Of a DNA stretch of 64,000 nt, positions 1 to 64,000 are shown one piece after another. How positions within the stretch are numbered: the stretch's first letter is position 1; the number at the start of each line of letters is the position of its first letter. The DNA comes from Patescibacteria group bacterium (GTDB lineage Bacteria > Patescibacteriota > JABMPQ01 > JAHIRA01): contig JAHISJ010000013.1 in the NCBI GenBank assembly GCA_018818205.1, positions 16,661-80,660 on the forward strand. Direction: 5' to 3'. The position numbers and the translations under genes were made by a program. The notes beneath the pieces were generated by a model. The model had not been told where the DNA came from. It did no database searches and saw nothing but the letters and a program-made list of their open reading frames with translations.

Positions 1-1
1 T

Positions 2-193
2 ATTCCAAAGGACAAAGATTCAAACGGTCGTGTATATGACCTTATGGTGTTTAGACGTCGCGTTGGTGAAGTTAATAATTACTCCGCAGACGAATGGATT
101 TGGTATACGGAACTTTCCCCCCAAAACGAGCTTATCAGAGCAAGTCACTACGACTCGCTTATTGGAAAATGGCTCTGGGGAAACAATAATTAG
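2..193 (+). CDS. 3' end (about 63 codons) of an unidentified upstream gene, partial at the window edge
   Basis: Open frame from the window start to TAG at 191-193; no recognisable domain. Followed by a weak hairpin/T-run and then a consensus promoter. Confidence 0.25.
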   Translation: MPKDKDSNGRVYDLMVFRRRVGEVNNYSADEWIWYTELSPQNELIRASHYDSLIGKWLWGNNN

Positions 194-276
194 AATGATA
201 CGTATATTTATAGCCTCATGTCACCTAGTGATGTGAGGTTTTTTGTTACTTTTCCCCATAAACAACCCTAAAAATC

Positions 277-305
277 TTGACAAAACACAAAAAAAGTGAT
301 ATAGT
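277..305 (+). promoter_or_regulatory. sigma70-like promoter TTGACA-17-TATAGT; predicted TSS lies 6-7 nt upstream of the ATG at 312, so the mRNA is probably leaderless
   Basis: ttgaca at 277-282, 17-nt spacer, tatagt at 300-305, ATG at 312. Confidence 0.45.
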
Positions 306-311
306 TTTAAC

Positions 312-1790
312 ATGGAAAAAGTGTTATCCACATCAAAGTCTGTTTTTACCAAAGAGCGAGTTCTTTTGGGGCTCATATTTGTTTTTGGGGCGTTATATAC
401 TGCATCTGCCTATTTTAACCTACAAACAGAGCTTATTTTGCCGTTTGTGCTGCTTTTTTTGCTTATCTTTATTTTGCAGGGCTATTTTGCCGGATTTCTC
501 TCGATCATAGTATTAACTATGATTTTTGAGCACTTTTTTACCCTTGCGCCGCTCACTCTTTTTGGCTCAGAGTTTAAGATCTACGCGCTTGATTTCATTA
601 TCATTTTTTCAATAATCTCCTACTTTTTACACGAACGGATAAGAAATAAGAGAAGGATTACGTTTGGCAGCCTTAAAACACCCCTATTAATCTTTGCAGG
701 ACTTTGTCTTTTTTCTTTTATCTATGGTGTTTTGCGTGGAGGTGACGCTGCAGTTGCGTTTTCAAGCTTTAAAAACTATGCGCTGTACGCGGTTTTGTAT
801 ATTATGACCATCAATTTTGTTAACATTAAAGATAAATTAAGAGAGCTCATTAATACCATATTAGTAACAGGCCTTGGGCTTACTCTTTTTATTGTCGTGG
901 GGATTGTGCGTGGAGAAGGAATATGGGCCGAGTATAACATTCTCTCAACAGAAGGCGCGCGTCTTATTGCGGCAAGTCATGGGTTTTACCTGGGTATTGT
1001 CGTGCTTTTTGCGCTTCCACTTTACTTAAGTTCAAATATCATACTCAAGAAATGGGCGTTTCCGGTTATTGTTTTTCAAATCTTTGGTATTATTATTTCA
1101 CTTTCCAGGCATTTGTGGATTGGCCTAGCAGTCAGTCTCGCACTCATTTTTATACTTGTTCCAAGGATTCAAAAGAAAAAGATGCTTAAATCATTCGCGC
1201 TGTATGGCGGACTTTTTATAGCCGGACTTTCTGTATTAGTGTGGGGGTATGCTCTTGTAATCGGCAATGTTTCTGCACTCATTCCATCCGATTTTTTTGC
1301 AAATATTGCACAGAGGTTTTCGAGTATCAGCTTTATTAACGCGGATGATCCATCCGGTTTATGGCGACTCTTTTTGTGGCAAAAGTCTTTGGCGCTTCTT
1401 GCTCAAAGCCCGTTTATTGGCATTGGCTTTGGGTCTGCAGTGACGTTTGACTTCTTAGGGTACCCTATAGACGCGGAAGTGAGAAGCATGCACAATAGCT
1501 TTTTAGGTATTTTAGTACAGATGGGAGCTATTGGGCTTTTGGCTTTTTTAGCGCTTATCGCCAAAATTTTTTATGGGTTTGTACGAAATTTCAAACAGAT
1601 GTCGGGTATTTATAAAGCGATTGCGATTGGTGCCTTAGCCAATGTGATCTATTTTCTGATACTTGCTAATTTTGGCGTGTATTTTGAGTTGAACTCTCTT
1701 GTTGTTTTCTTTTGGATTTTGGTCGGTATTCTAGAAGTGAGTATTATTTTTTCTAAACGTGAGCATGAAAAAAGTAACCGTTTAAAGTAA
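312..1790 (+). CDS. O-antigen ligase / Wzy_C-family polytopic membrane protein
   Basis: About 10 predicted TM helices. Periplasmic loop with GIGFGS...HNSFLGILVQMGAIGL, matching the Wzy_C/WaaL signature. Confidence 0.65.
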   Translation: MEKVLSTSKSVFTKERVLLGLIFVFGALYTASAYFNLQTELILPFVLLFLLIFILQGYFAGFLSIIVLTMIFEHFFTLAPLTLFGSEFKIYALDFIIIFSIISYFLHERIRNKRRITFGSLKTPLLIFAGLCLFSFIYGVLRGGDAAVAFSSFKNYALYAVLYIMTINFVNIKDKLRELINTILVTGLGLTLFIVVGIVRGEGIWAEYNILSTEGARLIAASHGFYLGIVVLFALPLYLSSNIILKKWAFPVIVFQIFGIIISLSRHLWIGLAVSLALIFILVPRIQKKKMLKSFALYGGLFIAGLSVLVWGYALVIGNVSALIPSDFFANIAQRFSSISFINADDPSGLWRLFLWQKSLALLAQSPFIGIGFGSAVTFDFLGYPIDAEVRSMHNSFLGILVQMGAIGLLAFLALIAKIFYGFVRNFKQMSGIYKAIAIGALANVIYFLILANFGVYFELNSLVVFFWILVGILEVSIIFSKREHEKSNRLK

Positions 1791-1799
1791 TCAAATTAT

Positions 1800-2633
1800 A
1801 TGAAGAAATATTCATTTGTGATTTTGACCTACAATTCAGAGAAGACGATTAAAGACTGCATCCAGTCGGTAATTGATAAAACTACCGGCATTGAGCGTGA
1901 AATTATTGTAGTTGATAACGATTCCAAAGATGGGACAGTCGATTTTCTAAAGAAGGAGTTTGCTGGTTTGATCACCTTGATAGAAAATAAGAAGAATACA
2001 GGCTTTTCCGGCGGCATGAACGTAGGGCTAAAAAAAGCTACAGGTGATTACCTTATTATGCTCAACCCTGATGCGCATATAGAGAAAATTGACTTTGATA
2101 CGATAGAAAAACAGTTTAAAAAAGAGGGGATAGGGGTGATTGCGCCAAAAATTGTTTGGCCAGATGGAACACTCCAGCCTTCATTTGGGTTTTATCCAAC
2201 AAGACTCAGGCTTCTTTTACACTTTTCAAAACTACAAAGAGTGTTACCAAATGGGTTTTTAGTTTATAATAATAAGTGGAACAAGCATTTCTATAAAACT
2301 TTGAGTGATGTTGACTGGGCGTCGGGGTGTTCGCTTGTTATCCCTAAAACTGTTTTAGAGAAAATAGACTATTTTGATGAGAACTTCTTCTTGTATGTTG
2401 AGGACGTTGATCTCTGTAAACGGATTAAAGATGAAGGGTACTCGATCATTGTTGACCCATCTATTGTTATCTCTCACATTCTGCAAGCGAGTGTAAAAGA
2501 AGACTTAGGCAAAAACCTCGACTTTCAAAAAGAGAGCTTTGAGTATTTCTTTAAGAAACATTACAATAAGAATATTAAGGGTTTAATGACGGCGATATAT
2601 GCGTTGATTAAGCGCAAACTGCCGAAGAAGTAA
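1800..2633 (+). CDS. glycosyltransferase family 2
   Basis: N-terminal VILTYNSEKT...VVDNDSKDGT, then GFSGGMNVG and NPDA motifs; paralogous to 25340 and 50702. Confidence 0.8.
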   Translation: MKKYSFVILTYNSEKTIKDCIQSVIDKTTGIEREIIVVDNDSKDGTVDFLKKEFAGLITLIENKKNTGFSGGMNVGLKKATGDYLIMLNPDAHIEKIDFDTIEKQFKKEGIGVIAPKIVWPDGTLQPSFGFYPTRLRLLLHFSKLQRVLPNGFLVYNNKWNKHFYKTLSDVDWASGCSLVIPKTVLEKIDYFDENFFLYVEDVDLCKRIKDEGYSIIVDPSIVISHILQASVKEDLGKNLDFQKESFEYFFKKHYNKNIKGLMTAIYALIKRKLPKK

Positions 2634-2670
2634 GTTTTAAAAATTGTACGCCTTGTTCCTCCCCCTATAA

Positions 2671-2694
2671 CCCTCCCCTTAGTAAAAGGGAGGG
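2671..2694 (+). terminator. GC-rich hairpin (7-bp stem ccctccc/gggaggg) followed by a short T-run, between two GT genes; possible weak terminator or attenuator
   Basis: Direct inspection; the pyrimidine tract ccttgttcctccccctataaccctcccc is unusual for this AT-rich sequence. Confidence 0.3.
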
Positions 2695-2724
2695 GACACC
2701 TTTTACTCACAATCTTAAACACAT

Positions 2725-3972
2725 ATGAAGGTTCTGCACGCAAACAAATTCTACTACCTCCAAGGAGGTACTGAGCGATACTTCATTGAGACAATGGAGC
2801 TTTTGGAAAAGGAAAAAATCCAGTGTGTACCGTTTGCTATGCATCATCCAAAAAACTTAGAAACACCTTATAGCAAGTATTTTGTTAGTAATGTCGATTT
2901 TTCTAAAGTATCGTTTTCTAAAGAGGGGTTTAGGGTTGCTGGACGAATGCTCTACTCATTTGAGGCAAAGAAAAAGGTAGAAAAGCTCATAGAGGATGAA
3001 AAACCGGATATTGCGCATATCCACAACATTTATCATCAGATTTCACCATCGATTCTACCTGTTTTTAAAAATAACAACATTCCCGTTGTAATGTCTGTGC
3101 AGGACCATAAAATTATCTGTCCTGACTTTTTACTCTGTACCAATCATCCTAAACTCAGATATTGTCAAGACTGTAAACGGCATAAATATTACAAGGCGAT
3201 CCAGAATAAGTGTATCAAGGAATCATATATGGCAAGTACGCTTACGGCGCTTGAGATGTCGTTTCACAAGCTGGTGGGATACTATGAACGGTTTGTTGAT
3301 ACCTATATAGCTCCCAGCAATTTTGTCAAAGAACTTCTTATTGAGTGGGGGTATCCAGAAAAGAAAATCGTTACTATTCCGCTTTACGTTAAACATGACG
3401 AGCGTCCATACTCGTTTATGTATGATTCACAGAACCCCTATATTATCTACTGGGGACGCCATTCAAAAGAAAAGGGTGTCAGGTATTTAGTTGCGGCAAT
3501 GGAGAAGCTGCCTCACGTAAAGTGTATTATCTGTGGAACCGGTCCCGAGCATGAAGAGCTTAAACAAATTGCGAAAGACAAGAAGATTGATAACGTGGTG
3601 TTTTTAGGCTTTGTTCCTGACGAGGACTTAACACGAATTGCGCGGGATGCTCAGTTTGTCATTGTGCCATCAGTGTTTCCAGAAAACTTTGGACTGGTAG
3701 TAACAGAGGGGTTTGCGTTTGGAAAGCCGGTTATTGGGCCAAAGAGGGGAGCGCCTACTGAGCTTATTGATGTTGATAGAAATGGTCTCCTTTTTGAGGC
3801 ACAGAATGCAACTGACCTTGCAGAAAAGATTGATTCTTTGTGGAATAAAAAGGATAAGATTTCAGAAATGGGCAAAGAGGCAAGACGTGATGCAGAAACA
3901 CTCTATGATCCAAAATTACATATTGAAAGACTTATAACTACATACAACACTGTTCTTAAAAAAAATAAATAA
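2725..3972 (+). CDS. glycosyltransferase family 4 (GT-B, retaining type)
   Basis: EX7E motif PENFGLVVTEGFAFGKPVIG in the C-terminal half. Confidence 0.8.
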   Translation: MKVLHANKFYYLQGGTERYFIETMELLEKEKIQCVPFAMHHPKNLETPYSKYFVSNVDFSKVSFSKEGFRVAGRMLYSFEAKKKVEKLIEDEKPDIAHIHNIYHQISPSILPVFKNNNIPVVMSVQDHKIICPDFLLCTNHPKLRYCQDCKRHKYYKAIQNKCIKESYMASTLTALEMSFHKLVGYYERFVDTYIAPSNFVKELLIEWGYPEKKIVTIPLYVKHDERPYSFMYDSQNPYIIYWGRHSKEKGVRYLVAAMEKLPHVKCIICGTGPEHEELKQIAKDKKIDNVVFLGFVPDEDLTRIARDAQFVIVPSVFPENFGLVVTEGFAFGKPVIGPKRGAPTELIDVDRNGLLFEAQNATDLAEKIDSLWNKKDKISEMGKEARRDAETLYDPKLHIERLITTYNTVLKKNK

Positions 3973-3975
3973 TTC

Positions 3976-5235
3976 ATGAGAAAACGTGCGCTTGATTTTT
4001 ATGCGTGTCCGGCGTGTAAGACGTTTCCACTGTTTCTTTCACATGATAGAGATGAGGTGATATTCAATAATCTCTTAGATGTCGCGGCAGAAACATATCA
4101 ATGCAAGCAGTATTGTAGCCGTAATCGTCGGATGGTAAATAGCCAGGACGATGCATATGCACTCGGATGTAAGAAATGCCATGAAGAGCAGGTTAAAACA
4201 GCAACGCTTACCTGCAAAAAATGTGGCTATGTTTTTTGTATAGAAAACTTTCTTCCAAACTTTAGACTAGATCATGCTAAAAAGCATAGCAGCGATCATT
4301 GCGAGTCACTGGGGAAAGGCGTTGTTCAGAAGCATGAATCGTTTTATACAAGGGCAGAGCAGGAAAAGGAACTGTATAGAAGAGTTAAAGCACTTTTACC
4401 TTTTAGCAGAGCAAAAAAACCTCGAGCAAAAAAGAATATGGAGGACGATCTTGAGTATCGGTCTAAATATCCTGAGAAAGATAAATATATTCCGGTTTTT
4501 GAGGAATATCTGTCAAAAAAACCTGTATACACTCTAGAGCTCGGTATTGGTCAAGGTGGGTTTACCTCGAGCGTTAAGAAGTTTTTTAAACCTGCAGTGT
4601 CATTTGGCCTAGACTATGAGCCTAAATGGGCAGAGATTGCGTGGATTCGTGATCCGGAAACAGAAGTGCTTACAGCAGACGCGCGTAAACTTCCCTTTAG
4701 AGATAGTTCAATCGATTTAGTATTTTCTGCATATACACTTGAACACATTGTAAACGTTGATCCAGTCATTCATGAAACAGCGCGTGTTGCTGATGAAGCA
4801 TTTTTAGTATTTGGCCCCAGCAAATGGTCTCTTTACGACGTTCATTTTGAAAAGGCGCCGCTTGTGCCACTCTTACCTGCGTTTTTAGCAAAGCGTCTTG
4901 CGTACTTGTGGAAGGTTAAGAAGGTTGGATTTAATTATGCACAGGGTGAAATATTTGATGAGTATGCTACAATGAACTACATACGACCGTCCTACTTTGA
5001 GAGACTTGCTCACAAGGCTGGTTTTAAACCTGTTCCGTTACTAAAAGAACAGCTTACTGAGTCGTTTAAGGAGGCGTATCAGTACCATTCAATTATGAAG
5101 GTTGTACAGAAGTTTGGCTTTATAGTACTTCCCATTGTTTCTTTGGTGGAGAAGATGAAGCTACAACCGTTTATGGTCTACTTTTTAAAAAAAGAAAAAG
5201 CAACGATAGTTGAAAAAAAGAAAGCAAAAAAGTAA
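3976..5235 (+). CDS. Trm112-like zinc-ribbon fused to a class I SAM-dependent methyltransferase
   Basis: N-terminal FYACPACK...LTCKKCGYVFCIENFLPNF matches the Trm112 CPxC...CxxC...IP pattern. Methyltransferase motif I LELGIGQGGF and motif II DLVFSAYTLEHI follow. Confidence 0.6.
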   Translation: MRKRALDFYACPACKTFPLFLSHDRDEVIFNNLLDVAAETYQCKQYCSRNRRMVNSQDDAYALGCKKCHEEQVKTATLTCKKCGYVFCIENFLPNFRLDHAKKHSSDHCESLGKGVVQKHESFYTRAEQEKELYRRVKALLPFSRAKKPRAKKNMEDDLEYRSKYPEKDKYIPVFEEYLSKKPVYTLELGIGQGGFTSSVKKFFKPAVSFGLDYEPKWAEIAWIRDPETEVLTADARKLPFRDSSIDLVFSAYTLEHIVNVDPVIHETARVADEAFLVFGPSKWSLYDVHFEKAPLVPLLPAFLAKRLAYLWKVKKVGFNYAQGEIFDEYATMNYIRPSYFERLAHKAGFKPVPLLKEQLTESFKEAYQYHSIMKVVQKFGFIVLPIVSLVEKMKLQPFMVYFLKKEKATIVEKKKAKK

Positions 5236-5242
5236 TATACAT

Positions 5243-5581
5243 ATGTCAAAGGACATTGACATGAAAAATGAGTACGAAGATGAATCGGATGACAGTTATG
5301 AATACGATGATTATGATGAGGATGAGATAAACGAGTTCTTGGAGAACGAAGAGGAGGAGGGGAAGTCTTTTGATGTAGTAAGAGCTGAAGTTCACGAGGT
5401 ACTTGCTCGCTATTTTGAAAAGAACGAAGTTCCCTTTGCTTGGGAGGCAAAGATTTTGCTAGATAATGTTGCTCAGGCTATTCACGATCAATTTGCGACA
5501 CATGAAGAAGATATTACCAAGTTGTACGAGGAGGTAGATCGGTTGAAGATGAGGGATAGAGAGAAGGATTCTAGGAAATAG
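5243..5581 (+). CDS. hypothetical highly acidic protein (DE-rich N-terminus)
   Basis: ORF with start moved to 5243 to avoid overlap with the upstream gene. Followed by a strong intrinsic terminator. Confidence 0.45.
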   Translation: MSKDIDMKNEYEDESDDSYEYDDYDEDEINEFLENEEEEGKSFDVVRAEVHEVLARYFEKNEVPFAWEAKILLDNVAQAIHDQFATHEEDITKLYEEVDRLKMRDREKDSRK

Positions 5582-5602
5582 GGCTATATTTTGGCTAAGT
5601 TT

Positions 5603-5638
5603 AAAAATACGATCGAATGATCGTATTTTTTTTGTTTG
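5603..5638. terminator. bidirectional rho-independent terminator (8-bp stem atacgatc/gatcgtat, loop gaat, A-run before and T-run after)
   Basis: Hairpin 5607-5626 flanked by aaaa and ttttttttt; lies between convergent genes. Confidence 0.6.
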
Positions 5639-5646
5639 TATTTTAT

Positions 5647-5755
5647 ATGTCATCCCGGACAGTTTTTCCGAAAACTGATCCGGGATCTCGTTGAGTGCAG
5701 CATTAGAAACGAGATCCCGGATATCCACTTAAGAAAGTGAATTCCGAGATGACAT
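5647..5755. repeat. structured palindromic element (closing stem atgtcatc/gatgacat enclosing three hairpins); its core is about 85% identical to the perfect palindrome at 62541-62588
   Basis: Core gtcatcccggacagtttttccgaaaactgatccgggat compared with gtcatcccggatcagtctttccgaagactgatccgggat. Second hairpin gggatctcgtt/aacgagatccc (11 bp). Confidence 0.5.
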
Positions 5756-5805
5756 AAAAAAGGGGAGCGGGCAGTATTACCTATCTCCTCGAACATAAAA
5801 AAGTC

Positions 5806-8800
5806 TTATCTATCTCCCGCAACATCAATGCCACCACGATGTTCTTTAGCAAATGCATAGAAGTTGACCGCAATTGCTTTACCGTTTGCTTCAAATGCAC
5901 GAACTTGTGGGGTACCGCCATTCCCAGCACCGGTAATGACTTCGTCAATGCCATTATTATCAAGATCAGCAGTAGTAACGTGTGCCCCGACGGGGAAGTT
6001 ACCATATGCTTTCCATTCACCCACAACTGTTTTTTGGTTGTTATATCTATACACTTTTACCCACGCATGCGCGTGACCGGATTGTGCGGCGACAATCTCA
6101 TCCTTGCCGTCACCATCAGCGTCGCCTGCAGCAACGGAGATACCGTCTCTATATAATGGATGAAAGGCAAAGAATTGCATGGGGCGCCTGATCCCATTTC
6201 CTTCGTATACTCTAATTAATGGTCCGCCGCCTTTTCCTGCACCTACAATAATCTCATCTTGTCCATCGTTATCAATATCGCCAGCGGCAACATCTGCACC
6301 ACATTGCACTTTTCCAAAAACGTTGAAGTTTGCTAGTACCGTTTTATTTGTGTCTGCTTTATACACTTTTACCCATGCTTCTCCGTCTGATTTTTGTGAG
6401 ACAATAATTTCTGCTTTTCCATCACCATCTACATCACCACCGGCAACGTCAACGCCCCCTCTAAAGTTTGGATGAAAGGGGAAGAAGTTCATTATTTCTT
6501 TTCCTTCATGATCAAAAACACGAACATGCGGCCCACCTCCCGGACCTGCGCCAGTTATAATGTCTTTGTGACCATCTCCGTTTACGTCCGCATAGGCAAC
6601 CGAGACGCCTCCTCTAAAGTTTTTATTATATGCCAAGAAACTTAGGTTAGTAGGAACACCAGATTTATCAAAGGTTTTAACATGCGGATTGCCTCCGGAA
6701 AGCGCTGAAGTGACTATTTTTGTTTCTCTGTCTTTAGCTTTCCTTGGCGGATCTTCAGTAATATCGGTTGTTTTTGGTGCAAATAGTGATTGAGATTGCT
6801 CATTTGAGGGTTCTTCATTTTGTGGTTCATTTTGTGGTTCATTTTGTGGAACTGAAGGCGTTGTTGGATTCGGTTCAGCTAGTGTGGGTATGGGTTCTGT
6901 ATCGGGTGTTTCTTCAGGGGTTAGAGTAATATCAAGTTCAAGTATCGTTACTGAATGAGGGGGAAACGAGTAAGAAAATAGTGGCCCGACATTACTGATT
7001 GAACTTTGCTTGATGGTAACATCGATATAGTTTTCATTGTTTGCCCCAAGAGCATATCCATCTAAAGTATATACTTTTGCTGAAGACCCAGGTGCCGCAT
7101 TCTTGATTTTAATTGAGGTCTGCATTGATGCAAGCTCATGCTTGTTGATACCTGCAATGTACAGTTTCTTGTCACTGGCGTCGCGTGATGCGTAAGAAGT
7201 AAAGTAAGGGGCATCTGAAAGCCCAGGAAGAGAGTCAAGTTCATCCACCGAGTAAACAGGTACGTCAAACAAGTTAACCGGAAGCATAATATCACCAAAG
7301 TGTTCAGAGAAGAGAGATAATGCAAGTGCAGATGGCCGTGCGTTTAAATTATCTGTAAATGCGTGCCAATGTGAATCGCTACTACCGAGTGCATGAAACT
7401 GAGCACGCTCGACATCGTTTTTGGCAGCTTCTGCTAAAAGTTCTGACGTTGCAATACCAAATGCAAGACTCTTTCCTTTGTCTGAGTCGTGCGTGTTGAA
7501 TTCTGTGAGTAACACTTCTATTGATCCTGCTTTGCTGGGCGCATAGTGTCTTAACAAATCTCTCGTTTGCTCAACCTGTCCTTTTGATCCATTGTTGTAC
7601 GATGACTTAAAAGCATTTCCCCAAGAGTAGGGGCTTGCAAGGAGTTGTTGGTTAGATACGTGCGTACCGCCTTCTGTGGGCATGTAGTAGTGTAGAACGA
7701 TAAAGTCAAGATCGTGTGCCGCGGTTTGTAACACATCTCTATCCCAATCAGAAAAGCCAACAAGGAGCGACGCACCAACTTTTATTGTGGGATCGACTGC
7801 TTTCATGGCTTTGGCATATTCTTTGATCTGTTCGCCGTACGTGGCTCCGGGCATGTGATTGTCGCCATATGCCCATATTTCGTTTCCAAGCTCAAAATAT
7901 TCTATGTTGAGCTTTTTGTTCTTATTTAAATCATAGACCAACTGTGCCGCATCTTCCGGTGTTCCCCGGAGATTAACGGTTACCTGTGGTTTGAGACTAG
8001 CATCCTTTGCTGTTTGTAGCTGGCCCTCAAAATCCATTACTTCCCATGGATTATTGGATGAGAAGGGGTGTGGATATGCGCTTTGCCACATAAACCTATA
8101 CCCTGAAAGCGGATCTTTGTGCCTAAAAGCAATACCCATAAAGCCTCTTTCATATGCATGTGCAGCGGCACCACGGATGGTTGCTTTGACACTATAGTTT
8201 TTCCAGCCCTGCTCGCCAACTTTCTTAAGTGAGAGGCTTTGCTGGCCTACATGATGATACGCACCATCTTTGTGTTCCCAGGTTCCATTGTCAAACCATG
8301 AGGGGAATCCATCATTATTCCATGCAGGCGAAATGCCGGCATCAAAATTGTCCTCAAAGAGGGGATTTTCGTATTCGTCTAGGATTTGAACGTTATCAAA
8401 ATACACTTCTTGATTAAAACTTGAATATAATCCGACTTCCCCCTCTGAAAATGCGCTGTCGGTTATATCAAAGATTTGCTGTCCATCAATGTATAATCGG
8501 TAATTATTACCATGCACGACAATTTCAACGCTGTAGTTTTTATTATATTCATATGGGACATTGTCACTTGCGAGTACATTCCATACACCATTGTCTACTT
8601 TTGCTATAAAACGCTTACCGGGGTCGTATGGCGCTGCAAGGCGTATTGATTCAGCGGGATAGTCTCTTAGTGTGCTACTTAAATCAGCGTTATGTACAAA
8701 TTCTGAACTGACGCTGTATCCATAGAGATTGGGGTTGATGCTACTTGTTGCGTTTAAGGCATCTACAGTCATTTTGGGACTAAAACTCTGTCCGACGGAC

Positions 8801-8928
8801 TCAATAATAGTTGATATTACAACAAGAATCGCAATTAATGCGATTACCTTAGAAAATCTTACCACTTGAGAAAATAGAAACCGTGGTGTTTTGTTTGCTC
8901 TTTTTAGAAAAGAGGTTCTTCTCTTCAT
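5806..8928 (-). CDS. membrane-anchored multidomain surface protein: concanavalin/LamG-like lectin domains, clan GH-A glycoside hydrolase, Pro/Gln/Glu-rich linker, C-terminal FG-GAP/VCBS beta-propeller repeats
   Basis: N-terminal TM segment. ELGNE acid/base-like motif and LTEFN nucleophile-like motif. PQNEPQNEPQNE linker. At least 5 repeats of the type DxDGDGxxDIIxGAGxGGGPxVRVF. Confidence 0.75.
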   Translation of the reverse strand: MKRRTSFLKRANKTPRFLFSQVVRFSKVIALIAILVVISTIIESVGQSFSPKMTVDALNATSSINPNLYGYSVSSEFVHNADLSSTLRDYPAESIRLAAPYDPGKRFIAKVDNGVWNVLASDNVPYEYNKNYSVEIVVHGNNYRLYIDGQQIFDITDSAFSEGEVGLYSSFNQEVYFDNVQILDEYENPLFEDNFDAGISPAWNNDGFPSWFDNGTWEHKDGAYHHVGQQSLSLKKVGEQGWKNYSVKATIRGAAAHAYERGFMGIAFRHKDPLSGYRFMWQSAYPHPFSSNNPWEVMDFEGQLQTAKDASLKPQVTVNLRGTPEDAAQLVYDLNKNKKLNIEYFELGNEIWAYGDNHMPGATYGEQIKEYAKAMKAVDPTIKVGASLLVGFSDWDRDVLQTAAHDLDFIVLHYYMPTEGGTHVSNQQLLASPYSWGNAFKSSYNNGSKGQVEQTRDLLRHYAPSKAGSIEVLLTEFNTHDSDKGKSLAFGIATSELLAEAAKNDVERAQFHALGSSDSHWHAFTDNLNARPSALALSLFSEHFGDIMLPVNLFDVPVYSVDELDSLPGLSDAPYFTSYASRDASDKKLYIAGINKHELASMQTSIKIKNAAPGSSAKVYTLDGYALGANNENYIDVTIKQSSISNVGPLFSYSFPPHSVTILELDITLTPEETPDTEPIPTLAEPNPTTPSVPQNEPQNEPQNEEPSNEQSQSLFAPKTTDITEDPPRKAKDRETKIVTSALSGGNPHVKTFDKSGVPTNLSFLAYNKNFRGGVSVAYADVNGDGHKDIITGAGPGGGPHVRVFDHEGKEIMNFFPFHPNFRGGVDVAGGDVDGDGKAEIIVSQKSDGEAWVKVYKADTNKTVLANFNVFGKVQCGADVAAGDIDNDGQDEIIVGAGKGGGPLIRVYEGNGIRRPMQFFAFHPLYRDGISVAAGDADGDGKDEIVAAQSGHAHAWVKVYRYNNQKTVVGEWKAYGNFPVGAHVTTADLDNNGIDEVITGAGNGGTPQVRAFEANGKAIAVNFYAFAKEHRGGIDVAGDR
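6814..6849. repeat. perfect 12-nt tandem repeat (ttcattttgtgg x3) encoding the PQNE repeats of the linker in the 5806-8928 gene
   Basis: Direct inspection; in-frame, so copy number can change by slippage without frameshift. Confidence 0.8.
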
Positions 8929-8956
8929 ATCTTCATACTATCAACTTGTAGTAAAT

Positions 8957-8985
8957 ACTATAGCATTTATTTTTGATGTTGTCAA
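8957..8985 (-). promoter_or_regulatory. sigma70-like promoter TTGACA-17-TATAGT for the 5806-8928 gene
   Basis: Reverse complement gives ttgaca (8980-8985), 17-nt spacer, tatagt (8957-8962); about 25 nt upstream of the start codon. Confidence 0.45.
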
Positions 8986-9045
8986 GAGATTTGGGCTAGA
9001 AATAGAGATTTTCGGTGTATTGTGTATACTCTCCTTCCAAAACCC

Positions 9046-9074
9046 TTGACAAATTTTCTTTCGTATGCTAGTGT
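9046..9074 (+). promoter_or_regulatory. sigma70-like promoter TTGACA-17-TAGTGT for the GT4 gene at 9133
   Basis: ttgaca 9046-9051; -10 tagtgt 9069-9074. Confidence 0.4.
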
Positions 9075-9076
9075 GA

Positions 9077-9116
9077 AACGTTATCAAATTCAACCAAAAC
9101 GATAACACATAACGTT
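9077..9116 (+). promoter_or_regulatory. nested inverted repeat (aacgttat ... ataacgtt with inner gttatc/gataac) in the 5' leader of the 9133 gene; possible operator or RNA hairpin
   Basis: Perfect 8-bp arms 22 nt apart, immediately downstream of the predicted -10. Confidence 0.3.
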
Positions 9117-9132
9117 ACTTCTAACCGATTTT

Positions 9133-10290
9133 ATGAAGATAGCATTCATCGGACAAAAAGGACTTCCTGCCAAGCAGGGAGGAGTAGAAAAGCATGTTCA
9201 TGAGCTTGCAGTTAGACTTGCAAACAACGGACATGATGTTTTTGCGTATTCCAGAAAGAGCTATACTAATACTGATAATACTACATTTCAAGGAGTAACA
9301 CTCAAATATCTTCCGTCAATTGCGACAAAAAACTTTGATGCTATTTCCCATTCATTACTTGCAGCACTTGATGTGCTTAGACAAGATTATGATATTGTTC
9401 ACTTCCACGGTGTTGGTCCATCACTTGTTTCTTTTATTCCAAGACTTCTTAAAAGACGAACCAAAGTTGTTGCAACATTTCATTGTCGTGATCAGTTTCA
9501 TCAGAAATGGGGCATGATTGCGAGGGCATTTCTTTCTTTTGGTGAGTATGCTATTAATAAGTTCCCACATAAAACTATAGCTGTCTCTAAGATTCTACGT
9601 CAGTACTGCAGTGAAAAGTATGGAAGTGAAGCAGCATATGTCCCCAATGGATGTGCAATTACTGATACTGACAAGGCGTCAATGCTTCCTCTCTTTAATA
9701 TTAAGAAAGGTAAGTATATTCTTGCCGTATCAAGACTCGTGAAGCATAAAGGTTTGCATTATTTGATTGATGCGTTTAAAGAGCTAAACGATCCTGAACT
9801 CAAATTGGTGATTGTTGGTGATACCAGTTATACTGACGAATATGTCTCACTACTTAAAGAGCGTGCTCAAGGTGATAATCGTATCGTTTTTGCTGGTCTT
9901 CAGACCGGTGAGGCGCTTGCACAACTCTTTAAGAATGCACGTTTGTACGTGCATCCATCTGAGGCAGAAGGTCTTCCTATCACTGTACTTGAAGCACTCA
10001 AATACGGTATTCCATCAATTGTCAGTAATATTCCTGAAAATATTGAGGCTTCTGGTGGCTACATCTATGTCTTTAAAAATAAAGAGCCCTTAGATCTTGC
10101 AAAGAAGATGAAGCTTGTCTTGGATCATCCAAACGAGGTTTCCGAGCTTGCAAAGGCCGGTCAAAAGTATGTCTCAATTACGTATGATTGGGACAGGATT
10201 ACTGAAACTATTGAGTCGATTTATGAAGACTTACTTGAGGATGTCCGTGAAGACGTAGCTTACGAGCGAGAAGTTCCTTTGGTAAGATAA
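9133..10290 (+). CDS. glycosyltransferase family 4
   Basis: C-terminal SEAEGLPITVLEALKYGIP (EX7E); N-terminal Rossmann-like MKIAFIG...GGVE. Confidence 0.8.
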   Translation: MKIAFIGQKGLPAKQGGVEKHVHELAVRLANNGHDVFAYSRKSYTNTDNTTFQGVTLKYLPSIATKNFDAISHSLLAALDVLRQDYDIVHFHGVGPSLVSFIPRLLKRRTKVVATFHCRDQFHQKWGMIARAFLSFGEYAINKFPHKTIAVSKILRQYCSEKYGSEAAYVPNGCAITDTDKASMLPLFNIKKGKYILAVSRLVKHKGLHYLIDAFKELNDPELKLVIVGDTSYTDEYVSLLKERAQGDNRIVFAGLQTGEALAQLFKNARLYVHPSEAEGLPITVLEALKYGIPSIVSNIPENIEASGGYIYVFKNKEPLDLAKKMKLVLDHPNEVSELAKAGQKYVSITYDWDRITETIESIYEDLLEDVREDVAYEREVPLVR

Positions 10291-10312
10291 AAAAAGTAAA
10301 AGCAAATAGTAT

Positions 10313-10342
10313 AAAACAGCTCCAATGGGGCTGTTTTTGTTT
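10313..10342 (+). terminator. rho-independent terminator (stem aacagctcc/ggggctgtt with T-run)
   Basis: Hairpin followed by tttttgtttg, just after the stop codon of the 9133 gene. Confidence 0.5.
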
Positions 10343-10432
10343 GTGTGTATTAGTAAGCTGTTGATAGCGCCTATTTACTTTTAAGCTAAAATATGCTTAA
10401 ATAAAACAGTCTATAAAGTAACAATCAAAGCA

Positions 10433-10960
10433 ATGATTGATGGTGTTAAAATAAAACAAATGAAGGTCTGGGAGGATATTCCTGATACTCCAGAAGAAGA
10501 GAATCAAAAGAAAGGGTTTCTCATGGAGGTCTTGAGGTCAGACGAGGACCTACTCAAGAAGTATGGACAAACAACGTTTACTGTTGCATACAAGGACACT
10601 ATAAAAGCATTCCATTGGCATAAAAAGCAAGATGATTTGTGGTTCATTGGCAGCGGTAAAGCAGTGATCGTACTTCATGACATGCGTGAAGAGTCACCGA
10701 CATTTGGAGAAACGCAGGAAATTTTTGCAGGAGAAGGGGACTATAAGCTTGTTTTGATTCCCGTTGGGGTTGCTCACGGATATAAAGCACTGAGCGAAGA
10801 ACCGGTTCTTCTTTTTTATCACACAACAGAAGCCTACAATCCAGAAAATCCCGACGAAGAACGAATCCCCTACAATGATCCAAAAATTGACTATGACTGG
10901 AAACAGGACTTTGGAGCTAAGGAAGCAGAGGTTGCCCAGGTAGATGAAAAGGAGGCGTAA
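10433..10960 (+). CDS. rmlC: dTDP-4-dehydrorhamnose 3,5-epimerase (cupin)
   Basis: Matches RmlC motifs: FHWH..., MREESPTFGE, IPVGVAHGY. Confidence 0.7.
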   Translation: MIDGVKIKQMKVWEDIPDTPEEENQKKGFLMEVLRSDEDLLKKYGQTTFTVAYKDTIKAFHWHKKQDDLWFIGSGKAVIVLHDMREESPTFGETQEIFAGEGDYKLVLIPVGVAHGYKALSEEPVLLFYHTTEAYNPENPDEERIPYNDPKIDYDWKQDFGAKEAEVAQVDEKEA

Positions 10961-10968
10961 GGGAAAAC

Positions 10969-11376
10969 ATGGAAGACTGTATCTTTTGCAAAATTGTAAA
11001 CGGTGATGTGCTGTCATCAAAGATATACGAAGACGATGCGTTTCTTGCATTCCTAGACATTGCACCAGTGCATCCCGGACATATCCTAGTTATTCCAAAA
11101 GAACACTACCCGCTTCTTACCAACGTTCCCGAAGAAATCCTCCAGAAATATCTTATTGTAGTCCAAAAAGTATCTCGTGCGCTCGTTGATGGTTTGGAGC
11201 TTAACGGGTTTAACTTGGGAATGAATAATGGTTCTGTCGCAGGGCAGATTGTCCCTCATGTTCATTTTCATGTTATGCCACGCACAGAAGGCGATGGGCT
11301 GAAGCTTTGGTCGCAGCGCAGTTATGCAGAAGGGGAGGCAGATGAGGTGGCAGGGAAGATTAAAGATGCGTTGTAG
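10969..11376 (+). CDS. HIT-family (histidine triad) nucleotide hydrolase/transferase
   Basis: CIFCKI..., canonical HVHFHVMPR histidine triad. Confidence 0.8.
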   Translation: MEDCIFCKIVNGDVLSSKIYEDDAFLAFLDIAPVHPGHILVIPKEHYPLLTNVPEEILQKYLIVVQKVSRALVDGLELNGFNLGMNNGSVAGQIVPHVHFHVMPRTEGDGLKLWSQRSYAEGEADEVAGKIKDAL

Positions 11377-11437
11377 TATCAGTCTTTCTAAGGTTATACT
11401 CGAAGGTTGTTAGTAAAAATTAATTTAAGTAGGTAGT

Positions 11438-12451
11438 ATGAAAATACTTGTCACAGGAGGTTTGGGATTCATTGGGAGTAACTTTGTCAGGTATGTTCTA
11501 AAAAAGTATCCTGAGTACGAAGTAGTTAATCTAGATAAGATGACGTATGCAGGGAATCCAGAGAATCTCAGGGATATTGAGGAGGATGCTCGCTATCATT
11601 TTTATAAGGGGGATATTTGTGATAGTGCTATTGTAGATACTATTTTCTCTGATCATGCTATAGACGCAATTATAAATTTTGCTGCGGAGTCACATGTTGA
11701 CAGGTCCATTGAAGATCCCGGTGCATTTATTCAAACGGATGTGTATGGCACGTTTGTTTTGCTTGAAGCAGTAAAGAAACATGGTGTTAAGCGGTACATT
11801 CAAATTAGCACGGACGAGGTGTATGGCGATTTTGATGACGGGGGATTTGCAACAGAGGAGTCGTCACTTGAACCATCAAGCCCCTACTCTGCTTCAAAAA
11901 CAGGAGGTGATTTACAGGTTATTGCTGCACGTAGAACGTACGATCTTCCCGTAATGATTACGCGGTGTACCAATAATTATGGGCCATACATGTATCCAGA
12001 AAAGCTCATTCCCCTATTTGTCACTAATTTGATTGAAGGGAAGAAGGTGCCGGTGTATGGTGCAGGTGATCAAATACGGGATTGGCTCTACGTTGATGAT
12101 CATTGTAGTGCTATAGATCTTGTACTTCACAAAGGTGAGTTGGGAGAGATTTACAATGTAGCTGCAAATCAAGACCCTGAAGTCACCAATCTGGAGCTCA
12201 CTAAAAGAATCCTTGAAGTGCTAAAGATGGGGGAAGAGATGATTGAGTATGTTAAAGATCGCCCCGGACATGATAAGCGCTATGCTGTTGATTGCAGCAA
12301 GATTAAGTTACTAGGATGGAAGGTTGAGACACCTCTTAAGGAAGGACTAGAAAAAACAGTACAGTGGTATGTTGACCATGAAGATTGGTGGAAGAAGATT
12401 AAGACAGGAGAGTATTTAGAATTTTATAAGAGACAGTACGAAGAACGTTAA
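11438..12451 (+). CDS. rmlB: dTDP-glucose 4,6-dehydratase
   Basis: [22 protein letters not shown], extended SDR with RmlB-type length and motifs. Confidence 0.9.
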   Translation: MKILVTGGLGFIGSNFVRYVLKKYPEYEVVNLDKMTYAGNPENLRDIEEDARYHFYKGDICDSAIVDTIFSDHAIDAIINFAAESHVDRSIEDPGAFIQTDVYGTFVLLEAVKKHGVKRYIQISTDEVYGDFDDGGFATEESSLEPSSPYSASKTGGDLQVIAARRTYDLPVMITRCTNNYGPYMYPEKLIPLFVTNLIEGKKVPVYGAGDQIRDWLYVDDHCSAIDLVLHKGELGEIYNVAANQDPEVTNLELTKRILEVLKMGEEMIEYVKDRPGHDKRYAVDCSKIKLLGWKVETPLKEGLEKTVQWYVDHEDWWKKIKTGEYLEFYKRQYEER

Positions 12452-12487
12452 TCGTGCGCTGTTAACGTGATGGTAAGATAATATACT

Positions 12488-13360
12488 ATGCGAAAAAACA
12501 CTCAAATAGCAAAAAAGATAGCTATTACCGGATCAGAGGGTATGCTCGGCCATGATCTAAAAAAGGTTTTTGGGAGCGATAAAAAGTATGCACTTGTTTT
12601 GTATACAAAAAAAACTCTCGATATCACTGACGAAAAAAAAGTCCTTCAAAAATTAGAAAAAGATAAACCTGATATTATAATTAACGCTGCAGCGTTTACT
12701 GCGGTTGACGATTGTGAGGATAAAAAGCACAAAAAAGCATGTATTGCAGTAAACGGTGTGGGTCCAAAAAATGTTGCAAAAGCGGCAAAGAAGATTGGCG
12801 CGATTCTTGTCCAGATAAGTACTGATTATGTCTTTGATGGAAAGAAAAAAAGTGGGTATACTGAAAGATCGCGAGTGGGTCCTATTAATACGTATGGAAA
12901 GTCAAAGCTTATGGGTGAAGAAACGGTTAAAAAAGAGTGCACTAAGTTTTATATTGTGCGCACATCATGGCTTTTTGGCAAGAATGGACCTAATTTTGTT
13001 GAGACCATGCTTATGCTTGGCAAAAAACATCCAGAGCTTAAAGTGGTGCATGATCAGCATGGTAAACCAACGTGGACGTATGATTTAGCTTTGCATATCA
13101 AGAAACTTCTTGAGCGAAATAAAGCATTTGGAGTGTATCACTGTACCAATGAAGGTGAAACAACATGGTATAATTTTACCCGAGAGATTTTGAAACAAGC
13201 AAAGATTAAAACGCCGGTAAAGCCGTGTACATCTGAAGAGTTTCCACGGCCTGCAAAACGTCCCGAGTATTCCACGCTACTCAATACCAAGTTTTCGCGA
13301 ATGCCACATTGGAAAAAGGCGCTTACAGGATATTTAAAGGATCGAAAGAAGAAAGCATAA
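12488..13360 (+). CDS. rmlD: dTDP-4-dehydrorhamnose reductase
   Basis: IAITGSEGMLGHDL, YGKSK, RTSWLFG; RmlD-typical architecture of about 290 aa. Confidence 0.85.
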   Translation: MRKNTQIAKKIAITGSEGMLGHDLKKVFGSDKKYALVLYTKKTLDITDEKKVLQKLEKDKPDIIINAAAFTAVDDCEDKKHKKACIAVNGVGPKNVAKAAKKIGAILVQISTDYVFDGKKKSGYTERSRVGPINTYGKSKLMGEETVKKECTKFYIVRTSWLFGKNGPNFVETMLMLGKKHPELKVVHDQHGKPTWTYDLALHIKKLLERNKAFGVYHCTNEGETTWYNFTREILKQAKIKTPVKPCTSEEFPRPAKRPEYSTLLNTKFSRMPHWKKALTGYLKDRKKKA

Positions 13361-13384
13361 ATAATAACGATTAAGTCAACAACT

Positions 13385-14458
13385 ATGAAGGCACTCATTG
13401 CTGCAGGTGGACATGGGACGAGGCTCCGTCCGATCACCTTCACCTTAAACAAGCATCTTATCCCTATCGCAAACAAGCCGATGATTTTTCATGCGCTTGA
13501 TAAAATGGCAGAAGCGGGGATAAAAGAGGTTGGAATTAATGTAAATCCTGGAGACACCTCAATTAGCAAGGCATGTGGAAATGGTGAGGACTTTGGGCTT
13601 AATATTACGTATATCGAGCAATCCGGAGGTCCGCTTGGACTCGCTCATATTATAAAAAATGCTGAATCTTTTATTGGAGATGAAGATTTTATATTCTATT
13701 TAGGTGACAATATTATCCTTGGTAGCATTAAACCGTTTATTAAGAAGTTTAAGGATGAGAAGGCGGACTGTTTACTTGCGCTTTCTAGGGTAGAAGATCC
13801 TGAACGATTTGGTGTGCCGGATATTGATGAAAAGGGGAATATTATTGGCGTTGAAGAAAAGCCAAAACGACCTAAAAGTCCCTATGCAGTCACCGGTATT
13901 TATATCTACAACAAAAGCATTTTTGATGCAGTCAAAAAGCTAAAGCCTAGTGCGCGAGGAGAGCTTGAGATTTCTGATGCGCACCAGTATTTGATTGATC
14001 ATGGTTACAAAGTTACTTTTGTTGAGATTACCGGCTGGTGGAAGGATACCGGGAAGCCGGATGACTTGATTCAAGGAAATCAGCTGCTTCTAAACGATAT
14101 TACTTCTACGCAAGAAGGTGCGATAGTTGACGAGCATGTCCAGATTCAAGGGAAGGTGAGTATTGCAAAAGGAGCAAAGATTTTAGGACGAAGCTATATT
14201 AGAGGACCGGTCATGATTGGTCCGTGTGCGGTCATTAGAGATAGCTATATCGGTCCTTTTACTTCTGTTGGTGGTAGAGTAGAGATTTCTGGAGGAGAAA
14301 TAGAAAATTCTATCGTTTTTGATGACGCTGATATTAGTTGTAAAAGAAAAATAGTTGATAGTCTTCTTGGAAAGAACTGTACTATCACAGATGCACACGC
14401 GACATTACCGTCCGGGAATAGACTGATTGTTGGAGAAAATTCAATCGTTGAACTCTAA
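13385..14458 (+). CDS. rmlA: glucose-1-phosphate thymidylyltransferase, long form with C-terminal left-handed beta-helix
   Basis: MKALIAAGGHGTRLRPIT nucleotidyltransferase motif; hexapeptide repeats in the C-terminus. Confidence 0.8.
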   Translation: MKALIAAGGHGTRLRPITFTLNKHLIPIANKPMIFHALDKMAEAGIKEVGINVNPGDTSISKACGNGEDFGLNITYIEQSGGPLGLAHIIKNAESFIGDEDFIFYLGDNIILGSIKPFIKKFKDEKADCLLALSRVEDPERFGVPDIDEKGNIIGVEEKPKRPKSPYAVTGIYIYNKSIFDAVKKLKPSARGELEISDAHQYLIDHGYKVTFVEITGWWKDTGKPDDLIQGNQLLLNDITSTQEGAIVDEHVQIQGKVSIAKGAKILGRSYIRGPVMIGPCAVIRDSYIGPFTSVGGRVEISGGEIENSIVFDDADISCKRKIVDSLLGKNCTITDAHATLPSGNRLIVGENSIVEL

Positions 14459-14474
14459 AGATAACGAGCAGCAC

Positions 14475-15872
14475 ATGAACAGAAAGAAAAACACATTTTT
14501 CAAAACATTATTTGTTATTGTTGTAGCGCTTTTTTTGGTTGTTCCCCAACTATCATATGCGGCAACGTACAAACCAAACAATGTTATCACCGATGAGGAG
14601 TTTAATAACTACAACTCAATGTCCCGGGGATATATTCATGAGTTTTTGGTAAAAAAAGGAAGCGGTCTTGCTGATCTTATGATTCCAACAGAGAAAGGAA
14701 ACAAAAGTGCTGCTGATTTGTTTTATGAAACTGCTCAAGCGTATAAAGTAAACCCGAAGCTACTTATAGTCACTGCACAAAAAGAACAGAGTGCTATTAC
14801 TGACGACACTCTTTCTGATAGGCAAAAGGAAGATTTGATGGGGTACGGTGTATATAAAGGGAGTACCAATGAATGCACTGGAGTGGATAAACAAATTGAT
14901 TGTGCTGCGTGGCAGTTTAGGCGCTATGTGGATCGATACGATAAATATAGCTTTCAAAAAGGAAAAACGAAAACGTCGCAAGATGGCGTTGATGTGACGC
15001 CGGAAAACCATGCGACCGCAGCGCTCTACAACTATACGCCTTATGCGGGTGGAAAAGATGGATACAATGTAAATGACACCGGTGAAGGTGGAAATTTTCT
15101 CTTTTGGAAGGTGTGGCGGCTTTGGTTTGCTCAGTACAGACCATCTGGAACGTTGATTCGTGAGATTGACACTCCGGGCATCTTTTTGCTTAAGGACAAG
15201 AAACGCTATCCGATTTGGAACATGAACGTGTTTAACGCGCATCACTTTTCAAAGGATGAGGTGGTAGATATATCTACGGAAGAAATGGAAGGGTATAGCA
15301 CTATTGCCCCGGTGCGATATCCAGATGGAGCGCTTATTCGTTCACCAAAAGGAACGGTCTATATTATTGATCATGATGAGCGCAGAGGATTTGCCACGCG
15401 TGAGGTTTTTGAGGAACTGGGTTATCAAAACAATATTCTCTATGATGCAACTTGGGAGATAGTCAATGTGTACCCTGAAGGAAAATCGATTTCAAAAGAT
15501 AGTAAAGAATATGCTAATGGTACATTGCTTCAGCCTGTGGGGAGTAAGAGCGTATTTCAACTCTGGGATGGAAAGCTTAGACCAATCCTTGATGTGTCAC
15601 TTTTTGACAGAAATTTTTATTGGAAGAACGTTATACAGGTTGCTCCTGAAGTCATTAACTCTTTTCCATCGGGGAATGCAGTTGCGTTTCGTGATGGATC
15701 CTTAATTAGAAGTAGCAAAGGTGATATTTATGTGATTGAGAATGGGGAAAGAAAGCATATTGCTAGGCCGTCTGTGTTCCATGGATTTGGTTTTAAGATG
15801 AGCAATGTGATTACTGTCCCGGATTCTGTCTTGAATGCGCATCCTGAAGGGGAGAAGTTGGAGACGTATTAA
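14475..15872 (+). CDS. secreted protein: signal peptide, N-terminal domain weakly reminiscent of cell-wall glycosidases, and four tandem repeats of about 58 aa
   Basis: MNRKKNTFFKTLFVIVVALFLVVPQLSYA signal peptide. Repeats share G[TS]LIRxxxGx[IV]Y[IV]I...R...F.... Confidence 0.55.
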   Translation: MNRKKNTFFKTLFVIVVALFLVVPQLSYAATYKPNNVITDEEFNNYNSMSRGYIHEFLVKKGSGLADLMIPTEKGNKSAADLFYETAQAYKVNPKLLIVTAQKEQSAITDDTLSDRQKEDLMGYGVYKGSTNECTGVDKQIDCAAWQFRRYVDRYDKYSFQKGKTKTSQDGVDVTPENHATAALYNYTPYAGGKDGYNVNDTGEGGNFLFWKVWRLWFAQYRPSGTLIREIDTPGIFLLKDKKRYPIWNMNVFNAHHFSKDEVVDISTEEMEGYSTIAPVRYPDGALIRSPKGTVYIIDHDERRGFATREVFEELGYQNNILYDATWEIVNVYPEGKSISKDSKEYANGTLLQPVGSKSVFQLWDGKLRPILDVSLFDRNFYWKNVIQVAPEVINSFPSGNAVAFRDGSLIRSSKGDIYVIENGERKHIARPSVFHGFGFKMSNVITVPDSVLNAHPEGEKLETY

Positions 15873-15929
15873 TTTGAAGAATTTTCAATGTTCAATTTAG
15901 CAATATTAAGGTGTTCTTTGCTTTCGTTA

Positions 15930-15949
15930 TTCCCGCGGAAAGGCGGGAA
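15930..15949 (+). terminator. GC-rich hairpin ttcccgc-GGAAAG-gcgggaa downstream of the 14475 gene, with no clear U-tract
   Basis: Direct inspection; sits at the boundary of the AT-rich KilA-N segment. Confidence 0.3.
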
Positions 15950-15990
15950 GCCATCGAACTTGACCAGCTTAGGTTTTATATTTAAAAAAT

Positions 15991-16797
15991 ATGACTAAAA
16001 AAATACAGGTTCAAGGTGTTGAAATTTCTATCATTTCTAAAAATGAAGATGATTTTATATCTTTAACCAATATGTTAAAAGCAAAAGATGGTGATTTTTA
16101 TATTTCAGATTGGTTAAGAAATAGAAATACGGTTGAATTTCTTGGTGTTTGGGAAAAAATAAATAATCCCAATTTTAATTATGGCGAGTTCGCCATAATT
16201 AAAAGTAAGGCAGGCTTAAATAGTTATAAAATAAGTGTTAAGGAATGGGTTAAAAAGACTCATGCTATTGGGTTACGATCAGTGGCTGGTCGATACGGCG
16301 GAACATATGCTCACAAAGATATTGCTTTTGAATTTGGAATGTGGATTAGCCCAGAATTTAAAATCTATCTTATCAAAGAGTTCCAAAGACTTAAAGAAGA
16401 AGAAAATGAACGTTTATTCCTTGGTTGGGATGCGAAACGAACACTAACAAAAATAAATTATAAAATTCACACAGACGCTATAAAGAAACATATTATTCCA
16501 ACTTTAGTTACCAAGAAACAAATAGATTTTGTTTACGCGAATGAAGCAGATGTCCTGAATGTCGCTCTTTTTGGAATGACCGCAAAAGAATGGACGGATA
16601 AAAACGTGAAACTAAAAGGAAATATGCGAGATTATGCTAATGTTGTACAATTAGTGTGTTTAGCGAATTTAGAGAGTATGAATGCGGAATTTATCAGACA
16701 AGAGCTTTCGCAATCAGAGAGATTGCAAAGACTAAATAAAATCGCGCTTGTTCAGATGAAGTCTCTTGCTAAAAGTGAAAGTATTAAGAAATTTTAA
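15991..16797 (+). CDS. KilA-N domain-containing protein (phage/mobile-element-associated DNA-binding family)
   Basis: KIQVQGVEISIISKNEDDFISLTNM...FYISDWLRNRNTVEFLGVWE...YGGTYAHKDIAFEFGMWISPEFKIYLIKEFQRLK matches the conserved bacterial KilA-N family. The gene is markedly more AT-rich than its neighbours. Confidence 0.6.
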   Translation: MTKKIQVQGVEISIISKNEDDFISLTNMLKAKDGDFYISDWLRNRNTVEFLGVWEKINNPNFNYGEFAIIKSKAGLNSYKISVKEWVKKTHAIGLRSVAGRYGGTYAHKDIAFEFGMWISPEFKIYLIKEFQRLKEEENERLFLGWDAKRTLTKINYKIHTDAIKKHIIPTLVTKKQIDFVYANEADVLNVALFGMTAKEWTDKNVKLKGNMRDYANVVQLVCLANLESMNAEFIRQELSQSERLQRLNKIALVQMKSLAKSESIKKF

Positions 16798-16807
16798 ATT
16801 CAAGACT

Positions 16808-17746
16808 ATGAAAATACTTGTAACCGGTGGCGCCGGGTTTATAGGCTCACACATTGCAGATGCCTATGTATCGGAAGGGCATGATGTCGTTGTTGTTGAT
16901 AACCTTTCAACAGGAAAAAAAGAAAATGTAAACGACAGCGTTCATTTTTATGAAGTAGATATTTGTGATAAAGAAGCTCTAAAAAAGGTTTTTGTCGAAG
17001 AGCAAATCGAGGTGGTAAACCATCAAGCCGCACATGCGAGTGTTCCTGAGTCGGTCAAGGATCCTATACATGATTTAGACGTTAACATAAAAGGAAGTGT
17101 AAACCTTGCTGAGTTGTGTAAAGATTATGGAGTAAAGAAGTTTATATTTGCTTCGACTGGAGGAGCGCTCTATGGGGATGCTGAGATAACTCCTACACCA
17201 GAAACATACCCCGCAAAGCCTATTTCACCTTACGGCGTTGCAAAGCTTTCTTTTGAGCACTATTTACATTACTATTATACCGTTTTTGGTCTTAACTATA
17301 CGGTACTCAGATATGCTAACGTATATGGAGAACGCCAGGATCCTCATGGTGAGGCGGGTGTTGTTGCCATTTTCTCAAAAAAGATTGCAGGTGATGAGCA
17401 GCCGATTATTTTTGGAGACGGAGAGCAGACACGCGATTATGTGTATGTGGGTGATGTGGTAGAGGCAAGCGTTTCAGCGTTTAACAAAGATGCATTAAAT
17501 GGTGCAGTAAATATTGGTACTGGCGTTGAAACCTCAGTCAATGAACTTTTTAGGCACATTGTTTCAGTATCCGGCAAGGAAGTCTCAGAGAAACACGCTG
17601 ACGGGCGAGAGAAGGAGCAGAGGAGAAGTGTGCTTGATTATTCCCAGGCACATGAGCTTTTGGCGTGGGGGCCGGAGTTTGTATTGGGCGAGAAAGCCGG
17701 TGAAGAGGCTTTGAAGAAGACGTATGAGTTTTTTGCATTGCAGTAA
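16808..17746 (+). CDS. NAD-dependent epimerase, UDP-glucose 4-epimerase (GalE)-like
   Basis: [21 protein letters not shown]...[10 protein letters not shown]; YxxxK present. Confidence 0.75.
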
Positions 17747-17771
17747 AGAAATTTATAATTTATCAAAAATT

Positions 17772-18932
17772 ATGGCTAAGGATACGTATCTTTTTACATC
17801 AGAATCGGTAACTGAGGGTCATCCGGACAAAATCTGTGACCAAATTTCTGACGCAGTTTTAGATGAAATTTTGACTCATGATCCTAATGGAAAATGTTGC
17901 TGTGAAGCGTTTACCACAACAGGGATGGTTGTTGTTGGCGGAGAAATTAGTACAAGTCATTATGTTGATATTCCAAAAATTGTTCGTTCAACATTAGAAG
18001 ATATTGGGTATACCGATCCCGCGTATGGCATTGATTGTAATAGTTGTGGCGTTGTTAACGCGATAGATGAACAGAGTGCTGACATTGCGCAAGGTGAAGA
18101 CGTTTCAGAAGGCACGCATAAAGCAATGGGCGCCGGTGATCAAGGGATGATGTTTGGCTATGCGGTAGATGAAACCGGTACTCTTATGCCCCTTCCCATT
18201 TCACTTGCTCATAGTCTTACAAAGAAGCTGGCAGAAGTTAGAAAGGATGGAGATCTGTCATATTTGAGGCCGGATGGGAAGTCGCAGGTCACCGTAGAGT
18301 ATGAAGATGGTAAACCAAAACGAGTTGATGCTGTGGTTATTGCTGCACAGCATGATCCTGATGTTGAACTTGATAGTCTTAGGGATGATGTTAAGTCAAA
18401 AGTAATTGAGCCGGTGTGCGGAGAGTTTATTGACGATGATACGCGAATGTACATAAACGAGACCGGTAGGTTTGTAGAAGGAGGTCCTCATGCAGATACA
18501 GGGCTTACCGGAAGAAAGATTATTGTTGATACGTATGGTGGAAAAGGATCGCACGGCGGCGGTTGTTTTAGCGGCAAGGGGCCAAATAAGCAGGATCGGT
18601 CGGGCGCGTATGTGGGACGGTATATTGCGAAAAACATTGTTGCAGCAGGTCTTGCAAAGGAATGTGAAGTTCAGTTATCATATGCAATAGGGTATCCTGA
18701 GCCGGTTTCAGTCATGGTCAATACGTTTGGAACAGGGGTGGTGCCAGATAGCACTATCGCTGAGCTAGTGAAAGAAGTATTTGACCTTACTCCCTCAGGG
18801 ATAATCGAGTCACTTGATCTTTTGCGTCCTATTTATAAGCCAACAGCAGCGTATGGTCATTTTGGAAGAGAGGATTTGAATGTCCCATGGGAAAAGACGA
18901 ATAAAATAGATTCATTACAAAAAAAGGTATGA
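17772..18932 (+). CDS. metK: S-adenosylmethionine synthetase
   Basis: [31 protein letters not shown]-like motifs; full-length MetK. Confidence 0.95.
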
Positions 18933-19858
18933 ACGTACTAGTAACCGGTGGAGCGGGATTAATCGGAACGCACCTTTGCGAGAAGCTTCTAGATGAAGGT
19001 CACCGTGTTTTTTGCGTTGATAATTTTTCTTCGGGACAAAAAGCGAATATTGTAGTGCTCAGCAATAATTCGCAATTTACTCTTATTGAGCATGATATTT
19101 GTATTCCTCTTACTGTAGATGAAAAAATCGACCAGATCTATAATCTAGCAAGCCCTGCGTCCCCATTAGACTTTACTACTTTGAGTCTTGAGATTCTTCA
19201 TGCAAATTCCCTGGGACTTGAGAATATGCTTAATCTTGCAAAGGAGCATTCGGCTAGAATCGTGCATGCTTCAACGTCTGAGGTGTATGGCGATCCTCTT
19301 GAACATCCGCAAAAAGAGACTTATTTTGGCAATGTTAATTCATATGGGCCACGTTCGTGCTATGATGAGTCTAAGCGGTACGGAGAAGCACTTATATACT
19401 CGTACAGAAAACGATATACTTTAGATACAGGCATTGTACGTATATTTAACACCTATGGTCCGTATATGCGGCCTGATGATGGCCGGGTGATTTCTACATT
19501 TGTGGTTCAGGCACTTAAAGGAGACGATTTGACGGTGATGGGCACTGGCGATCAGACTCGGTCATTCTGCTTTGTCTCTGATATGGTTTCTGGTCTTCAA
19601 TCTATGATGGAAAGTACAGAAGAGGGGCCAATTAACCTGGGGAATCCCGATGAATATGCTATAGTAGATTTTGCAGAAAAAGTGATAGCGTTTACCGGTA
19701 CCGAGTCAAAAATTAACTATATTCCTCTTACTAAAGATGATCCTGAAAAGAGAAGGCCAGACATTTCTCTTGCAAAAGAAAAGCTTGGGTTTAACCCTCA
19801 AGTTGCCTTAAAAGAGGGGATTTCAAAGACTGTTGATTATTTTAAAGGTATAATTTAG
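18929..19858 (+). CDS. UDP-glucuronate decarboxylase (UDP-xylose synthase)
   Basis: [47 protein letters not shown]; UXS-typical length; ATGA overlap with metK. Confidence 0.8.
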
Positions 19859-19866
19859 GAACAACC

Positions 19867-21183
19867 ATGAAGATAACTGTTGTTGGAACAGGGTATGTAG
19901 GATTAGTAACCGGGACTATTTTTGCAGATTTCGGGAACGAGGTTACCTGTATTGACATTGACGAAGAGAAAGTAGAAAATTTAAAAAAAGGGATTTCGCC
20001 TATATACGAGCCGGGACTAGAAGAAGTTATTCAAAGAAATATTGAAAGTGGTAAGCTTTTATTTTCAACGGATATTACATTGCCTGCGCAGGAATCTGAG
20101 GTGATATTCATTGCTGTTGGGACGCCACAAGACGAAGACGGTAGCGCTGATTTGCAGTATGTCCAAGCTGTGGCAAAAGATATTGGTGAGGCACTCAAGA
20201 AATCTGATACACAGAATAGATCGTATAAAGTTATTGTTAATAAAAGTACTGTCCCAGTTGGAACGGGAGACATTGTTAAGAGTATTATTTCTGAGCACTA
20301 TGAAGGACCGCTTGATGTTGTATCCAATCCGGAATTCTTACGAGAAGGACAAGCAGTGCATGATTGTATTAATCCCGACCGTGTAGTAGTTGGTATTGAT
20401 GATATGACTGATAAAGCTAAAGAGGTGATACGAGAGCTTTATAGACCAGTAAAATGTCCGGTTTTATTTACTGACATAAAGAGTGCTGAGCTTATTAAAT
20501 ATGCATCGAATAGCTATCTTGCCATGTCTGTCTCCTTTATTAATGATGTTGCAGCAGTGTGCGAATCACTTGGTGGTAACGTTGATCTTGTGTCAGAGGG
20601 AATGAAGCTTGATAAGCGTATTGGCAAGCACGCGTTTCTCTCTGCAGGGCTTGGCTATGGTGGGTCTTGTTTTCCAAAAGATGTGCAGGCGCTTATTAAT
20701 ATTTCAAATAAGGCAGAAGTAAACTTTGGTATGCTTAAGGCAGCAGAGGAGACGAACATGCGACAAAAGAAAAGTGCTGTAGAGAAACTAAAGATTCTAT
20801 TGGGCGATCTTTCCGGAAAGACGATTGCTCTTTGGGGGCTTGCGTTTAAGCCAAACACTGATGATTTACGGGATGCAGTATCGCTGGTGATTATTGAAGA
20901 TCTTTTGCAAGAAGGAGTTACCGTTAAGGTCTATGATCCGGTTGCAATGGAGAACATGAAGAAAATACACGCTGATCTTACATATAGTGATTCAGCGTTT
21001 GCTGCTGTAGAGGATGCAAATGGTTTGATTGTTGTTACTGAGTGGGATGAGTTTTATCAGATTGATCCTGTTGAGTTAAAAAAGAGGATGAGCGAGCCTA
21101 ATGTGGTGGATGGCAGGAACGTGTTTGATCCCAATGAAATGAGAGAAAATGGCTTTAATTACATAAGCGTAGGGAGATCATGA
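19867..21183 (+). CDS. ugd: UDP-glucose 6-dehydrogenase
   Basis: MKITVVGTGYVGLVTG, catalytic GGSCFPKD motif. Confidence 0.9.
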   Translation: MKITVVGTGYVGLVTGTIFADFGNEVTCIDIDEEKVENLKKGISPIYEPGLEEVIQRNIESGKLLFSTDITLPAQESEVIFIAVGTPQDEDGSADLQYVQAVAKDIGEALKKSDTQNRSYKVIVNKSTVPVGTGDIVKSIISEHYEGPLDVVSNPEFLREGQAVHDCINPDRVVVGIDDMTDKAKEVIRELYRPVKCPVLFTDIKSAELIKYASNSYLAMSVSFINDVAAVCESLGGNVDLVSEGMKLDKRIGKHAFLSAGLGYGGSCFPKDVQALINISNKAEVNFGMLKAAEETNMRQKKSAVEKLKILLGDLSGKTIALWGLAFKPNTDDLRDAVSLVIIEDLLQEGVTVKVYDPVAMENMKKIHADLTYSDSAFAAVEDANGLIVVTEWDEFYQIDPVELKKRMSEPNVVDGRNVFDPNEMRENGFNYISVGRS

Positions 21184-22130
21184 GAGTTCTTGTTACCGGA
21201 GTTGCTGGGTTTATAGGGAGTCATGTTGCGGGGAATCTTTTAGAACGTGGCGACACGGTTGTTGGTGTTGATAACTTTTGTGACTACTATGATCCGCAGA
21301 TAAAAAAGAGGAATATTAGAGAGTTGGAATCGAATGAGCGTTTTACATTGTACCAAGAGGACGTTGAGGATTATCTACACATAAAGCTTATATTTGAGGA
21401 AGAAAAGCCGGATAAAGTTGTTCATCTTGCTGCGAGAGCAGGTGTTAGAGCCTCTATTGAGGATCCGCTTACCTATTCTCATGTAAATAATATTGGCACC
21501 TCAACCTTACTTGAGATGTCCCGGGTGTTCGATGTACAAAATTTTGTGTTTGCGTCTTCTTCTTCCGTGTATGGGAATAATACAAAGGTGCCGTTTTCAG
21601 AAAAAGATTCCGTCGATTTTCCTATTTCTCCGTATGCTGCAACCAAAAAGGCCGGTGAGTTACTCTGTCATGTATATAGTCATCTGCATAATCTTCCCTG
21701 TACGTGCCTTAGGTTCTTTACAGTGTATGGACCAAAGGGAAGACCGGATATGGCGCCATACAAGTTTGTTAAGGTGGTTTCTGAGGGTACTGAGCTTACG
21801 AAGTTTGGTGATGGTACTACCAGTAGAGATTATACGTATATTGATGATATCGTAGATGGTGTGGTTTCGGCAGTTGATGCTAATCTTCAGTATGAGATAA
21901 TCAATCTTGGAAATTCTCAAACGGTGACCCTAAATCAGTTTATTGACGTTGTGGAAAGGCTTATAGACAAGCAGGCACACATTGTTCAGATGCCAATACC
22001 ACCTGGAGATGTAGAGCGTACGTATGCGGATATTTCTCGGGCTAAAGAACTTTTGGGGTATAATCCAATTACCAAGTTTGAAGATGGAATGGAGAAGTTT
22101 GTTGAGTGGTATTTAGAAGAGAGAGTGTAG
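21180..22130 (+). CDS. NAD-dependent epimerase, UDP-glucuronate 4-epimerase-like
   Basis: MRVLVTGVAGFIGSHV...VGVDNFCDYYD, YAATK; ATGA overlap with ugd. Confidence 0.65.
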   Translation: MRVLVTGVAGFIGSHVAGNLLERGDTVVGVDNFCDYYDPQIKKRNIRELESNERFTLYQEDVEDYLHIKLIFEEEKPDKVVHLAARAGVRASIEDPLTYSHVNNIGTSTLLEMSRVFDVQNFVFASSSSVYGNNTKVPFSEKDSVDFPISPYAATKKAGELLCHVYSHLHNLPCTCLRFFTVYGPKGRPDMAPYKFVKVVSEGTELTKFGDGTTSRDYTYIDDIVDGVVSAVDANLQYEIINLGNSQTVTLNQFIDVVERLIDKQAHIVQMPIPPGDVERTYADISRAKELLGYNPITKFEDGMEKFVEWYLEERV

Positions 22131-22142
22131 TGTTTCTAAATT

Positions 22143-22207
22143 ATCAATGATCAATTCTCATTTTTCTGACAGAATTAAGTGTTGAAAATTGGTAATTGAT
22201 CATTGAT
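22143..22207. promoter_or_regulatory. long AT-rich inverted repeat (atcaatgatcaatt ... aattgatcattgat, 14-bp perfect arms) between the UDP-sugar operon and gmd
   Basis: Direct inspection; additional inner complementarity (cattttt/gaaaatt). Confidence 0.35.
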
Positions 22208-22229
22208 CATTTCAAGATGACTAACATAA

Positions 22230-23231
<1,002 letters not shown>

Positions 23232-23276
23232 GGGGAATTTGACAAATAGAGCCCATAAAGATTACAATTCAGAGCT

Positions 23277-24221
23277 ATGAATGATCATAAGATTTTAGAG
23301 TATTCTGTTGTTGTTCCATTTTACAATGAGCAGGGGAATGTCACTCCTCTTTATTCTGATCTAAAAAAAGTATTTGAAGAAATAAGTGGAGAGTACGAAA
23401 TTATTTTTGTCAATGACGGTTCAATCGACAACACATTGCAGGAAATGAAGGAGCTTAAGCCTCTCAAGATAATCAATTTTAGGAAAAATTTTGGGCAAAC
23501 TGCTGCACTAGATGCGGGTTTCAAAGAAGCGAAAGGAAAGTATATTATTACCTTGGACGGTGACGGGCAAAATCCTCCTTCAGAAATTCCTATACTGATA
23601 TCAAAAATGGAGGAAGGTGGTCTTGATGTTGTCTGTGGGTGGCGGTATAAGCGCAAGGACACTACATTGAAACGAGTTTTTTCACGAGGAGCGTATTTTT
23701 TGAGAGGGTTTTTGGTTAAAGATCATGTGCATGATGCGGGGTGTACGCTTAGATTGTATAAAAAAGAGTGTTTTGATGATTTTGATTTATTCGGGGAGAT
23801 GCACAGGTTCATTCCTGCGGCATTGTATTGGAGAGGTTTTAGGGTAGGTGAAATAAAGGTGTCACACAAACCTCGTGTGCATGGTCTAAGCAAGTACAAT
23901 TGGACACGAGCGCTTAAAGGGTTTATTGACATGATTTCTATTTGGTTTTGGAGAAAGTTCTCTAATCGGCCCCTTCATTTATTTGGAGGCGCAGGAATAT
24001 TTTTTGTTCTTATTGGTGTACTGTTTTTTATTGTTCTTGGTTTGTTAAGACTTTTTCTTGGGTATAGTCTTTCTGACAAGATTTGGCCACTTGTTGCAAC
24101 GTTGCTTATTGTTGTTGGTGTCCAGCTTTTTGTATCAGGAATAATGACCGATATTCTAATTAAGGGCTATTATTCTAACGGAAAGACATCGTATAATATC
24201 AAAGACATTATTGTAAATTAG
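23277..24221 (+). CDS. GT2 polyprenol-phosphate glycosyltransferase (DPM1/GtrB/ArnC-like) with C-terminal TM helices
   Basis: VVVPFYNE...FVNDGSIDNT...TLDGDGQNPP; two C-terminal TM segments. Confidence 0.75.
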   Translation: MNDHKILEYSVVVPFYNEQGNVTPLYSDLKKVFEEISGEYEIIFVNDGSIDNTLQEMKELKPLKIINFRKNFGQTAALDAGFKEAKGKYIITLDGDGQNPPSEIPILISKMEEGGLDVVCGWRYKRKDTTLKRVFSRGAYFLRGFLVKDHVHDAGCTLRLYKKECFDDFDLFGEMHRFIPAALYWRGFRVGEIKVSHKPRVHGLSKYNWTRALKGFIDMISIWFWRKFSNRPLHLFGGAGIFFVLIGVLFFIVLGLLRLFLGYSLSDKIWPLVATLLIVVGVQLFVSGIMTDILIKGYYSNGKTSYNIKDIIVN

Positions 24222-24225
24222 AGGG

Positions 24226-25335
24226 ATGAGGATACTCGTACTCAACCATGAATTTCCCCCTGTCGGAGGCGGTGCGAGCCCGGTTAGTTTTGGTTTAGCT
24301 GAATACTATGCTAAAGCCGGTCATGAAGTATCTGTAGTTACTATGGCATTTTCAGATTTGCCTGAAAAACAGAAAGTAAATGAGAAACTTACTATTTTTA
24401 GGGTGACCCCAGGTAGGAAGCATAAGGAAAAATCTAAAATGAGTGAACACATAACATATATCCAAAGAGGGTATGCGATGTGTAAACATCTGCATCGGGA
24501 GAAACAATTTGATGTATGCCACACGCATTTTGCTTTACCAGGGGGAATCCTTGCCCTACGGTTAAAGAATAAGCTCGGATTACCCTATATTTTGTCAGTG
24601 CATGGTAGTGATGTTCCAGGTCATAATCCAGGCTTTAATACTATCCACACAATAATGAGTTCATTGACCAAGAGGGTTTTCAGCAATGCTCGTAACGTTA
24701 CTTATCCATCAAGAAGCTTGAAGGATATAGTGATAAAGCTATATCCTTCGTTGTCAAATAAAAGTGTCACTATTGCAAATGGATCAAAAGACTATTATCG
24801 GGAGGCTATCAAGGAAGAGAATATTGTTATTTTTGTGGGGAGACTGCAGAATATAAAAAGGGTTGATGTATTGATTGAGGCTTTTAAGAGAGCTAATAAT
24901 TCACATTGGAAACTCTATATTATTGGCGATGGTCCGGAAAAGGAGAATTTGAAGGCTAATTCAGAAGGCAAAGAAAATATCATTTTTACTGGGTGGATGA
25001 GCAATGAAAGTAATGAATATACTGAATTGCTTAACAAGGCTAAGATTTTTTGTTCACTTTCTTCGACTGAATCTCAGGGGATAGCCCTTGTGGAAGCAAT
25101 GAGTGCAGGCTGTGCACTGGTAGTGTCTAATATTGATGCGCATAGAGAGACAACAGACAAAAGCACAGCAGTGTTTATTAATGGCGAGAAAATTGATGAG
25201 GCGCGTAAAGCCATTCAGTGGTTAATAGATAATCCTAGTGAATGTCGAAAGAAGGGAAGTAATGCACGTCAAATGTATAAAGAAAGATTTATTTGGGATA
25301 CTATTTCACCTCGATATTTAGATCTGTTCACTTAG
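24226..25335 (+). CDS. glycosyltransferase family 4
   Basis: STESQGIALVEAMSAGCALV (EX7E). Confidence 0.8.
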   Translation: MRILVLNHEFPPVGGGASPVSFGLAEYYAKAGHEVSVVTMAFSDLPEKQKVNEKLTIFRVTPGRKHKEKSKMSEHITYIQRGYAMCKHLHREKQFDVCHTHFALPGGILALRLKNKLGLPYILSVHGSDVPGHNPGFNTIHTIMSSLTKRVFSNARNVTYPSRSLKDIVIKLYPSLSNKSVTIANGSKDYYREAIKEENIVIFVGRLQNIKRVDVLIEAFKRANNSHWKLYIIGDGPEKENLKANSEGKENIIFTGWMSNESNEYTELLNKAKIFCSLSSTESQGIALVEAMSAGCALVVSNIDAHRETTDKSTAVFINGEKIDEARKAIQWLIDNPSECRKKGSNARQMYKERFIWDTISPRYLDLFT

Positions 25336-25339
25336 TAAT

Positions 25340-26251
25340 ATGAGTATAAATAGCACAACTTATTCATATGCATTACTTATTTTGCATTGGAAGAATGTCG
25401 ATGATACCCTTGCATGCGTCGATTCGCTCTTAGGAAGTGTAAGTGACTCATGTATGCTGTATTTGCTTTGCAATGGTTCGTCTGAAGGAGATAATTCAGT
25501 AATTAAAAAAAAGTGTGCAAGCATTCCCTTCGTTACTATAATAAACTCTGAGTATAATCGTGGCTTCGCAGGCGGAAGCAATTATTTGATAAAGACAGCT
25601 AAAGAGAATGATCACGACTTTTACATTCTTATTAATAATGACACAATTCTTGACCGACAGTTTGTTCAAAAAGTTGATAGAGAATTAGTAGCCATAAATG
25701 ATGATAAGATAGGTATTTTTGTTCCCACAATTTATTATTATGACTCAGATTTAAGTAAGAAGAATATTTGGCGTGCAGGTGATTCAAAAAAGGTTCTTTT
25801 AGAAAGTAACAAAATTAAGAGACCTGTTGGCTGTATATATGGCATAAGTGAGAAACTTATAAACAAAATAGGGTATTTTGATGAGAATTTTTTTGCATAC
25901 GGTGAAGAGGTTGATTATAATTATAGAGCAAAAAAAGCAGGCTTTTCATTGTGTTATCTTCCAAAGGTCAATGCATGGCATAAAGTTGTTGAACATGCAG
26001 ATTCGGAGTTAAAGACGTATCTTAGTGTGCGGAATAACTATTATCTGTACAATAAAAGGAACTTCCTTGATAGATACCTCTATTTCACTTATTTTTTTAT
26101 TGTTAAATTACCGCGTAAATTTTTTTTGATATTATATAAAAACAAAAAAAATTTACCCGTATTTTTTAGGGCTAATAAAGATGGATTGGCCTGGATAAAA
26201 ACAGGGAAAAAGCCTCGGAGTGATTTTATAACTGAAACCGAACGGACATGA
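25340..26251 (+). CDS. glycosyltransferase family 2
   Basis: ALLILHWKNVDDTLACVDSL, GFAGGSNY, LINNDT; paralogue of 1800 and 50702. Confidence 0.75.
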   Translation: MSINSTTYSYALLILHWKNVDDTLACVDSLLGSVSDSCMLYLLCNGSSEGDNSVIKKKCASIPFVTIINSEYNRGFAGGSNYLIKTAKENDHDFYILINNDTILDRQFVQKVDRELVAINDDKIGIFVPTIYYYDSDLSKKNIWRAGDSKKVLLESNKIKRPVGCIYGISEKLINKIGYFDENFFAYGEEVDYNYRAKKAGFSLCYLPKVNAWHKVVEHADSELKTYLSVRNNYYLYNKRNFLDRYLYFTYFFIVKLPRKFFLILYKNKKNLPVFFRANKDGLAWIKTGKKPRSDFITETERT

Positions 26252-27354
26252 AAAAAGTATTGATTATTAATGATGGAAATTCAATTGGAGGTGGAGTGAT
26301 TGTTACAAATCGTATAGTAAATTATATTCGTGAACATTATAGCAGTGATGTTGATATTAAAGTTTTAAGCCCATTTGACGGTCTGGAAGATCTTCCTAAA
26401 GAACGCAAAATTTCTGTCCGCGTGTTCAATATCTTTGACGAATACTTGTTCTACCCAACGAGCTTTATTCGTCTTATTAAGTCAATAAGAGAAGTAGATA
26501 TTGTTCATTTTCATAATGTATGGACATTTTCTTCCCTTATTCCTTTATTTCTCTCATTTTTGCTTAGAAAAATAATAATTTCTACTCAGCATGCGATGCC
26601 TGGGGATCCCTGTAAAAAGGGGATTCAGAAGGTTATTATGGCAACGAGGCACTCAGTTATTATCCAGTGCATTGCTCTTATTCCAAAGACAGTGGTTTTT
26701 TTAACGAATGCTCAAAAGAATGAGTTTCTAAAGCGAACACTCTTTAAGTCTAGTCTTAGCAAAAAGAGTATTATTATTCCAAACTGTCTTAGTAAATCAT
26801 ATTTACAAAAAAAACAGCAAGTAAGCCAAAAGCGAATGAAGCTGCTTTATGTCGGTAGATTGAGCTACAGTAAAGGGTTTGATACAATGCTTGCATTGAT
26901 TACTGAGCTTGGTTTAATAGATTGCTGCTATACAATAGTTGGTAAGGTAAAAGAGGACGATTTACTTATGAGAATGAAGCGTTTGCAAGAAATTGGTTAT
27001 CCTGTTACCTATGTTGAAGTGGTTGAATCAAATGATATGGTTTGCTATTATGATAGCAATGACGTGCTTATAGTACCGTCATGTTCAGAGGTTTCTCCAC
27101 TTGTAGTGCTAGAAGCAAAAGCACGTGGGTTATCTATTGTTATTTCAGACATTCCTGGTATGAATGAATGTGTCGTTGAAGGAGAAAATGGATTTAGGTT
27201 TACGCTTTTAGATGCAAAGGAAGCAGCATGCAAAGTGCGTGCATTGCGTAATGACTCTGGACTAATGCATTATATCTCAGAAAATAATAATAAGAATGCT
27301 GAGGCACAAACATTAGACAAGATTGTACCTCAAGTTTTAGAATTGTATTCATAA
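26248..27354 (+). CDS. glycosyltransferase family 4
   Basis: PSCSEVSPLVVLEAKARGLSIV...ENGF. Confidence 0.7.
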   Translation: MKKVLIINDGNSIGGGVIVTNRIVNYIREHYSSDVDIKVLSPFDGLEDLPKERKISVRVFNIFDEYLFYPTSFIRLIKSIREVDIVHFHNVWTFSSLIPLFLSFLLRKIIISTQHAMPGDPCKKGIQKVIMATRHSVIIQCIALIPKTVVFLTNAQKNEFLKRTLFKSSLSKKSIIIPNCLSKSYLQKKQQVSQKRMKLLYVGRLSYSKGFDTMLALITELGLIDCCYTIVGKVKEDDLLMRMKRLQEIGYPVTYVEVVESNDMVCYYDSNDVLIVPSCSEVSPLVVLEAKARGLSIVISDIPGMNECVVEGENGFRFTLLDAKEAACKVRALRNDSGLMHYISENNNKNAEAQTLDKIVPQVLELYS

Positions 27355-28119
27355 ATGGTTATCCAGCCGTATCATAAGGATTTATTTTTAGAGCTTCTTA
27401 AGGCAGACTTTAAGGTTCGTTACCAAGGGTCGATTTTGGGTTTTGTCTGGGTATTGCTCAGACCCTTTCTCTTGTTTATGATTTTTTATATTATCTTCTC
27501 GTATATTTTTTCACGAGGGGATAGTCACTTTGCGATTCGATTAATACTAGGACTAATCATTTTTACGTATTTTTCTGAGGCGACAACTCATGGTCTTACC
27601 TCCCTGATAAATAAAGCTGATGTTATTCTAAAGGTGAATTTTCCAAGACAAATTGTTGTTATTTCCTCTATAGTAAATTCTTTACTTACACTCTTTTTTA
27701 GTTTTGTTATTTTTATTGCATTTTGGGTTTTTAATCCAACCTCAGTTTCCGCGCTTTGGCTTTTGTTTCCAGTGTATCTGCTTGTCCTCTCAATTCTTAT
27801 TACTGGACTTTCTTTTTTTCTAAGTGTTCTATCTGTTAAATTCAGAGATATGCAGATGATTTGGGAGCTTTTTATCCAGATCCTTTTTTATGGCAGTGCA
27901 ATTTTTTATCCAATTTCTATATTATCGCCAAAGTTGCAAGAGTATATGTATTGGAATCCTATTTTTGTTATAATTCAGCAATGCAGGGAAATTTTGATAG
28001 ACAACACTATGCCTGATTTAAAGTTTCTTTTTGTTATTTCGCTCGCAAGTGTTGCATTTTTTATTTTGGGATATGTTTATTTCAAACGTAATATTAAGCG
28101 AATAGCAGAATACTTCTAG
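27355..28119 (+). CDS. ABC-2 type polysaccharide export permease (Wzm/TagG-like)
   Basis: 6 TM helices; ABC-2 permease topology; immediately upstream of the ATPase. Confidence 0.8.
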   Translation: MVIQPYHKDLFLELLKADFKVRYQGSILGFVWVLLRPFLLFMIFYIIFSYIFSRGDSHFAIRLILGLIIFTYFSEATTHGLTSLINKADVILKVNFPRQIVVISSIVNSLLTLFFSFVIFIAFWVFNPTSVSALWLLFPVYLLVLSILITGLSFFLSVLSVKFRDMQMIWELFIQILFYGSAIFYPISILSPKLQEYMYWNPIFVIIQQCREILIDNTMPDLKFLFVISLASVAFFILGYVYFKRNIKRIAEYF

Positions 28120-28120
28120 T

Positions 28121-28852
28121 ATGAACGAAGCTATAATACAAGTTAAAAATATTTCTAAGGTTTTTATGATCCCTGAAGAAAACAGGAATACTTTACGGGA
28201 ACATTTTTGGAATTTTTTTCGTCCGATGAAACACAAAAAGTTTCAAGCGCTTGATAATGTTTCTTTTGAAGTGAACAGGGGTGAGTGGCTAGGTATAATA
28301 GGAAGGAACGGTTCAGGGAAGTCGACTCTACTTAAAATTTTAGCTGGGATTTATTTGCCGGATTCAGGAAGGTTTTGTAGAAATGGTTCCCTTGTTCCTT
28401 TCTTGGAGCTTGGTGTTGGTTTCAATTTTGAACTTTCAGCTCGTGAAAATATTTTCTTGAATGGAACAATTCTAGGAATGACTCGAAAAGAAATCAATGC
28501 TGTTTTTGACGCGATTGTAGAGTTTGCTGAGATTAAAGAATTTTTAGACTTGCCTCTTAAAAACTATTCTTCAGGAATGAAGGTGCGTCTTGCATTTGCA
28601 ATAGCTACAAAAGTTGATGCTGACATTTACCTTTTAGACGAGGTAATGGCTGTTGGCGATTACGTTTTTAAGGAGAAATGTACCAGTGTTTTTGAAGAAA
28701 TGAAGGAAAAGGGGAAAACAATTATTTTTGTAAGTCATAGTATGGATGACATTAAAAGGTACTGTGACAAAGCGCTTATAATTAAGAAGGGTGTGCTCGA
28801 TAAATTTGGAGATGCTGATACTATTACTTCCTTATATGAAGTACAAGAGTAG
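28121..28852 (+). CDS. polysaccharide ABC exporter ATP-binding protein (Wzt/TagH-like), short form without a C-terminal carbohydrate-binding domain
   Basis: Walker A GRNGSGKST, signature YSSGM, Walker B IYLLDE; only 243 aa. Confidence 0.85.
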   Translation: MNEAIIQVKNISKVFMIPEENRNTLREHFWNFFRPMKHKKFQALDNVSFEVNRGEWLGIIGRNGSGKSTLLKILAGIYLPDSGRFCRNGSLVPFLELGVGFNFELSARENIFLNGTILGMTRKEINAVFDAIVEFAEIKEFLDLPLKNYSSGMKVRLAFAIATKVDADIYLLDEVMAVGDYVFKEKCTSVFEEMKEKGKTIIFVSHSMDDIKRYCDKALIIKKGVLDKFGDADTITSLYEVQE

Positions 28853-28903
28853 TTAAGTTTTGGAATTGATATTTACTTTAATTACAAAGTTAGTGGTTTA
28901 TAG

Positions 28904-31900
28904 ATGAGAAAAGTGAAAACACCTCATTTCGACATGTATCTTTTACCAGGGTTTGAGAGCTATTATTGTGACGATTTTGAACCTCTTTCTGTTTCCATTT
29001 TTAATTCTATAATAAAAAATGGAAATGTTGTTGTTGATGTTGGAGCCCACTTTGGTTATTTTACTTTACTTGCTTCAAAAAAGACTGATCGAGTTTATGC
29101 TATTGAGCCAGTAAAGAAAAATAATGAGGTTTTAAGGCAGAATATTGTACTTAATAACTCTCAAGCAATCGTATTTGATTGTGCAATTTCTGATCGTTTA
29201 GGAAAGAAAAAAATAAATGTAGCTACTTCTTCTGACTGCTCAGGTTTTTATGTGCATCCATTCTCTAAGCCGATTGATCAAGAATTGGTTTCAGTAAAGA
29301 CCCTTGACGATCTTTTCCATAATAAACGTATAGACTTGCTTAAAGTTGATACTGAAGGGAATGAATATAAGGTTCTTATGGGAATGGAAAGTGTATTGCT
29401 GCAAAATTCAAATCTTAAGCTGTTATTTGAGTTTAACCCCAAATGTTTAATATGTGCTGGAGACAAGCCTAGTGTTTTTTTAGAAACACTTAAACAACAT
29501 AATTATTCAATCTTTTTTATAGATGACAAAAGTCAAAAGATTGAAAATTATACGCAGTCTCCTGCTAGATGGTCTGAGATGATAGATGAAGATGCGTGTG
29601 TTAATTTGCTTTGCGTTCGCACAAGTGATCCAGATTACAACAATGTACTTTGCACAATTGATACTATAAAAAGAAAAATAGAAACTGCAAAAACTAGGGC
29701 TCGTAGTATTAGGTTTACTATTGGCATTACTGTATACAATAGAAAAGAGTACTTGGAAGAATGCGTTGAAAGTGCATTATCTCAGACGTATAAACCAGAT
29801 GAAATTATTATTGTTGATGACTTTTCACAAGATAAGGGCGTGATTGATATTCTTGAGAAATATAGGAATCGAGAAAATATCAAACTTATTTATAATAAAG
29901 AGAATTTAGGCATTGCTGGATCTTGGAATACAGTGCTAGATAATATGAGTAGTGAATGGTTGGTCATGCTAGATGGTGATGATGTTCTTGAAAAAAATGC
30001 TCTTGAAGAGATAACAAAGTATATTGCGCTTCACAATGAAATCGAATTTATTTCAACCTTGCATACAATTATTAATAGTAAAGGAGAAACACTCGGGGTT
30101 TTTGATAGGCCCCTAGGTAAAGATCCAAAGAAGTTGATTTTAGAGGGAATGTATTTGTCACATCTTAAAGTTTTTAATAAAATGTGCTTTGAAAAAGTGG
30201 GGAGCTTCAGAGGCAAGATAGCAGTTGACTATGACATGGTAGTAAGGGTTCTGGAAATGTGCAAGATGGGCATGCTTCATAAGTGTTTGTACAAATATCG
30301 TTTTCATGAAGATTCGTGTACCAAGAAAAGAGCTAAAGAACAATATGAAAAAGGATGCAAGATTCTATTGGGCACTTACAAAAGGCAAATGATCGATGAA
30401 AATCTCTATATAGACTCTATCATTGAGCGAGGGGCCCTGGCCCATTCCACAAATCTCGGATTACAGAGTAAAATTACACAGAATATTTACCGTATAAAGG
30501 AATTAACTAGCAAGATTGTACAGGAAACAGCTGAAAAAGAAAGAATAGATGTACTTTATAACAAGGAAGCAAAAAGTCATTCTACAGATCTAAATTCATT
30601 GGAATGGAGACTTGGGTGGTGTATTTGCAATCCGTTGAAAGCAGCAAAAAAAATACCTGTATTCGTTGATTATGTGTATGCTAAACGTAAAAAAGACATT
30701 ATCTGGGCAAAAAATAATCCAATTAGGTGTTGTAAAAAATATTTGAAAGTGCTTGTTTCTAAGGGAAAAACATGTGAAGAAGATTTAGAAAGAAGTATCT
30801 ATGATTCACTTACGTATACCGAAATAAATATTGATAAGTGGTCAGAAGATACGCCGCTTATCAGTGTGATTATCCCTTGCTATAATTATGGAAATTATAT
30901 TAGCGAAGCTTTAAATTCTATTTTTGCACAAACACTTCAAGATTTTGAGGTAATTATTATTGATGATGGGTCAACAGATCCTGGAACAGAGAAGGAGTTA
31001 AAAACGATAAAGCATCCTAAGGTCCAGGTTATTTTTCAAGAGAATTCCGGAGTCTCTAATGCTAGAAACAAGGGAATTAGTAAAGCAAAAGGAAAATATA
31101 TTTGTTGTCTAGATCCGGACGACATTCTTGATCCGACCTATTTTGAAAAATGTTTATTGGTTCTGGAAAGAGATGCACAATTAGGCCTTGCATATTCATG
31201 GGTAAAGGAAATTGGGGCTAGGGATATTTTATGGAAGACTACTGATTTGGATATTGACACATTACTTTCATCAAATCATGTACCAATAAGTGCGATTTTC
31301 AGAAAAGAAATAGCTGATAGCGTGTTCTTTGATCCAGATATTCGTCATGAAGACTGGGATTTTTGGCTTTCCGTTGTGGGAAAAGGGTGGCGTGGAAAAG
31401 TAATTCCCGAAGTTCTTATGTATAGCAAGAGACATGGAAACAATAAATCGTTACAAGATGAGCAATTTTATAAAGAAACACTATTAGCACTGAAAGAAAA
31501 GCATAAAAACCTTTTGAAGAAAGATTTCAGAGAAAAAGTGAAAGAGGAGTACATAAAAAAAATAGCGTTAAATCCTTTTACGAATTTAAATAGATCCGTC
31601 TATCAAGAAAAACACAAGAAAAGAGTGTTTGTTGTTGTTCCATTTTTAATATGTGGAGGAGCGGAGACACTTCTTTATAATTTTGCATCAAAGCTTAAGA
31701 ATGAAGTCGATTTTACTTTTATTTCCGTGATTAAGTCAAAAAATGAATGGGAAGACAGGTTTAAGGGAATTAGCTCTCGAGTGTATCATTTACCCAAACT
31801 TTTTGAAAGTAAAAATGTTTGTGATGATTTTTTACTCAATTATATTCAGACAAGAAATATTGATGTATTGCATTTCTTTCACTGTGGTTATTTTTATGAC

Positions 31901-32725
31901 ATACTTCCGATAATTGGCAGAAAATTTTCTTCATTAAAGATAGTTGTAACCCTGTTTAATTCATATGTTGACCACTTTGTTGATGCTACCAAGTATCATG
32001 AGAATGTAAGTATGTATACCTCAGATAATCAAGCTACCATTTCTACGTTTAAGAAACTCGGGGTTTCTGAAGAAAAGTTGCAGCTTTTGCCAAACGCAAT
32101 TGATCCTTTTGAAACGTATAATCCTGCAACTATCGATAGAGAAAATGAAAGAAAAAAGATTGGAGTAAAGGAAAATGAAATAGCCGTCTTTTTTATTGGA
32201 CGCTTATCAGAAGAGAAAAATCCGGATGTATTTTTGAAGATTGCAAGGCAGGTAGTGGCAAAAAAGAAGAATGTAAAATTTTTCGTTGTGGGTGATGGTA
32301 ACATGAAGAAAGAAATCATGCGGATGATTAAGCGGATTGGTAGTGCTAACATCACCTATCTAGGATATAGAAGTGATATCCCAAATTTGCTTACCGCAGC
32401 GGATATTTTTGTTCTACCTTCTAGGATTGAAGGATTTCCCTCATCTATGCTCGAGGCTATGGCAACAGAAAACTGTGTTATTGCTTCAGACGTTGGTGCT
32501 GTAGGAGATGTGATAGAGGACGGAAAGACAGGATTTGTGGTAAATAAAAAGGATTACAGGCGTTTTGTTGAGAGAATCCTTCAACTGGTTGATTCAAGAG
32601 AGACAATTGTTAACATGGGGAGAAAGGCACGAGAGGTTGTTGTACAAAACTATACTACTGAAAAATTAGCCAACAATTATAGAAAACTATACTCAAATGA
32701 AGAAAGTTCTCGTTTTGGGGAGTAG
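28904..32725 (+). CDS. four-domain glycan synthase: FkbM-family methyltransferase + GT2 + GT2 + GT4
   Basis: VVDVGAHFGYFT...LLKVDTEGNE (FkbM); TIGITVYNRKEYLEECVES...IIVDD (GT2); VIIPCYNYGNYISEALNS...IIIDDGS (GT2); RLSEEKNP...PSRIEGFPSSMLEAMA (GT4). Confidence 0.8.
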   Translation: MRKVKTPHFDMYLLPGFESYYCDDFEPLSVSIFNSIIKNGNVVVDVGAHFGYFTLLASKKTDRVYAIEPVKKNNEVLRQNIVLNNSQAIVFDCAISDRLGKKKINVATSSDCSGFYVHPFSKPIDQELVSVKTLDDLFHNKRIDLLKVDTEGNEYKVLMGMESVLLQNSNLKLLFEFNPKCLICAGDKPSVFLETLKQHNYSIFFIDDKSQKIENYTQSPARWSEMIDEDACVNLLCVRTSDPDYNNVLCTIDTIKRKIETAKTRARSIRFTIGITVYNRKEYLEECVESALSQTYKPDEIIIVDDFSQDKGVIDILEKYRNRENIKLIYNKENLGIAGSWNTVLDNMSSEWLVMLDGDDVLEKNALEEITKYIALHNEIEFISTLHTIINSKGETLGVFDRPLGKDPKKLILEGMYLSHLKVFNKMCFEKVGSFRGKIAVDYDMVVRVLEMCKMGMLHKCLYKYRFHEDSCTKKRAKEQYEKGCKILLGTYKRQMIDENLYIDSIIERGALAHSTNLGLQSKITQNIYRIKELTSKIVQETAEKERIDVLYNKEAKSHSTDLNSLEWRLGWCICNPLKAAKKIPVFVDYVYAKRKKDIIWAKNNPIRCCKKYLKVLVSKGKTCEEDLERSIYDSLTYTEINIDKWSEDTPLISVIIPCYNYGNYISEALNSIFAQTLQDFEVIIIDDGSTDPGTEKELKTIKHPKVQVIFQENSGVSNARNKGISKAKGKYICCLDPDDILDPTYFEKCLLVLERDAQLGLAYSWVKEIGARDILWKTTDLDIDTLLSSNHVPISAIFRKEIADSVFFDPDIRHEDWDFWLSVVGKGWRGKVIPEVLMYSKRHGNNKSLQDEQFYKETLLALKEKHKNLLKKDFREKVKEEYIKKIALNPFTNLNRSVYQEKHKKRVFVVVPFLICGGAETLLYNFASKLKNEVDFTFISVIKSKNEWEDRFKGISSRVYHLPKLFESKNVCDDFLLNYIQTRNIDVLHFFHCGYFYDILPIIGRKFSSLKIVVTLFNSYVDHFVDATKYHENVSMYTSDNQATISTFKKLGVSEEKLQLLPNAIDPFETYNPATIDRENERKKIGVKENEIAVFFIGRLSEEKNPDVFLKIARQVVAKKKNVKFFVVGDGNMKKEIMRMIKRIGSANITYLGYRSDIPNLLTAADIFVLPSRIEGFPSSMLEAMATENCVIASDVGAVGDVIEDGKTGFVVNKKDYRRFVERILQLVDSRETIVNMGRKAREVVVQNYTTEKLANNYRKLYSNEESSRFGE

Positions 32726-33584
32726 AGGATTCATTGGAAGAGCGGTCACCAGTTACTTGCAAAATAAAGAAGTGTTTGTGGTAACTGCAGATAGATCTGA
32801 CACCACGTGTGATTTTACTGTAGATTTAAAGAATAAAGATGATGTTCTTGATCTTGTAAGAAAAACGTTACCAAGTTATATTATTAATTGCGCGGGAATT
32901 TTAACTGCTGAGCATTGTTTTCTAAACCCTGTTTTTAGCATGAATGTTCTTAGTGCTCTAGAGGTATTTAAGAGTCAAATAACCTGTAAACTTATCGTCT
33001 TAGGATCTGCGTCAGAGTATGGAATAGTTGGTAAGCTTCCGGTATCTGAAGATGCTCCGTTGATGCCCCAGAACGCATATGACATGAGTAAGGTTATTGA
33101 AACATTGAGTGCACTAAAATATGCAGAGCTCCATGGTCTTAATGTCGTAATTGCACGGCTTTTTAATCCAATTGGTGCTTTAATGCACGAGCGAACACTC
33201 ATTCCAAGTCTTATTAGACAGGTGAAAGAATTAGCACGTAGCAGTCAAAAAAAGCTAGAGGTCAATAGGCTTGATTCTAAAAGGGATTTTTTGGCGGTTT
33301 CTGATGTAGCAGAAGCTATTGCCACAATTGCCCTATCGGAAGAGAATAAAGAGAAGGTATATAACATTGGCTCTGGGGAAGAGGCAAGCGTGGAGCAACT
33401 GATTCAGTCGTTTCTTGAAACTGTTAATTTTTCTCGGAATATAGAAATCGTTGAGACTAGTGAACAACCCGAGCCTCAATATGCATCTAGGGCGGATATT
33501 AGTAGAATTTCAACAGAGTTTGGCTGGAAACCTAAGAATAATTTAAGGGAAGTTGTTAACGAGCTGGTTAATGAGCAAGAATGA
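32697..33584 (+). CDS. NAD(P)-dependent sugar-nucleotide 4-reductase, Rmd-like (GDP-4-keto-6-deoxy-D-mannose reductase candidate)
   Basis: VLVLGSRGFIGRAV, YDMSK, RLFNPIG...RDFLAVSDVAEAI; architecture parallels Rmd; gmd is in the same window. Confidence 0.55.
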   Translation: MKKVLVLGSRGFIGRAVTSYLQNKEVFVVTADRSDTTCDFTVDLKNKDDVLDLVRKTLPSYIINCAGILTAEHCFLNPVFSMNVLSALEVFKSQITCKLIVLGSASEYGIVGKLPVSEDAPLMPQNAYDMSKVIETLSALKYAELHGLNVVIARLFNPIGALMHERTLIPSLIRQVKELARSSQKKLEVNRLDSKRDFLAVSDVAEAIATIALSEENKEKVYNIGSGEEASVEQLIQSFLETVNFSRNIEIVETSEQPEPQYASRADISRISTEFGWKPKNNLREVVNELVNEQE

Positions 33585-34342
33585 AGAATAAAATAAAGAT
33601 AATTATTGTAGGAGCAGGGGAGGCTGGTTCTCTTATTTCAAAGAATATTTATGATGATAAAAACTCTCCTTTTGAACTTGTAGGCTTTGTTGATGATGAT
33701 TTGAAGAAGAAAGAAAAAAAGATTAATGGGAAAAAGGTTTTGGGGGAGCTTAAAAATCTGAAAGAATTAATTGATGAGTTTTCAATAAAAGAATTGCTTA
33801 TAGCTATGCCCTCCGGACGCGGTGATGTCATTCGGAAGGTTCTGGATTGCACTAAAGATAGGCGGGTTCGGTATAAAATAATTCCCAGAAGTACCAAGGT
33901 GTTGATACAGGACTTTGGCGAGAGCTATCTTAAACATATCCGAGATGTATCGGTTGAAGATTTGCTTGGAGGTGAGATTGTAAAATCTGAACTTAAGGTA
34001 ATTGGAAAATATCTCAAGAATAAATGCATATTGATAACCGGTGCGGCAGGGTCAATTGGCTCTGAGCTTGCACGGCAAGTTGCCGCTTTTAGCAATGCTA
34101 AAAAGGTTATTTTGTTTGATTGGTCAGAAAACGGTATGTTCTTGTTGCAAAATGATATTCAGGGGAGCTATCCGAACCATCCCGTTGAGTTTGTTATTGG
34201 TGATATTAAAGATAAACAAAGATTGAATTATATTTTTGACACTTTTTCTCCTGATCTTGTGTTTCATGCTGCAGTGTATAAGCACGTACCTTTAATCTCT
34301 CCAGGGGTTCTATCCCCCGCCGCTTGCGGCGTGATATACTAG
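33581..34342 (+). pseudogene. 5' fragment of a CapD/PglF/WbpM-like NDP-sugar 4,6-dehydratase, truncated at the IS200 left end
   Basis: ILITGAAGSIGSELARQV...FHAAVYKHVPL, then the reading frame runs into the IS left end and stops; about half the expected length. Confidence 0.6.
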
Positions 34343-34825
34343 AGCTATGAGCACATATGTACATAAAAGTCATAATGTAAGCGTGTTACTGTATCACCTG
34401 GTATTTCCTGCAAAGTATCGTCGTGTGGTTATCGATGCACAGGTAGATGAAATTATCAAAGAAACATGCTTGGAAATTGCACAGAGGTACGAAGTACATT
34501 TCCTTGAAATAGGTACAGACAAGAACCACATACATCTGTTGGTACAAAGTGTTCCCACATACACGGTGACCAAACTTGTTACGATGATAAAAAATATTAC
34601 AGCCAGACACGTTTTCAACCAATGTCCCGATGTGAAAAAACAACTTTGGGGTGGAGAATTCTGGTCAGACGGATACTTTGCAAGTACGGTAAGTAAACAC
34701 GGAAATGAAGATATGATATCAAATTATGTAAAAAAGCAGAGAGAAGAGTACACAAAGCTACACAATAATCATCAACTTCGGTTATTCTAGCGGATACCCC
34801 GTCCGCTTGCGGCGGGGTAGTTTAT
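34300..34825 (+). mobile_element. IS200/IS605-family insertion sequence (tnpA only) with subterminal hairpins at both ends
   Basis: Left-end hairpin ccgccgcttgcggcg (about 34317-34331). Right-end hairpin ccccgtccgcttgcggcgggg (34797-34817). Y1 transposase gene between them. Confidence 0.75.
34347..34790 (+). CDS. tnpA: IS200/IS605 family transposase TnpA (HUH Y1)
   Basis: HUH motif HIHLLV, catalytic Tyr in SDGYFASTV; 147 aa. Confidence 0.85.
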   Translation: MSTYVHKSHNVSVLLYHLVFPAKYRRVVIDAQVDEIIKETCLEIAQRYEVHFLEIGTDKNHIHLLVQSVPTYTVTKLVTMIKNITARHVFNQCPDVKKQLWGGEFWSDGYFASTVSKHGNEDMISNYVKKQREEYTKLHNNHQLRLF

Positions 34826-34882
34826 TCTACATATAGGCCAGAATTTAACTATCTGACAATATCCAAATGGAATGAACGTGAA

Positions 34883-35467
34883 TTGGAAAATCATGGCTAT
34901 AGCTCAACTATTGCTTCTCCTGGAATAAACCAGGAAGTTTATAAATGTTATGATGACGTAGGAAGAAGAGATGATTTACTTCTTTCTGTTGGCTGGTCAC
35001 ATTACTTAAAGAATTTAGATTATCTTTTAGATGGGTGGAGAGGAATGAAAACCAAGCCGAAATTAGAGCTTTTTAGAATTGAGCCTCGTCTAGGTAAGAA
35101 GAATGGTGTAAAGTATTATTACAAACCAAATGATATTCAAGTGGCACGCTTGTATAACAGGGCAACCGTTTTTGCTCAAACTTCGCTTCATGAAGGGTTT
35201 TGTTTACCGATTCTTGAGGCTATGGCATGTGGATGTCCAGTTGTTTGTACGGATGCAGATGGCAATTTGGATTTTTGTGTTGATGGTAAGAATTGTTTAA
35301 TAGTTGCAAAAGATGATGTTAATGCTTTAACTGGTGCTCTTGAATCTTTGCTTAGAGATGAAGGCTTGAGAGAGAGACTTTCTCGAGAAGGGAAGAGAAC
35401 GGCTGAGAAATATGTGTGGGATATGCAAAATACTTTACTTGAAGCGTTTATGTATGATCTCAAATAG
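34883..35467 (+). pseudogene. 3' fragment of a GT4 glycosyltransferase (C-terminal half only), fused in frame to the IS right end
   Basis: [19 protein letters not shown] (EX7E) present but the N-terminal Rossmann half is absent. The open frame extends upstream into the IS right-end hairpin. Confidence 0.6.
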
Positions 35468-35514
35468 TATTTGATTTAATTTTATTGTTACTTTATTCAA
35501 AAAAATTGCGAGTC

Positions 35515-36492
35515 ATGGAGATAGTAAAGAAAAAAACACTTATTTCAGTAGTCATTCCTGTATATGGCTGTTATTCATGCTTAGAAGAGCTTTGCAATAG
35601 GATCAATAAAGTTTTTAAGCTTAAAATGCCAGACACTGAATATGAAGTTCTGCTCGTCAATGATGCTAGCCCAGATGAATCTTGGAAAAAAATTGAGGAA
35701 TTGGCTAAAATAGATAAACGTATTATGGGGATAAGTTTATCAAGGAATTTTGGACAGCATAGAGCAATCACAGCAGGTCTTGACTTTTCAGGTGGGGATT
35801 GGGTTGTTGTGATGGATTGTGACTTACAGGACCCTCCTGAAGAGATTGCAAGACTTTACAATGAAGCTCTTATGGGCTATGACATAGTGATGGGGAGGAG
35901 AAGTGTTCGGATAGATTCGTTTTTCAAAAAGGTATCATCAAAGCTTTTTCATTTGATTCATAATTGGCTGTCTGGTACAAAAACTGATCCAGATGTTGCA
36001 AATTTTTGTATTTGCTCGAGAAAAGTGGTTAATGCTATTAAGAAAATTCGAGAGCAAAGCAGATTTTTCCCAAGTTTACTACAATGGGTTGGATTCAAGA
36101 AAACATACATAGATATAAACCATGCGAAGAGAAGAGAAGGAAAGTCGTCGTATAGTTTGAGAAAGTTGATTAGCTTAGCCATTGAAGATATTGTTGCATT
36201 TTCTAATAAGCCTCTCAAAATGGCAGTCTATTTTGGTTTCTTTGTTTCTCTTTTTTCTTTCTCTTATGCGTTTTATTTAGTCGTAAGGTATATATTTTTT
36301 AGCTTTTCTGTTGAGGGTTGGACAAGCGTTATTGTTTCGATATGGCTTGCGACTGGTTTAATCATTATGATTGCTGGTATTGTTGGAATTTATGTTAGTA
36401 GAATCTTTGATGAGGTTAAAGGGAGGCCCATTTATATAGTTAAAGATACTACTGAAAATAGAACAATAGAGCGTGATTTACTTGTTGAATAA
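35515..36492 (+). CDS. GT2 polyprenol-phosphate aminosugar/hexose transferase (ArnC/GtrB-like) with two C-terminal TM helices
   Basis: ISVVIPVYG...LLVNDASPDES...GQHRAITAGL...VVMDCDLQDPPEEI. Confidence 0.75.
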   Translation: MEIVKKKTLISVVIPVYGCYSCLEELCNRINKVFKLKMPDTEYEVLLVNDASPDESWKKIEELAKIDKRIMGISLSRNFGQHRAITAGLDFSGGDWVVVMDCDLQDPPEEIARLYNEALMGYDIVMGRRSVRIDSFFKKVSSKLFHLIHNWLSGTKTDPDVANFCICSRKVVNAIKKIREQSRFFPSLLQWVGFKKTYIDINHAKRREGKSSYSLRKLISLAIEDIVAFSNKPLKMAVYFGFFVSLFSFSYAFYLVVRYIFFSFSVEGWTSVIVSIWLATGLIIMIAGIVGIYVSRIFDEVKGRPIYIVKDTTENRTIERDLLVE

Positions 36493-36591
36493 AAGTTTAC
36501 TAATTTCTATATTATAATAAATTTGTGTATATGGTAGAGTTTATTGCATGATTATCCATTCTGTTAGTTAACAATACGATTTGTATCAGAA

Positions 36592-36963
36592 ATGAACGCT
36601 ATATTATTTATCATTCTTACAATAATTTTCACGGTTTCAAGTCAGCTTCTCTTAAAATGGAGAGTTACAGCTATAATTGAGGAACATGGGCTATTAGAAA
36701 GTAAAGTTAGTATTATCTCTAAAACATTATTGGACCCATTAGCTCTTTTAGCTTTGTTTTTTGCCTTTGTTGCATCATTGTCTTGGATATTAGCACTTTC
36801 GAAAAAAATTGAACTAAGTATTGCTTATCCTTTAACAAGCATGAGTTTTGTATTAGTCTTTATATTTTCGATAGCTGTCTTTAACGAGTCTTTTAGTATA
36901 TTTAAGGTTATTGGTCTTCTCATAATCATAACAGGGGTAGTTTTTTTAAGTTTTAGTTTATGA
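36592..36963 (+). CDS. small 4-TM DMT/SMR-like protein, ArnE/ArnF-like lipid-linked sugar flippase subunit candidate
   Basis: C-terminal IAYPLTSMSFVLVFIFSIAVFNESFSIFKVIGLLIIITGVVFL aligns with the ArnE IAYPMLSLNFVWV...GGIVIL region. Confidence 0.6.
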   Translation: MNAILFIILTIIFTVSSQLLLKWRVTAIIEEHGLLESKVSIISKTLLDPLALLALFFAFVASLSWILALSKKIELSIAYPLTSMSFVLVFIFSIAVFNESFSIFKVIGLLIIITGVVFLSFSL

Positions 36964-37415
36964 TAGTTTTCCCAAAGTGCTTAATGAAAATAGAAACTGA
37001 TAAAAAGTGTGAACACATTTTATTTCGAGATGGCGTATATTATTTTGATAAAGATAAGTCCAAAGATTATCTAGAAGCGTTTGATCCTCGTTCATTTAAG
37101 GCTCTTTGTAACGCTGAAACGACACATTTTTGGTTTCAACAGAGAAAAAAATAAGAGCGAATATTTTTGTAGAGTATATTCCTAAGGAAAGTTCTGTACT
37201 TGAAATAGGTGCAGGAACAGGTATCATTACAAAAGAAATAAGAAATCCTGGATACTATTTCAGCAGCAGATATACATGGAGAGTCGCTTAAGCTCTAAAA
37301 CAAGTTAAAATAGGAAAAATCTCTAATACAATGTTAAATATTGTTACAAAAGCAGAAGAAGGGTTGACTCGATTTAAGCTGCCATTCGGAAGTAGCATAT
37401 TAATTATTGCCCAAA
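36960..37415 (+). pseudogene. degraded class I SAM-dependent methyltransferase (frameshift in an A7 run plus internal loss)
   Basis: ...THFWFQQRKK then a frame change at agagaaaaaaataag, continuing ...EYIPKESSVLEIGAGTGIITKEI (motif I) followed by a stop. A separate C-terminal remnant ends at 37415. Confidence 0.5.
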
Positions 37416-37419
37416 AAAA

Positions 37420-38568
37420 ATGATTCCTTTCAATATTCCTACTTTTTTAGGTAAAGAAAAAAGTTATCTATTAGATGCTATTGATAAATTAAAGCTTTGT
37501 GGCGATGGTTCTTACACAAAGAAGTGTCAAGAGCTAATGGAAAAAAAATTTCATTGTAAAAAGGTTTTACTGACAACTTCTTGCTCTCATGCTTTGGATA
37601 TGTCAGCTATCCTTATTGATGTAAAGGAGGGCGATGAAGTTATAATGCCTTCGTACACCTTTGTTTCAACTGCAAATGCTTTTGTGTTAAGGGGCGCTAA
37701 AGTTGTGTTTGTTGACATTCGGCCCGATACTATGAATATTGATGAAAACCTAATAGAAGAGGCAATTACAGAAAAGACTAAGGCTATTGTAGTTGTTCAC
37801 TATGCAGGGGTAGGTTGTGAAATGGACACAATTATTGATATTGGAAAAAAATATAATTTGAAAGTGATTGAAGACGCTGCTCAAGGAGTAAATGCAAAAT
37901 ACAATGGGAAGTATTTAGGAACAATAGGAGACATTGGGTGTTATAGTTTCCACGAGACTAAGAATTATACTTGTGGAGAAGGTGGAGCTCTTTTGCTTAA
38001 TGATGAGCAAATGATTGAAAGGGCTGAGATTATTAGAGAAAAAGGTACTAATAGAGCGAAGTTTTTTAGAGGGCAGGTTGATAAATACTCATGGGTTGAT
38101 ATAGGTTCATCTTTTTTGCCTAGTGAGTTGAATGCAGCTTATCTCTTGGCACAATTGGAAGATATCGAAAAAGTAAACGAACGTCGATTATCTATTTGGA
38201 ATATGTATCGTAAGAAACTCAATTTACTTGATCAAAATATTCACATTGAATTCCCATTCATTCCTAGCTCCTGCAAGCAAAATGGACACATGTTTTATAT
38301 TAAGGTTAAAGATTTAACTGAAAGACAGAATTTAATAGATTTTTTAAAAAATAGAGACATAATGACTGTTTTTCATTATATTCCTTTACATTCTTCTAAA
38401 GCAGGGAAAAAAAATGGAAGATTTTTTGGGAAGGAAATTTATACTACTAAGGAGAGCGAGAAACTGTTGCGTTTGCCGATGTTTTATAGTCTATGCGAAG
38501 AAGATATTGATTATGTCTCAAGTGAAATAATAAATTATTATAAGCAAAATGATCTTTCAATATCTTAA
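37420..38568 (+). CDS. wecE: DegT/DnrJ/EryC1-family PLP aminotransferase, dTDP-4-keto-6-deoxyhexose 4-transaminase (WecE-like)
   Basis: MIPFNIPTF...KLCGDGSYTKKCQELMEKKF...EVIMPSYTFVSTANAFVLRGAKVVFVDIRPDTMNIDE...SFHETKNYTCGEGGALLLND closely parallels E. coli WecE. Confidence 0.75.
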   Translation: MIPFNIPTFLGKEKSYLLDAIDKLKLCGDGSYTKKCQELMEKKFHCKKVLLTTSCSHALDMSAILIDVKEGDEVIMPSYTFVSTANAFVLRGAKVVFVDIRPDTMNIDENLIEEAITEKTKAIVVVHYAGVGCEMDTIIDIGKKYNLKVIEDAAQGVNAKYNGKYLGTIGDIGCYSFHETKNYTCGEGGALLLNDEQMIERAEIIREKGTNRAKFFRGQVDKYSWVDIGSSFLPSELNAAYLLAQLEDIEKVNERRLSIWNMYRKKLNLLDQNIHIEFPFIPSSCKQNGHMFYIKVKDLTERQNLIDFLKNRDIMTVFHYIPLHSSKAGKKNGRFFGKEIYTTKESEKLLRLPMFYSLCEEDIDYVSSEIINYYKQNDLSIS

Positions 38569-40015
38569 ATTAAATAAAAGTGAATTTAAGTATTTCTTGT
38601 ATGCTTTCTTAGCCTCACTTTTGGCAAGGGGCGTAGTATTGTTTAATCTTTCTTACGCGATAGATGATTACTCATATATGTTTACCCATATTACTTTGGA
38701 TAGAAATTGTATATCTTTTGGTAGGTGGGGGCTTGGTATTGTTAATGATTTTTTCTTTTATTTAGGAATTGAGGGTCCATACGCTTTTCCTTTTGTTGCT
38801 ATATTATCTTTTCTAACTTTGGCTTATGTTAGTGTTTTAATATGTAGAATGTGGGACGTGAAGGGGTTTTGGGCTTGTATATTGGTTTCACTTTTTTTCA
38901 TTCTCCATCCATATCAGTCTGAAATTTATACCTTTAGGATAGCATCAATTTCCTTTTTCGTTGCGCTTTTGTTTGCATTTACCTCTTTTTATTTAGCGGG
39001 AGTTTTAAAAAGAAGGCTATTGTTCTTACCGATAATGCTATTTGTTTTTTCTTTGAGCGTATACCAAATAGTATTGAATTACGTTTTTGTAGTATATTTT
39101 TTCTCTTTAATAGTCTTCTTACTCTTTAAACAAAATGAGAGGAGGAATAGAGAGTCTTTATTCTCGCAATTTATTTTGCTTATAGGGGGTACTTTTGTCT
39201 ACTTCATAGTAAATAAGCTAATTTTATACTTAACTCAGATAGAAACTCCTAAGCGTGCAGAATTTGTGACTTTCGATCAAATTCCTGATCGAGTGAAAGA
39301 AATTTCCTTGTTGGTTTTTGGGATGTTTTATCAAGCTGAAAGTATTCTACCTTTTTTGACAAAAATATTATTACTTTTATTTCTTTTACTCTTTATTTTT
39401 TCTGTCTCTATTTTTTTACTAAAAAAGAAATTGTATTTAAAATTAGCACTTTTTATTTTTGTTTTCATTTTGGCTTATTTTTCAACAATAGGCGTCAATA
39501 TGATGAATGGTGTTTGGTGGCCAGCTCCTAGGGTTCTGGCTAGTGTCGGTATTTTCTGGGGAGGCATTTTGGCAATTACATATAAGCTTAAAATGAAACT
39601 AATTTTGAAGATTTCCTTGACTCTTTCAATAGTAGTTTTATTTAGTTTTGTAGGAGTCAACAATAAAGTTTTTGTTGATCAAATACGTATTAACAAGTTC
39701 GATTTTAGTTCAGCAATAAGAATTACTAGTTTACTTGAAAAACAGCCTAATTTTTCACCTTCTATGCCATTGTACATAGATGGGCGTATACAATATACTT
39801 ATTTACCAGTTACTATGATGTATGACATGAATGTATCTGCTTTATTACAGCCTTGGTCAAAAGTTTCTCTTCTTAATGAATCCGTTGGGTATAGTTTTTT
39901 ACAACCAAATCCAATGCAGGTTGATATAGGTAGAAAGGCATGTGAAGACGCTGCAAAATGGCCTAGCGAGAAATCTGTCTTTGTTGTTGAAGGGGTAGGT
40001 GTTGTTTGTCTATAA
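38549..40015 (+). CDS. polytopic membrane protein, GT-C-fold glycosyltransferase candidate (ArnT/GtrII-like role)
   Basis: About 12 TM helices; acidic first-loop motif YAIDDYSYM about 40 aa from the N-terminus. Follows the polyprenol-P GT2 / flippase-like / aminotransferase genes. Confidence 0.5.
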   Translation: MIFQYLKLNKSEFKYFLYAFLASLLARGVVLFNLSYAIDDYSYMFTHITLDRNCISFGRWGLGIVNDFFFYLGIEGPYAFPFVAILSFLTLAYVSVLICRMWDVKGFWACILVSLFFILHPYQSEIYTFRIASISFFVALLFAFTSFYLAGVLKRRLLFLPIMLFVFSLSVYQIVLNYVFVVYFFSLIVFLLFKQNERRNRESLFSQFILLIGGTFVYFIVNKLILYLTQIETPKRAEFVTFDQIPDRVKEISLLVFGMFYQAESILPFLTKILLLLFLLLFIFSVSIFLLKKKLYLKLALFIFVFILAYFSTIGVNMMNGVWWPAPRVLASVGIFWGGILAITYKLKMKLILKISLTLSIVVLFSFVGVNNKVFVDQIRINKFDFSSAIRITSLLEKQPNFSPSMPLYIDGRIQYTYLPVTMMYDMNVSALLQPWSKVSLLNESVGYSFLQPNPMQVDIGRKACEDAAKWPSEKSVFVVEGVGVVCL

Positions 40016-40055
40016 AAAAAGAACGCATAAGGCTGCGTTCATAAATAATTAAGAT

Positions 40056-41936
40056 TTACTTTGCTTGAAGTGAGTATGCAATGCTAATTTCCTTATCACT
40101 TAATGCTCTGCTAATGTAAGCAATCTTTGCATAGCGAGCTTTCATGTGATAATCGGTATAGACTCCTGTTAGAGGGTTCCAAGAAATGAACATGTACGAG
40201 GAAGAGGTAGCTGCACTACATGTAATATTGGTGGATGTTCCATCAAGTTTGCCATCAATGTAGAACTTTACGGTCGATGCTGCCTTGTTGTATACATATG
40301 TAAGGTGCACATATTTGTTGATTACAAGCGAGGTTTTTGGGCTTCTATCCATACCTGTCCCACAGTACCCAACATATTTGTTTGCCCAATGACTAAGGCT
40401 TAGTGATGTTCCAGGTGATCTAATAATAAATGACGCACCATAGCTAGGAGTTGTTGTTATTTGTGCATAAACCATGACAGTGAAGGATTCAACAGAAGTT
40501 GTCTGAAGTGTTCCTACATTTGTGATAACAGCATATCCTTTGATAGAGGTATCAAAATATGTTTTGGCCCCAAGGGTCACTACACGGCCACCGTTTTTGA
40601 TTCCCGCGTGCCTTCCTTTACCGGAGACATCTGGAATTTTGATGTTGTCGTTTTTTTGTGGTACTAACAAGAATTCGAGGGCAGAGCAATTAGATTCATC
40701 TGTTTGACCATCGCAGTTATCGTCGATGTTGTTGCTACAGACTTCAACACCGTAACTACCGCCGCAACATCTACCATGCAGGCATAGCTGTCCCAACGTA
40801 CACTGTGTGCCGCATTTTCCACAGTTATTCTTGTCTACTTGGAGGTTAAACCCATTATCAACAACTCCATCACAATCATTATCCTTCCCATCACAGATCT
40901 CTTTTGAGGAGGGCATAGGTGTACAGGTCTGAGCTACGCCACCAACACATTTCTGAACCGTATTGGAGCACTCTCCAACACCACATGCTAACGTTCCAAG
41001 ATTCTCATCAATTTGGCCGTTGCAGTTGTTGTCTTTGCCATCGCAGACTTCCGTAGAAGGCTGTTTTGGCACACAACTTTGCGGTTTTCCGCTTGAGCAG
41101 TTGTTAACTTCAACAAAGCACTCTCCAACACCACAAGAACTTTTCCCTAAATCTTCATCAATCGCACCATCACAGTCGTTATCAAGACCGTCACAAGTCT
41201 CAGGCTTTGGTTCAACGAGGCCTATACAAGGTCCCCATGATCCATCAGATAAGCACGTTTGCCTTCCTCTCTTACAAAGTCCTTTAAGCGGTACTGTTCC
41301 ACAATCTAGGGTATTTCCTGCTGTACAACAAGGGATACCATCATCAATCTGACCGTTGCAGTCGTTGTCAAGTCTGTCGCAGGTCTCCTTAGCAGGTTGA
41401 TTCTTTTGAATGCAAATTAGTTTACCGGATGCACAAGTATATGAACCTTCAGTACAAATTCCCGGTTTTCCTGTTACACAAGGCTTACCAAATAATTTCT
41501 TGTATTTATCACAGGGATCAATTTTTTCAGATTCAGGGAGAATCTCTGGAGAAACCTTTTCTTCAGATGATGTAGATTCTTCGTGAACAAAACGTTCTTC
41601 TTGAATGGTGCGTTCAGGTTCCCGAGGGATTTCCTCAGGAAGTTCTCCTGCATCATTTAACTCAGCAGTGTATTCATCAATACGCTGTTCATTAATATCT
41701 TCACCAAATTCATGATCAATTAACTGTTCTTTTGTGTCAACAAGAATTTTTTCTTTGTCACCACCTGTTTCAATTTTATCTTTGGGGATACAATATTCAC
41801 CACTTCGGCAGTAATGGTTTGCTGGGCAATCACTATCAACGTCACATTCGAGCATACCTGAGGGGTTTGAACAATTCAGTGTAAAAATAGCAGAAAAAAG
41901 AAAAATTACATACAAAAACTTCGGCATTTTTGTCAT
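40056..41936 (-). CDS. secreted Cys/Asp-rich repeat protein (MopE-type putative metal-binding repeats) with acidic linker and C-terminal LamG/concanavalin-like domain
   Basis: Start set at ATG 41936 with AGGAGG SD. Signal peptide MTKMPKFLYVIFLFSAIFTLNCS. At least 5 repeats ending CDGxDNDCDGxxD. C-terminal jelly-roll-like region. Confidence 0.7.
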   Translation of the reverse strand: MTKMPKFLYVIFLFSAIFTLNCSNPSGMLECDVDSDCPANHYCRSGEYCIPKDKIETGGDKEKILVDTKEQLIDHEFGEDINEQRIDEYTAELNDAGELPEEIPREPERTIQEERFVHEESTSSEEKVSPEILPESEKIDPCDKYKKLFGKPCVTGKPGICTEGSYTCASGKLICIQKNQPAKETCDRLDNDCNGQIDDGIPCCTAGNTLDCGTVPLKGLCKRGRQTCLSDGSWGPCIGLVEPKPETCDGLDNDCDGAIDEDLGKSSCGVGECFVEVNNCSSGKPQSCVPKQPSTEVCDGKDNNCNGQIDENLGTLACGVGECSNTVQKCVGGVAQTCTPMPSSKEICDGKDNDCDGVVDNGFNLQVDKNNCGKCGTQCTLGQLCLHGRCCGGSYGVEVCSNNIDDNCDGQTDESNCSALEFLLVPQKNDNIKIPDVSGKGRHAGIKNGGRVVTLGAKTYFDTSIKGYAVITNVGTLQTTSVESFTVMVYAQITTTPSYGASFIIRSPGTSLSLSHWANKYVGYCGTGMDRSPKTSLVINKYVHLTYVYNKAASTVKFYIDGKLDGTSTNITCSAATSSSYMFISWNPLTGVYTDYHMKARYAKIAYISRALSDKEISIAYSLQAK

Positions 41937-41981
41937 AATCTCCTCCTCTTGAGGTGTAAAAGGGTTCAAAGTTTGCGCTTT

Positions 41982-42010
41982 ATTATGGAACGTTTTGCCG
42001 AAAAAAGCAA
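41982..42010 (-). promoter_or_regulatory. candidate promoter TTGCTT-17-CATAAT for the 40056-41936 gene
   Basis: Reverse-complement inspection; about 45 nt upstream of the start codon. Confidence 0.35.
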
Positions 42011-42047
42011 GTCCTTTTGGTAATGTGCACACACATATGGCGGTTTT

Positions 42048-42076
42048 TTGACAGGGTCCAGGAAGTTGAATACAAT
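42048..42076 (+). promoter_or_regulatory. sigma70-consensus promoter TTGACA-17-TACAAT, about 380 nt upstream of the 42456 gene
   Basis: ttgaca 42048-42053; tacaat 42071-42076. Confidence 0.45.
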
Positions 42077-42455
42077 CTCTACTAATGTACAAGAAGAGCA
42101 CTATCGATGGATAGCACTCATTATGGTGGAAAAGATATCCATAGCATTGATTGCAGGGATTTCTCCTTTCCCTGATAGAACCATTAGGTATTGGCTTCCT
42201 CGGTTGGCATTGTAAACCTTGTAAGTATGTCTAGAAGACCAAAATCATATTCTTGTGAAACACTAATATGTGTCCAAAATTATCAAGGAGAAGAGAATAA
42301 GATGAAAAACTGCTAATTTTTTTTATCAAATAGATTGTTTTACATGATTATTTCTAAGGCACTGGAGTTTAAGCCCATAACGTTATCTATTTGAACGGAT
42401 GCGTATATCTGCTATTCTTGATTTATTAGTAGTAAAAATTTTGTCAGTGAAAAAA

Positions 42456-45400
42456 ATGAAGAGAGTTGGAAAAGTAAAAAAAGTTGTCATATTTTTTGTT
42501 TTAATGGCGATCTGTACGCTTATCTTGTTACCAAGTCTTATTTCTTTGTCAGAGAATGAAATTTTTGGTGTAGAAGGTGACGCCTATCAAGTATACTCTA
42601 CAACCTTTTACAAAGATGCAATAAAAGGAGATTCAATTTTTGAAAAGATTTTTGGTTATAAAAAAGGCATTGATGTTCCTCTTGACTTACTCAGTTTACA
42701 CACATATCGATATATGTCATTTAAGCTTATAGGTAATCCTCTTGGCTTTAATCTAGTGTGGATCGCTTCTTTCTATTTAACTATCGTTGCTGGTTATCTT
42801 CTTATTAAAGTTTTTACCAAATCAGATTTAGCGGCAATAATTGGCGGGACATTAATAACTTTTGTCCCAACACATTTTGCATTTGGTTTGGGTTTTGGAG
42901 GTGCGACGCATATTGAATTTATTGTTTTTTTTCTGTATTTTTTCTTTTCTTTTTTTCAAAAACCAAAAATTTGGAAATTTATTGGAACTCTTGTAAGTTT
43001 AGCCATAATGGTGGCCAACGAACATCATTTTGCATTTTTTTCAATTATTTTTGTCCTAGTATATCTGTGTTATCTATGCATAGCAAAGAGAGATATTTTA
43101 AAAAAAGTTGCAACAACGAACTATGTAATAGCTTCTTGCATATTTTTCTTGGTTAGTTGTATCTATTTAGTCATATTCTATATCAATTTAGATAAAGTAG
43201 CTGAATTACAACTAGGAATAGAGGAAACAGTAAGCCGGTCCGTTGATGTTCTTGGCTTTTTTGTTCCTTACCAATTTCATCCTATTTGGGGAGATTTCTT
43301 TTCTAGAGGGATAACAAGTAAATTTATCACTCCCGTTTCGGAAACGACAGCGTATCTTGGGTTTGTATCGATTTTTTTGATTATAATCTTTTTTGTGAAA
43401 AGCAAAAAGAAATTTGATTATAATCAAAAAGCCTTATTCTTGATTGGCTTTATTTTTTTATGCATAGCCTTAGGGCCGTTATTACATCTAAATGGCTTAT
43501 TTAACCCTCAAATTCGACTTCCATATTATCTGGTGTACTCATTTTTACCAATATTTTCATCAATGAGAGCTGTCGGAAGAGCGGTAATTTACTTAGAAAT
43601 TATAGCTTTTATTTTTGCATCAACTGGTTTTGCTTTACTTATTAAAAAAAAGTCAATCAAGAAACAGTTTTTTTATGCCGGAGCAGTAATTATTCTTATC
43701 GCTATAGAATTTCTAGCTATCTCTCCGACAGTTTCCACAAACTATCCCGATTTCTATAACAAGATTGCCAACGAAGAAGGTAATTTCAAAATATTGCAAA
43801 TTCTAAACTCAACTAGTTATGCATATGCTTCAAGGGCGCTCTATTTCAATTCTCATCATAATAAAACAGCTGTTGGTGGATACACTTTTGCACGCCCGGT
43901 ACCGGGTATGTTTCAAATGGAGACTGGCACCCCGGTAATCGAGGACTTACTCTATCGAATACCGAAAGGTGAAGGTATTGACCCCTCGTTGGTATATGAT
44001 CCAAAAGAAGTATCAAATCTCGTTCTTAATTACAATAATATTAAATATATTGTGCAAGAAAAAGAATATATTTCAAACAAGAATGTTGGTCCAGAGCATC
44101 AATTGACGCCCGAAAAGTTTTCAGAAATAAAAGAGTATATAACTTCAAATATTAAAGGTGAGGTTGTGCAAGATGACAATGAAATATATGTTTTTAAGGT
44201 TAAAGAAATAAATAATCAAGATATGTTTGTTTCAAGAGGAATAGGCTTTAAAGAAGTTCCAGAAAAACATACTACTAAGCTTTATAAAGAAGATGGCTAT
44301 TTTTACGTTAATAATCCTTCTGATCACGTCCGGAAGGGATATTTGACTTTTAAGGCTTCTGCACGGGGTGAAAGTAGGAAACTATCGGTGTCATTTAACG
44401 AGAATGATTTTCAAGATGTTGAACTGGGGAAAACAGAAAATATCTTTTCTCTCGAGCTCGGTAACATTTTACCGGGACAAAATCGAGTGAAATTTATTTC
44501 TCCTAGTTACAATGAATCTGAGATCGAATTGTCTGATTTTATAATTTTTGAAGATCTTGTCAATAATCATGGTTTACTATCCAATCAATCAATCAATGAT
44601 ACTCTTGAGTTTCCACCTACTATTAGGAGTAAAGAAGGAAGTAATCAGTATCCAAAATCCCTTTTAAACAGCGATTGTATTTCAAGTGGTGTCGCATGTT
44701 CACTGTTGCCGAAAAATTTTTCAGAAAAAAAAGGGATTCTTTCAGATTTCCAGTATGGAGTTAATTATGCAAAATTTTTACAAAACAAAGGTATAAATCG
44801 TATTGTAATTCATAAAGATCGTTTAACATTACAGGATCTTTTTTACGCTCAATATTTTTTCACTTTCCATTTGAAAAATTATGAGTTGATTAATGAAGAC
44901 AACAATACATTACTTTACGTGAAAGATGTAGATGCTCCTTCACTTGATACTAGTGTTTTTGTAGATTTTTCTGAGAGTTTAGAGGGAAGTGAATCAAAAA
45001 GTTTGTTAGATCACCGTAAGCTTTTGGATACTAATTCATTGATTCGTTTGAGTTCAGAAAAACAAATAGCTGGAAATTTGAATGTTGATTTATTCCTTGA
45101 CACAATTAGCACTAAAAAGTATCAAATTGAAGTAGCAGATGAACAGGGCAAGATTTTAGAGAACGTGCTAATTGAGCCGAATAAACCAATAAATTTGAGT
45201 TTTGCCGTGAATAGTTCAGAGCTTATTAGGTTCAATATTTTAGAGGAAGATAGATCTCCAGTAGAAACTGTTCCGCCGGTATATATTTCTAACATGTGGT
45301 TTGATGATTCTGAGGGAATATATAACTACTTTGATAGTAAAACGTTGGAGGATAACAAGTATAATGATCTCGTGGCTTTTAAAAACTTTGCAGGCGATAT

Positions 45401-45845
45401 CTCAGACTTGTCTGTTGTAACAGAGTCTATAGGAAGAGAGTCTAAATACATTCTTTTTAGAGATCCGACAAAACAGGTAAGTTTTGAAACAGAGGTCAGA
45501 ATTAATGATTGGATCGGCTCAACCATAGGTATTGGCTTTGTTAAGGATTACGGTGAAGTAAAAGACACTATTTCTACTGGTGTTTTGAGCATGCAATGTT
45601 CCGGTGTGAGGACATGCTCATTTGCTGGTAAACAATTTTCATTAAAACAACCACTCACGGACAACGGAAAATTGAACTTTAGTTTTAACGATGGCAAGGT
45701 TGTTATTAAGCAAGACGGCGAGAAAGTTTTTGAAGATAGGATTGAAATTGAAGCAGTCTATGGTATAGTGTTTGGTAGTTTTAACAACACGGATAATTTA
45801 AAGATTGATTTTGATTTACTTCATTTTAGCCTATTTTTCCCATGA
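42456..45845 (+). CDS. large membrane protein: N-terminal polytopic domain (about 450 aa, YfhO/GT-C-like) plus about 680-aa extracytoplasmic C-terminal region of unknown function
   Basis: Start moved to the internal ATG at 42456. At least 10 TM helices, then a long hydrophilic region with no recognisable motifs. Confidence 0.6.
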   Translation: MKRVGKVKKVVIFFVLMAICTLILLPSLISLSENEIFGVEGDAYQVYSTTFYKDAIKGDSIFEKIFGYKKGIDVPLDLLSLHTYRYMSFKLIGNPLGFNLVWIASFYLTIVAGYLLIKVFTKSDLAAIIGGTLITFVPTHFAFGLGFGGATHIEFIVFFLYFFFSFFQKPKIWKFIGTLVSLAIMVANEHHFAFFSIIFVLVYLCYLCIAKRDILKKVATTNYVIASCIFFLVSCIYLVIFYINLDKVAELQLGIEETVSRSVDVLGFFVPYQFHPIWGDFFSRGITSKFITPVSETTAYLGFVSIFLIIIFFVKSKKKFDYNQKALFLIGFIFLCIALGPLLHLNGLFNPQIRLPYYLVYSFLPIFSSMRAVGRAVIYLEIIAFIFASTGFALLIKKKSIKKQFFYAGAVIILIAIEFLAISPTVSTNYPDFYNKIANEEGNFKILQILNSTSYAYASRALYFNSHHNKTAVGGYTFARPVPGMFQMETGTPVIEDLLYRIPKGEGIDPSLVYDPKEVSNLVLNYNNIKYIVQEKEYISNKNVGPEHQLTPEKFSEIKEYITSNIKGEVVQDDNEIYVFKVKEINNQDMFVSRGIGFKEVPEKHTTKLYKEDGYFYVNNPSDHVRKGYLTFKASARGESRKLSVSFNENDFQDVELGKTENIFSLELGNILPGQNRVKFISPSYNESEIELSDFIIFEDLVNNHGLLSNQSINDTLEFPPTIRSKEGSNQYPKSLLNSDCISSGVACSLLPKNFSEKKGILSDFQYGVNYAKFLQNKGINRIVIHKDRLTLQDLFYAQYFFTFHLKNYELINEDNNTLLYVKDVDAPSLDTSVFVDFSESLEGSESKSLLDHRKLLDTNSLIRLSSEKQIAGNLNVDLFLDTISTKKYQIEVADEQGKILENVLIEPNKPINLSFAVNSSELIRFNILEEDRSPVETVPPVYISNMWFDDSEGIYNYFDSKTLEDNKYNDLVAFKNFAGDISDLSVVTESIGRESKYILFRDPTKQVSFETEVRINDWIGSTIGIGFVKDYGEVKDTISTGVLSMQCSGVRTCSFAGKQFSLKQPLTDNGKLNFSFNDGKVVIKQDGEKVFEDRIEIEAVYGIVFGSFNNTDNLKIDFDLLHFSLFFP

Positions 45846-46513
45846 AGGAAAAAGTTTGTCTAGTAATCCCTGCTTATAATGAAGTAGGATCTCTTGAAGG
45901 AGTCGTAAAGGAGGCGTCTCGCTATTCTGATACAATAATTGTCGTAGATGACGGTTCACGTGATAAAACAGGGGATTTTTGTATAGAAAAAAATGAAAAG
46001 GACGTATATTTTCTTAGACATGTTGTCAATTTAGGTAAAGGGGCTGCCATGAGGACGGGAGCTATTTTTGCACAAAACCTCAAGTGTGATTTTTTGGTCT
46101 TTATGGATGCCGATGGACAACATGATCCTCAAGACATCAAAAAGTTGGTGGATTGTGTAAAAGAGAAAAAAGGACTGGCCATTGGTAAGCGTGAAAAAAA
46201 TAAAAATATGCCCTTAGCTATGAAAGTAGGGAATTTTTCACTTTCTTTACTGATAAAGACTCTTTTTAAACTTTCAGTTGAAGATACACAGTCGGGTTTT
46301 AGAGCAATAAGATTAGAGGATTTGGATAAGATTCTCTGGACTAGTTGTGATTATAATGTAGAAACGGAAATGCTTATCAAAGCTAAAAAGAATCAAATAT
46401 CGATATTTGAGGTTCCAATAAAAACAGTATATAATGATAAATATAAGGGAACGACATTTATTGATGGAATTAAAATTTTTTTACAACTTTTAAAACTTAG
46501 ATTTTATGATTAA
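45842..46513 (+). CDS. GT2 polyprenol-phosphate glycosyltransferase, soluble DPM1-like short form
   Basis: VCLVIPAYNE...VVDDGSRDKT...GKGAAMRTG...MDADGQHDPQDI. Confidence 0.8.
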   Translation: MKEKVCLVIPAYNEVGSLEGVVKEASRYSDTIIVVDDGSRDKTGDFCIEKNEKDVYFLRHVVNLGKGAAMRTGAIFAQNLKCDFLVFMDADGQHDPQDIKKLVDCVKEKKGLAIGKREKNKNMPLAMKVGNFSLSLLIKTLFKLSVEDTQSGFRAIRLEDLDKILWTSCDYNVETEMLIKAKKNQISIFEVPIKTVYNDKYKGTTFIDGIKIFLQLLKLRFYD

Positions 46514-46841
46514 TGGAGTAGCAACACTAGGTGTGTTTTTTGGCTTGTTTATGGGTTATTATACCTTTGTTAAGTATAAAAGAAAGGAAATTAGTTCGTG
46601 GCAAGCTTTAGGCTGGGAAGTAATATGGACTGGTATTATTGTTGTGGTATTGATTCCGGGTCAAATTAGTAATTTTCTTGATAAGGTTAAGATTGCGCGT
46701 GCTCTCGATCTTTTTTTAGTTTTAGGGATGATTTTTTTGCTCGCAGTGTCTTTCTATCTATTTGTAAACATAAATAAGCAAAAGAGGAAACATGAGGAGC
46801 TCGTGCAAATTTTAGCTATAAAGAAAGCCGAGAAGAGATGA
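46506..46841 (+). CDS. small membrane protein, DUF2304-like (typical partner of DPM1-like GT2)
   Basis: 111 aa, 3-4 TM helices; gene overlap with the upstream GT2. Confidence 0.5.
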   Translation: MINGVATLGVFFGLFMGYYTFVKYKRKEISSWQALGWEVIWTGIIVVVLIPGQISNFLDKVKIARALDLFLVLGMIFLLAVSFYLFVNINKQKRKHEELVQILAIKKAEKR

Positions 46842-47965
46842 GGATTCTTTTTGTTTTAGAATATTATTATCCTAATGTGGGTGGCGTGGAGACGTTGTTT
46901 AAGAATCTCGCCGAAGGTTTAGCTAAGGAAGGACATCATGTTTGTGTGGTAACAAGTAAAATTCAAGCGTCTCCGTTTCGTGAAAAAGTTAACGGAGTAG
47001 AAATAGTTCGAGTGTTTTGTCCTAATATTTTTGATCGACGATACTGGTTTACATTTACTGCTATTCCAAAGGTGTTAGTTTTAGCTAGAAAGTATGATAT
47101 TGTGCACACAACTACCTATAATGCGATAATTCCAGCAAAAATTGCTAGTGTACTACTAGGGAAACCAATAGTGTTAACAGTTCTTGAGGTGATGGATCAT
47201 TTATTCTATAAAATAAACTTATCTAAAGTTTCTGCGTTTTTTCACTGGTGTTTTGAGAGGTTAGTTCTAAGATTTTATTATAGTAAAATTATTGCAATTT
47301 CTGATTTTACCAAGAGTAGGGTAGTAGATTTAGTACAGAAAAAAATGAGGGGTAATGTTGTTAGAGTCTATCATGGATTAGATTATAATAATTTTTGTTT
47401 TGAAAATATTAGAAAGCGAAACCTGAAAAAAGAATTAGGGCTTGATGATCGTTTTGTGTTCTTGTACTTTGGCAGACCTGGTTTTTTAAAGGGCGTAGAT
47501 ATGTTGGTTGATTCGTTTAACCTCTTAAGTAAGACTCACAAAGATGTTTTTTTGTTGCTAATTCTTTCTAAAAAGCCTTTAAAGCAATATAAGAGTATAC
47601 AAAATAAAGTTAATGTATCTGAAAATAAATCTATAAAAATAATTGATTCTGTACCTTATAGTGATCTTCCGTCTTATATACATATGGCGGACAGAGTGGT
47701 TATTCCATCAATTTCAGAAGGGTTTGGATATACTGCGGCAGAAGCATGCACGTTAAAAAAACCAGTAATCGTAAATATCAAAGAGACATCGTTAGGTGAA
47801 GTAGTGGGCGGTGCATACACTCAGGTCATACAAGCAGATATAGATTCACTTTTTGACGCTCTTTTGAAGTCTTGCAGGGGAGAATTTGAGTATGCTGTCC
47901 CAAAACGTTTTGAATGGAAGGATACTATTTTGACGACAATTAAGTTGTATAAGGAAATCATTTGA
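46838..47965 (+). CDS. glycosyltransferase family 4
   Basis: PSISEGFGYTAAEACTLKKPVIV (EX7E). Confidence 0.8.
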   Translation: MRILFVLEYYYPNVGGVETLFKNLAEGLAKEGHHVCVVTSKIQASPFREKVNGVEIVRVFCPNIFDRRYWFTFTAIPKVLVLARKYDIVHTTTYNAIIPAKIASVLLGKPIVLTVLEVMDHLFYKINLSKVSAFFHWCFERLVLRFYYSKIIAISDFTKSRVVDLVQKKMRGNVVRVYHGLDYNNFCFENIRKRNLKKELGLDDRFVFLYFGRPGFLKGVDMLVDSFNLLSKTHKDVFLLLILSKKPLKQYKSIQNKVNVSENKSIKIIDSVPYSDLPSYIHMADRVVIPSISEGFGYTAAEACTLKKPVIVNIKETSLGEVVGGAYTQVIQADIDSLFDALLKSCRGEFEYAVPKRFEWKDTILTTIKLYKEII

Positions 47966-48984
47966 TGAAGATTGCTATTCTTACACCTACTTTATATAAA
48001 TATAGCGGTATAGATAGGGTTGCATATAAGCAAGCTAAAGAATTTGCTGCTCAAGGGAATACTGTAAAATTTATTACTTTTAAATCTGAGATTGAGAGTC
48101 ATGGAAGGAATATTGAAGTAATTGAACTTGGTATGCCGTCCTCGTCTTTTTTTGAACGAGTGTATCGATTATTCTTTTTTTTAGATTATTTCAAAGTAAT
48201 TACCGCAAAAAAAGCAATACACGACTGTCAGAAAATTATTTGTCACTCATATCCTATGAGTGTAATTGCTTGTAAGGTAAAAAAAGAGAGACCACAGATA
48301 AAATATATTTATTATAATCATGGAGTGGCAGAACCTAGCGCATTTGAATCTATAATTGAAAAGGTGTATTTGCGTATTTTTGGTAAACTATCTAACCATT
48401 TTCTCAAAAATGCTGATGAAGTTATTTGTATTAGCAAATATTTACAAAACGTTCTTGAAAATGAAACTGGTATTGGGAGCAAGGTTGTATATAATGAGCT
48501 AGTTCTAGATCATAGTATTAAACCTAAAACAAAAATAAAGAGTAAGTTTGGTATTGGAGAAGACCGTTTTATTCTATTCGTAGGGAGAGTTTCTCCTCAT
48601 AAAGGTGTGCATTTGCTCATTAAGGCATTTAAGTTGGTTCAAGAGAAGGACAAAGATCTTAAATTAGTAATAGTTGGAAAAAATACCTTTGGGAAATATG
48701 CTAAACGGCTTAAAGATATAGCGGCTGATAATGTTATCATTACAGGTTCCGTTTCAGACGAAGAACTTATAGATTTTTATAGGCATTGTAGTTTGTATGC
48801 TACTGCATCACTTTGGGAAGGTTTTGATTTGCCAATTATTGAAGCTCAAAAAGAAGTTAAGCCTATTGTTGCCTTTGATATAGGACCACATTTTGAAATA
48901 GCAGATAAAAATACAATGCTCGTTGAAAAAGGCGATGTACAAGCTTTTGCTCTCGCAATAAATAAAGCACTCAATGAAGAGTAG
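47962..48984 (+). CDS. glycosyltransferase family 4
   Basis: SLWEGFDLPIIEAQKEVKPIVAFD. Confidence 0.8.
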   Translation: MMKIAILTPTLYKYSGIDRVAYKQAKEFAAQGNTVKFITFKSEIESHGRNIEVIELGMPSSSFFERVYRLFFFLDYFKVITAKKAIHDCQKIICHSYPMSVIACKVKKERPQIKYIYYNHGVAEPSAFESIIEKVYLRIFGKLSNHFLKNADEVICISKYLQNVLENETGIGSKVVYNELVLDHSIKPKTKIKSKFGIGEDRFILFVGRVSPHKGVHLLIKAFKLVQEKDKDLKLVIVGKNTFGKYAKRLKDIAADNVIITGSVSDEELIDFYRHCSLYATASLWEGFDLPIIEAQKEVKPIVAFDIGPHFEIADKNTMLVEKGDVQAFALAINKALNEE

Positions 48985-50524
48985 ATTTACAGATAAACTT
49001 ATTTTGCTACTTGTAATTTTTGTAGTTTTTATTGGTATTTTTTCTTTTTATCAAAGTAATCCAAAGTACCTTACTGGTGATGATGCGGCTATTCATTTGA
49101 GCAAAGCTGTTTTTAACGTTAATAAAGCGAGTGTCAATTACATAAATCCTTTTAAGCCTTTTTCTGAAGAACCAGCGTATGGTAATCTTTATATTGATGA
49201 ATTTCCTTTCCATGTTCTGGTTTCTGGGATTATGCTTAGCACAGGAACAGACGTGATTTCGGCAACAAAAGTTGTCATTTTTGTTTTGCAAATTTTTCTT
49301 TTTATTGGTTTGTTTCTTTTTCTTGAATGTATATTCAGAGATAGAATGTTTTCGTTTCTTGCAGCTTTTTTTGCAATGTTTAGTTATTGGATTGCAATTA
49401 TGTATTTTGAAGGAACTTACGCACAAATTATGGGCATGGTGTTTATACCTTTCTACTTATTATTAGTTAACGATTATTTCAATAAAAAAAACAATCCATC
49501 TCTTATTGGCGCAATAGCAATTAATGGGTTGCTTTTTTTCGTTCATCCTTTAACTTTTATTTTTGTATGTGTTCTTAGTTTCTCTTATCTTCTCTATTTT
49601 TTAGTACTTAATAAAAAATACATTGTATTAGCCTTACTTATCATAGCTACTGTTGTTATTCTTATTGTTATTGCTCTTTTTCCAAACTTGCCATATCCTA
49701 AATTCTACTCTGGGAATATTACTGATAACCCAAGTTTTGAGTTAAAAGATTTTTATGGTAAGCTAATTTCAGGCTTGTCGCCATACATTATTTTAGGACT
49801 TTTTGTTGCGGGTATTGTAAGCTCTTTAAAGTCTAAAAAAATAGTATTGATAGCTCTTCTCATATCATATCTTTTTATCTCGAGTGAAACATTCGGAGTT
49901 CCTTTCTTTCCACACCGGTTTAATCCTTATTTCATGGTTCTAGTGATTATTACTGTTTTTTATGGTTTTAAAGAGCTTTTCATAAGAATAAAGAATTATC
50001 GTTTAGCATATTTACTCCTTGTATTGTTTTTTATTGTTATTTCGGTGGGAGTGGTATATTCTTTCCAAGCGGTTAAAGAAGCACATGTCCATTTTTCCAA
50101 AGGACTGAGCCCGGCTATTATTACTGATAATGATTATGCGGCACTATCGTGGATTAAAGAAAATATACCGGGTGATGAAACAATACTGGCGACAAATAAA
50201 TGGGGGTACTTTGTTCCTTCATTGGCAGAGCATACTGTATTACTAGGAGATTCATTCGAATTACACGATGTTGAGAAAAAAGATCTAAAGAACAGACAAG
50301 AGATTGCTCAACAGAATGGACATGCTGTTTTTCGGGAGACTGATTCAAGAGTAAAGGCAGAATTATTACAAAGTATTGGTGTTAAGTATATTTTTGTACC
50401 TGATCAAATGAGAAAATATATCAGTGACTATGCACCATATGAAATCTATAATACTGATTTTGATTCAAAGTATTTTAGTGTTTTTTATAAGAGAGGCGAT
50501 GCAATTGTATATAAGTTGAGGTAA
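48974..50524 (+). CDS. polytopic membrane protein, GT-C-fold glycosyltransferase candidate
   Basis: About 12 TM helices; first-loop acidic motif LTGDDAAIH; C-terminal soluble domain. Confidence 0.5.
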   Translation: MKSRFTDKLILLLVIFVVFIGIFSFYQSNPKYLTGDDAAIHLSKAVFNVNKASVNYINPFKPFSEEPAYGNLYIDEFPFHVLVSGIMLSTGTDVISATKVVIFVLQIFLFIGLFLFLECIFRDRMFSFLAAFFAMFSYWIAIMYFEGTYAQIMGMVFIPFYLLLVNDYFNKKNNPSLIGAIAINGLLFFVHPLTFIFVCVLSFSYLLYFLVLNKKYIVLALLIIATVVILIVIALFPNLPYPKFYSGNITDNPSFELKDFYGKLISGLSPYIILGLFVAGIVSSLKSKKIVLIALLISYLFISSETFGVPFFPHRFNPYFMVLVIITVFYGFKELFIRIKNYRLAYLLLVLFFIVISVGVVYSFQAVKEAHVHFSKGLSPAIITDNDYAALSWIKENIPGDETILATNKWGYFVPSLAEHTVLLGDSFELHDVEKKDLKNRQEIAQQNGHAVFRETDSRVKAELLQSIGVKYIFVPDQMRKYISDYAPYEIYNTDFDSKYFSVFYKRGDAIVYKLR

Positions 50525-50715
50525 TGTCGATAATTTGTATTCTATTAGCTCTTCCGATATGGTTGGTGAAAAACTTTTCACTTTTATTGAATATTGATGG
50601 AGATAATGTCGTTTTTATATCCCTTTTCTTAGGCTTTCCCTTTGAAGTACTTTATTTATATATTTTGCTTGTAGGTGTTAGAAAATTTCTTTTACTATTC
50701 AATGAAAAACACTAG
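50524..50715 (+). CDS. possible small hydrophobic protein (63 aa)
   Basis: Fills the gap between flanking genes; 2 predicted TM helices; no other support. Confidence 0.25.
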   Translation: MSIICILLALPIWLVKNFSLLLNIDGDNVVFISLFLGFPFEVLYLYILLVGVRKFLLLFNEKH

Positions 50716-51655
50716 AATTGGAATAATTATCCTAAACTACAACGGTTTTAAAGACACTGTGGCTTGTGTTAATTCTCTTAAAAAGTCTATAGATACTGAT
50801 TTTGAAATTCTTTTAATTGATAACCATTCAGTAATAGATGAAGCTGCTAAATTAAGAAAAATATTTTCTGAGATAGAATGCATTAGAACACAAAAAAACT
50901 TAGGTTTTGCTGAAGGAAATAATGTAGGTATACGATATTTTTTAAATAAGGATGATATACATGCAATTATGCTTTTAAATAATGATACTGAAGTTAGTGA
51001 CAATCTCATATCAGAAATGAAGGTTGAGGTTGCCGGGGACAAAAAAGTAATGGTTGGGGTTTCTATTTATGCATATAAAGATCATAAAAGATTGGATAGT
51101 CAAGGGGTAGTCTTATATAAATCGTTTTTAGCAAATTCTGCAAAAGAGGATGATCTTTCTTTTGCACCTAATGGGTGTTGTGCATTATTTCATCGAAACT
51201 TTTTTAAGGATATAGCAATTAATAACGAATATTTAGATAAAGACTTCTTTTGTTATGGAGAGGATGTTGACATTGGAATACGAGGCAGACTTTGTGGCTA
51301 CAAATCAAGGATTGTGAAAAGTGCCCAAGTGTTCCATAAGGGTTCTGCTACTGCCATAACTATGTCTGATTTCTCTGTTTTCTATGGTCATCGAAACAAT
51401 GTTTTATATGTTTTTAAGTCAATGCCCCTTTGGTTATTAATAAAGAAGTTACCGTATTTTATTGTTGGCCAAATTGCAACACTTGTTTATTATTTGAAGA
51501 TTAGGCGTCCTACAATTTTCATGAAAGCTAAATGGGATAGCCTAAAATTTCTTCCAAGAATGATTAAAAAAAGAAAGTTTGTCATGAGAAAAAGAGTCAT
51601 TTCTACGAGAGATCTCGAAAGTTATCTAGACAATAAATTATTCCATGCAAGATAA
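50702..51655 (+). CDS. glycosyltransferase family 2
   Basis: IGIIILNYNGFKDTVACVNSL, GFAEGNNVG, LLNNDT; start moved to 50702. Confidence 0.75.
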   Translation: MKNTRIGIIILNYNGFKDTVACVNSLKKSIDTDFEILLIDNHSVIDEAAKLRKIFSEIECIRTQKNLGFAEGNNVGIRYFLNKDDIHAIMLLNNDTEVSDNLISEMKVEVAGDKKVMVGVSIYAYKDHKRLDSQGVVLYKSFLANSAKEDDLSFAPNGCCALFHRNFFKDIAINNEYLDKDFFCYGEDVDIGIRGRLCGYKSRIVKSAQVFHKGSATAITMSDFSVFYGHRNNVLYVFKSMPLWLLIKKLPYFIVGQIATLVYYLKIRRPTIFMKAKWDSLKFLPRMIKKRKFVMRKRVISTRDLESYLDNKLFHAR

Positions 51656-52784
51656 GAAAAGAATTGCCATAGTAAGAGGCACTAAACTTTCCAAAGTAGA
51701 GTGTCAAACATACGAACCTCTTTTAGATGCTTTCGTTATTGATGGTATCGTTGCAAAGCCAAATTCTGTAGATTTTTCCTCAGAGCTGAGCATCGGTATA
51801 AAAGAATTTTTTTCCCCTTCTTATTTTTTTGAGAAGCTTGGGTTTGATGTACAGTATCTTCTGGGTGCTTCAACGGGTTTATCAAATTATGATTTAGTAT
51901 TAACACCTGAACTATCATCGGTAAGTACATGGCATGGAATGAAAGCAAAAGAAAAAAATCCAAAGATGATTATAGCTACTTTGGTATGGGAAAATATTCC
52001 TTTTGTGCATGAAAACTATTCTATTCAAAAGAAGATAAAAAAGCGAGCTCTAAAGGAAGTCGATCATTTTATTGCAGTAACAAAAAGAGCAGAGTTTGCT
52101 TTGCGTAAAGAAGGAGTGTCAAAAGATAAGATTAGCGTTATTCCAGTAGGAATCGATGTCAAAAGATTTATACCCCAAGGCAAAGATACCGCGCTTATGA
52201 GTAAGTATGAGCTAGCCGAAAGCGATTTTGTTATTCTAACTTCAGCAAGAAATGTTTGGGAGAAGGGCATTCAGGACATAATCATTGGCTCATCAAGCCT
52301 GCTAAAAAAACACAAAGAGGCTAAGATTTTAATCCTTGGTGCAGGTCCTTTGCATCAGGCGTATCTGGATCTTTCCGCTCGTCTTGGTATTAAAAATCAG
52401 ATTAGAATTGTTGGTAAAGTTCCATATGATGAGGTTCCAAAATTCTATAATCTTGCTGACATTTTTGCTTTACTTAGTATTCCAGTTCCAAGTTGGCAAG
52501 AACAGTTTGGGATGGTTTTGGTTGAAAATATGTCTTCAGGAAATGCGATCATTACTACAAATACTGGATCTATTCCGGAAGTAGTCGGCGATGCTGCATA
52601 TCTTATAGGTCCTTCAGATCCTTATTTGCTTGGACAGAAAGTTGAATTCCTTCATTCAAATTTGGATGAAAGAATGAGACTTGGAGGGGTCGCTCGGAGG
52701 AGAGCTCTTGAACATTTTTCCCTTGAATTGATCTCTGAAAGATTTAAAGAAATTTTTCAAAAACTTTTATATATCCAACAATGA
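51645..52784 (+). CDS. glycosyltransferase family 4
   Basis: QEQFGMVLVENMSSGNAIITTNTGSIPEVV. Confidence 0.75.
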   Translation: MQDKKRIAIVRGTKLSKVECQTYEPLLDAFVIDGIVAKPNSVDFSSELSIGIKEFFSPSYFFEKLGFDVQYLLGASTGLSNYDLVLTPELSSVSTWHGMKAKEKNPKMIIATLVWENIPFVHENYSIQKKIKKRALKEVDHFIAVTKRAEFALRKEGVSKDKISVIPVGIDVKRFIPQGKDTALMSKYELAESDFVILTSARNVWEKGIQDIIIGSSSLLKKHKEAKILILGAGPLHQAYLDLSARLGIKNQIRIVGKVPYDEVPKFYNLADIFALLSIPVPSWQEQFGMVLVENMSSGNAIITTNTGSIPEVVGDAAYLIGPSDPYLLGQKVEFLHSNLDERMRLGGVARRRALEHFSLELISERFKEIFQKLLYIQQ

Positions 52785-54262
52785 AGGTGAATTTTAAAAG
52801 GATGTTTCAGGTTTTAAGCGTTTTTTTCACTCTTTTGATTCTTGGATATGCCGGGGTCTACACAATCAATTATTTTGGTTTTTTGGGATTTAAGGTAATT
52901 ACGTATAGTCCGGATTATTACTTTCTTAATGGAAATTCTTCTTTAGATGTATCAAAAAGTGGAGGCAAAACGTATTTGGAATTTGTAAAAAATGAGTTAG
53001 ATTTTAATTTGAATAAAAAGTTCAAGGAAGCTTATTTGGAAGTAAAAACTGATATGCCGAATGAAGTTTTTCAGGTCGAGCAGCTCACTGATAAAGGCAA
53101 AGAGATGGATTCAATTATTCTAGGAGGGGAGTATATTTCTAATACTCAGTTTAGAAGAATACAAAATGGCGAAAATATTTTTTATACACTGGACAAAGAT
53201 TTAAATGTGAACGATAAAACATTTTCTGACTTGATTACTGAATCCTTAAAAGGTCAACAGGATATAGCGCTAACACGCCCAATTTCTGAAAATGATATCA
53301 ATTTGATGGCTTACAAACCAAGTGATAAAAAAACATTTTATAATCTTTTTTTACGGGGTCACCATAAGTTATTAGTATATGTAAAAGATGAAGTACTTGA
53401 TTTTGTATTTAATTACTATGATATTAATAGAAAAGAAGGTCCAGATAGATTTAATATTATTTTGAAAAAAAACGGAGTTTTTAAGGGTATTGTTCAGGAA
53501 GATGATCGTGAAATTAAAAATCAACAAAATGTACATATCAGTGTTCCTGACTTGGAAGAAGGTATTTACGAACTTGATATTGATATTAGCGATGATTTAA
53601 TAATCTCTGGCATAGAAACAAGTCAGAGTGAATTCGTGTTTAAGGATAATTTTTTCCCGGTTGAAAATATTGAATATAGTTCTATTCCTCAGATCATAAA
53701 TAATAAGGAATCGTCATTTTTTACTAATTCTGATTTTTTCTGGTTAAAAACGTTGCATGAAAACGGTGTACAAAAGGTTGAGGTGAATAGTCATGTTTTT
53801 GACTTAAAGGAGTATCCAAAAAAATATTTATTTTATGATTATTTAAACTATAGCGAGTGCAATGATTTTAAAGAAGAGAATAGTGTTTTTTGCTTTTTAC
53901 CAAGTAACGATCTAAATGAAATAGTACTTGAAAAGCAAAATGTGTTTTTAGATTTAGATGGTAAATACCTGGCTCTCGGGAACAATGCATTAATTCACGC
54001 TTTAAATTGGCGAGAAATCAACTTTGCTAACTTCAAAGAAGCTAAAACGATCATTACAAAACCATCACAAGGTTTTAGTAAGAACAAAGAGGGATATATT
54101 GTGTGGAATATTTTTAATGTTAATGATGCAGGTAAGCTCAAATATAGATTTAGTTCAGTAGATGAAAAAAGAACTAGGGTGAAAAGCATCCGATTTGTTT
54201 TTTACAATCCTGATTCAATTTTCTATCGTACCTATAAAAAGTTATTCTTGCATGATGAGTAA
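52781..54262 (+). CDS. membrane-anchored protein with large extracytoplasmic domain, unknown function
   Basis: Single N-terminal TM segment, then about 450-aa hydrophilic region. Confidence 0.5.
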   Translation: MKVNFKRMFQVLSVFFTLLILGYAGVYTINYFGFLGFKVITYSPDYYFLNGNSSLDVSKSGGKTYLEFVKNELDFNLNKKFKEAYLEVKTDMPNEVFQVEQLTDKGKEMDSIILGGEYISNTQFRRIQNGENIFYTLDKDLNVNDKTFSDLITESLKGQQDIALTRPISENDINLMAYKPSDKKTFYNLFLRGHHKLLVYVKDEVLDFVFNYYDINRKEGPDRFNIILKKNGVFKGIVQEDDREIKNQQNVHISVPDLEEGIYELDIDISDDLIISGIETSQSEFVFKDNFFPVENIEYSSIPQIINNKESSFFTNSDFFWLKTLHENGVQKVEVNSHVFDLKEYPKKYLFYDYLNYSECNDFKEENSVFCFLPSNDLNEIVLEKQNVFLDLDGKYLALGNNALIHALNWREINFANFKEAKTIITKPSQGFSKNKEGYIVWNIFNVNDAGKLKYRFSSVDEKRTRVKSIRFVFYNPDSIFYRTYKKLFLHDE

Positions 54263-54641
54263 AAAAATATTTTTTAAGAAAATAGTTGATCTAATTGTAT
54301 TTTTATCTTTTGTTCTTCTCGTTTTCTTTGTTTTTATGAATTTCTTTTTTGCTAGTTTTGCGAGCAAAATATTCATTAATAATTTAACAATTGTTGTATT
54401 GGTTCTTTTGGTAATTCAAGCAATAATGTCCTATTTTATTCAAAATAATAGCCAAAGTAAACATTCTCGTGTTTTTGATAGAGCAATGATTTTACTTGTG
54501 TTTCTTACTTGTTTAGTAGTAATAGTAAAATTGTATATCGACCTTGAAACAAAGTTATTCGTGGTTTCACTGGTGTTGGCTTTTGTACTCCTATCTTTTT
54601 TATATGTTAAGGAATTTCATGTTTCTAAAAAAGTACAGTAA
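54252..54641 (+). CDS. small 4-TM membrane protein
   Basis: Start set at 54252; hydrophobicity pattern. Confidence 0.4.
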   Translation: MMSKKIFFKKIVDLIVFLSFVLLVFFVFMNFFFASFASKIFINNLTIVVLVLLVIQAIMSYFIQNNSQSKHSRVFDRAMILLVFLTCLVVIVKLYIDLETKLFVVSLVLAFVLLSFLYVKEFHVSKKVQ

Positions 54642-56142
54642 ACTTTTTTTATTTGGTTTTTTATTACTATTTGTAAGTAGTTTCTATATTACTCAATATA
54701 GAGATTTTTTTGAACCAATAACGACCGATGGTATTAGGGTAGCTCTTGGTGCGGAACGGTTAATAGAAAAAGGTGAAATTCAGCCTGATTATGAGGTTCT
54801 AGGTGGAACTGCGAATGTTGAAGCGCGCGGTTCCTTGTATCCTTTTATACAAATAAATGTAGCTATTCTCTCAGATATCAGTGGGATTTCGACGTATCAT
54901 GCGATTTTTTTGTTTTATTTGATTATTTTTGTTATTTTAGCATTAACGCTCTATATATTATTAGGTCGATTTACAAAGAGTCGAGAGACACAGATTATTT
55001 CCTTCTTATTATCTATTCTATTTTTGCCTCTTTTGCGATCAATACTATTAACTCCTCAAAACTTAATTGGGTATTTGTTGATTGTGACGATTATAAATCT
55101 TCTTTTTTTAGTGCAAGGGAAGAAGTTGCTTCTTCTCCTTTTTATGATTATAGGTTGTATGGCTTTCTACCATCATCTGACTCTCTTTATTGTGCTTATT
55201 TTTTTGTTTGTATACTTGATAACTGGTAAGCATTTTAGCAAACTGTTGGTTTTTTTTGTTATTAGCCTTGCTGCCGTATTCTTGGCAAGTAAGATTTTAT
55301 TAGGGTCATATGATATTCTATTTTTTGTAAAGAGTATTTTTAGTAGTTTTTTCTCTCCATCTGAGCTCGATTATTTCAATTTGAATACACCACTTGATTT
55401 TCCTTATGTACTTGGAATTTACCAGACACTTTTAGGTATTTTTGGAGCGTTAATTTTGGCACTTAGTAGAAAAAAGTTTGTAATGGGTTATCATATAGCT
55501 ATTTCTCTGGGTTTTGTAATATTATTTCTTTCGAATATTTTATTTTTTGGTATTGGATTTCACCCGGATAGATTTTTAAACTATCTTTTTATTCCTCTGG
55601 CACTTTGCATTCCGCTGTGTATTGATTTTATAAAAAATATTTTCTTCGTAAAGCGGCGGCTCATTGCGACTGGACTATGTGCGTTTATTATTATTGTTTC
55701 CTTTGTTCAGAATGTAAGTGTTTCCGCTCATGAGCAAAGTTATTTTGGTGAAACTTTTATTCTTTCAAGGGGAGAGTTAGAAGCTGCTGAATTTCTGAAG
55801 AAAAAAATGAGTGATACTGAAGTTGTACTTATAGCTTCAAGAGAAAGAACTAGGAAGGCGGATTCATATGCACGTTATTTGGGGAATAAAAAGACACTAA
55901 TTTTTGATGAACCTTCTTTAGCTTCTATTCCTCAAAAGAATGAACAAAGTCTTCGGTTTGATATATGGCAAATGACAGTTTTCCCTTCCATTAAAAACTC
56001 AGAAGATTTGTTTAAGAAATATGGTGTTGAATTTTTCTTGTTTCCTGCTGGTTCAAAAGAAAGAATTGCATTTGAAAATTTTTCGTATGTGATAATACTA
56101 TTTGAAAATGAAAATGTTGTTATTTTTGCAAAAAAGAAATAA
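54619..56142 (+). CDS. polytopic membrane protein (about 13 TM helices), GT-C-like or polymerase-like candidate
   Basis: Start set at 54619; first extracytoplasmic loop after TM1; no recognisable soluble domain. Confidence 0.45.
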   Translation: MFLKKYSKLFLFGFLLLFVSSFYITQYRDFFEPITTDGIRVALGAERLIEKGEIQPDYEVLGGTANVEARGSLYPFIQINVAILSDISGISTYHAIFLFYLIIFVILALTLYILLGRFTKSRETQIISFLLSILFLPLLRSILLTPQNLIGYLLIVTIINLLFLVQGKKLLLLLFMIIGCMAFYHHLTLFIVLIFLFVYLITGKHFSKLLVFFVISLAAVFLASKILLGSYDILFFVKSIFSSFFSPSELDYFNLNTPLDFPYVLGIYQTLLGIFGALILALSRKKFVMGYHIAISLGFVILFLSNILFFGIGFHPDRFLNYLFIPLALCIPLCIDFIKNIFFVKRRLIATGLCAFIIIVSFVQNVSVSAHEQSYFGETFILSRGELEAAEFLKKKMSDTEVVLIASRERTRKADSYARYLGNKKTLIFDEPSLASIPQKNEQSLRFDIWQMTVFPSIKNSEDLFKKYGVEFFLFPAGSKERIAFENFSYVIILFENENVVIFAKKK

Positions 56143-56368
56143 AGTATTAAATATTCTCACTCGTTTATTTACTTCATTGCTTTTTTTGCTTGGATTGAGT
56201 ATTATTATTGCTCCTGGAAGCGTACAAGGGAAATGGTTGTTAGGAGATATTTATATTCAAGTTAAAGATGGTTTTTATACTGTATTACCTGCTACTTTTA
56301 TTGTTTTTTATACTAGCTTGCTTGTAGGAATTATTATTGTATTAATCTATAAATATGAAAAAAAGTGA
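56102..56368 (+). CDS. small membrane protein (88 aa)
   Basis: Two TM helices; weak support. Confidence 0.3.
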   Translation: MKMKMLLFLQKRNKVLNILTRLFTSLLFLLGLSIIIAPGSVQGKWLLGDIYIQVKDGFYTVLPATFIVFYTSLLVGIIIVLIYKYEKK

Positions 56369-56744
56369 CTTTTTTTATGACATAGCATTGTACCCTTTAA
56401 CCTTTACTGTTTTTCTTTTTTTTGCTTCAGTTCTATTGTTTAAGTTTGATTTTTTTCAAGGAATTTTAGTCTCTTTGTTTTTTATCCTTTTCCTATATTT
56501 ACCCGGGCTTCTTTTTTTTAAAATTATTTTTGGAACGAAATTTAAAAACCTGAATCTTTTTGCTTTCTCGGTTGTATTTTCTTTGTTAATCGTTCCACCA
56601 ATTGTTTTTTTTACATTAAGGACAGGATTGCTATTTAATCTCCTTAACTCTGTGTTAATCATAGGTGTTGTTTTGTTTTTAGAATCAGTTATTTTGATAA
56701 TAAAGAATGTCAGAGCAAAGAAGAAAATTAAAAGTCGGGATTGA
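56355..56744 (+). CDS. small 4-TM membrane protein (GtrA-like size and topology)
   Basis: 129 aa, four hydrophobic segments. Confidence 0.4.
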   Translation: MKKSDFFYDIALYPLTFTVFLFFASVLLFKFDFFQGILVSLFFILFLYLPGLLFFKIIFGTKFKNLNLFAFSVVFSLLIVPPIVFFTLRTGLLFNLLNSVLIIGVVLFLESVILIIKNVRAKKKIKSRD

Positions 56745-57843
56745 TGTTTCCGAAGCCTTTTTTGAAGGCTATGGGGGAGTTATTTTGTATGCAAAAGAAA
56801 TAATCAAGTCATTCATTGGCAGTGATGAATTTGATATTTTTTTATTTTCTTTTAAGAATATTCCCCTAAATGAAATGAAAAAATTATCAGATGTCTCAGT
56901 GTACATTTCTCCAATTCACATCGAGACTCTTTGGGATTTAATAATATTGCCAGTTCAAATTAAGATAAAGAGAATTGATGTTTTCCTTTCATTAACACAT
57001 AATGGTCCATTCTTTGTTCCATCATCAACAAGATATATCTGCGTTATTCATGATGTGGCATATAGATTTTTTCCTCAAAGCTTTAAATTAAGAGAACGTT
57101 TTTTTCATAATCTAGGGATTAAAAGAGCGTTACGAATATCGGATCAAGTCATTGTAGATTCAAAAAACACCAAAAATGATTTGATTACATTGTATAATTA
57201 TCCGGAAGAAAAGATTACTCCGATTTATCTTGGAATCAAGAAAAACGTTCAAATTTTTAAATTGCGTGAAAAGCAGGAAGTTCTTAAGAAGTTCGGCATA
57301 AGTGATAGATTTATGCTATTTGTCGGAAATATATCTCCGAGAAAAAATTTGTCAAAAGTAATTGAAGCATATAAAAAATTACCGAAAGACTTAGGATACC
57401 AGTTAGTTATTGTTGGGGCCAGAGGATATAAGGCGGACTCGGAGATTAAAAAAAATGCAACAGAGAACGCTGATATCATTATTTTACATGCGGTTAATTC
57501 TTTTGAAATGGAAGTTATTTATCGAGCCGCCTCACTTTTAGTGTTTATGTCTCTTTATGAAGGCTTTGGTCTTCCATTACTTGAAGCAATGGCATGTGGA
57601 ACTCCTGTGCTTACTTCGAATGTTTCTTCTATGCCCGAGGTTGCGAAAGACGCAGCACTATATGTTGAAGATCCAAACGACTCTAGTGAAATTTCATTGA
57701 AAATGCAATATATATTGCGTGACAAAAAGCTACAGTCTAAACTTATTAGTAATGGATACAAGAGAGTTAAGGACTTCTCTTGGAAAAAATGTGCGCATGA
57801 AGCAACACAAGTAATAAATAATGTTTATAGAAATAATGAATAG
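56707..57843 (+). CDS. glycosyltransferase family 4
   Basis: [31 protein letters not shown]. Confidence 0.8.
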   Translation: MSEQRRKLKVGIDVSEAFFEGYGGVILYAKEIIKSFIGSDEFDIFLFSFKNIPLNEMKKLSDVSVYISPIHIETLWDLIILPVQIKIKRIDVFLSLTHNGPFFVPSSTRYICVIHDVAYRFFPQSFKLRERFFHNLGIKRALRISDQVIVDSKNTKNDLITLYNYPEEKITPIYLGIKKNVQIFKLREKQEVLKKFGISDRFMLFVGNISPRKNLSKVIEAYKKLPKDLGYQLVIVGARGYKADSEIKKNATENADIIILHAVNSFEMEVIYRAASLLVFMSLYEGFGLPLLEAMACGTPVLTSNVSSMPEVAKDAALYVEDPNDSSEISLKMQYILRDKKLQSKLISNGYKRVKDFSWKKCAHEATQVINNVYRNNE

Positions 57844-58969
57844 AAAGTTACGAATTGGAATAGACGCAAGACCGCTATTTGTAGAAAAAAAGACAGGAAT
57901 CGAAGTGTATTTAACTAATTTACTTAGAGAGCTTAGGGAGGTTGATACACAGAATGAGTATTTACTCTTTACTCACAAAATAGATTCCAAAAATATAGTA
58001 GAAAGTAATAATTTTAAGTATATTACAGTAAACGGCCCAAATTTTGCTTGGCCTCAACTTTCCTTGGCAAGATATCTAAAAAAGAACCAAGATGACATAG
58101 ATGTATGCTTGTTCACGCATCATTCAATTCCTTTGCGTTCTCCAGTAAAAACAGTTGCGGTGATTCTTGATCTGGCTTTTATTGATTATAAAGAATATTT
58201 TCCTTACTTTTCATATTTATTAAACACAAAGCTAACGACAAATTTTACCGTTAAAAAGGCAGATCATTTAGTAGCTATTTCCCAGCAAACTAAAAAAGAT
58301 ATTCTTACACATTATCAGGTAGATGAAAAGAAAATTGATGTAATTTATTTGGGGTTCAACTCAAAAAAATACCATCCTAGAGGTTCTGTAGAAATCAGTT
58401 CAGTTTTGAATAAATATCACATAAAAAATGATTATGTTTTGTATGTAGGTACTATGCAGAAAAGGAAGAATTTGATTAATTTACTTAAAGCTTTTGCAGT
58501 AGTAAAAAAATCAAAACCATCAATGCAAATGGTTTTTGCAGGGAAAAAAGGTTGGTTTTTTGAAGAAATTCAGGAAACTGTCAGGAAAGAAAAATTGGTA
58601 GATTCGGTAATGTTCCTTGGCTATGTTCCAGAGAATGATTTACCTGCGTTATATTCAGGATCAAAAGTCTTTGCTTTAGTTTCTTTATATGAAGGCTTTG
58701 GGATTCCTTTGCTTGAAGCAATGGCCTGTGGATGCCCGGTAATTACCAGTAATATTTCCTCGCTTCCCGAGGTCGCAGGTGATGCAGGTGTTTTAATACA
58801 TAATCCTCACGATTATGAAGAGATAGCGAAAAAACTCATTCATGTGTTATCAGATCAAAAATTGTTAAGTGAGATGTCAAAAAAAAGTCTTAGTAGGGCA
58901 AAAGAATTTAGTTGGAAGAAATGTGCTGCTGAGACCTTAAATACTCTAACTCATGTTGCTAACTCATAG
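57836..58969 (+). CDS. glycosyltransferase family 4 (tandem paralogue of the preceding gene)
   Basis: [14 protein letters not shown]...[31 protein letters not shown]; start set at 57836. Confidence 0.8.
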
Positions 58970-59924
58970 ATGTCTTGATTGAGTAGTATAAAAATAAAAT
59001 TGGTGAGAGGAGATGGACAGGTGTATCAGCAATGAGATTTTGTAAAATGCTTCTTATACCTTTTGCTTGCCTACCGTTTGCGTTGAAAAAATATATTAGT
59101 CCAATAGTGGCAAAAATTCCTAGATATTGCCATGTAATTATTGACGCTACGAATAGTGCTAGGCTCCCATAAATAACTAGTGTTTGAATTCCAATGTAGG
59201 TATTAATTGGAGACCCAAAATTCTCTTTAAATACTTTTGGGGTTTTTTTGTAAAAATACAAATCCATAAGAATTCTTGTTTTAAGCTTCTTTAGTTCTGC
59301 AAAGAAGGATATCTCTCTTGGAGGATGAAGAACATAGACTTCAGGAGCAAAAATAATTTTGCCGATTTTTTTAACTCTCAGTGCGAAATCGGAATCTTCT
59401 CTGTGCATCAATGTAAAACCCTCATCAAAAAATCCCGCTTTTTCAATAATTTCTTTAACATATGCTACGTTGCAGGTAATGTATAAATCCCCCGAAGTGT
59501 TTTGAACGGAATGCGTACCAAGAAAGTTTTTATTGGAAGTTACGACACATCCTTCAATACCGACTATTTCTGGATAATCATCAAAATATCTGTTAATCAT
59601 TTCGATCCAATAATGACTGGGAAGACAATCGTCATCGGTAAAGGCTATTATTTCCCCAGAAGCATTTTTGATTCCAGTGTTTCGAGCTTTTGCCGCTCTT
59701 CCGTTTTCTTGGTATATATATTTTAGGTTAAGATCCGTTTCTTTTTTTATTTTTTGTATTTGTTTAGCCGTATTGTCCGTTGACCCATCATCAACAACAA
59801 TAACTTCAAAATTGTTCTTTGGAAATGACTGATTCTCTAGCGCGTGAAGGACGTGTGTCAGTTTTTCTTCTCTATTAAAGGTTCCGATTACAACAGATAT
59901 TTTATACTTGTTTTGGTTGATCAT
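58959..59924 (-). CDS. glycosyltransferase family 2 with C-terminal TM helices
   Basis: ISVVIGTFNREEKL...VIVVDDGSTDNT. Confidence 0.8.
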   Translation of the reverse strand: MINQNKYKISVVIGTFNREEKLTHVLHALENQSFPKNNFEVIVVDDGSTDNTAKQIQKIKKETDLNLKYIYQENGRAAKARNTGIKNASGEIIAFTDDDCLPSHYWIEMINRYFDDYPEIVGIEGCVVTSNKNFLGTHSVQNTSGDLYITCNVAYVKEIIEKAGFFDEGFTLMHREDSDFALRVKKIGKIIFAPEVYVLHPPREISFFAELKKLKTRILMDLYFYKKTPKVFKENFGSPINTYIGIQTLVIYGSLALFVASIITWQYLGIFATIGLIYFFNANGRQAKGIRSILQNLIADTPVHLLSPILFLYYSIKTSMS

Positions 59925-61380
59925 TTTTACGGCTTGTTATTTTCTTAAAAATATCAATACTCTCAAGGAGTATTGATTTGTCAAAAAGTACTGCACAACC
60001 AAAGTAGATAAAAATTGAAACGACAATAATTACCAGGAGAATATAGATACTTGAAATAGTCATATTGTATTTTAACACTGTCAAAGAAATTCCCATTATA
60101 ATGCTTGGGAAAGAAATTCTTATCAGCAACATTAATGATTTTTTGATTCCTTCTTCAATAATTTTTGAACCATAATATAAGCTAATGAAGAATTGAACAA
60201 TAACAGGTAATGTTAATGCCAAGGCTGTGCCTTGCATACCATAAGACTTTGTTAACGGGTAGATTATTATTGCCATTAAGAGTAGTTGAAATAGAATAAT
60301 TCTAGAAAAAAGCTTGGTTTTTCCAACGGCCTTAATGACATCATGGACTACCCAAGTTATGGATCTAAGACATCCGTAAACAGAAATTATTTGGAGAGCA
60401 GGAATCATGGGGAGCCATTTTTCGCCAAAAACATATTTTGTGATTTCAGGAGCAAGGATTATCATTCCAACTGAAATGGGGATAGCAAGTAAGGCAATAA
60501 ATTGGATATTCTTATAGTAGGCTGACCTTAACACTTTTATATCGTTTCTGATTTTTGAAAAAGCTGGGAAAGATACTTGTTGAACAACTGCTGAAATACT
60601 AAGAGCAGGTAAGTTCGCGAGATTATATGAAAGGGTATAGTAACCTAAATCAACAGAACCTTTCATTCTACCAAGAACAAATTTATCACCTTGATCAATT
60701 GCTGTTAGAAAGATATCAGATTTAATAAGGTGTTTTCCATAGTTGAAAATTTGACTAAAAACTTTTTTGTCAAATGTTTGACTAGGTTTCCAAGGAGAAA
60801 GAATAAAAAACAAAATAGTATTTATCAAAACTCCTGATAAGTTACCAATAACAAGACTCCAAACGTGGAAATTATTTAGAGCAAGAACGACAGTAATGAG
60901 AATTGAAGAAATTGATGAAACTACCGTTGTCACTGAGATCCAGAAGAACTTAAATTTCTTTTGTAAAAGAGCCAAGCTTGTAAGTCCAAGATAATGAAGG
61001 ATAAATTGAAAAGAAAGAACTTGAATAACTAGCTTTGATTCCGGGCTTTTAAAAAAGTCTGCCAAATAAGGTGCTAGAAAAAACGTTAAGCTTGTATATA
61101 GAAGGCCAAGGATGACGTTAATATAAAAAACAGTATCAGCTGCTATTTTTATTTTCTCTCTTTGAAATATTAACGCATCTTTTATTCCAAGATTTCCAAG
61201 TATGCCAACAAAAGCAATTATGGTAGTCGCAATTGCAATTAACCCAAAATCATTTGGGTTAAGGATTCTCGCTAAAATTATTCCTGAAATCACAATAGCT
61301 GACTTTTGTATCAAGTGTGCGATTCCAACCCAAAAATAGCTTTTGGCAACTGTTGTCTTTAGTGACTTGATCTTATCCAT
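59902..61380 (-). CDS. Wzx-like oligosaccharide flippase (MOP superfamily polysaccharide biosynthesis protein)
   Basis: About 14 TM helices, typical Wzx N-terminus ...SGIILARILNPNDFGLIAIATTII... Confidence 0.75.
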   Translation of the reverse strand: MDKIKSLKTTVAKSYFWVGIAHLIQKSAIVISGIILARILNPNDFGLIAIATTIIAFVGILGNLGIKDALIFQREKIKIAADTVFYINVILGLLYTSLTFFLAPYLADFFKSPESKLVIQVLSFQFILHYLGLTSLALLQKKFKFFWISVTTVVSSISSILITVVLALNNFHVWSLVIGNLSGVLINTILFFILSPWKPSQTFDKKVFSQIFNYGKHLIKSDIFLTAIDQGDKFVLGRMKGSVDLGYYTLSYNLANLPALSISAVVQQVSFPAFSKIRNDIKVLRSAYYKNIQFIALLAIPISVGMIILAPEITKYVFGEKWLPMIPALQIISVYGCLRSITWVVHDVIKAVGKTKLFSRIILFQLLLMAIIIYPLTKSYGMQGTALALTLPVIVQFFISLYYGSKIIEEGIKKSLMLLIRISFPSIIMGISLTVLKYNMTISSIYILLVIIVVSIFIYFGCAVLFDKSILLESIDIFKKITSRKNDQPKQV

Positions 61381-61388
61381 GGCTTCTC

Positions 61389-61601
61389 TTACCTCTTCTT
61401 AAATATCAACATCACCCCAAAAAACAACACAATATACTTCAGAATATTCAAATCAAAATAGTCACTAATAAATCCCGGATTTAACGTATCAATAAGTAAA
61501 AATACAATAAAGGTGATACACGCTATAATAAAACAAAAAGTCGTGATATCAAAAATAAATGTAAGTGTAGGATTATCTGATTGTTCTTTGCTGTCCATCA
61601 T
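61389..61601 (-). CDS. small membrane protein (70 aa)
   Basis: Two TM helices; tightly packed between flanking genes. Confidence 0.3.
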   Translation of the reverse strand: MMDSKEQSDNPTLTFIFDITTFCFIIACITFIVFLLIDTLNPGFISDYFDLNILKYIVLFFGVMLIFKKR

Positions 61602-62452
61602 ATCTTAAAGAATTTTCTTGCTTTAGTTATCACTTTCTCAAAGGTGAGCGGTTCTTTTTCTAATGTAATCTTAATTTCTGCAATTTCAATTTCACTGTCT
61701 TTCTCTTTTAAACCCGGTGCTGCAAGCATGAATCTGATAGTGTTTTTGTTGTCAACGTAAGCATTTTTGTAGTCGAACGTATTTTTGGCAACGGTCCAAC
61801 CATTAACGTTGTCTGGGGGAGTGTAGTGTGCAAGAATATAGTCAATTCCCTCCAAATCGACGTTGTGCCTTAGAGGACTTATTAGTGTTGGCTCAATCTT
61901 TTCCTTAGGTACGTATTTTGTTATATCAAAATTGTATACTAGTATTCGCTTGTCATTTGGATAGTTAGTGTAAAATTCTTCAAGAGAGGAAAAGTCATTG
62001 TTTTTCTGGTATAAAGTTCCTTCTGGCCCTTCGACTTTGTTCCAGTCACTGGTATTAAGTAGTTTTGACTCAAGAGGGAGTTTTTTGTAGTTATCCTTAT
62101 CATTGATTCTGAGTCCCAGATCAAAAATGGTAGCGCCTGGATTTTTGTAGGTAATCTGAACCGTTATTTTCTCAAAAGGGTCCTTTTTTTCTAAATCAAA
62201 ATAGACTGCATCGTCATGCATTTTCTGAAAATAGATCCCATCTTGCTCCAAAATAGGGGAGAGTCGTTCCCAAGGCTCAAGGTGGGAAATAAGTGCGTTA
62301 TCCTCGCTAAAATCGTATACAAGCTCTCTTTTGCCTGAGAATACGAAATTTTTTTCTAAAATCCAAAAAAGAAGCAGGATTGGTAGTATGCAAATGACTA
62401 CTTTTAGCGCAATAGACAGTATTTTGAGCGACTTACTTTGTCGTTTTTCCAT
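61598..62452 (-). CDS. membrane-anchored extracytoplasmic protein, unknown function
   Basis: N-terminal TM segment, then a 250-aa hydrophilic region. Confidence 0.5.
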   Translation of the reverse strand: MEKRQSKSLKILSIALKVVICILPILLLFWILEKNFVFSGKRELVYDFSEDNALISHLEPWERLSPILEQDGIYFQKMHDDAVYFDLEKKDPFEKITVQITYKNPGATIFDLGLRINDKDNYKKLPLESKLLNTSDWNKVEGPEGTLYQKNNDFSSLEEFYTNYPNDKRILVYNFDITKYVPKEKIEPTLISPLRHNVDLEGIDYILAHYTPPDNVNGWTVAKNTFDYKNAYVDNKNTIRFMLAAPGLKEKDSEIEIAEIKITLEKEPLTFEKVITKARKFFKI

Positions 62453-62540
62453 ATACTTATTATACGGGTTTTTAGGTGAAATCCAAGGTTTCTTTTGTGA
62501 AAAGTAGGGTATGAAGCAGCGTGATCTTACTCATAAATAG

Positions 62541-62588
62541 TCTGTCATCCCGGATCAGTCTTTCCGAAGACTGATCCGGGATGACAGA
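62541..62588. repeat. perfect 21-bp-arm palindrome (ctgtcatcccggatcagtctt tccg aagactgatccgggatgacag) in a divergent intergenic region; related to the element at 5647-5755
   Basis: Direct inspection; the two arms are exact reverse complements. Confidence 0.6.
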
Positions 62589-62687
62589 TAGTTTATTGTA
62601 TTTCGGTGCCTACTGGGGTTATAGGATGGTAGGCTTACTATTTTTTCTCTTGAAAAGCATCAAGAATTATGCTAGAGTATTAGCAAT

Positions 62688-64000
62688 ATGTCAACTATCA
62701 AACATGCGTCAAAAAATGCGCTCTGGCTTACGATTGCAGAAATTGTTGCCAAGGTTGTTGCGTTTATTTCAGTTATTCTAATCACGCGCTATTTAACCAA
62801 AGATTCCTTTGGACAATACACGTTTGTCATGTCTATGGGTATTATCTTTGGTGTTTTGGCCAATTTTGGCTTTGGGGTGTACGTCACCAGAGAAATAGCA
62901 AGAAGTAAAGAGAAAGCAGGGAAGATTGTGGGGAATTTGCTTTCACTAAAGCTTATTCTCTCGGGTGTGGTGCTGGTTTTACTTTTTCTTACTGCGCAGT
63001 TCTTAGATAAACCTTCGTACGTTGTTATTGCAATTTACGTTGTTAGTTTCTTGACAGTGTTTGATGCACTGAGGTCTTTTTTAGGTGGCGTGTTTCAAGC
63101 CTATGAAAAAATGGGCTATTTGGCCGTAGTCAAGGTAGGGGAGCGACTTCTCTACTTAGTACTTGTGCTTGTTGCTATTTATCTCGATAAAGGCATTGTT
63201 TTTATAGTCGGGTCTGCTGCTGCAGCATCCTTTATTTTTGCGCTCGTTTCTTTTGCTCTTGTTCATTACAAATTTACTCCAATCAGGCTCAGATGGGACA
63301 AGGTTTTTATCTTACAGATTTTGCTTGGCACCGTCTTTTTCCTTATTAACGATATATTCATTGTTGTCTTTTTTAGAATCGACACTGTGATGCTTTCACT
63401 TATGACGAGTGATGCGCTTACGGCAACGTATAGTGCAGCCTATAACCTGATTTACGCGGTTACCTTTATCCCTGGAGTCCTTTCTGCGGTATTATTTCCC
63501 GTTCTTACGCGATTCTACAAGACCAATAAAGATGTTTTTAAAAGCAATCTTACCCTCATTTTCAAGTACTTTATGCTTGTGTCTCTTCCGGTCATGGCAT
63601 TTTTTATTATTTTTTCTGAAAAGCTTATTGTTATTATTTACAAAGAGAAGTATATAGATTCAGTACCGATATTTCAGCTGTTGACGTTTGGGCTTGGCTT
63701 TGTCTTTTTGAACTTTATTTTTAGTACCATTTTGAACACGGTAAATAAGCAAAAATTGGTAGCTGCATCATCGTTTATTGCTATGATATTAAACATTGTT
63801 TTAAATTTTATCCTTATTCCTCAGTTCACTATGTATGGTGCAGCGGTAGCAACAATTATTACCGAATTCACTTTTTGCCTTGCCTTAGCACTATTTGTCC
63901 ATAAACAGTTTAAGATAGTAAATACTGTTATTCTAAAAAAGCTTTTGTTTGTTTGCATTTCACTAGTGGTTGCTATTGTCTGTGCGTATATTGCTCGGTT
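62688..64000 (+). CDS. Wzx-like flippase (MOP superfamily), 3'-partial at the window edge; not in the supplied ORF track because it has no stop
   Basis: Manual translation from ATG 62688 is open to the window end (437 codons): MSTIKHASKNALWLTIAEIVAKVVAF... multi-TM, ...YGAAVATIITEF... Confidence 0.7.
   Translation, partial: MSTIKHASKNALWLTIAEIVAKVVAFISVILITRYLTKDSFGQYTFVMSMGIIFGVLANFGFGVYVTREIARSKEKAGKIVGNLLSLKLILSGVVLVLLFLTAQFLDKPSYVVIAIYVVSFLTVFDALRSFLGGVFQAYEKMGYLAVVKVGERLLYLVLVLVAIYLDKGIVFIVGSAAAASFIFALVSFALVHYKFTPIRLRWDKVFILQILLGTVFFLINDIFIVVFFRIDTVMLSLMTSDALTATYSAAYNLIYAVTFIPGVLSAVLFPVLTRFYKTNKDVFKSNLTLIFKYFMLVSLPVMAFFIIFSEKLIVIIYKEKYIDSVPIFQLLTFGLGFVFLNFIFSTILNTVNKQKLVAASSFIAMILNIVLNFILIPQFTMYGAAVATIITEFTFCLALALFVHKQFKIVNTVILKKLLFVCISLVVAIVCAYIAR

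Follow-up and report, generated by a model that had tools for sequence, protein, structure and literature searches.

The closest described relatives of the elements considered here belong to the CGTC-tagged superfamily of REPs defined by Di Nocera, De Gregorio & Rocco (2013, BMC Genomics 14:522; PMC3733652), family CGTC-1 in particular. Members carry an unpaired terminal tag, either CGTC or a variant of it (CCTC or the frequent TGTC); their stem opens with two positions of complementary A-T, and the untagged end has a 3-nt tail, mostly CCA; the stem is 8-9 bp and the loop 4-5 nt (Table 1 of that paper), with longer loops in a few genera. They are mostly found as dimers in the HH arrangement (tags outside), heterodimers being common, around structured spacers of 20-100 bp that often have complementary ends, and they lie mainly between convergent or unidirectional ORFs, near 3' ends. 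The superfamily spans several phyla, with most of its members in Alphaproteobacteria. It has no associated transposase, and no RAYT gene flanked by such units is known (Di Nocera et al., 2013). The dRS3 repeat of Neisseria was assigned to family CGTC-1, and the Rickettsia repeats RPE-4 and RPE-6 and the Wolbachia CGTC-4 repeats were placed in the same superfamily (PMC3733652).

Two of the elements that we describe (copies 1 and 2) lie in the window, by which we mean the whole stretch of 64,000 nucleotides analysed, from a Patescibacteria MAG, and a third lies nearby on the same contig. We think it likely that they are interspersed REPs of the CGTC-tagged superfamily, with the TGTC variant of the tag, copy 1 being an HH heterodimer and copy 2 a double-tagged solo unit. 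The original prediction had offered a MITE or REP-like mobile palindrome, a recombination or phase-variation site and a small structured RNA as candidates; the REP-like mobile palindrome has held up, the strict MITE and the recombination or phase-variation site are not supported, and the structured RNA is disfavoured.

Copy 1 (5647-5755), as seen from its sequence, its folds and a repeat search, has two TGTC-tagged units with their tags facing outward around a 27-nt hairpin spacer. Unit A (5648-5689, + strand; covariance-model match of 67.4 bits, E 1e-17; unit alignment A3 with pair counts) is made up of the tag TGTC (5648-5651), AT (5652-5653), the conserved stem base CCCGGA (5654-5659), a variable arm CAGTTTT-TCCG-AAAACTG (5660-5677), a bulged A (5678), TCCGGG with AT (5679-5686) and the tail CTC (5687-5689). 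Unit B (5711-5754, - strand), recognised by a pattern match with one mismatch at 5743-5753 (-), a covariance-model match of 64.5 bits and the fold of the - strand, reads TGTC-AT-CTCGGA-ATTCACTT-TCTT-AAGTGGAT-A-TCCGGG-AT-CTC on that strand; the terminal GACA of copy 1 (5751-5754) is the complement of its tag. Its conserved base and its arm each contain a T.G wobble, and these would be G.U-compatible pairs if the - strand were transcribed. The spacer between the units (5687-5713) consists of CTCGTT, a 15-nt loop and AACGAG, and with the flanking 9-mers ATCCGGGAT and ATCCCGGAT it makes up a 15-bp central helix (5678-5692 with 5708-5722), supported by an inverted repeat of 100% complementarity and by the folds.

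The ends of copy 1 pair as an outer stem, ATGTCATC/GATGACAT (sequence and repeat search), which in the minimum-free-energy fold closes three hairpins (z about -8 to -11), just as the original prediction had described the element; copy 1 is able to fold either as three hairpins in succession or as a four-way junction with an outer stem of 12-13 bp. Folded as RNA, the + strand reaches -53.9 kcal/mol (z -7.7) and the - strand -58.8 kcal/mol (z -9.8). The DNA folds reach -34.2 and -36.7 kcal/mol (z -10.7 and -11.5), and 0/200 shuffles folded as well.

Copy 2 (62543-62586; sequence, DNA fold and covariance-model matches on both strands, of 56.1 and 45 bits) is a single symmetric unit, TGTC-AT-CCCGGA-TCAGTCTT-TCCG-AAGACTGA-TCCGGG-AT-GACA, with a TGTC tag on both strands (TGTC at 62543-62546, GACA at 62583-62586). 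Around it, an inverted-repeat search gave an extended imperfect palindrome (62533-62596) with 30-nt arms that are 90% complementary. The perfect palindrome claimed earlier at 62541-62588 is indeed there, as a 22-bp stem with a 4-nt loop, and its first arm is common to copy 1; the identity of about 85% then given was fair or conservative, some 38 of 41 aligned positions matching in a hand count on the alignment. The common unit is TGTC + AT + CCCGGA + variable hairpin + TCCGGG + AT, and the arm of copy 2 is of the same type as that of unit A (TGTCATCCCGGA-CAGTTTTTCCGAAAACTGATCCGGGAT), all that separates this unit from copy 2 being a single indel and a single compensated change of a pair (T:A to C:G).

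With at most one mismatch allowed, the 11-mer GTCATCCCGGA occurs four times, only at copies 1 and 2 (0.35 expected; four reached in 0/100 shuffles), and the covariance model of the unit, run over the window with filters off, found only these two sites, the next best match being at 10 bits (E 1.7), with no degenerate extra copies. Further copies do exist elsewhere: the same architecture is present in other genomes, viral contigs and metagenomes, and a third full copy (L121, 1399-1504) lies about 4.6 kb upstream of the window start, on the same 82,950-bp Patescibacteria contig. The third copy has the same junctions as the window copies and unrelated arms, and both of its units are recovered by the same covariance model in L230. 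When some 76 kb of the contig were scanned by pattern, tagged heads came up only at the three sites. Copy 1 and the third copy are both tags-out heterodimers with a 27-nt spacer and paired spacer ends CTCGTT/AACGAG (the spacer of copy 1 resembles those of the third copy and of L220, in opposite orientation), and the 3-nt tail CTC is present in all four dimer units on the contig. Only these three sites, all on one contig, are known in the source organism, where the element may be dispersed genome-wide. One public Logan contig stops within copy 1, a common fate of assemblies that run into repeats.

The resemblance to published CGTC REPs extends to several features. The units have a TGTC tag at one or both ends; unit A pairs its first AT (5652-5653) with its second (5685-5686), as do unit B and copy 2 with theirs (in alignment A3, columns 8-9 with 43-44, AU is found in 6/7 sequences and UA in 7/7); and the conserved stem base, ATCCCGGA/TCCGGGAT, is 8 bp long. 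The contig dimers are HH heterodimers with a spacer inside the 20-100-nt range and complementary spacer ends, and the elements are intergenic, with no transposase gene alongside. The main departure is that the 8-bp stem encloses 19-20 nt, forming a further helix of 7-8 bp and a 4-nt loop, so that the hairpins are of 15-22 bp as against the published 8-9-bp stems with 4-5-nt loops. Since these long hairpins do not conform to the published stem and loop sizes, we file the element as a variant of the superfamily rather than as a plain member. The tail is CTC instead of CCA, copy 2 departs from the published REPs in being a symmetric solo unit tagged at both ends, divergent genes flank two of the three contig copies where convergent or unidirectional ones would be usual, and Patescibacteria are not among the hosts named in the text of PMC3733652.

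Similar units proved to be widespread. The pattern GTCATCCCGGA-N8-38-TCCGGGAT has matches in at least 120 genome stretches from many phyla (among the matches listed, mostly Alphaproteobacteria, but also Coxiellaceae, Saccharibacteria, Parcubacteria, Omnitrophota, Bacteroidota and others), and in 43 viral-contig stretches. Bosea and Bradyrhizobium are among the hosts with many copies. The architecture of copy 1 recurs: 85 of the 148 unit matches listed from other genomes are followed by ...CCSGGATGAC, which is not demanded by the pattern, and a scan with the central part alone gave 58 metagenome stretches, 48 of them with both of the undemanded outer heads. (The bulged A of the units defeated a gapless three-hairpin scanner, which found next to nothing, and fold-based detection was used instead.) Dimers in related loci are almost always tags-out, with spacers of 25-70 nt; the tail CCA is common in related alphaproteobacterial loci, and some related loci, such as L052, have dRS3-like third hairpins. 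Across genomes, the family is mostly downstream of genes; the ratio of convergent to divergent contexts is 39:1 where units form dimers and 11:3 where they are solo, and solo units have an orientation bias of 19:5 with respect to gene direction.

The heads (TGTC-AT-CCCGG) and the self-palindromic junction 9-mer ATCCSGGAT are constant from Alphaproteobacteria of 70% G+C to the Patescibacteria genome of 36% G+C, while the arms drift to the base composition of the host, keeping their pairing and their strand-specific loops. An alignment of 26 sequences shows junctions with conservation of 90% or more, arms without it, and covariation at the spacer base (CG, UA, GC). For seven low-GC units, 93% of cells pair and 7/16 pairs change on both sides, the covariation score being reached by 0/500 shuffles; covariation analysis of aligned copies, which had been proposed as a check, thus shows compensated variation in the arms as well as a covarying spacer base. 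Arms also recombine in mosaic fashion between copies.

Other known systems are instructive in different ways. The GTAG REPs, BIMEs and REPINs of E. coli and Pseudomonas have, like the family described here, a short unpaired tag and then a hairpin, inverted doublets able to fold as one large structure, no target-site duplication and a location in the 3' regions of genes. The tag, however, is TGTC or CGTC here and GTAG in the REPIN/RAYT system, and the dimer halves differ in sequence here, whereas those of REPINs are near-identical. Nor was any counterpart of the RAYT transposase of GTAG REPs found in related loci: phmmer with E. coli RayT gave no homologue, at E values up to 10, among 4,612 ORFs (about 1.3 Mb). 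RPE-4, RPE-6 and Wolbachia CGTC-4, like the window elements, occur in reduced genomes of low G+C content, but they are often in frame inside protein-coding genes, unlike the three intergenic contig copies, and their stem sequences are different. Among Rhizobiales palindromes of about 105 bp (Bru-RS1/2, RIME and the Sm-repeat), a link to Bru-RS1/2 was dropped, CGTC repeats being missing from Brucellaceae (PMC3733652). A literal search of papers for the sequence brought up only primers and other unrelated matches.

At the locus itself, the genes on either side of copy 1 are convergent (5210-5581, +, and 5806-8928, -), the distance to a stop codon being 52 nt, and those beside copy 2 are divergent (61598-62452, -, and 62688 onward, +), so the contexts originally assigned to them were right. 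The third copy is also between divergent genes, and in this respect two of the three contig copies are unlike the family norm. Three syntenic relatives (L166, L168 and L169) have the same order of genes on either side of the site of copy 1, and in 57 kb of their sequence the unit covariance model found no unit; the orthologous convergent gap of L166 contains only a 35-bp terminator, and those of L168 and L169 have unrelated palindromes. These 'empty-site' relatives are distant (51-60% protein identity), and no polymorphic filled and empty site was seen within one species, so that mobility is deduced from distribution only.

Might the element instead be a structured non-coding RNA, either a cloverleaf small RNA or a cis-regulatory element of 3' or 5' UTRs, working through the four-way junction? 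The great stability of the folds, the compensated changes in the arms and the usual position downstream of genes would all suit such a role, and Di Nocera et al. (2013; PMC3733652) hold that many REPs function as RNA. The two non-Watson-Crick positions of copy 1, moreover, could form G.U pairs on the - strand alone, which is the sense strand of the neighbouring FG-GAP gene, with no terminator between. We nevertheless consider it improbable. The family shows no sense-strand advantage, and both strands fold equally well. Its consensus is its own reverse complement; folding gave a four-way junction on both strands in 42/66 elements; the better-folding strand was the sense strand in 9 cases and the antisense strand in 16; and G:U pairs are rare and show no sense-strand bias (42 vs 56). 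The loops, on a reading of the loop list, are not of the GNRA or UNCG kinds, the common stable tetraloops of RNA, and triloops are C-GNA-G on the tagged strand in 62/93, which we take to be a very stable type of DNA mini-hairpin. The junctions formed by both strands, the rare and unbiased G:U pairs and the C-GNA-G loops are indications of an element that acts at the DNA level. Moreover, Rfam 15 at gathering thresholds had no match in the window or at the elements in 18 related loci, and a permissive Rfam search around copy 1 gave only chance-level matches (E 0.3 or worse). The same unit is seen solo and as dimers, and in convergent, divergent and unidirectional contexts, and the syntenic relatives lack it.

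A role as plain terminators or insulators, with hairpins under selection for halting or pausing RNA polymerase whichever way it travels, seems to us very improbable. In its favour, copy 2 was flagged as terminator-like on both strands, having a G+C-rich stem and then a T-rich tail, copy 1 has a convergent setting, and the family is over-represented at gene 3' ends. Copy 2, however, like the third copy, is between divergent genes, with nothing to terminate. The terminator scan, however, did not flag copy 1, which has no T-run beyond it on either strand; what it did find is a canonical bidirectional intrinsic terminator (5603-5638; 12-bp stem, A-run before and T-run after) that is separate from the repeat, copy 1 having this terminator on one side and, on the other, the stop codon of the - strand FG-GAP gene (5806). 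This upholds the original judgement that a terminator role alone is insufficient. At the same site in relatives a 35-bp terminator suffices, and termination does not need a tag and junction that are conserved across phyla.

The palindromes had also been described as bracketing the glycan locus, which proves to be an over-reading: glycan genes run on beyond the two palindromes (upstream of copy 1 there are Wzy_C, GT2, GT4 and a methyltransferase; downstream of copy 2, a Polysacc_synt flippase and a GT), and the third copy is upstream of the window start. We find it hard to credit that they form a site or hot spot for site-specific recombination or phase variation that delimits or exchanges glycan cassettes, in the manner proposed for the dRS3/NIME system of Neisseria. 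In a NIME, inverted 20-bp dRS3 units enclose a variable repeat sequence, a plan (dRS3-repeat-dRS3) like the unit-spacer-unit of copy 1, and dRS3 elements (CGTC-1; consensus ATTCCC-N8-GGGAAT) are integration sites for a filamentous phage recombinase and have been proposed to promote the exchange of adjacent surface genes. The contig copies, too, are near genes for surface structures, all three known copies being in a surface-glycan region with units in both orientations, and GTAG REP arrays in Thauera flank exopolysaccharide genes (PMC3733652). The window units (ATCCCGGA...TCCGGGAT) do not match the dRS3 consensus, however; the contig sites are isolated, whereas NIMEs form long arrays; and dRS3 has a known interacting phage recombinase, whereas none is known for the window elements. 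No recombinase, integrase or transposase Pfam domain was found in the 47 window ORFs of at least 150 aa (for those at 9133-11790 and 57821-58969 from precomputed Pfam hits rather than fresh scans), nor in genes called on the contig flanks. The relatives without copy 1 keep the same order of genes across its site; two independent assemblies agree base for base in the parts compared (the copy 2 region, in the same arrangement, and the genes upstream of copy 1); and the family is dispersed beside unrelated genes in many phyla. As for a classical MITE, that is, an IS deletion derivative with terminal inverted repeats moved by the DDE transposase of that IS, the size (about 105 nt), inverted ends (TGTCATCCCGGA ... 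TCCGGGATGACA) and multi-copy, intergenic occurrence would fit, but the idea is scarcely tenable when neither a consistent target-site duplication nor a conserved flanking tetranucleotide is seen at the three contig copies or dozens of related ones, inverted identity ends after the 12-nt head (the two arms beyond it differ and are not inverted copies of each other), solo units exist, arms are mosaic between copies, and no full-length partner was seen.

Returning to the reading of these elements as REPs, we have a multi-copy, dispersed element, with conserved junctions and compensated arms, and lacking a neighbouring transposase. The units may well spread, or have spread formerly, as non-autonomous DNA, perhaps by means of a putative trans-acting enzyme that would read the tag and base of a single-stranded DNA hairpin, by analogy with the action of RAYT on GTAG REPs. 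All-against-all clustering of the 4,612 ORFs from 165 loci gave no recurrent neighbour gene family, only GTA-like phage-structure genes (an artefact of the viral collection) and ABC ATPases emerging, and no convincing autonomous partner, sought as two heads-out units 0.3-4 kb apart around an ORF, was found in related loci. Once inserted, the element would be largely neutral. The simplest origin for copy 2 would be a deletion in a dimer, from one direct repeat TCCGGGAT to the other, these repeats coming after the first and third hairpins. The FG-GAP mRNA (- strand) would include copy 1 in its 3' untranslated end; although copy 1 is not itself the terminator, its very stable fold could protect this mRNA from 3' exonucleases.

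The constancy of head and junction in hosts of 36-70% G+C, while the arms drift, raises the possibility of a dedicated enzyme, other than RAYT, that would recognise hairpins with the tag, or four-way junctions, and be copying or maintaining the elements to this day. We think this rather unlikely, but if it were true, a Patescibacteria genome of roughly 1 Mb would be an unusually small place in which to look for it. In a weaker form of this same reading, the repeats could serve as recombination substrates around surface-glycan genes, as has been proposed for the NIMEs of Neisseria.

The palindromes are, then, generic interspersed repeats, rather than boundaries or switches of the glycan locus. 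The class itself is known, and what is mildly new is the occurrence of a long-armed CGTC/TGTC form in a tiny-genome Patescibacteria organism, which extends the superfamily both to this group and to a form with compensated, fast-changing helices. There are practical consequences, in that the units break short-read assemblies (as in the public contig mentioned above) and generate spurious small ORFs, so that recognising them helps annotation. More generally, the finding sharpens a question that has stood since 2013, namely what moves or maintains the transposase-less CGTC REPs, and the very small gene set of the host narrows the range of candidate mobilising enzymes.

Copy 1 (window 5647-5755) and copy 2 (62541-62588) are built from a common unit, a TGTC-tagged REP hairpin that reads TGTC, AT, CCCGGA, a variable helix with a 4-nt loop, (A) TCCGGG, AT and a 3-nt tail, and that is used three times across the two. 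Copy 1 is an HH dimer (two units, tags outward, around a spacer): unit A lies at 5648-5689 on the + strand and unit B at 5711-5754 on the - strand, and the 27-nt spacer (5687-5713) is itself a hairpin (CTCGTT, 15 nt, AACGAG). Folding as RNA and as DNA bore out the original prediction of an outer stem, ATGTCATC/GATGACAT, closing three internal hairpins: the RNA fold has -53.9 kcal/mol (z -7.7) on the + strand and -58.8 kcal/mol (z -9.8) on the - strand, and the DNA fold has z -10.7 and -11.5, matched by none of 200 shuffles. Since the 9-mers ATCCGGGAT and ATCCCGGAT recur in alternating orientation (four occurrences), the DNA could adopt either three successive hairpins or a four-way junction. 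Copy 2 is, as had been proposed, a perfect palindrome (a 22-bp stem with a 4-nt loop), enclosed by a longer imperfect one (62533-62596), and amounts to one unit with the tag on both strands. Its helix (TCAGTCTT/AAGACTGA) differs from that of unit A (CAGTTTT/AAAACTG) by one indel and one compensated change, T:A to C:G; loops in the window's lineage read TCCG, TCTT or TCTG on the tagged strand. A direct repeat, TCCGGGAT, follows the first and third hairpins of a dimer, and deletion between its two occurrences would give exactly copy 2. Allowing at most one mismatch, the 11-mer GTCATCCCGGA has four occurrences in the window (0.35 expected), always at copies 1 and 2. A lone junction 9-mer, ATCCCGGAT, at 61472-61480 (region 61380-61598), without hairpin or tag around it, may be a chance occurrence (about 0.25 expected, estimated from base composition) or a remnant.

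The window belongs to an 82,950-bp contig (ENA ERZ27247128 k141_365028; G+C 36%), whose proteins NCBI lists under 'Patescibacteria group bacterium' (P0078 at 100% identity). A third full copy is found on this contig some 4.6 kb before the window begins (1399-1504 of L121, a stretch of the same contig). Its junctions are identical to those of copy 1, its spacer is similar but in the opposite orientation, and both helices are unrelated. With filters switched off, a covariance model built on the unit found only copies 1 and 2 in the whole window, and on a further stretch, L230, it recovered the third copy's two units; when about 76 kb of the contig was scanned for patterns, tagged heads (TGTC plus stem base) appeared only at these three sites. 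The model detected no units in 57 kb from three relatives with the same gene order (L166, L168 and L169). In the relative with 57% identity, the orthologous convergent gap holds only a 35-bp bidirectional terminator, and in the other two it holds long palindromes unrelated to copy 1. As it is absent from the relatives' orthologous gap, copy 1 is best regarded as a lineage-specific addition between the stop codon (5806) of its convergent neighbour, an FG-GAP gene, and a canonical bidirectional terminator (5603-5638). The unrelated palindromes lie at about 13030-13180 in L168 and 13085-13220 in L169; one is A/T-rich with CGTAAAGCG-type repeats, and in the other G+C-rich arms (CGTAGGGACGCCGCC...) flank a centre of about 100 nt. 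It seems that this gap collects palindromic insertions in this lineage. The same strain was also assembled independently from short reads (L122, Logan SRR6514274_100234), and that contig ends inside copy 1, at L121 position 11761, as often happens where a repeat or palindrome misleads the assembler.

In a 26-sequence alignment, conservation reaches at least 90% at the four junction motifs but not in the helices. The covariation analysis suggested with the original prediction, run on aligned sequences, found that spacer base and helices covary: the base of the spacer hairpin is CG in 10, UA in 10 and GC in 5, and for seven low-G+C units pairing holds in 93% of cells, 7 of 16 pairs show two-sided change and none of 500 shuffles reached the covariation score. 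Helix composition follows the host (A+T-rich in the window's host, G+C-rich in Bosea), and in Bosea and related loci helices are combined in mosaic fashion. The element is a repeated, dispersed, lineage-specific insertion (in this organism, three sites on one contig), with a conserved tag and junctions and with arms that change while keeping the structure; it has neither coding capacity nor a neighbouring enzyme.

The pattern GTCATCCCGGA-N8-38-TCCGGGAT retrieved more than 120 stretches of reference genomes among the matches listed, against a rough estimate, assuming uniform base composition, of about 130 possible chance matches in that collection. Because the interiors are nearly all hairpins, and because an undemanded ...CCSGGATGAC, completing the three-hairpin plan, comes within 110 nt after 85 of 148 units, the matches are not due to chance. 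The hosts, among the matches listed, are mostly Alphaproteobacteria (Bosea, Ancylobacter, Rhodomicrobium, Caulobacter and others), together with Coxiellaceae, other Gammaproteobacteria, Saccharibacteria, Parcubacteria, other Patescibacteria, Omnitrophota, Balneolaceae and Cryomorphaceae. A reciprocal scan with the central part only (ATCCGGGATCTC...GAGATCCCGGA) gave 58 metagenome stretches, of which 48 had both undemanded outer heads and four had one; L220, one of the 58 (42% G+C), has spacer and loop motifs in common with the window's copies. The element also occurs in 43 viral-contig stretches. Many of these matches (L124-L161) have common head-tail structural genes, with REP dimers in their intergenic gaps, that look like alphaproteobacterial gene-transfer-agent (GTA-like) clusters, and this reflects the make-up of the viral collection rather than a phage link. 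In another stretch, L053 (7324-7798 and 967-1256), an rRNA operon is preceded by three minimal units (GTCATCCCGGAAGGTTTTAATCCGGGAT) amid CACTG-rich short repeats, and beyond the operon's other end, past the 5S rRNA gene, there is a group II intron.

The REP-like palindrome among the candidates originally offered finds its match in a published class, exactly that of the CGTC-tagged REPs described by Di Nocera, De Gregorio and Rocco (2013; PMC3733652). These have the tag CGTC, often in the variant TGTC, a stem that opens with complementary A-T positions, and short tails, mostly CCA. They occur predominantly as HH dimers (tags outside), frequently as heterodimers, with spacers of 20-100 bp whose ends are often complementary, and are located between convergent and unidirectional ORFs; they have no associated transposase, and occur in five phyla, mainly among the Alphaproteobacteria (PMC3733652). 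The same superfamily takes in Neisseria dRS3 and Rickettsia RPE-4 and RPE-6, and a Wolbachia family, CGTC-4, was described (PMC3733652). The REP-encoded peptides of the supplement include DPGLRRDD and WTPDQVRGD (PMC3733652), which on back-translation appear compatible with ATCCCGG...CCGGGATGAC-type units. The window's elements resemble CGTC REPs in tag, A-T clamp, HH heterodimer with structured spacer and lack of a transposase. They differ in having an 8-bp conserved stem around a further helix, giving hairpins of 15-22 bp, rather than an 8-9-bp stem with a 4-5-nt loop (although a few genera have longer loops; PMC3733652), in the tail (CTC versus CCA) and in the atypical position of two of the three contig copies, between divergent genes. 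Because of these differences we regard them as a variant within the CGTC superfamily rather than as plain members of any of its four families. Rfam has no family for the element.

The consensus is its own reverse complement, and both strands of 42 of 66 elements fold into a four-way junction. Neither fold nor G:U counts gave any sign of selection for a sense-strand RNA in 25 elements between co-directional genes: the better-folding strand was sense in 9 and antisense in 16, and G:U pairs numbered 42 (sense) versus 56 (antisense). C-GNA-G, a DNA mini-hairpin type of exceptional stability, accounts for 62 of 93 triloops on the tagged strand, where the complementary C-TNC-G form is absent among the 25 commonest loop types; such strand-specific loops, like the tag, suggest that what is recognised is a single-stranded DNA hairpin. 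Nearly all dimers have their tags outward, with spacers of 25-70 nt, and (by crude gene calls) convergent contexts outnumber divergent ones by 39:1 among dimer units and by 11:3 among solo units. Where solo units in the stretches L001-L165 lie between co-directional genes, the tag is antisense in 19 cases versus 5, again by crude gene calls, a bias that could stem from the direction of transcription or replication.

Gene calls agree with the earlier placement of copy 1 between convergent and copy 2 between divergent genes, but the idea that the palindromes delimit a glycan locus fails. Glycan genes lie outside both copies (Wzy_C, GT2, GT4 and methyltransferase genes upstream of copy 1, a Polysacc_synt flippase and a GT downstream of copy 2); gene order across copy 1 carries on in relatives; no recombinase or transposase domain occurs in the window's 47 ORFs of 150 aa or more (ORFs at 9133-11790 and 57821-58969 being judged from precomputed Pfam hits on called genes, the rest scanned directly); and a second assembly is base-for-base identical where it overlaps, at the copy 2 region and the genes upstream of copy 1. 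A GTAG REP or REPIN is ruled out by the wrong tag and unlike halves, and a classical MITE, also named among the original candidates, by the lack of a duplication and by arms unlike each other.

We also draw attention to other features of the contig. An ORF with a KilA-N DNA-binding domain (15991-16797; E 7e-25), a domain typical of phages and large DNA viruses, sits within a run of sugar-nucleotide genes, and looks like an insertion because syntenic relatives pass directly from an ORF of about 459 aa, of unknown function, to the epimerase. At 33581-37420, two glycan genes look truncated: a 253-aa ORF matches just the start of Polysacc_synt_2, and a 194-aa ORF just the C-terminal part of Glycos_transf_1. 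The non-coding gaps that separate them (34342-34883 and 36492-37420) are unusually long, and the arrangement may represent gene decay or a rearrangement scar. An imperfect inverted repeat at 22138-22212 (intergenic gap 22130-22254; 29-nt arms, 86% complementary, TGATCA-rich) is unrelated to the REP units. Several large ORFs of the glycan region, at 40056-42101, 42399-45845 and 54544-56142, and at L121 1673-3076, have little or no family assignment: one 681-aa protein has MopE-type Cu-binding motifs and a Laminin_G_3 domain, the 1148-aa and 532-aa ORFs have no Pfam match, and the 467-aa ORF beside the third copy has weak or faint Pfam hits only (DUF7107, Dickkopf_N).

By analogy with RAYT and GTAG REPs, we suggest with moderate confidence that the units would spread as non-autonomous DNA, through a postulated trans-acting enzyme reading the tag and hairpin base on single-stranded DNA; the CGTC REP family may be partly fossil. 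With lower confidence, copy 1 might be transcribed within the 3' UTR of the FG-GAP gene (5806-8928, - strand), and may stabilise its mRNA, because both of its non-Watson-Crick positions are G.U-compatible on the FG-GAP sense strand. No role is evident for copy 2, which lies in a promoter region. Overall, the element belongs to a known, ordinary kind of interspersed palindromic repeat; its long-armed form is unusual. Its occurrence in Patescibacteria, a host group absent from the text of the 2013 paper (PMC3733652), makes the question of what moves or maintains transposase-less repeats slightly more tractable, and this is the point of general interest.

Follow-up and report, generated by a model that had tools for sequence, protein, structure and literature searches.

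A clan GH-A glycosidase with a permuted ConA-like insert and an FG-GAP propeller, encoded beside a surface-glycan cluster in a Patescibacteria bacterium

The window analyzed here, a 64,000-nucleotide stretch of Patescibacteria DNA, contains a gene for a 1040-residue protein next to a cluster of glycan genes. Does such a protein act on the cell's own glycan or on that of another organism? The first-pass annotation described one large protein with its own promoter and allowed both options. The open reading frame was present as described, and the identical protein was also found on contigs of ENA ERZ27247128 (k141_365028) and Logan SRR6514274. The gene and its flanking signals are as follows:

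5806..8928, minus strand: coding sequence of the 1040-aa protein, ATG start, stop codon at 5806-5808 (ORF listing)
8957..8985, minus strand: promoter-like site, TTGACA-17 nt-TATAGT with TG before the -10 hexamer (consensus match only)
5603..5630, no strand assigned: hairpin with a 12-bp stem, an A-run on one side and a T-run on the other, separating convergent genes (terminator scan and sequence)

The promoter claimed earlier was found as a promoter-like sequence with an extended -10 TG. It matches the consensus at 11 of 12 positions, was the top-scoring site in a consensus scan of 5200-9400, and lies ~28 nt upstream of the ATG, within a 204-bp divergent intergenic region shared with a GT4 gene. 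The hairpin is likely a bidirectional intrinsic terminator, judging by its sequence, at which the transcript would end. The gene would be transcribed as a unit by itself, in the orientation opposite to that of the glycan cluster.

The N-terminal and catalytic parts of the protein were assigned to the following segments:

8791..8928, minus strand: basic N-terminal tail and one hydrophobic segment (~26-46), residues 1-46 (Kyte-Doolittle)
8620..8790, minus strand: N-terminal strand (joining the C-terminal sandwich), then beta1-alpha1-beta2 of the barrel, residues 47-103 (AF2 model, conservation)
7294..8064, minus strand: alpha2 to alpha8 with the catalytic machinery, residues 289-545 (phmmer/hmmsearch to GH51 3s2c/3ug3; AF2; Foldseek)
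7879..7881, minus strand: codon of E350 (LGNE), predicted general acid/base, end of beta4 (HMMER alignment, invariance)
7501..7503, minus strand: codon of E476 (LLTEFN), predicted nucleophile, end of beta7 (invariance, model strand)
6925..7293, minus strand: C-terminal beta-sandwich, residues 546-668 (HMMER; all-beta in the AF2 model)

Over the full protein, 19-residue Kyte-Doolittle windows exceeded 1.6 only at window starts 17-32. In the family alignment, a conserved (D/E)S.G motif follows the hydrophobic segment immediately and G46 is nearly invariant. Residues 1-46 could act as a signal anchor, which would hold the enzyme in the membrane, or as a long signal peptide, cleavage of which would release it. 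A basic N-terminus followed by one hydrophobic segment is consistent with the extracytoplasmic multidomain protein that had been proposed.

The protein is a real clan GH-A glycosidase, closest to GH51, and the earlier assignment to a (beta/alpha)8 fold of this clan was upheld. The single sequence matched GH51 3s2c with E 1.8e-16 in phmmer, and a family profile gave E 2.7e-32. The AF2 barrel model (pLDDT 91.6, pTM 0.89; model residues 8-54 correspond to protein residues 52-98) matched 3ug4 in Foldseek with E 3e-26 and TM 0.74-0.75. Identity to characterized GH51 enzymes was ~16% in structural alignments, and the score for the NCBIfam ArfA equivalog was 36 bits, where its cut-off is 625. Residues 47-103 contain the landmarks LYGYS... 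and ...SIRLA; G70, Y71, and S72 are invariant in the family alignment and R96 is nearly so. Distant relatives align over residues ~300-665 only. Toward the C-terminus, HMMER aligned query 515-667 to 3s2c 328-483 and profile positions 530-665 to 345-483. A C-terminal beta-sandwich of that kind is typical for GH51, GH39, GH44, and GH79.

Both motifs named in the first pass, LGNE and TEFN, were present, and the conserved Glu pair, whose absence would have told against the first-pass reading, was found: N349, E350, H413, Y415, and E476 do not vary among the 21 family members, nor in a further alignment that takes in 16 distant GH51/GH39-like proteins. E350 lies after model strand 300-303 and pairs with E172 of the Thermotoga GH51 chain (the GNE Glu, counted from the HMMER alignment). 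E476 lies within model strand 427-435, and its motif, (T/S)E(W/F/Y)N, is kept across the distant GH51/GH39-like relatives. The HMMER alignments to PDB chains do not include E476, which is predicted to be the equivalent of the GH51 nucleophile from its position and invariance. Catalysis would be retaining, with E350 as acid/base and E476 as nucleophile.

The barrel is interrupted between beta2 and alpha2 by two further segments:

8362..8619, minus strand: 'A half' of an inserted ConA-like beta-sandwich, residues 104-189 (PF06439, 4azz, BLAST)
8065..8361, minus strand: 'B half' of the insert, residues 190-288, its end (YRFMWQ...) running into barrel helix alpha2 (BLAST, PF06439 in permuted order)

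The A half is the C-terminal half of a canonical DUF1080/CBM66-type module. It matches positions 112-186 of the PF06439 profile and residues 89-161 of the CBM66 levanase 4azz, and in BLAST it is 44% identical (E 2e-19) to residues 107-183 of a unit of the protein P0207. The B half is the N-terminal half of the canonical module and, therefore, the module is circularly permuted. In native order, a second BLAST HSP lay in swapped position relative to the first (insert 139-185 to P0207 unit 62-103), while B+A order gave a single collinear HSP with E 3e-24. PF06439 was covered over 112-186 in native order and over ~3-187 only in B+A order, which raised the PF06439 score in the window protein and in 8 of the 9 homologues matching this profile. 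The PF06439 match in the full protein is marginal (28 bits vs a cut-off of 26.8); 4azz was matched with E 1.5e-7 by the single sequence, 2.9e-10 by the family profile, and 2.9e-11 by the permuted profile. The AF2 model runs b1, a1, b2, 14 strands, a2, b3 and onward, and the Foldseek alignment has 672 columns for 636 and 484 residues, leaving ~190 query residues unmatched. Together, the alignments and the model show one circularly permuted ConA-like module of ~185 residues in the beta2-alpha2 loop. Of the N-terminal ConA-like lectin modules described earlier, the fold stands through the 4azz match, but the plural and the N-terminal placement do not, since there is one permuted module inside the barrel.

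Related more closely to the insert (30-44% identity) are modules that occur as tandem repeats in hundreds of large, uncharacterized proteins. The beta2-alpha2 loop of GH51 forms or gates the -1 subsite, which takes arabinose (PMC4939007). The mobile loop that closes over this subsite in an ordinary GH51 here bears the insert, which, from its motifs and fold, is most likely part of the substrate-binding surface and would set polymer specificity.

The C-terminal domain is the following:

5809..6717, minus strand: six-bladed FG-GAP beta-propeller, residues 738-1040 (Pfam FG-GAP_3 and FG-GAP; AF2 model)

The propeller was correctly recognized in the first pass, as five repeats match Pfam FG-GAP_3 and FG-GAP (E 4.5e-23 and 1.6e-19) and putative calcium loops of the form D-x-D/N-x-D/N-G-x-x-D/E occur in five blades, starting at ~782, 833, 885, 937, and 989. 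Strands from both ends of the domain, N- and C-terminal, close the sixth blade. The AF2 model (pLDDT 93.7, pTM 0.92) has 24 strands and thus six blades, which does not fit the label 'integrin-alpha-like' with its implied seven. The top Foldseek matches were PL11 lyase, integrin alpha-V, NHL, and Bap1, all with TM <= 0.61, so the propeller has no close relative in the PDB. These neighbors include polysaccharide-acting or matrix propellers, namely PL11 YesW, which was solved with rhamnose, and Bap1. Motifs and fold suggest that calcium and sugars may be bound by these two domains, propeller and insert. Polysaccharide or cell wall is the most likely ligand of the propeller, which would hold the enzyme on its target.

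The neighboring genes in the window are all on the other strand:

312-1790, plus strand: Wzy_C-domain membrane protein (Pfam, NCBIfam)
1800-2633, plus strand: GT2 (Pfam, NCBIfam)
2725-3972, plus strand: GT4 (Pfam, NCBIfam)
3976-5235, plus strand: methyltransferase (Pfam, NCBIfam)
9133..10290, plus strand: GT4 glycosyltransferase, divergently transcribed, faint DUF1972 match (NCBIfam, Pfam)
10433-10960, plus strand: RmlC-like (60 bits, below cut-off)
10969-11376, plus strand: HIT protein
11438-12451, plus strand: RmlB, dTDP-L-rhamnose pathway
12488-13360, plus strand: RmlD, dTDP-L-rhamnose pathway
13385-14458, plus strand: RmlA-long, dTDP-L-rhamnose pathway

The divergent GT4 protein gives a full-length alignment to the beta-1,4-rhamnosyltransferase Cps2T and scored 73.6 bits against NF046071 (positions 4-384 of 384), under the cut-off. 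A DUF1972-type GT4 is the immediate upstream neighbor in the window and in the related loci L084 and L088; L083 has it as a split copy ~1.2 kb upstream. The genes in 312..5235 are the other flank of the glycan cluster, with comparable sets in L083, L084, L085, and L088. The dTDP-L-rhamnose genes (10433..14458) gave 467 bits for TIGR01181, 314 for TIGR01214, and 416 for TIGR01208, all exceeding the cut-offs, and these Rml genes suggest that the surface glycan contains rhamnose.

The family is narrow, with ~20 sequences in ~5 clusters at 50% identity, and all named members are Patescibacteria/Parcubacteria. Identity spans 37-61% among 21 members, and the propeller is missing in P0019 and P0020. 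The gene's position beside a glycan locus is conserved: GT4 genes adjoin it in all six related loci (40-60% protein identity), Wzy_C is visible in four of these, and dTDP-rhamnose (Rml-type) genes in two to three. Every visible neighbor is on the opposite strand in 5/6 loci, and the synteny extends to the propeller-less variant.

This conserved linkage favors trimming or remodeling of the envelope polysaccharide, one of the options first proposed. On balance, we lean toward a PslG-like, biosynthesis-associated hydrolase whose probable substrate is the cell's own rhamnose-containing surface glycan. The surroundings are a Wzy-type surface-glycan cluster fed by dTDP-rhamnose, and the enzyme most likely trims, edits the chain length of, or releases this polysaccharide, like PslG, BcsZ, and other hydrolases encoded in such clusters. 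Synteny is an association, and action on the cluster product does not follow from it. Given the opposite strand and the gene's own promoter, co-regulation with the cluster is not required.

Another possible explanation, which we consider unlikely, is that the protein is directed at a host or prey: the propeller would serve as adhesin, while the hydrolase would cut a glycan on the host surface for attachment, penetration, or nutrient release. Surface proteins under selection commonly have fast-evolving linkers, and an extracytoplasmic protein with an adhesin-type FG-GAP propeller, its own promoter, and a strand opposite to the glycan cluster would suit this role. The source is an ultrasmall Patescibacteria/CPR bacterium; CPR bacteria live on hosts, and all cultivated members are obligate episymbionts (PMC12206443). 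However, linkage to the cell's own GT4/Wzy_C/Rml genes in all six loci, across 40-60% identity, is hard to explain in this way. The catalytic and lectin parts have a mean column identity of 59%, although differing hosts should differ in their glycans, and the supposed adhesin is absent from P0019 and P0020.

It is improbable that the protein is an ordinary GH51 alpha-L-arabinofuranosidase with a nutritional role, removing branches from plant arabinan or arabinoxylan outside the cell. The top sequence and structure matches are characterized enzymes of this kind, and some homologues have weak PF06964 (Alpha-L-AF_C) matches, but a 185-aa domain replaces the loop that forms the -1 arabinose subsite (PMC4939007). 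Also, the ArfA equivalog score is far under its cut-off, sugar-uptake and pentose-catabolism genes are absent nearby, where the neighbors are biosynthetic, and the family is limited to a few small-genome Patescibacteria lineages. An alignment of beta1 by eye suggests that the Glu of the GH51 'EH' motif is not conserved.

The enzyme and propeller would be joined by a disordered linker, which had been proposed to be hypervariable:

6718..6924, minus strand: P/T/E/N/Q-rich low-complexity linker, residues 669-737 (69 aa) (family comparison)
6814..6849, minus strand: perfect 12-nt x3 tandem repeat, coding strand CCACAAAATGAA (TRF score 72, 100% matches)

The low-complexity linker and its repeat were as reported, with TRF giving a 12-nt unit x3.0 that encodes PQNE x3 (residues 694-705, PQNEPQNEPQNE). 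It has the highest score of any tandem repeat in the window, in which no more than two arrays reach 50, and since it is perfect over 36 nt it is evolutionarily recent. Linkers in the 19 full-length members are 36-69 aa long, that of the window protein being the longest, with unrelated composition and columns that cannot be aligned across the family; two homologues have weak repeats within or at the edge of the linker. Even so, it is very doubtful that the repeat is a slippage-prone contingency element, with a hypervariable linker tuning propeller reach or aiding antigenic escape. There are only three copies of the unit, and typical simple-sequence contingency loci have far more. The unit is in frame, which leaves no on/off switching. 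Three copies are present in all three assemblies carrying the gene; these are 99.995-100% identical over 6-19 kb and, therefore, the same strain, and a search for a further strain with the gene found none beyond them. The repeat is absent in three of the five homologous genes examined. Linker length differences among homologues are between-species divergence and not demonstrably repeat-driven.

A catalytically inactive scaffold or lectin, that is, a glycan-binding pseudo-enzyme, would suit the two putative carbohydrate-binding modules (insert and propeller) and the loss of the GH51 gating loop, but it is hardly credible with the full clan GH-A signature (NE, HxY, nucleophile E) invariant in 21/21 members at 37-61% identity.

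Among known systems, the best sequence and structure matches are the GH51 alpha-L-arabinofuranosidases of Thermotoga (3ug3/3ug4, 3s2c, 4atw), yet identity to them is only ~16%. Both they and the window protein have a (beta/alpha)8 barrel with a beta-sandwich C-terminal to it; beta4 carries the GNE acid/base, beta6 carries HxY, and beta7 carries the nucleophile Glu. In the window protein, by contrast, the 185-aa permuted ConA-like domain takes the place of the beta2-alpha2 gating loop, and three parts are added: a membrane or signal segment at the N-terminus, the long linker, and the FG-GAP propeller. The Thermotoga enzymes are intracellular and soluble. The genomic setting of the window gene is biosynthetic, not catabolic.

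PslG (GH39) similarly combines a clan GH-A barrel and beta-sandwich with an N-terminal membrane segment, and is encoded within a cluster making a rhamnose-containing surface polysaccharide, as the window glycan is predicted to be. GH39 membership of the window protein itself was rejected (Pfam GH39, 15.9 bits vs a cut-off of 26). PslG is not known to have an inserted lectin domain or a propeller. The window gene differs in running on the opposite strand from a promoter-like site of its own. Psl contains mannose, rhamnose, and glucose (PMC11912335). BcsZ and PelA are further hydrolases encoded inside exopolysaccharide biosynthesis clusters. That such clusters encode hydrolases is a general principle (PMC9075953).

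The all-beta, 14-strand insert resembles CBM66 (the C-terminal domain of Bacillus subtilis levanase SacC, 4azz) and PF06439 (DUF1080 / 3-keto-disaccharide hydrolase), with residues 108-182 similar to CBM66 89-161. Unlike these, it is permuted and sits within the catalytic barrel instead of being appended. Lastly, the integrin alpha head, the PL11 rhamnogalacturonan lyase YesW, and Vibrio cholerae Bap1 likewise have FG-GAP repeats in which a D-x-D-x-D-G calcium-type loop links strands one and two of a blade; they have seven, eight, and eight blades, respectively, compared to six in the window propeller.

The glycosidase gene lies on the strand opposite to its neighbors in the window. The gene and the features at its two ends are as follows:

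5806..8928, minus strand: hydrolase gene, ATG start, 1040 aa (ORF listing)
8985..8957, minus strand: promoter-like site, sigma-70-like TTGACA-17 nt-TATAGT with an extended -10 TG, 11 of 12 consensus matches, the top site of the region
5603-5630: hairpin with a 12-bp stem, AAAAATACGATCGAATGATCGTATTTTT, with A and T runs at its flanks, between the hydrolase gene and a convergent ORF

The gene's own promoter, proposed in the first-pass annotation, was recovered as this consensus match on the gene's strand. The hairpin looks like a bidirectional intrinsic terminator and, given the promoter-like site and this hairpin, the gene is apparently a monocistronic unit. The N-terminus is basic, and the sole hydrophobic segment comes after it, near residues 26-46, consistent with export or membrane anchoring of the hydrolase. 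No obvious Shine-Dalgarno sequence lies ahead of the start at 8928. A perfect 8-nt x2 repeat (TCTTCATA, plus strand) spans the start codon at window positions 8922-8937 and gives rise to a mini-ORF out of frame with the gene, ATG-AAG-ATA-TGA, which overlaps the ATG at 8928. No RNA family was matched when the window was compared to Rfam.

An AlphaFold2 model of residues 45-680 (pLDDT 91.6, pTM 0.89) contains the eight beta-alpha units of a (beta/alpha)8 barrel, and its N-terminal strand at 8-12 and all-beta region at 503-625 form a GH51-type C-terminal beta-sandwich. By sequence, the closest solved proteins were the Thermotoga GH51 alpha-L-arabinofuranosidases 3s2c and 3ug3, with E-values of 1.8e-16 for the single sequence and 2.7e-32 for the family profile. 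The match fell in two stretches, residues 336-420, which contain LGNE, and residues 515-667, the C-terminal sandwich, which aligned with 3s2c 328-483. The best 50 Foldseek matches were clan GH-A throughout, with GH51 first (3ug4, E 3e-26, TM 0.74-0.75), followed by GH44 and GH79. All three families belong to clan GH-A and have a sandwich at the C-terminus.

N349-E350 aligned with the GNE of 3s2c/3ug3. The partner of E350, counted along that alignment, is E172, reportedly the acid/base of the Thermotoga enzyme. In the model, E350 directly follows strand beta4, and E476 of the TEFN motif lies within strand beta7 (model strand 427-435). The motif around E476 is (T/S)E(W/F/Y)N, with the E unchanged across 21 sequences, including distant relatives. 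From its model position and invariance, E476 is the predicted nucleophile at the end of beta7. N349, E350, H413, Y415, and E476, which together are the full clan GH-A signature as read from sequence, were invariant in 21/21 family members and remained so when 16 distant GH51/GH39-like relatives were aligned with them in MAFFT. Since this signature is invariant, the Glu pair on which the first-pass annotation had staked its assignment to clan GH-A, with LGNE and TEFN as catalytic motifs, is kept in the family and in distant relatives alike, and the assignment stands on a modeled barrel.

A short mobile beta2-alpha2 loop (Trp99 in TxAbf) forms the -1 arabinofuranose subsite in GH51 enzymes (PMC4939007). 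In contrast, the model of the window protein lacks this short loop and places a beta-sandwich of ~185 residues there instead. The elements run beta1, alpha1, beta2, 14 consecutive strands (model 62-239, protein 106-283), alpha2, and beta3. The Foldseek alignment to GH51 spanned 672 columns with 636 query and 484 target residues, leaving ~190 query residues unmatched, which is the size of the 14-strand block. Distant GH relatives aligned from about residue 300 onward only, and a profile search of genome contigs with the family alignment gave, among the matches listed, distant GH-domain relatives of at most 32% identity over residues ~300-665. The model order, the unmatched residues, and the point at which the distant relatives start together show that a ConA-like module (residues 104-288, the insert) is inserted in the beta2-alpha2 loop.

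The DUF1080 family PF06439 (cut-off 26.8 bits) scored 28.0 bits with the full protein and 32.2 bits with the excised insert. Both PF06439 and the CBM66 module of levanase (4azz) matched residues ~108-182 only, through the C-terminal half of the profile only, and coverage of PF06439 in native order was confined to profile positions 112-187. When the two halves were swapped in silico (190-290, then 100-189), PF06439 aligned as one stretch from profile position ~3 to 187, with 37.4 bits for the permuted order. The swapped order scored at least as high as the native order in the window protein and 8 of the 9 homologues matching PF06439, with the ninth 1.6 bits lower; 13 of 16 permuted family members matched PF06439. 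In a search of the PDB with the permuted family profile, the aligned region of CBM66 was no longer than before and the envelope alone grew. Therefore, the case for a permutation is made with the paired Pfam tests and with P0207, a complete protein built of canonical tandem units.

An exhaustive HMMER search found the insert to be 30-44% identical to a module that stands in tandem in hundreds of large proteins. The units of P0207 start at residues 133, 323, and 513, and each runs in the order B half then A half, where the A half (protein residues 104-189) matches the C-half and the B half (190-288) the N-half of the canonical DUF1080/CBM66 module. BLAST of the native insert against one P0207 unit gave two HSPs whose order was swapped, with insert 7-83 matching unit 107-183 (E 2e-19) and insert 139-185 matching unit 62-103 (E 2.7e-4), whereas the swapped insert gave a single collinear HSP across the artificial junction (E 3e-24). 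As judged from these comparisons, the insert is circularly permuted, with the C-half first and the N-half second, opposite to the canonical strand order. The swapped HSPs against one collinear HSP show that the canonical mid-domain hairpin (…YRFSWD..RQ / YRRLVK…) is opened and wired to alpha2 and beta2 of the barrel; the canonical termini are joined in the insert by a short ILDEYENP segment. The simplest origin would be a unit cut out of register from a tandem array, taking the C-half of one repeat and the N-half of the next.

Two tandem lectin modules were ruled out since the insert has 14 strands in all, each half matches one canonical half only, and its pLDDT is mostly >85, falling to ~71 at the A-to-B junction. 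Thus, the concanavalin-like modules of the first-pass annotation were correct in fold, as seen with PF06439 and CBM66, and became a single permuted module inside the beta2-alpha2 loop of the barrel. The tandem-module family itself includes 1576 representative proteins that match the insert's ConA-like module at E<=1e-3. Many are giant, such as P0198 (3465 aa with 14 matched stretches) and P0199 (3027 aa), with P0204, P0207, and P0212 among the others, and the modules have a conserved core, ...YYRFSWD..R.YRRLVK..G..TVLA.D.VPY...

At the C-terminus, Pfam detected five FG-GAP repeats with each of PF13517 (82 bits) and PF01839 (70 bits). In the model of residues 725-1040 (pLDDT 93.7, pTM 0.92), there are 24 strands, in keeping with six blades of four strands each. 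Five blades have D-x-D/N-x-D/N-G-x-x-D/E loops between strands 1 and 2, read as DVNGDGHKD, DVDGDGKAE, DIDNDGQDE, DADGDGKDE, and DLDNNGIDE, with the D and G positions invariant or nearly so. These are calcium-binding-type motifs and are predicted to bind metal. The sixth blade combines the C-terminal strand (IDVAG) with N-terminal strands in a 'velcro' closure. The propeller and its calcium-type loops were, therefore, as first annotated. The top Foldseek matches, all with TM <=0.61, were PL11 rhamnogalacturonan lyases, integrin alpha-V, NHL domains, and Bap1, so no PDB propeller is close to this one. NHL domains are also six-bladed, but the PL11 lyases, of which YesW was solved with rhamnose, and the biofilm-matrix protein Bap1 have eight blades. 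The integrin-alpha-like analogy of the first-pass annotation was dropped since integrin alpha-V has seven blades and the TM to integrin heads was <=0.58; otherwise its domain reading was largely right, with the placement of the lectin part also corrected. Two of the neighbor families work on polysaccharide matrices or reside in them, which would fit a glycan-binding role for the propeller. Matches in the propeller to PliI (PF16743, 20 bits) and XAC2610 (NF047539, 25.9 bits) were below cut-offs and overlapped the FG-GAP repeats, and a reading as lysozyme inhibitor was rejected.

The proteins form a genuine, conserved family of narrow extent. Among 5.8 billion protein clusters searched, there were 18 full-length homologues of 980-1028 aa at 41-60% identity, one of them from Parcubacteria, and two homologues of ~692 aa that end just past the catalytic part, without a propeller; the remaining matches covered a single domain each. 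An exhaustive HMMER pass with residues 45-300 over 1.84 billion representatives found ~5 clusters at 50% identity that span this region, represented by the homologues P0012, P0019, P0016, P0205, and P0222, with a single fragment besides. The lineage of P0019 and P0020 (locus L088, 1722-3800) can dispense with the propeller; its proteins finish in a short basic tail directly past the beta-sandwich, have neither linker nor propeller, and keep their gene neighborhood. The window's SAM synthetase matched at 100% identity a protein recorded for a Patescibacteria group bacterium, whose contig of 82,950 bp carries the hydrolase gene as well; the next relatives of this synthetase include Parcubacteria, Falkowbacteria, and Magasanikbacteria, among others. 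A literature search on Parcubacteria, Patescibacteria, and CPR glycosidases and on FG-GAP proteins did not find this family described.

The genes on either side of the hydrolase gene in the window are as follows:

One flank: Wzy_C membrane protein, GT2, GT4, methyltransferase
Other flank: divergent GT4, then RmlC-like gene, RmlB, RmlD, RmlA

RmlB, RmlD, and RmlA all scored above curated cut-offs, and the divergent GT4 aligned along its whole length with the beta-1,4-rhamnosyltransferase Cps2T, at a score under the cut-off of that model. Related loci carrying homologues were L083, L084, L085, L086, L087, and L088. The genes of five of these, at 40-60% protein identity and with the propeller-less L088 included, were inspected one by one, and L087 was used for repeat content only; L001 and L002 belong to the window's strain and add nothing independent. 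GT4 genes flanked the hydrolase gene in the window and in 5/5 inspected loci (L083, L084, L085, L086, L088), which upheld its placement beside a glycan locus, and Wzy_C was visible in the window and in 4/5. Rml-type genes were found in the window and in two to three loci, clearly in L084 and L085 and as one Rml-type epimerase in L083. The flanks at L086 and L088 are short, and part of the cluster may be out of view. Across the inspected loci, the only visible neighbor that shares the strand of the hydrolase gene is one unknown gene upstream in L083. Linkage kept at 40-60% protein identity argues for a functional tie to the product of the cluster.

Several other features of these loci were recorded. 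In L083 (1.05-Mb contig, homologue P0010), the upstream DUF1972-type GT4 at 5616-6800 is split into ORFs of 178 and 212 aa, possibly by a frameshift or as a pseudogene. A small, extremely acidic ORF (…EYEDESDDSYEYDDYDEDEINEFLENEEEE…) at 5210-5581 on the plus strand of the window converges on the hydrolase gene and had no family match; L001 and L084 also have a small gene called there, of 106 aa and 88 aa, respectively. A KilA-N domain protein at 15991-16797 on the plus strand lies inside the glycan/rhamnose locus and adjoins a gene at 14427-15872 for a 465-481-aa protein without a family match. KilA-N domains are typical of phage or mobile-element DNA-binding proteins. The G+C content is ~0.38-0.44 across the glycan locus (window 1-24000) and 0.30-0.34 over most of 24000-64000, apart from 40-42 kb, where it peaks locally at 0.41 and the GC skew is reversed.

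We hold with moderate confidence, by analogy, that the protein is a PslG-like enzyme outside the membrane that cuts its own cluster's surface polysaccharide. The nascent or mature polymer would be bound through the insert and, where present, the propeller. The active site, with its conserved residues, is GH51-like and of the retaining type; an equatorial linkage (beta-D- or alpha-L-furanosyl-type) would be cleaved by double displacement, E476 serving as the nucleophile and E350 as the acid/base, and cleavage would control chain length, release, or remodeling of the polysaccharide. A host-directed glycosidase or adhesin could have the same place outside the membrane and a glycan-binding propeller, but the conserved linkage points to the cluster's product and we find this role unlikely.

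A nutritional arabinofuranosidase would agree with the GH51 enzymes being the closest solved proteins. However, the identity to characterized GH51 enzymes is ~16%, the NCBIfam ArfA equivalog NF051901 scored 36 bits against a cut-off of 625, and the subsite-forming loop is different, so the label 'arabinofuranosidase' is not transferable; PF06964 of Pfam gave weak matches in some homologues only. We regard a nutritional role as quite improbable.

The linker between the sandwich and the propeller was the basis for a further proposal, that the protein is mainly a repeat-driven variable surface protein. Two arrays in the 64-kb window scored >=50 with Tandem Repeats Finder:

6814-6849: 12-nt unit x3.0, 100% matches, encoding residues 694-705, PQNEPQNEPQNE
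39371-39420: 15-nt unit x3.3, 75% matches, TTACTCTTTATTTTT

The first of these, the strongest tandem repeat of the window, is the perfect 12-nt x3 array named in the first-pass annotation, with PQNE x3 in the linker, and its perfection marks a recent duplication. Linkers are low-complexity and unalignable, 36-69 aa among homologues with the window's the longest, and rich in P/T/E in the window protein and in N/D or K in others; a TonB match here was a proline-rich low-complexity artifact. Weak repeats were seen in or next to the linker in 2/5 homologous genes examined. Other contigs encoding the protein had 0-1 nt differences over 6.3-18.9 kb and an identical repeat region and are thus from the window's strain, so the copy number of 3 in all three assemblies comes from one strain. 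An exact-flank pattern allowing 1-6 repeat copies had no match in JGI metagenomes, a scan of these for close relatives gave a 60%-identical homologue only and no second strain, and the exact protein was absent from a 15-billion-protein cluster table. Contingency loci have many copies and/or a frame-shifting unit, and three in-frame copies of 12 nt are no classical contingency locus. Linker hypervariability as the main story is unlikely on present evidence, and a role centered on repeat-driven variation seems very doubtful. With its catalytic signature invariant, the protein is hardly conceivable as a pseudo-enzyme.

The preferred reading, a hydrolase that acts on its own cluster's polysaccharide, can be extended only tentatively. 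The proteins may be a Patescibacteria-specific, GH51-derived (sub)family in which the gating loop was replaced by a permuted lectin module captured out of register from a tandem array, and which, with or without the propeller, serves as a dedicated essential editor of a rhamnose-containing surface glycan shaping how ultrasmall episymbionts present themselves to hosts. If true, the family would be a first means of approaching the structure and turnover of CPR surface glycans and would show specificity engineered through a domain inserted at the -1 subsite. A large part of bacterial diversity belongs to the Patescibacteria (CPR) and, to our knowledge, almost nothing is known of their envelope glycans and the remodeling of these. 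Since the family is narrow and strictly tied to a rhamnose/Wzy-type cluster, it serves as a marker of this cluster and offers a tractable way in; with a recombinant ectodomain, the native surface polysaccharide could be probed, cut, and better defined.

All the building blocks are known, as are cluster-encoded glycan hydrolases and multidomain surface glycosidases, and general principles are unchanged by the finding. What is new is the predicted architecture, in which a permuted DUF1080/CBM66-type module occupies the gating loop between beta2 and alpha2 of a barrel like that of GH51, the modeled six-bladed FG-GAP propeller, which has no close solved counterpart, and a family that is strictly linked to the cluster and restricted to few lineages of Patescibacteria. 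A carbohydrate-binding-type module, permuted and set in the loop that gates a GH51-type active site, would be a clear example from nature that bears on how enzymes evolve and can be designed. PslG, the known enzyme to which we liken the protein, belongs to GH39, has a clan GH-A barrel with a sandwich and an N-terminal membrane segment, and works on the rhamnose-containing Psl polymer; recent reports describe it as an endo-beta-glucanase (PMC11912335, PMC9075953, PMC4928890).

Follow-up and report, generated by a model that had tools for sequence, protein, structure and literature searches.

Does a single locus of a barely studied bacterial lineage encode several systems that add sugars outside the membrane? 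The question is raised by a 64-kb stretch of a MAG contig from an uncultured Patescibacteria (CPR) bacterium (the window, meaning all of the DNA analysed), in which nearly all genes belong to glycan biosynthesis. A first-pass annotation had proposed that it carries repeated three-part sets of a lipid-phosphate sugar synthase, one small membrane protein and one GT-C-like polytopic protein. Every gene cited there is present on the + strand, at the same position or within a few codons of it, and the gene assignments rest on HMM matches rather than on chance patterns (all features below lie on the + strand unless noted). The best explanation for the window as a whole, which we hold to be probable, is a glycan 'super-locus' exceeding 60 kb, in which the assembly of polymers in the cytoplasm is joined by several multi-component modules for transmembrane glycosylation. 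The mechanism of transmembrane glycosylation is well known, but the lineage has hardly been studied and several members are unannotated.

By homology, the sugar-nucleotide enzymes of the window cover dTDP-, GDP- and UDP-sugar synthesis. A dTDP-sugar block (10433..14458; RmlC-like protein, HIT protein, RmlB, RmlD and long-form RmlA, from NCBIfam and HIT domain matches), whose rmlB, rmlD and rmlA_long all exceed the NCBIfam cut-off, is predicted to supply dTDP-4-keto-6-deoxyglucose and dTDP-rhamnose. Genes for a GalE-like epimerase, MetK, a UXS/ArnA-C-like protein, UDP-glucose 6-dehydrogenase, an epimerase and GDP-mannose 4,6-dehydratase lie at 16766..23231 (Pfam, NCBIfam; gmd scores 428 bits against an NCBIfam cut-off of 415). 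A 1273-aa multidomain cytoplasmic glycosyltransferase (28904..32725; FkbM methyltransferase, GT2, GT2 and GT4) is likely the backbone polymerase, and cytoplasmic GT2 and GT4 glycosyltransferases are encoded at 50702..52784. The window further encodes an ABC exporter of the Wzm/Wzt type (TagG/TagH-like) whose substrate is a lipid-linked polymer (27355..28852; ABC2_membrane, ABC_tran; TagH/Wzt NCBIfam matches of 3e-62 to 2e-53), a 13-TM Wzy_C/O-antigen-ligase-like protein (312..1790; Pfam Wzy_C 4e-17) that may polymerise or ligate an Und-PP-linked glycan and, on the - strand, a Wzx-type (Polysacc_synt_3) flippase (59902..61380; Pfam 4.5e-80), possibly an alternative flippase by analogy with GacK. 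No GtrA-family protein is found within the window.

Enzymes of the GtrB/ArnC/PpgS type use a nucleotide sugar to load one sugar onto polyprenol (undecaprenyl) phosphate. Three GT2 proteins, earlier proposed to be lipid-phosphate sugar synthases, are by homology of this type, as NCBIfam PgfS/ArnC/PpgS and E. coli ArnC/GtrB matches bear out. Synthase 1 (23277..24221, 314 aa; GtrB/ArnC/PgfS type) and synthase 2 (35515..36492, 325 aa; ArnC/GtrB type; longest ORF from TTG 35485) align end to end with NCBIfam PgfS (7e-43 and 3e-68, the best match of both) and ArnC (2e-42 and 7e-58), below the equivalog cut-offs, and each has two C-terminal TM helices, as in GtrB. In phmmer comparisons with E. coli, synthase 2 matches ArnC at 5e-50 and GtrB (YfdH) at 3e-53, and synthase 1 at 5e-38 and 3e-26, respectively. 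The TM-less synthase 3 (45842..46513, 223 aa; PpgS/GacI/AglJ type) matches PpgS (1e-27) and AglJ (2e-24) in NCBIfam. The DxD motifs are kept in the synthases, and the remaining GT2 genes of the window (1800, 25340, 50702 and 58959) score at most 25 bits or are undetected against ArnC/GtrB. Each synthase would make an Und-P-monosaccharide at the inner leaflet. Once this lipid has been flipped across the membrane, a GT-C enzyme would attach its sugar, on the outside, to a completed polymer or possibly to a protein; the sugars, lipid carrier and acceptors of the modules are those that we infer.

The candidates for the last step are four polytopic proteins with a shared layout of basic N-terminus, TM1 and acidic motif (38549, AIDDYSY; 42456, EGDAYQ; 48974, TGDDAA; 54619, TTDGIR). 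The proposal of at least four GT-C-like proteins holds up on the model of 54619, the hhalign matches of 48974 and 42456 to the 54619 family and the GtrII assignment of 38549; all four appear to be of GT-C type, 42456 probably so, with a conserved Asp just past TM1 on the outer face.

The set containing synthase 2, termed module 2 (GT2, SMR, WecE-type aminotransferase, GtrII), resembles the Arn pathway. Its 4-TM SMR/EamA-type, ArnE/ArnF-like protein (36592..36963; NCBIfam ArnF 6e-14, ArnE 6e-7; hhalign probability 91/88 against E. coli ArnE/ArnF) is a candidate Und-P-sugar flippase and the sole SMR candidate housed within any module. It is followed by the frameshifted remnant of a SAM-dependent methyltransferase (36960..37420, VLEIGAGTG), in the slot of an N-tailoring enzyme in related cassettes, and by a WecE-type dTDP-4-amino-4,6-dideoxyhexose transaminase (37420..38568; NCBIfam NF008687, 629 bits, cut-off 375; TIGR02379, 626 bits, cut-off 435). 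The GtrII-family protein (38549..40015, ~11 TM; Pfam PF14264 3e-23; score 82.9 bits, cut-off 30) shows a weak core match, and otherwise no detected similarity, to ArnT, YfdI and the other GT-C genes of the window; as a Pfam GtrII member it behaves, at the sequence level, as the GT-C-type transferase of the module. In the proposed pathway, RmlA and RmlB would provide dTDP-4-keto-6-deoxyglucose, the transaminase would convert it to dTDP-4-amino-4,6-dideoxyhexose, synthase 2 would place the amino sugar on Und-P, the SMR protein would flip it and the GtrII-family protein would transfer it. Alternatively, the aminotransferase could feed a cytoplasmic glycosyltransferase.

The set containing synthase 3 (module 3) resembles GacI/GacJ/GacL, which together with PpgS/Rv3632 are experimentally studied precedents for its pairing. 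It opens with a protein (42456..45845; 1129 aa, or 1148 aa if counted from 42399, the first ATG) that joins an N-terminal 10-TM domain, DUF6311/YfhO-like and probably GT-C, to a ~700-aa extracytoplasmic region, and its stop overlaps the start of the synthase gene. A Moranbacteria relative of this protein adjoins three PMT/PMT_2 genes. The synthase gene in turn overlaps that of a DUF2304 membrane protein of the GacJ/Rv3632 family (46506..46841; Pfam 5e-19; score 69 bits, cut-off 25.5), which by analogy is the predicted activating partner of the synthase. Two cytoplasmic GT4 glycosyltransferases (46838..48984) and a 10-TM GT-C enzyme (48974..50524; Pfam DUF6541 4.7e-11, exceeding the cut-off), with TGDDAA past TM1, complete the overlapping operon. 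The latter aligns with the 54619 family over 475 columns (hhalign 99.85%, E 9e-31), with the invariant D, H and R in register, and is a distant paralogue of 54619. For 42456, the family-to-family comparison gives 98.4% (E 4.5e-15) and the single sequence only a weak 34%; its model is of moderate quality (pLDDT 62), with STT3, AglB and ArnT as the best fold matches (probability ~0.9-1.0), and D42 is nearly invariant (11 relatives). In the proposed mechanism, the TM-less synthase would be activated by its DUF2304 partner and yield a product that the operon's two GT-C enzymes could use.

The fourth GT-C protein belongs to a cassette whose first conserved gene encodes a single-pass membrane protein with a ~460-aa ectodomain (52781..54262), which has no family match and a 31% identical orthologue in locus L010. 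There follow a small 4-TM protein (54255..54641, start 54252/54255) whose position is kept in a second cassette, the GT-C-fold enzyme itself (54619..56142), an 86-aa 2-TM protein (56108..56368) whose counterpart in the second cassette is an orthologue of 40% identity, another small 4-TM protein (56355..56744) whose orthologue in L010 (39% identity) has a weak EamA match, and two GT4 glycosyltransferases (56707..58969). The enzyme has ~10 TM helices, with TTDGIR past TM1, and no Pfam match; D37, H185 and R318 are invariant in its family, D37 in 29 relatives. Two of its relatives match PMT_2, and two family members match EpsG weakly. Its confident AF2 model (pLDDT 86.2, pTM 0.87) was compared with the PDB using Foldseek, and at E <1e-3 all 27 matches, the top 27, are GT-C enzymes (E 1.5e-7 to 2.8e-4; TM ~0.5-0.65), among them STT3, ALG12, DPY19, AftA, PglB, AftD, ArnT, AglB and ALG9. 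The enzyme thus belongs to an unannotated GT-C family, and its cassette is one of two leads from the analysis.

The first-pass proposal is supported, with limits. Only two sets are contiguous (35515-36592-38549, and 45842-46506-48974 with 42399 upstream); synthase 1 stands without a neighbouring small membrane protein or GT-C gene, and the 54619 cassette is without its own synthase. Of the small proteins listed there as having four TM helices, 36592 is ArnE/F-like and 46506 belongs to DUF2304 (with ~3 TM rather than 4), both as proposed, and 54255 and 56355 have no family match and no detected relation to GtrA, ArnE/F or DUF2304. The likeness drawn to Gtr and CsbB/YfhO systems agrees with published precedents, including GacIJKL.

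The GT-C enzymes, in part or all together, might act on proteins (pilins, the S-layer or others that are secreted) instead of polysaccharides, with the same Und-P-sugar donors, as in actinobacterial PMT or Streptococcus mutans PgfS/PgfM1/PgfM2, a reading that we regard as possible, if clearly the less probable one. It draws on the top NCBIfam match of synthases 1 and 2, PgfS, which is the synthase in a system for protein O-glycosylation, on the PMT_2 matches and the Moranbacteria neighbourhood noted above and on the large secreted proteins encoded within the locus (5806-8928 and 40056-42101). The encoded secreted proteins are, however, not Ser/Thr-rich (fraction 0.10-0.15), PMT_2 matches mark the general GT-C core and no more, and the modules sit among backbone GT2/GT4 genes, the ABC exporter and Wzx/Wzy_C, an arrangement that decorates polysaccharides.

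Somewhat less likely still, the 54619 cassette, and perhaps 48974, could encode an en-bloc transferase (oligosaccharyltransferase, ligase or polymerase) that uses an Und-PP-oligosaccharide made by the flanking GT4/GT2 enzymes. The missing synthase and the GT4 genes on both flanks, an arrangement kept in L010/L011, would fit such a role, as would STT3, PglB and AglB among the best fold matches and the weak EpsG matches. Users of Und-P/Dol-P-monosaccharides (ArnT, ALG12, ALG9, DPY19, AftA, AftD) are nevertheless equally on top with similar TM-scores, no Wzy, WaaL or SEDS structures occur among the model matches, and the sequence of the C-terminal domain shows no motif of the WWDYG type; with three synthases for four GT-C genes, donors are available in trans.

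It is unlikely that the locus is a partly decaying, horizontally acquired mosaic with several non-functional modules. A decayed segment (33581..35467) does hold an IS200-type transposase (34347-34790) between a truncated PglF/CapD-like dehydratase and a C-terminal GT4 fragment, GC falls from 0.40 to 0.32 with an opposite-strand inserted island at 0.41, and Clostridia proteins share 61-67% identity with the aminotransferase. The transposase, the two truncated genes and the methyltransferase remnant are signs of decay that count against the preferred reading as well; part of the modules may be inactive. Yet the ORFs of the three synthases, SMR, DUF2304, aminotransferase and four GT-C genes are all intact and of full length and retain the DxD motifs and first-loop Asp, and the overlaps between genes are like those of translationally coupled operons. 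A reading of the polytopic proteins as transporters or polymerases of the Wzy kind, with the small ones as unrelated membrane proteins, is very improbable: the unassigned 54255 and 56355 and the MFS transporters far down the list for the weaker 42456 model (probability <=0.13, TM-scores ~0.1-0.2) are outweighed by the GT-C fold matches of 54619 and 42456, the 48974 alignment, the lack of any transporter or Wzy match at E <1 in the PDB search with 54619, and hhalign controls of its family against the window's Wzx, Wzy_C and ABC2 (probabilities <1%).

With transmembrane glycosylation modules as the preferred reading, synthase 1 and the 54619 cassette, which has no synthase, presumably find their partners in trans. 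Shared synthases have precedents in Listeria GttA, which serves both GtlB and GttB, and in L. lactis CflA, which serves three pairs, and there is published precedent for one organism having several GT-A/GT-C pairs and sharing flippases. A second lead is the widespread aminotransferase-linked Arn-like cassette: in 59 of the 80 closest loci a GtrB/ArnC-type GT2 lies within 6 kb, linked to the aminotransferase, and in 50 it is joined by a protein with 8 or more TM helices. Locus L067 has a gene order identical to that of module 2, and other loci have PMT_2, YfhO or DUF6044 as partners.

The first-pass annotation had read this locus as repeated sets of a polyprenol-phosphate GT2, a membrane protein of small size and a GT-C-like protein that act in extracytoplasmic glycosylation. 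That reading is supported by the present analysis, with corrections to the number of sets, to two small proteins that have no family, and to the absence of a GtrA homologue. Rather than four equal triads, the locus holds two sets that are complete, an orphan synthase and a GT-C cassette that has no synthase. In the three-component scheme described for other bacteria, the Und-P-sugar is made inside the cell by a GT2 and exported by a small GtrA-, SMR- or Wzx-type flippase, after which a GT-C enzyme decorates a polymer outside.

The three proposed lipid-phosphate sugar synthases (23277, 35515 and 45842, genes being designated by their start coordinates in the window) are real and distinct from the other GT2 genes of the window, as judged with NCBIfam and phmmer against E. 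coli K-12. All three match PgfS/ArnC/PpgS models (1e-27 to 3e-68), and their sequences carry intact DxD motifs. In the phmmer comparison, 35515 matched ArnC (5e-50) and GtrB/YfdH (3e-53) and 23277 matched the same two proteins (5e-38 and 3e-26), whereas the generic GT2 genes 1800 and 58959 reached at most 25 bits against ArnC/GtrB, and 25340 and 50702 were undetected with these queries. Both 23277 and 35515 possess two C-terminal TM helices and align along their entire length with the NCBIfam models PgfS and ArnC (7e-43 to 3e-68) but below the equivalog cut-offs, so that sugar specificity is not assignable from these models. The third synthase, 45842, is a 223-aa protein devoid of TM helices, with PpgS (1e-27; 97 bits, cut-off 370) and AglJ (2e-24) as best matches. 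The orphan is 23277: no small membrane protein or GT-C gene lies beside it, its neighbours being a GDP-mannose dehydratase gene on one side and cytoplasmic GT4/GT2 genes on the other, with an ABC exporter downstream.

One of the complete sets, module 3, is an operon of overlapping genes in the order 42399 (a GT-C domain plus ~700 extra residues), 45842, 46506, GT4, GT4 and 48974 (a further GT-C protein). The synthase gene (45842-46513) and the small-protein gene (46506-46841) overlap by 8 nt, and the latter encodes a clear DUF2304 member (5e-19, above cut-off). Experimental work on GacI/GacJ/GacL and on PpgS/Rv3632 of M. tuberculosis has established that the synthase is bound and stimulated by the DUF2304 protein, the two genes being typically adjacent or fused; in Streptococcus pyogenes, GacI/J/K/L equip the group A carbohydrate with its GlcNAc side chain. 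As with GacI/GacJ, 45842 is a TM-less or weakly membrane-bound GT2, predicted to form a polyprenol-P-sugar, whose gene is immediately followed by that of the DUF2304 protein, and as with GacIJKL, the cluster includes GT-C, stands beside a rhamnose/ABC-exporter backbone pathway and has a Wzx-type flippase nearby. By analogy, module 3 is a match to the GacI/GacJ/GacL and PpgS/Rv3632 paradigm. It departs from GacIJKL in having two GT-C genes (42399 and 48974) that flank one synthase pair, and these encode DUF6311/YfhO-like and DUF6541 proteins, unlike GacL, which belongs to PMT_2.

The other complete set, module 2, is contiguous and consists of the synthase 35515, the SMR protein 36592, a methyltransferase remnant, the aminotransferase 37420 and the GtrII protein 38549, whose gene overlaps 37420 by 20 nt. 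The small protein 36592 (123 aa, 4 TM) resembles ArnF and ArnE in NCBIfam (6e-14 and 6e-7), below the cut-offs (52.6 bits vs 99), in phmmer (6.5e-7 and 3.7e-5) and in hhalign against E. coli ArnE/ArnF (88-91%). The aminotransferase scores well above the cut-offs of the WecE-type dTDP-4-amino-4,6-dideoxy-galactose/glucose transaminase equivalogs (629, cut-off 375, and 626, cut-off 435), and its substrate is produced by RmlA and RmlB, both encoded upstream. The remnant (36960-37420) is the frameshifted N-terminal part of a class I SAM methyltransferase (VLEIGAGTG), and its slot between the SMR and aminotransferase genes is taken in related cassettes by a GNAT, a hexapeptide acyltransferase, WbqC or a sulfotransferase.

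Like the Arn (Pmr) system, which places L-Ara4N on lipid A, module 2 encodes together an aminotransferase, an ArnC-type Und-P GT, a candidate SMR flippase of ArnE/F type and a GT-C transferase. A true Arn pathway is nevertheless rejected, in that ArnB, ArnA/ArnD and ArnT equivalents are all missing. The aminotransferase is WecE-type and falls short of the ArnB model (203 bits, cut-off 631); phmmer queries of the E. coli proteins detected neither the ArnA formyltransferase/decarboxylase nor the ArnD deformylase among the module proteins, and the one protein resembling the ArnA C-domain, 18929 (95 bits, cut-off 777), is encoded outside the module; and the GT-C protein 38549 is of the GtrII family, with no detectable similarity to ArnT (GT83) (no window protein found by phmmer with E. 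coli ArnT; hhalign with 38549, 0.5%). The host being a monoderm-type CPR bacterium, the acceptor is presumably something other than lipid A. The module also recalls O-antigen glucosylation by the GtrA/GtrB/Gtr(type) systems of Shigella and Salmonella phages, since 35515 is similar to GtrB, 38549 belongs to a GtrII-named family and the three-step logic is the same. Unlike the Gtr systems, the window encodes no GtrA, no similarity between 38549 and YfdI of E. coli is detectable, and the module includes an aminotransferase.

No relatives of 38549 were found in the genome or metagenome contig search, and the co-occurrence of module 2 genes was therefore measured via the aminotransferase. The 80 closest relatives of 37420 in GTDB genomes are 61-67% identical to it and come mostly from Clostridia/Lachnospiraceae, with some Bacillaceae, one Campylobacterota MAG and one Peregrinibacteria MAG. 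Of the 80 loci, 59 have a GtrB/ArnC-type GT2 with a C-terminal TM helix within 6 kb of the aminotransferase, at a median centre-to-centre distance of 3.1 kb; 50 also encode a protein with 8 or more TM helices and a length of 400 aa or more, and 25 a detectable SMR homologue. The arrangement seen in the window returns in individual loci. The Campylobacterota MAG (L067) encodes a GT2 (361 bits), an SMR protein (83 bits), the aminotransferase and a 592-aa 10-TM protein. Salibacterium (L033) has GT2, GNAT, SMR, aminotransferase and DUF6044; Cytobacillus (L032) has PMT_2, GT2, hexapeptide acyltransferase, WbqC, SMR and aminotransferase; the Peregrinibacteria MAG (L049) has PMT_2, GT2, sulfotransferase, SMR and aminotransferase; and an uncultured Lachnospiraceae MAG (L016) has YfhO and the aminotransferase, then two SMR genes and GT2. 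Together, the counts and the individual loci indicate that, among these 80 nearest relatives, the aminotransferase clade is recurrently linked to a polyprenol-phosphate synthase, to an SMR protein and to a GT-C of varying type. Cultivable carriers of such a cassette include Salibacterium salarium (L033) and Clostridium amylolyticum (L013). The wecE locus for ECA in E. coli presumably has no such GT2.

This linkage supports, short of proof, an Arn-like reading in which the amino sugar itself would be placed onto Und-P. The ArnC/GtrB-type GT2 would load onto undecaprenyl phosphate a dTDP-4-amino-4,6-dideoxyhexose with variable N-acylation, sulfation or methylation; the SMR protein would flip the resulting Und-P amino sugar; and an interchangeable GT-C (GtrII, PMT_2, YfhO or DUF6044) would transfer it to wall polymers. 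The identity of 37420 to proteins of Clostridia/Lachnospiraceae and Bacillaceae (loci L012-L091) is unusually high for a CPR gene, which suggests, from sequence comparison, horizontal acquisition of at least part of the module. A search of the available literature returned no account of three-component systems in CPR or of a WecE-linked Und-P pathway. The combined proposition, that module 2 represents a widespread and undescribed Arn-like pathway and that the 54619 cassette is possibly a new multi-subunit GT-C machine, is offered tentatively, as a speculation that we consider rather doubtful. If true, its module 2 part would add to the lipid-linked amino-sugar donors a new class, one that is common in Clostridia/Bacilli and was taken up horizontally by CPR.

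Four polytopic proteins had been proposed as GT-C-like, each with an acidic residue in the first loop, and they now stand at different levels. The assignment holds for 54619, a protein with no Pfam or NCBIfam match. A word-indexed homologue search retrieved only the protein itself, and an exhaustive HMMER search 30 distant relatives, in whose alignment D37, H185 and R318 are invariant, D37 lying in a TTDGIR motif just past TM1. The AlphaFold2 model built from the family alignment (pLDDT 86.2, pTM 0.87) was compared with the PDB using Foldseek, and all 27 matches at E <1e-3 are GT-C enzymes with TM-scores of ~0.5-0.65, including STT3, ALG12, DPY19, AftA, PglB, AftD, ArnT, AglB and ALG9; transporter, Wzy, WaaL and SEDS structures were absent from these matches. 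The assignment also holds for 48974, which matches Pfam DUF6541 (PF20176) at 42.1 bits (cut-off 29; model positions 99-644 of 646), has a weak PTPS_related match, and aligns with the 54619 family profile in hhalign at a probability of 99.85% (E 9e-31, 475 columns). In this alignment D37 is matched by the first D of GDD, H185 by HPLTF and R318 by PHRF. As a control, the 54619 family profile was aligned with the Wzx, Wzy_C and ABC-2 permease proteins of the window and gave <1% in each case, which shows that the 48974 match is no artefact of hydrophobicity.

The third protein, 42456 (the product of 42399 read from a later start), is probably a GT-C enzyme in its N-terminal domain, which makes up 465 residues of the 1148-aa protein, as judged from profile comparison and modelling. 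Ten relatives of ~720-1000 aa share a nearly invariant D42 in a GDxxQ motif past TM1, and their profile matches that of the 54619 family at 98.4% (E 4.5e-15). The structure model of the domain is of moderate quality (pLDDT 62, pTM 0.70), with STT3, AglB, ArnT, DPY19 and AftA as best fold matches (probability ~0.9-1.0) and MFS at 0.13 or below. Its NCBI name is 'YfhO family protein', and some relatives (P0004, P0005, P0037 and P0038) carry the precomputed label PF19830 (DUF6311). The domain has no significant match to YfhO (PF09586; E 5.7, 5.6 bits), and a Pfam scan of 11 family members gave zero matches to any model; PF19830 is apparently missing from or retired in the scanned Pfam copy, a resource discrepancy and not biology. 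Relative to nearly all relatives (most of 717-785 aa; the distant P0041 has 995 aa), the protein has ~400 extra C-terminal residues (43850-45845), a region with no Pfam/NCBIfam match and no similarity to other ectodomains of the window. A relative on a Moranbacteria contig (L002 1-8184, ERZ28564009) follows three consecutive PMT/PMT_2 GT-C genes, with a Wzx flippase adjoining, and tandem arrays of GT-C genes seem to be recurrent in CPR genomes.

For the fourth protein, 38549, the putative GT-C type is taken from the Pfam GtrII model (Glucos_trans_II, PF14264; 3e-23, 82.9 bits, cut-off 30, model positions 2-306 of 317); compared by profile with the other polytopic proteins, it gave a weak core match only. 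Serotype-specific Gtr enzymes are classed as GT-C in the literature. Sequence searches of the PDB with 48974, 38549 and two family profiles returned noise only, and the fold assignments were thus taken from modelling. The notion that the polytopic proteins are transporters or Wzy polymerases is rejected, there being no Wzy, WaaL, Wzx or MFS support in the Foldseek results for 54619, the MFS probabilities for 42456 (at most 0.13) or the hhalign controls (<1%).

Of the four small 4-TM proteins first proposed, 36592 is indeed ArnE/F-like and 46506 a DUF2304 protein, the latter with three TM helices and not four. The other two, 54255 (also read from 54252) and 56355, are genuine 4-TM ORFs, and their suggested kinship with GtrA, ArnE or DUF2304 is rejected: neither has a Pfam match even at E = 10, and comparison with E. 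coli GtrA (YfdG), ArnE and ArnF and with 36592 and 46506 yielded nothing in phmmer and <1% in hhalign. No GtrA-family protein is encoded in the window, and no small protein has a GtrA match.

Both proteins belong to the 54619 cassette, in the order GT4, 52781 (single-pass, 460-aa ectodomain), 54255, 54619, 56108 (86 aa, 2 TM), 56355 and GT4. On another contig (L010/L011), which may be another genome or a paralogous locus, this order of seven genes is repeated around P0007, a 54619 relative of 33% identity. Five of the six P0007 neighbours are clearly orthologous (48%, 31%, 40%, 39% and 28% identity); the counterpart of 54255 is alike in position, size and topology, with ~24% identity over 55 residues in BLAST, which is not significant, and 26% over the full length in MAFFT. 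The sole clue to function is a sub-threshold EamA match (E 0.006) of the L010 orthologue of 56355. Given the conserved order, the small proteins are conserved parts of a GT-C cassette, and the single-pass ectodomain protein, the GT-C protein and the three small membrane proteins may form a new multi-subunit GT-C machine.

Nearly every gene across the 64 kb, part of an 82,950-bp metagenome contig (ENA ERZ27247128, k141_365028) whose proteins are listed at NCBI under 'Patescibacteria group bacterium' with locus tags KKH43_..., has a role in glycan synthesis. The window carries rml genes at 10433-14458 (rmlC-like, rmlB, rmlD and a long-form rmlA) and, at 16766-23231, genes for epimerases, UDP-glucose dehydrogenase and GDP-mannose dehydratase. 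It further encodes a Wzy_C-like 13-TM protein (312-1790), a Wzm/Wzt ABC exporter (27355-28852), a 1273-aa FkbM-GT2-GT2-GT4 protein (28904-32725), a Wzx flippase (59902-61380, minus strand) and numerous GT2 and GT4 proteins. The four GT-C and three synthase genes are packed into one 35-kb stretch. Decoration of a polysaccharide is, by analogy, the most likely role of the locus, favoured by the rhamnose-precursor genes, the ABC exporter and the multidomain GT, all typical of rhamnose-rich wall polysaccharide clusters. Protein O-glycosylation of a PMT- or Pgf-like kind is a serious alternative, with synthases 23277 and 35515 matching PgfS as well as ArnC models, and en-bloc transfer by the 54619 cassette, which contains no synthase, is possible.

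Precedents for such complexity exist. Multiple GT-A/GT-C pairs per organism, flippase sharing between pairs, GT-C partners that lack Pfam domains and large GT-C enzymes with added extracellular domains have been described, the examples being L. lactis, B. subtilis, Listeria, S. aureus YfhO and AftD. The CsbB/GtcA/YfhO and L. lactis CsdAB, CsdCD, CsdEF and CflA systems, which act in LTA, WTA, rhamnan and pellicle glycosylation, likewise comprise several GT-A/GT-C pairs per organism with flippases or donors common to pairs, mutually dissimilar GT-C partners and some large GT-C proteins with extra extracellular domains. Their genes are scattered, whereas the GT-C and synthase genes here are concentrated, and 42399 is only nominally of the YfhO family. 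The three-component pentofuranose system of Citrobacter youngae (ORF15/ORF14/ORF12, GT136) similarly pairs a small EmrE/ArnE-like 4-TM flippase candidate with a GT-C enzyme, which modifies an ABC-transporter-exported polymer after polymerisation; unlike in the window, its donor derives from PRPP via a UbiA-type synthase and not from a GT2 and a nucleotide sugar.

Patescibacteria (CPR) are tiny and mostly episymbiotic; their surface chemistry is almost unknown, and host attachment and phage recognition depend on the surface. At least 64 kb devoted largely to glycan synthesis, with three synthases and four GT-C proteins, points to a surface with heavy and variable decoration. The mechanism is textbook, and the value of the analysis lies in annotation and leads rather than in a new principle. 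It gives a fold to a GT-C family lacking Pfam/NCBIfam annotation (~30 cluster representatives among 1.8 billion proteins) and defines two conserved cassettes, one of seven genes and the other WecE-linked, Arn-like and widespread, that are testable in tractable Firmicutes, for a host lineage devoid of experimental glycobiology.

Several further features of the window were recorded. The GC content falls from ~0.40 to ~0.32 near 24 kb, and a promoter/terminator scan of the window gave counts not above those of shuffled sequence. Between modules 2 and 3, a GC 0.41 island breaks the GC 0.32 plus-strand run. Its opposite-strand gene at 40056-42101 (minus strand) encodes a secreted protein (681 aa, 47 cysteines) that has five MopE-type 'Cu-binding' repeats and, at its C-terminus, a LamG domain. 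Amid glycosyltransferase genes, 5806-8928 (minus strand) encodes a protein of 1040 aa, single-pass or secreted, that contains FG-GAP repeats as well as lectin/glycosidase-like stretches. Two further single-pass proteins (14427-15872, and 61598-62452 on the minus strand), both with a large extracytoplasmic part and neither with a family match, are like 52781 in architecture and unlike it in sequence, the former with repeated 'G.LIRS.KG.(V/I)Y.I' segments near its C-terminus; BLAST among the ectodomains and C-terminal regions of window proteins revealed no relation. The sugar-nucleotide block also contains genes for a KilA-N domain protein (15991-16797), a domain typical of mobile elements, and for the S-adenosylmethionine synthetase MetK (17724-18932). 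An IS200/IS605-type Y1 transposase gene (34347-34790, within 33581-35467), followed by a GC-rich hairpin (34795-34819), lies between a truncated PglF/CapD-like dehydratase (253 aa, covering the first third of Polysacc_synt_2 only) and a C-terminal GT4 fragment (194 aa), and its position between two cut-down genes suggests rearrangement or decay inside the locus.
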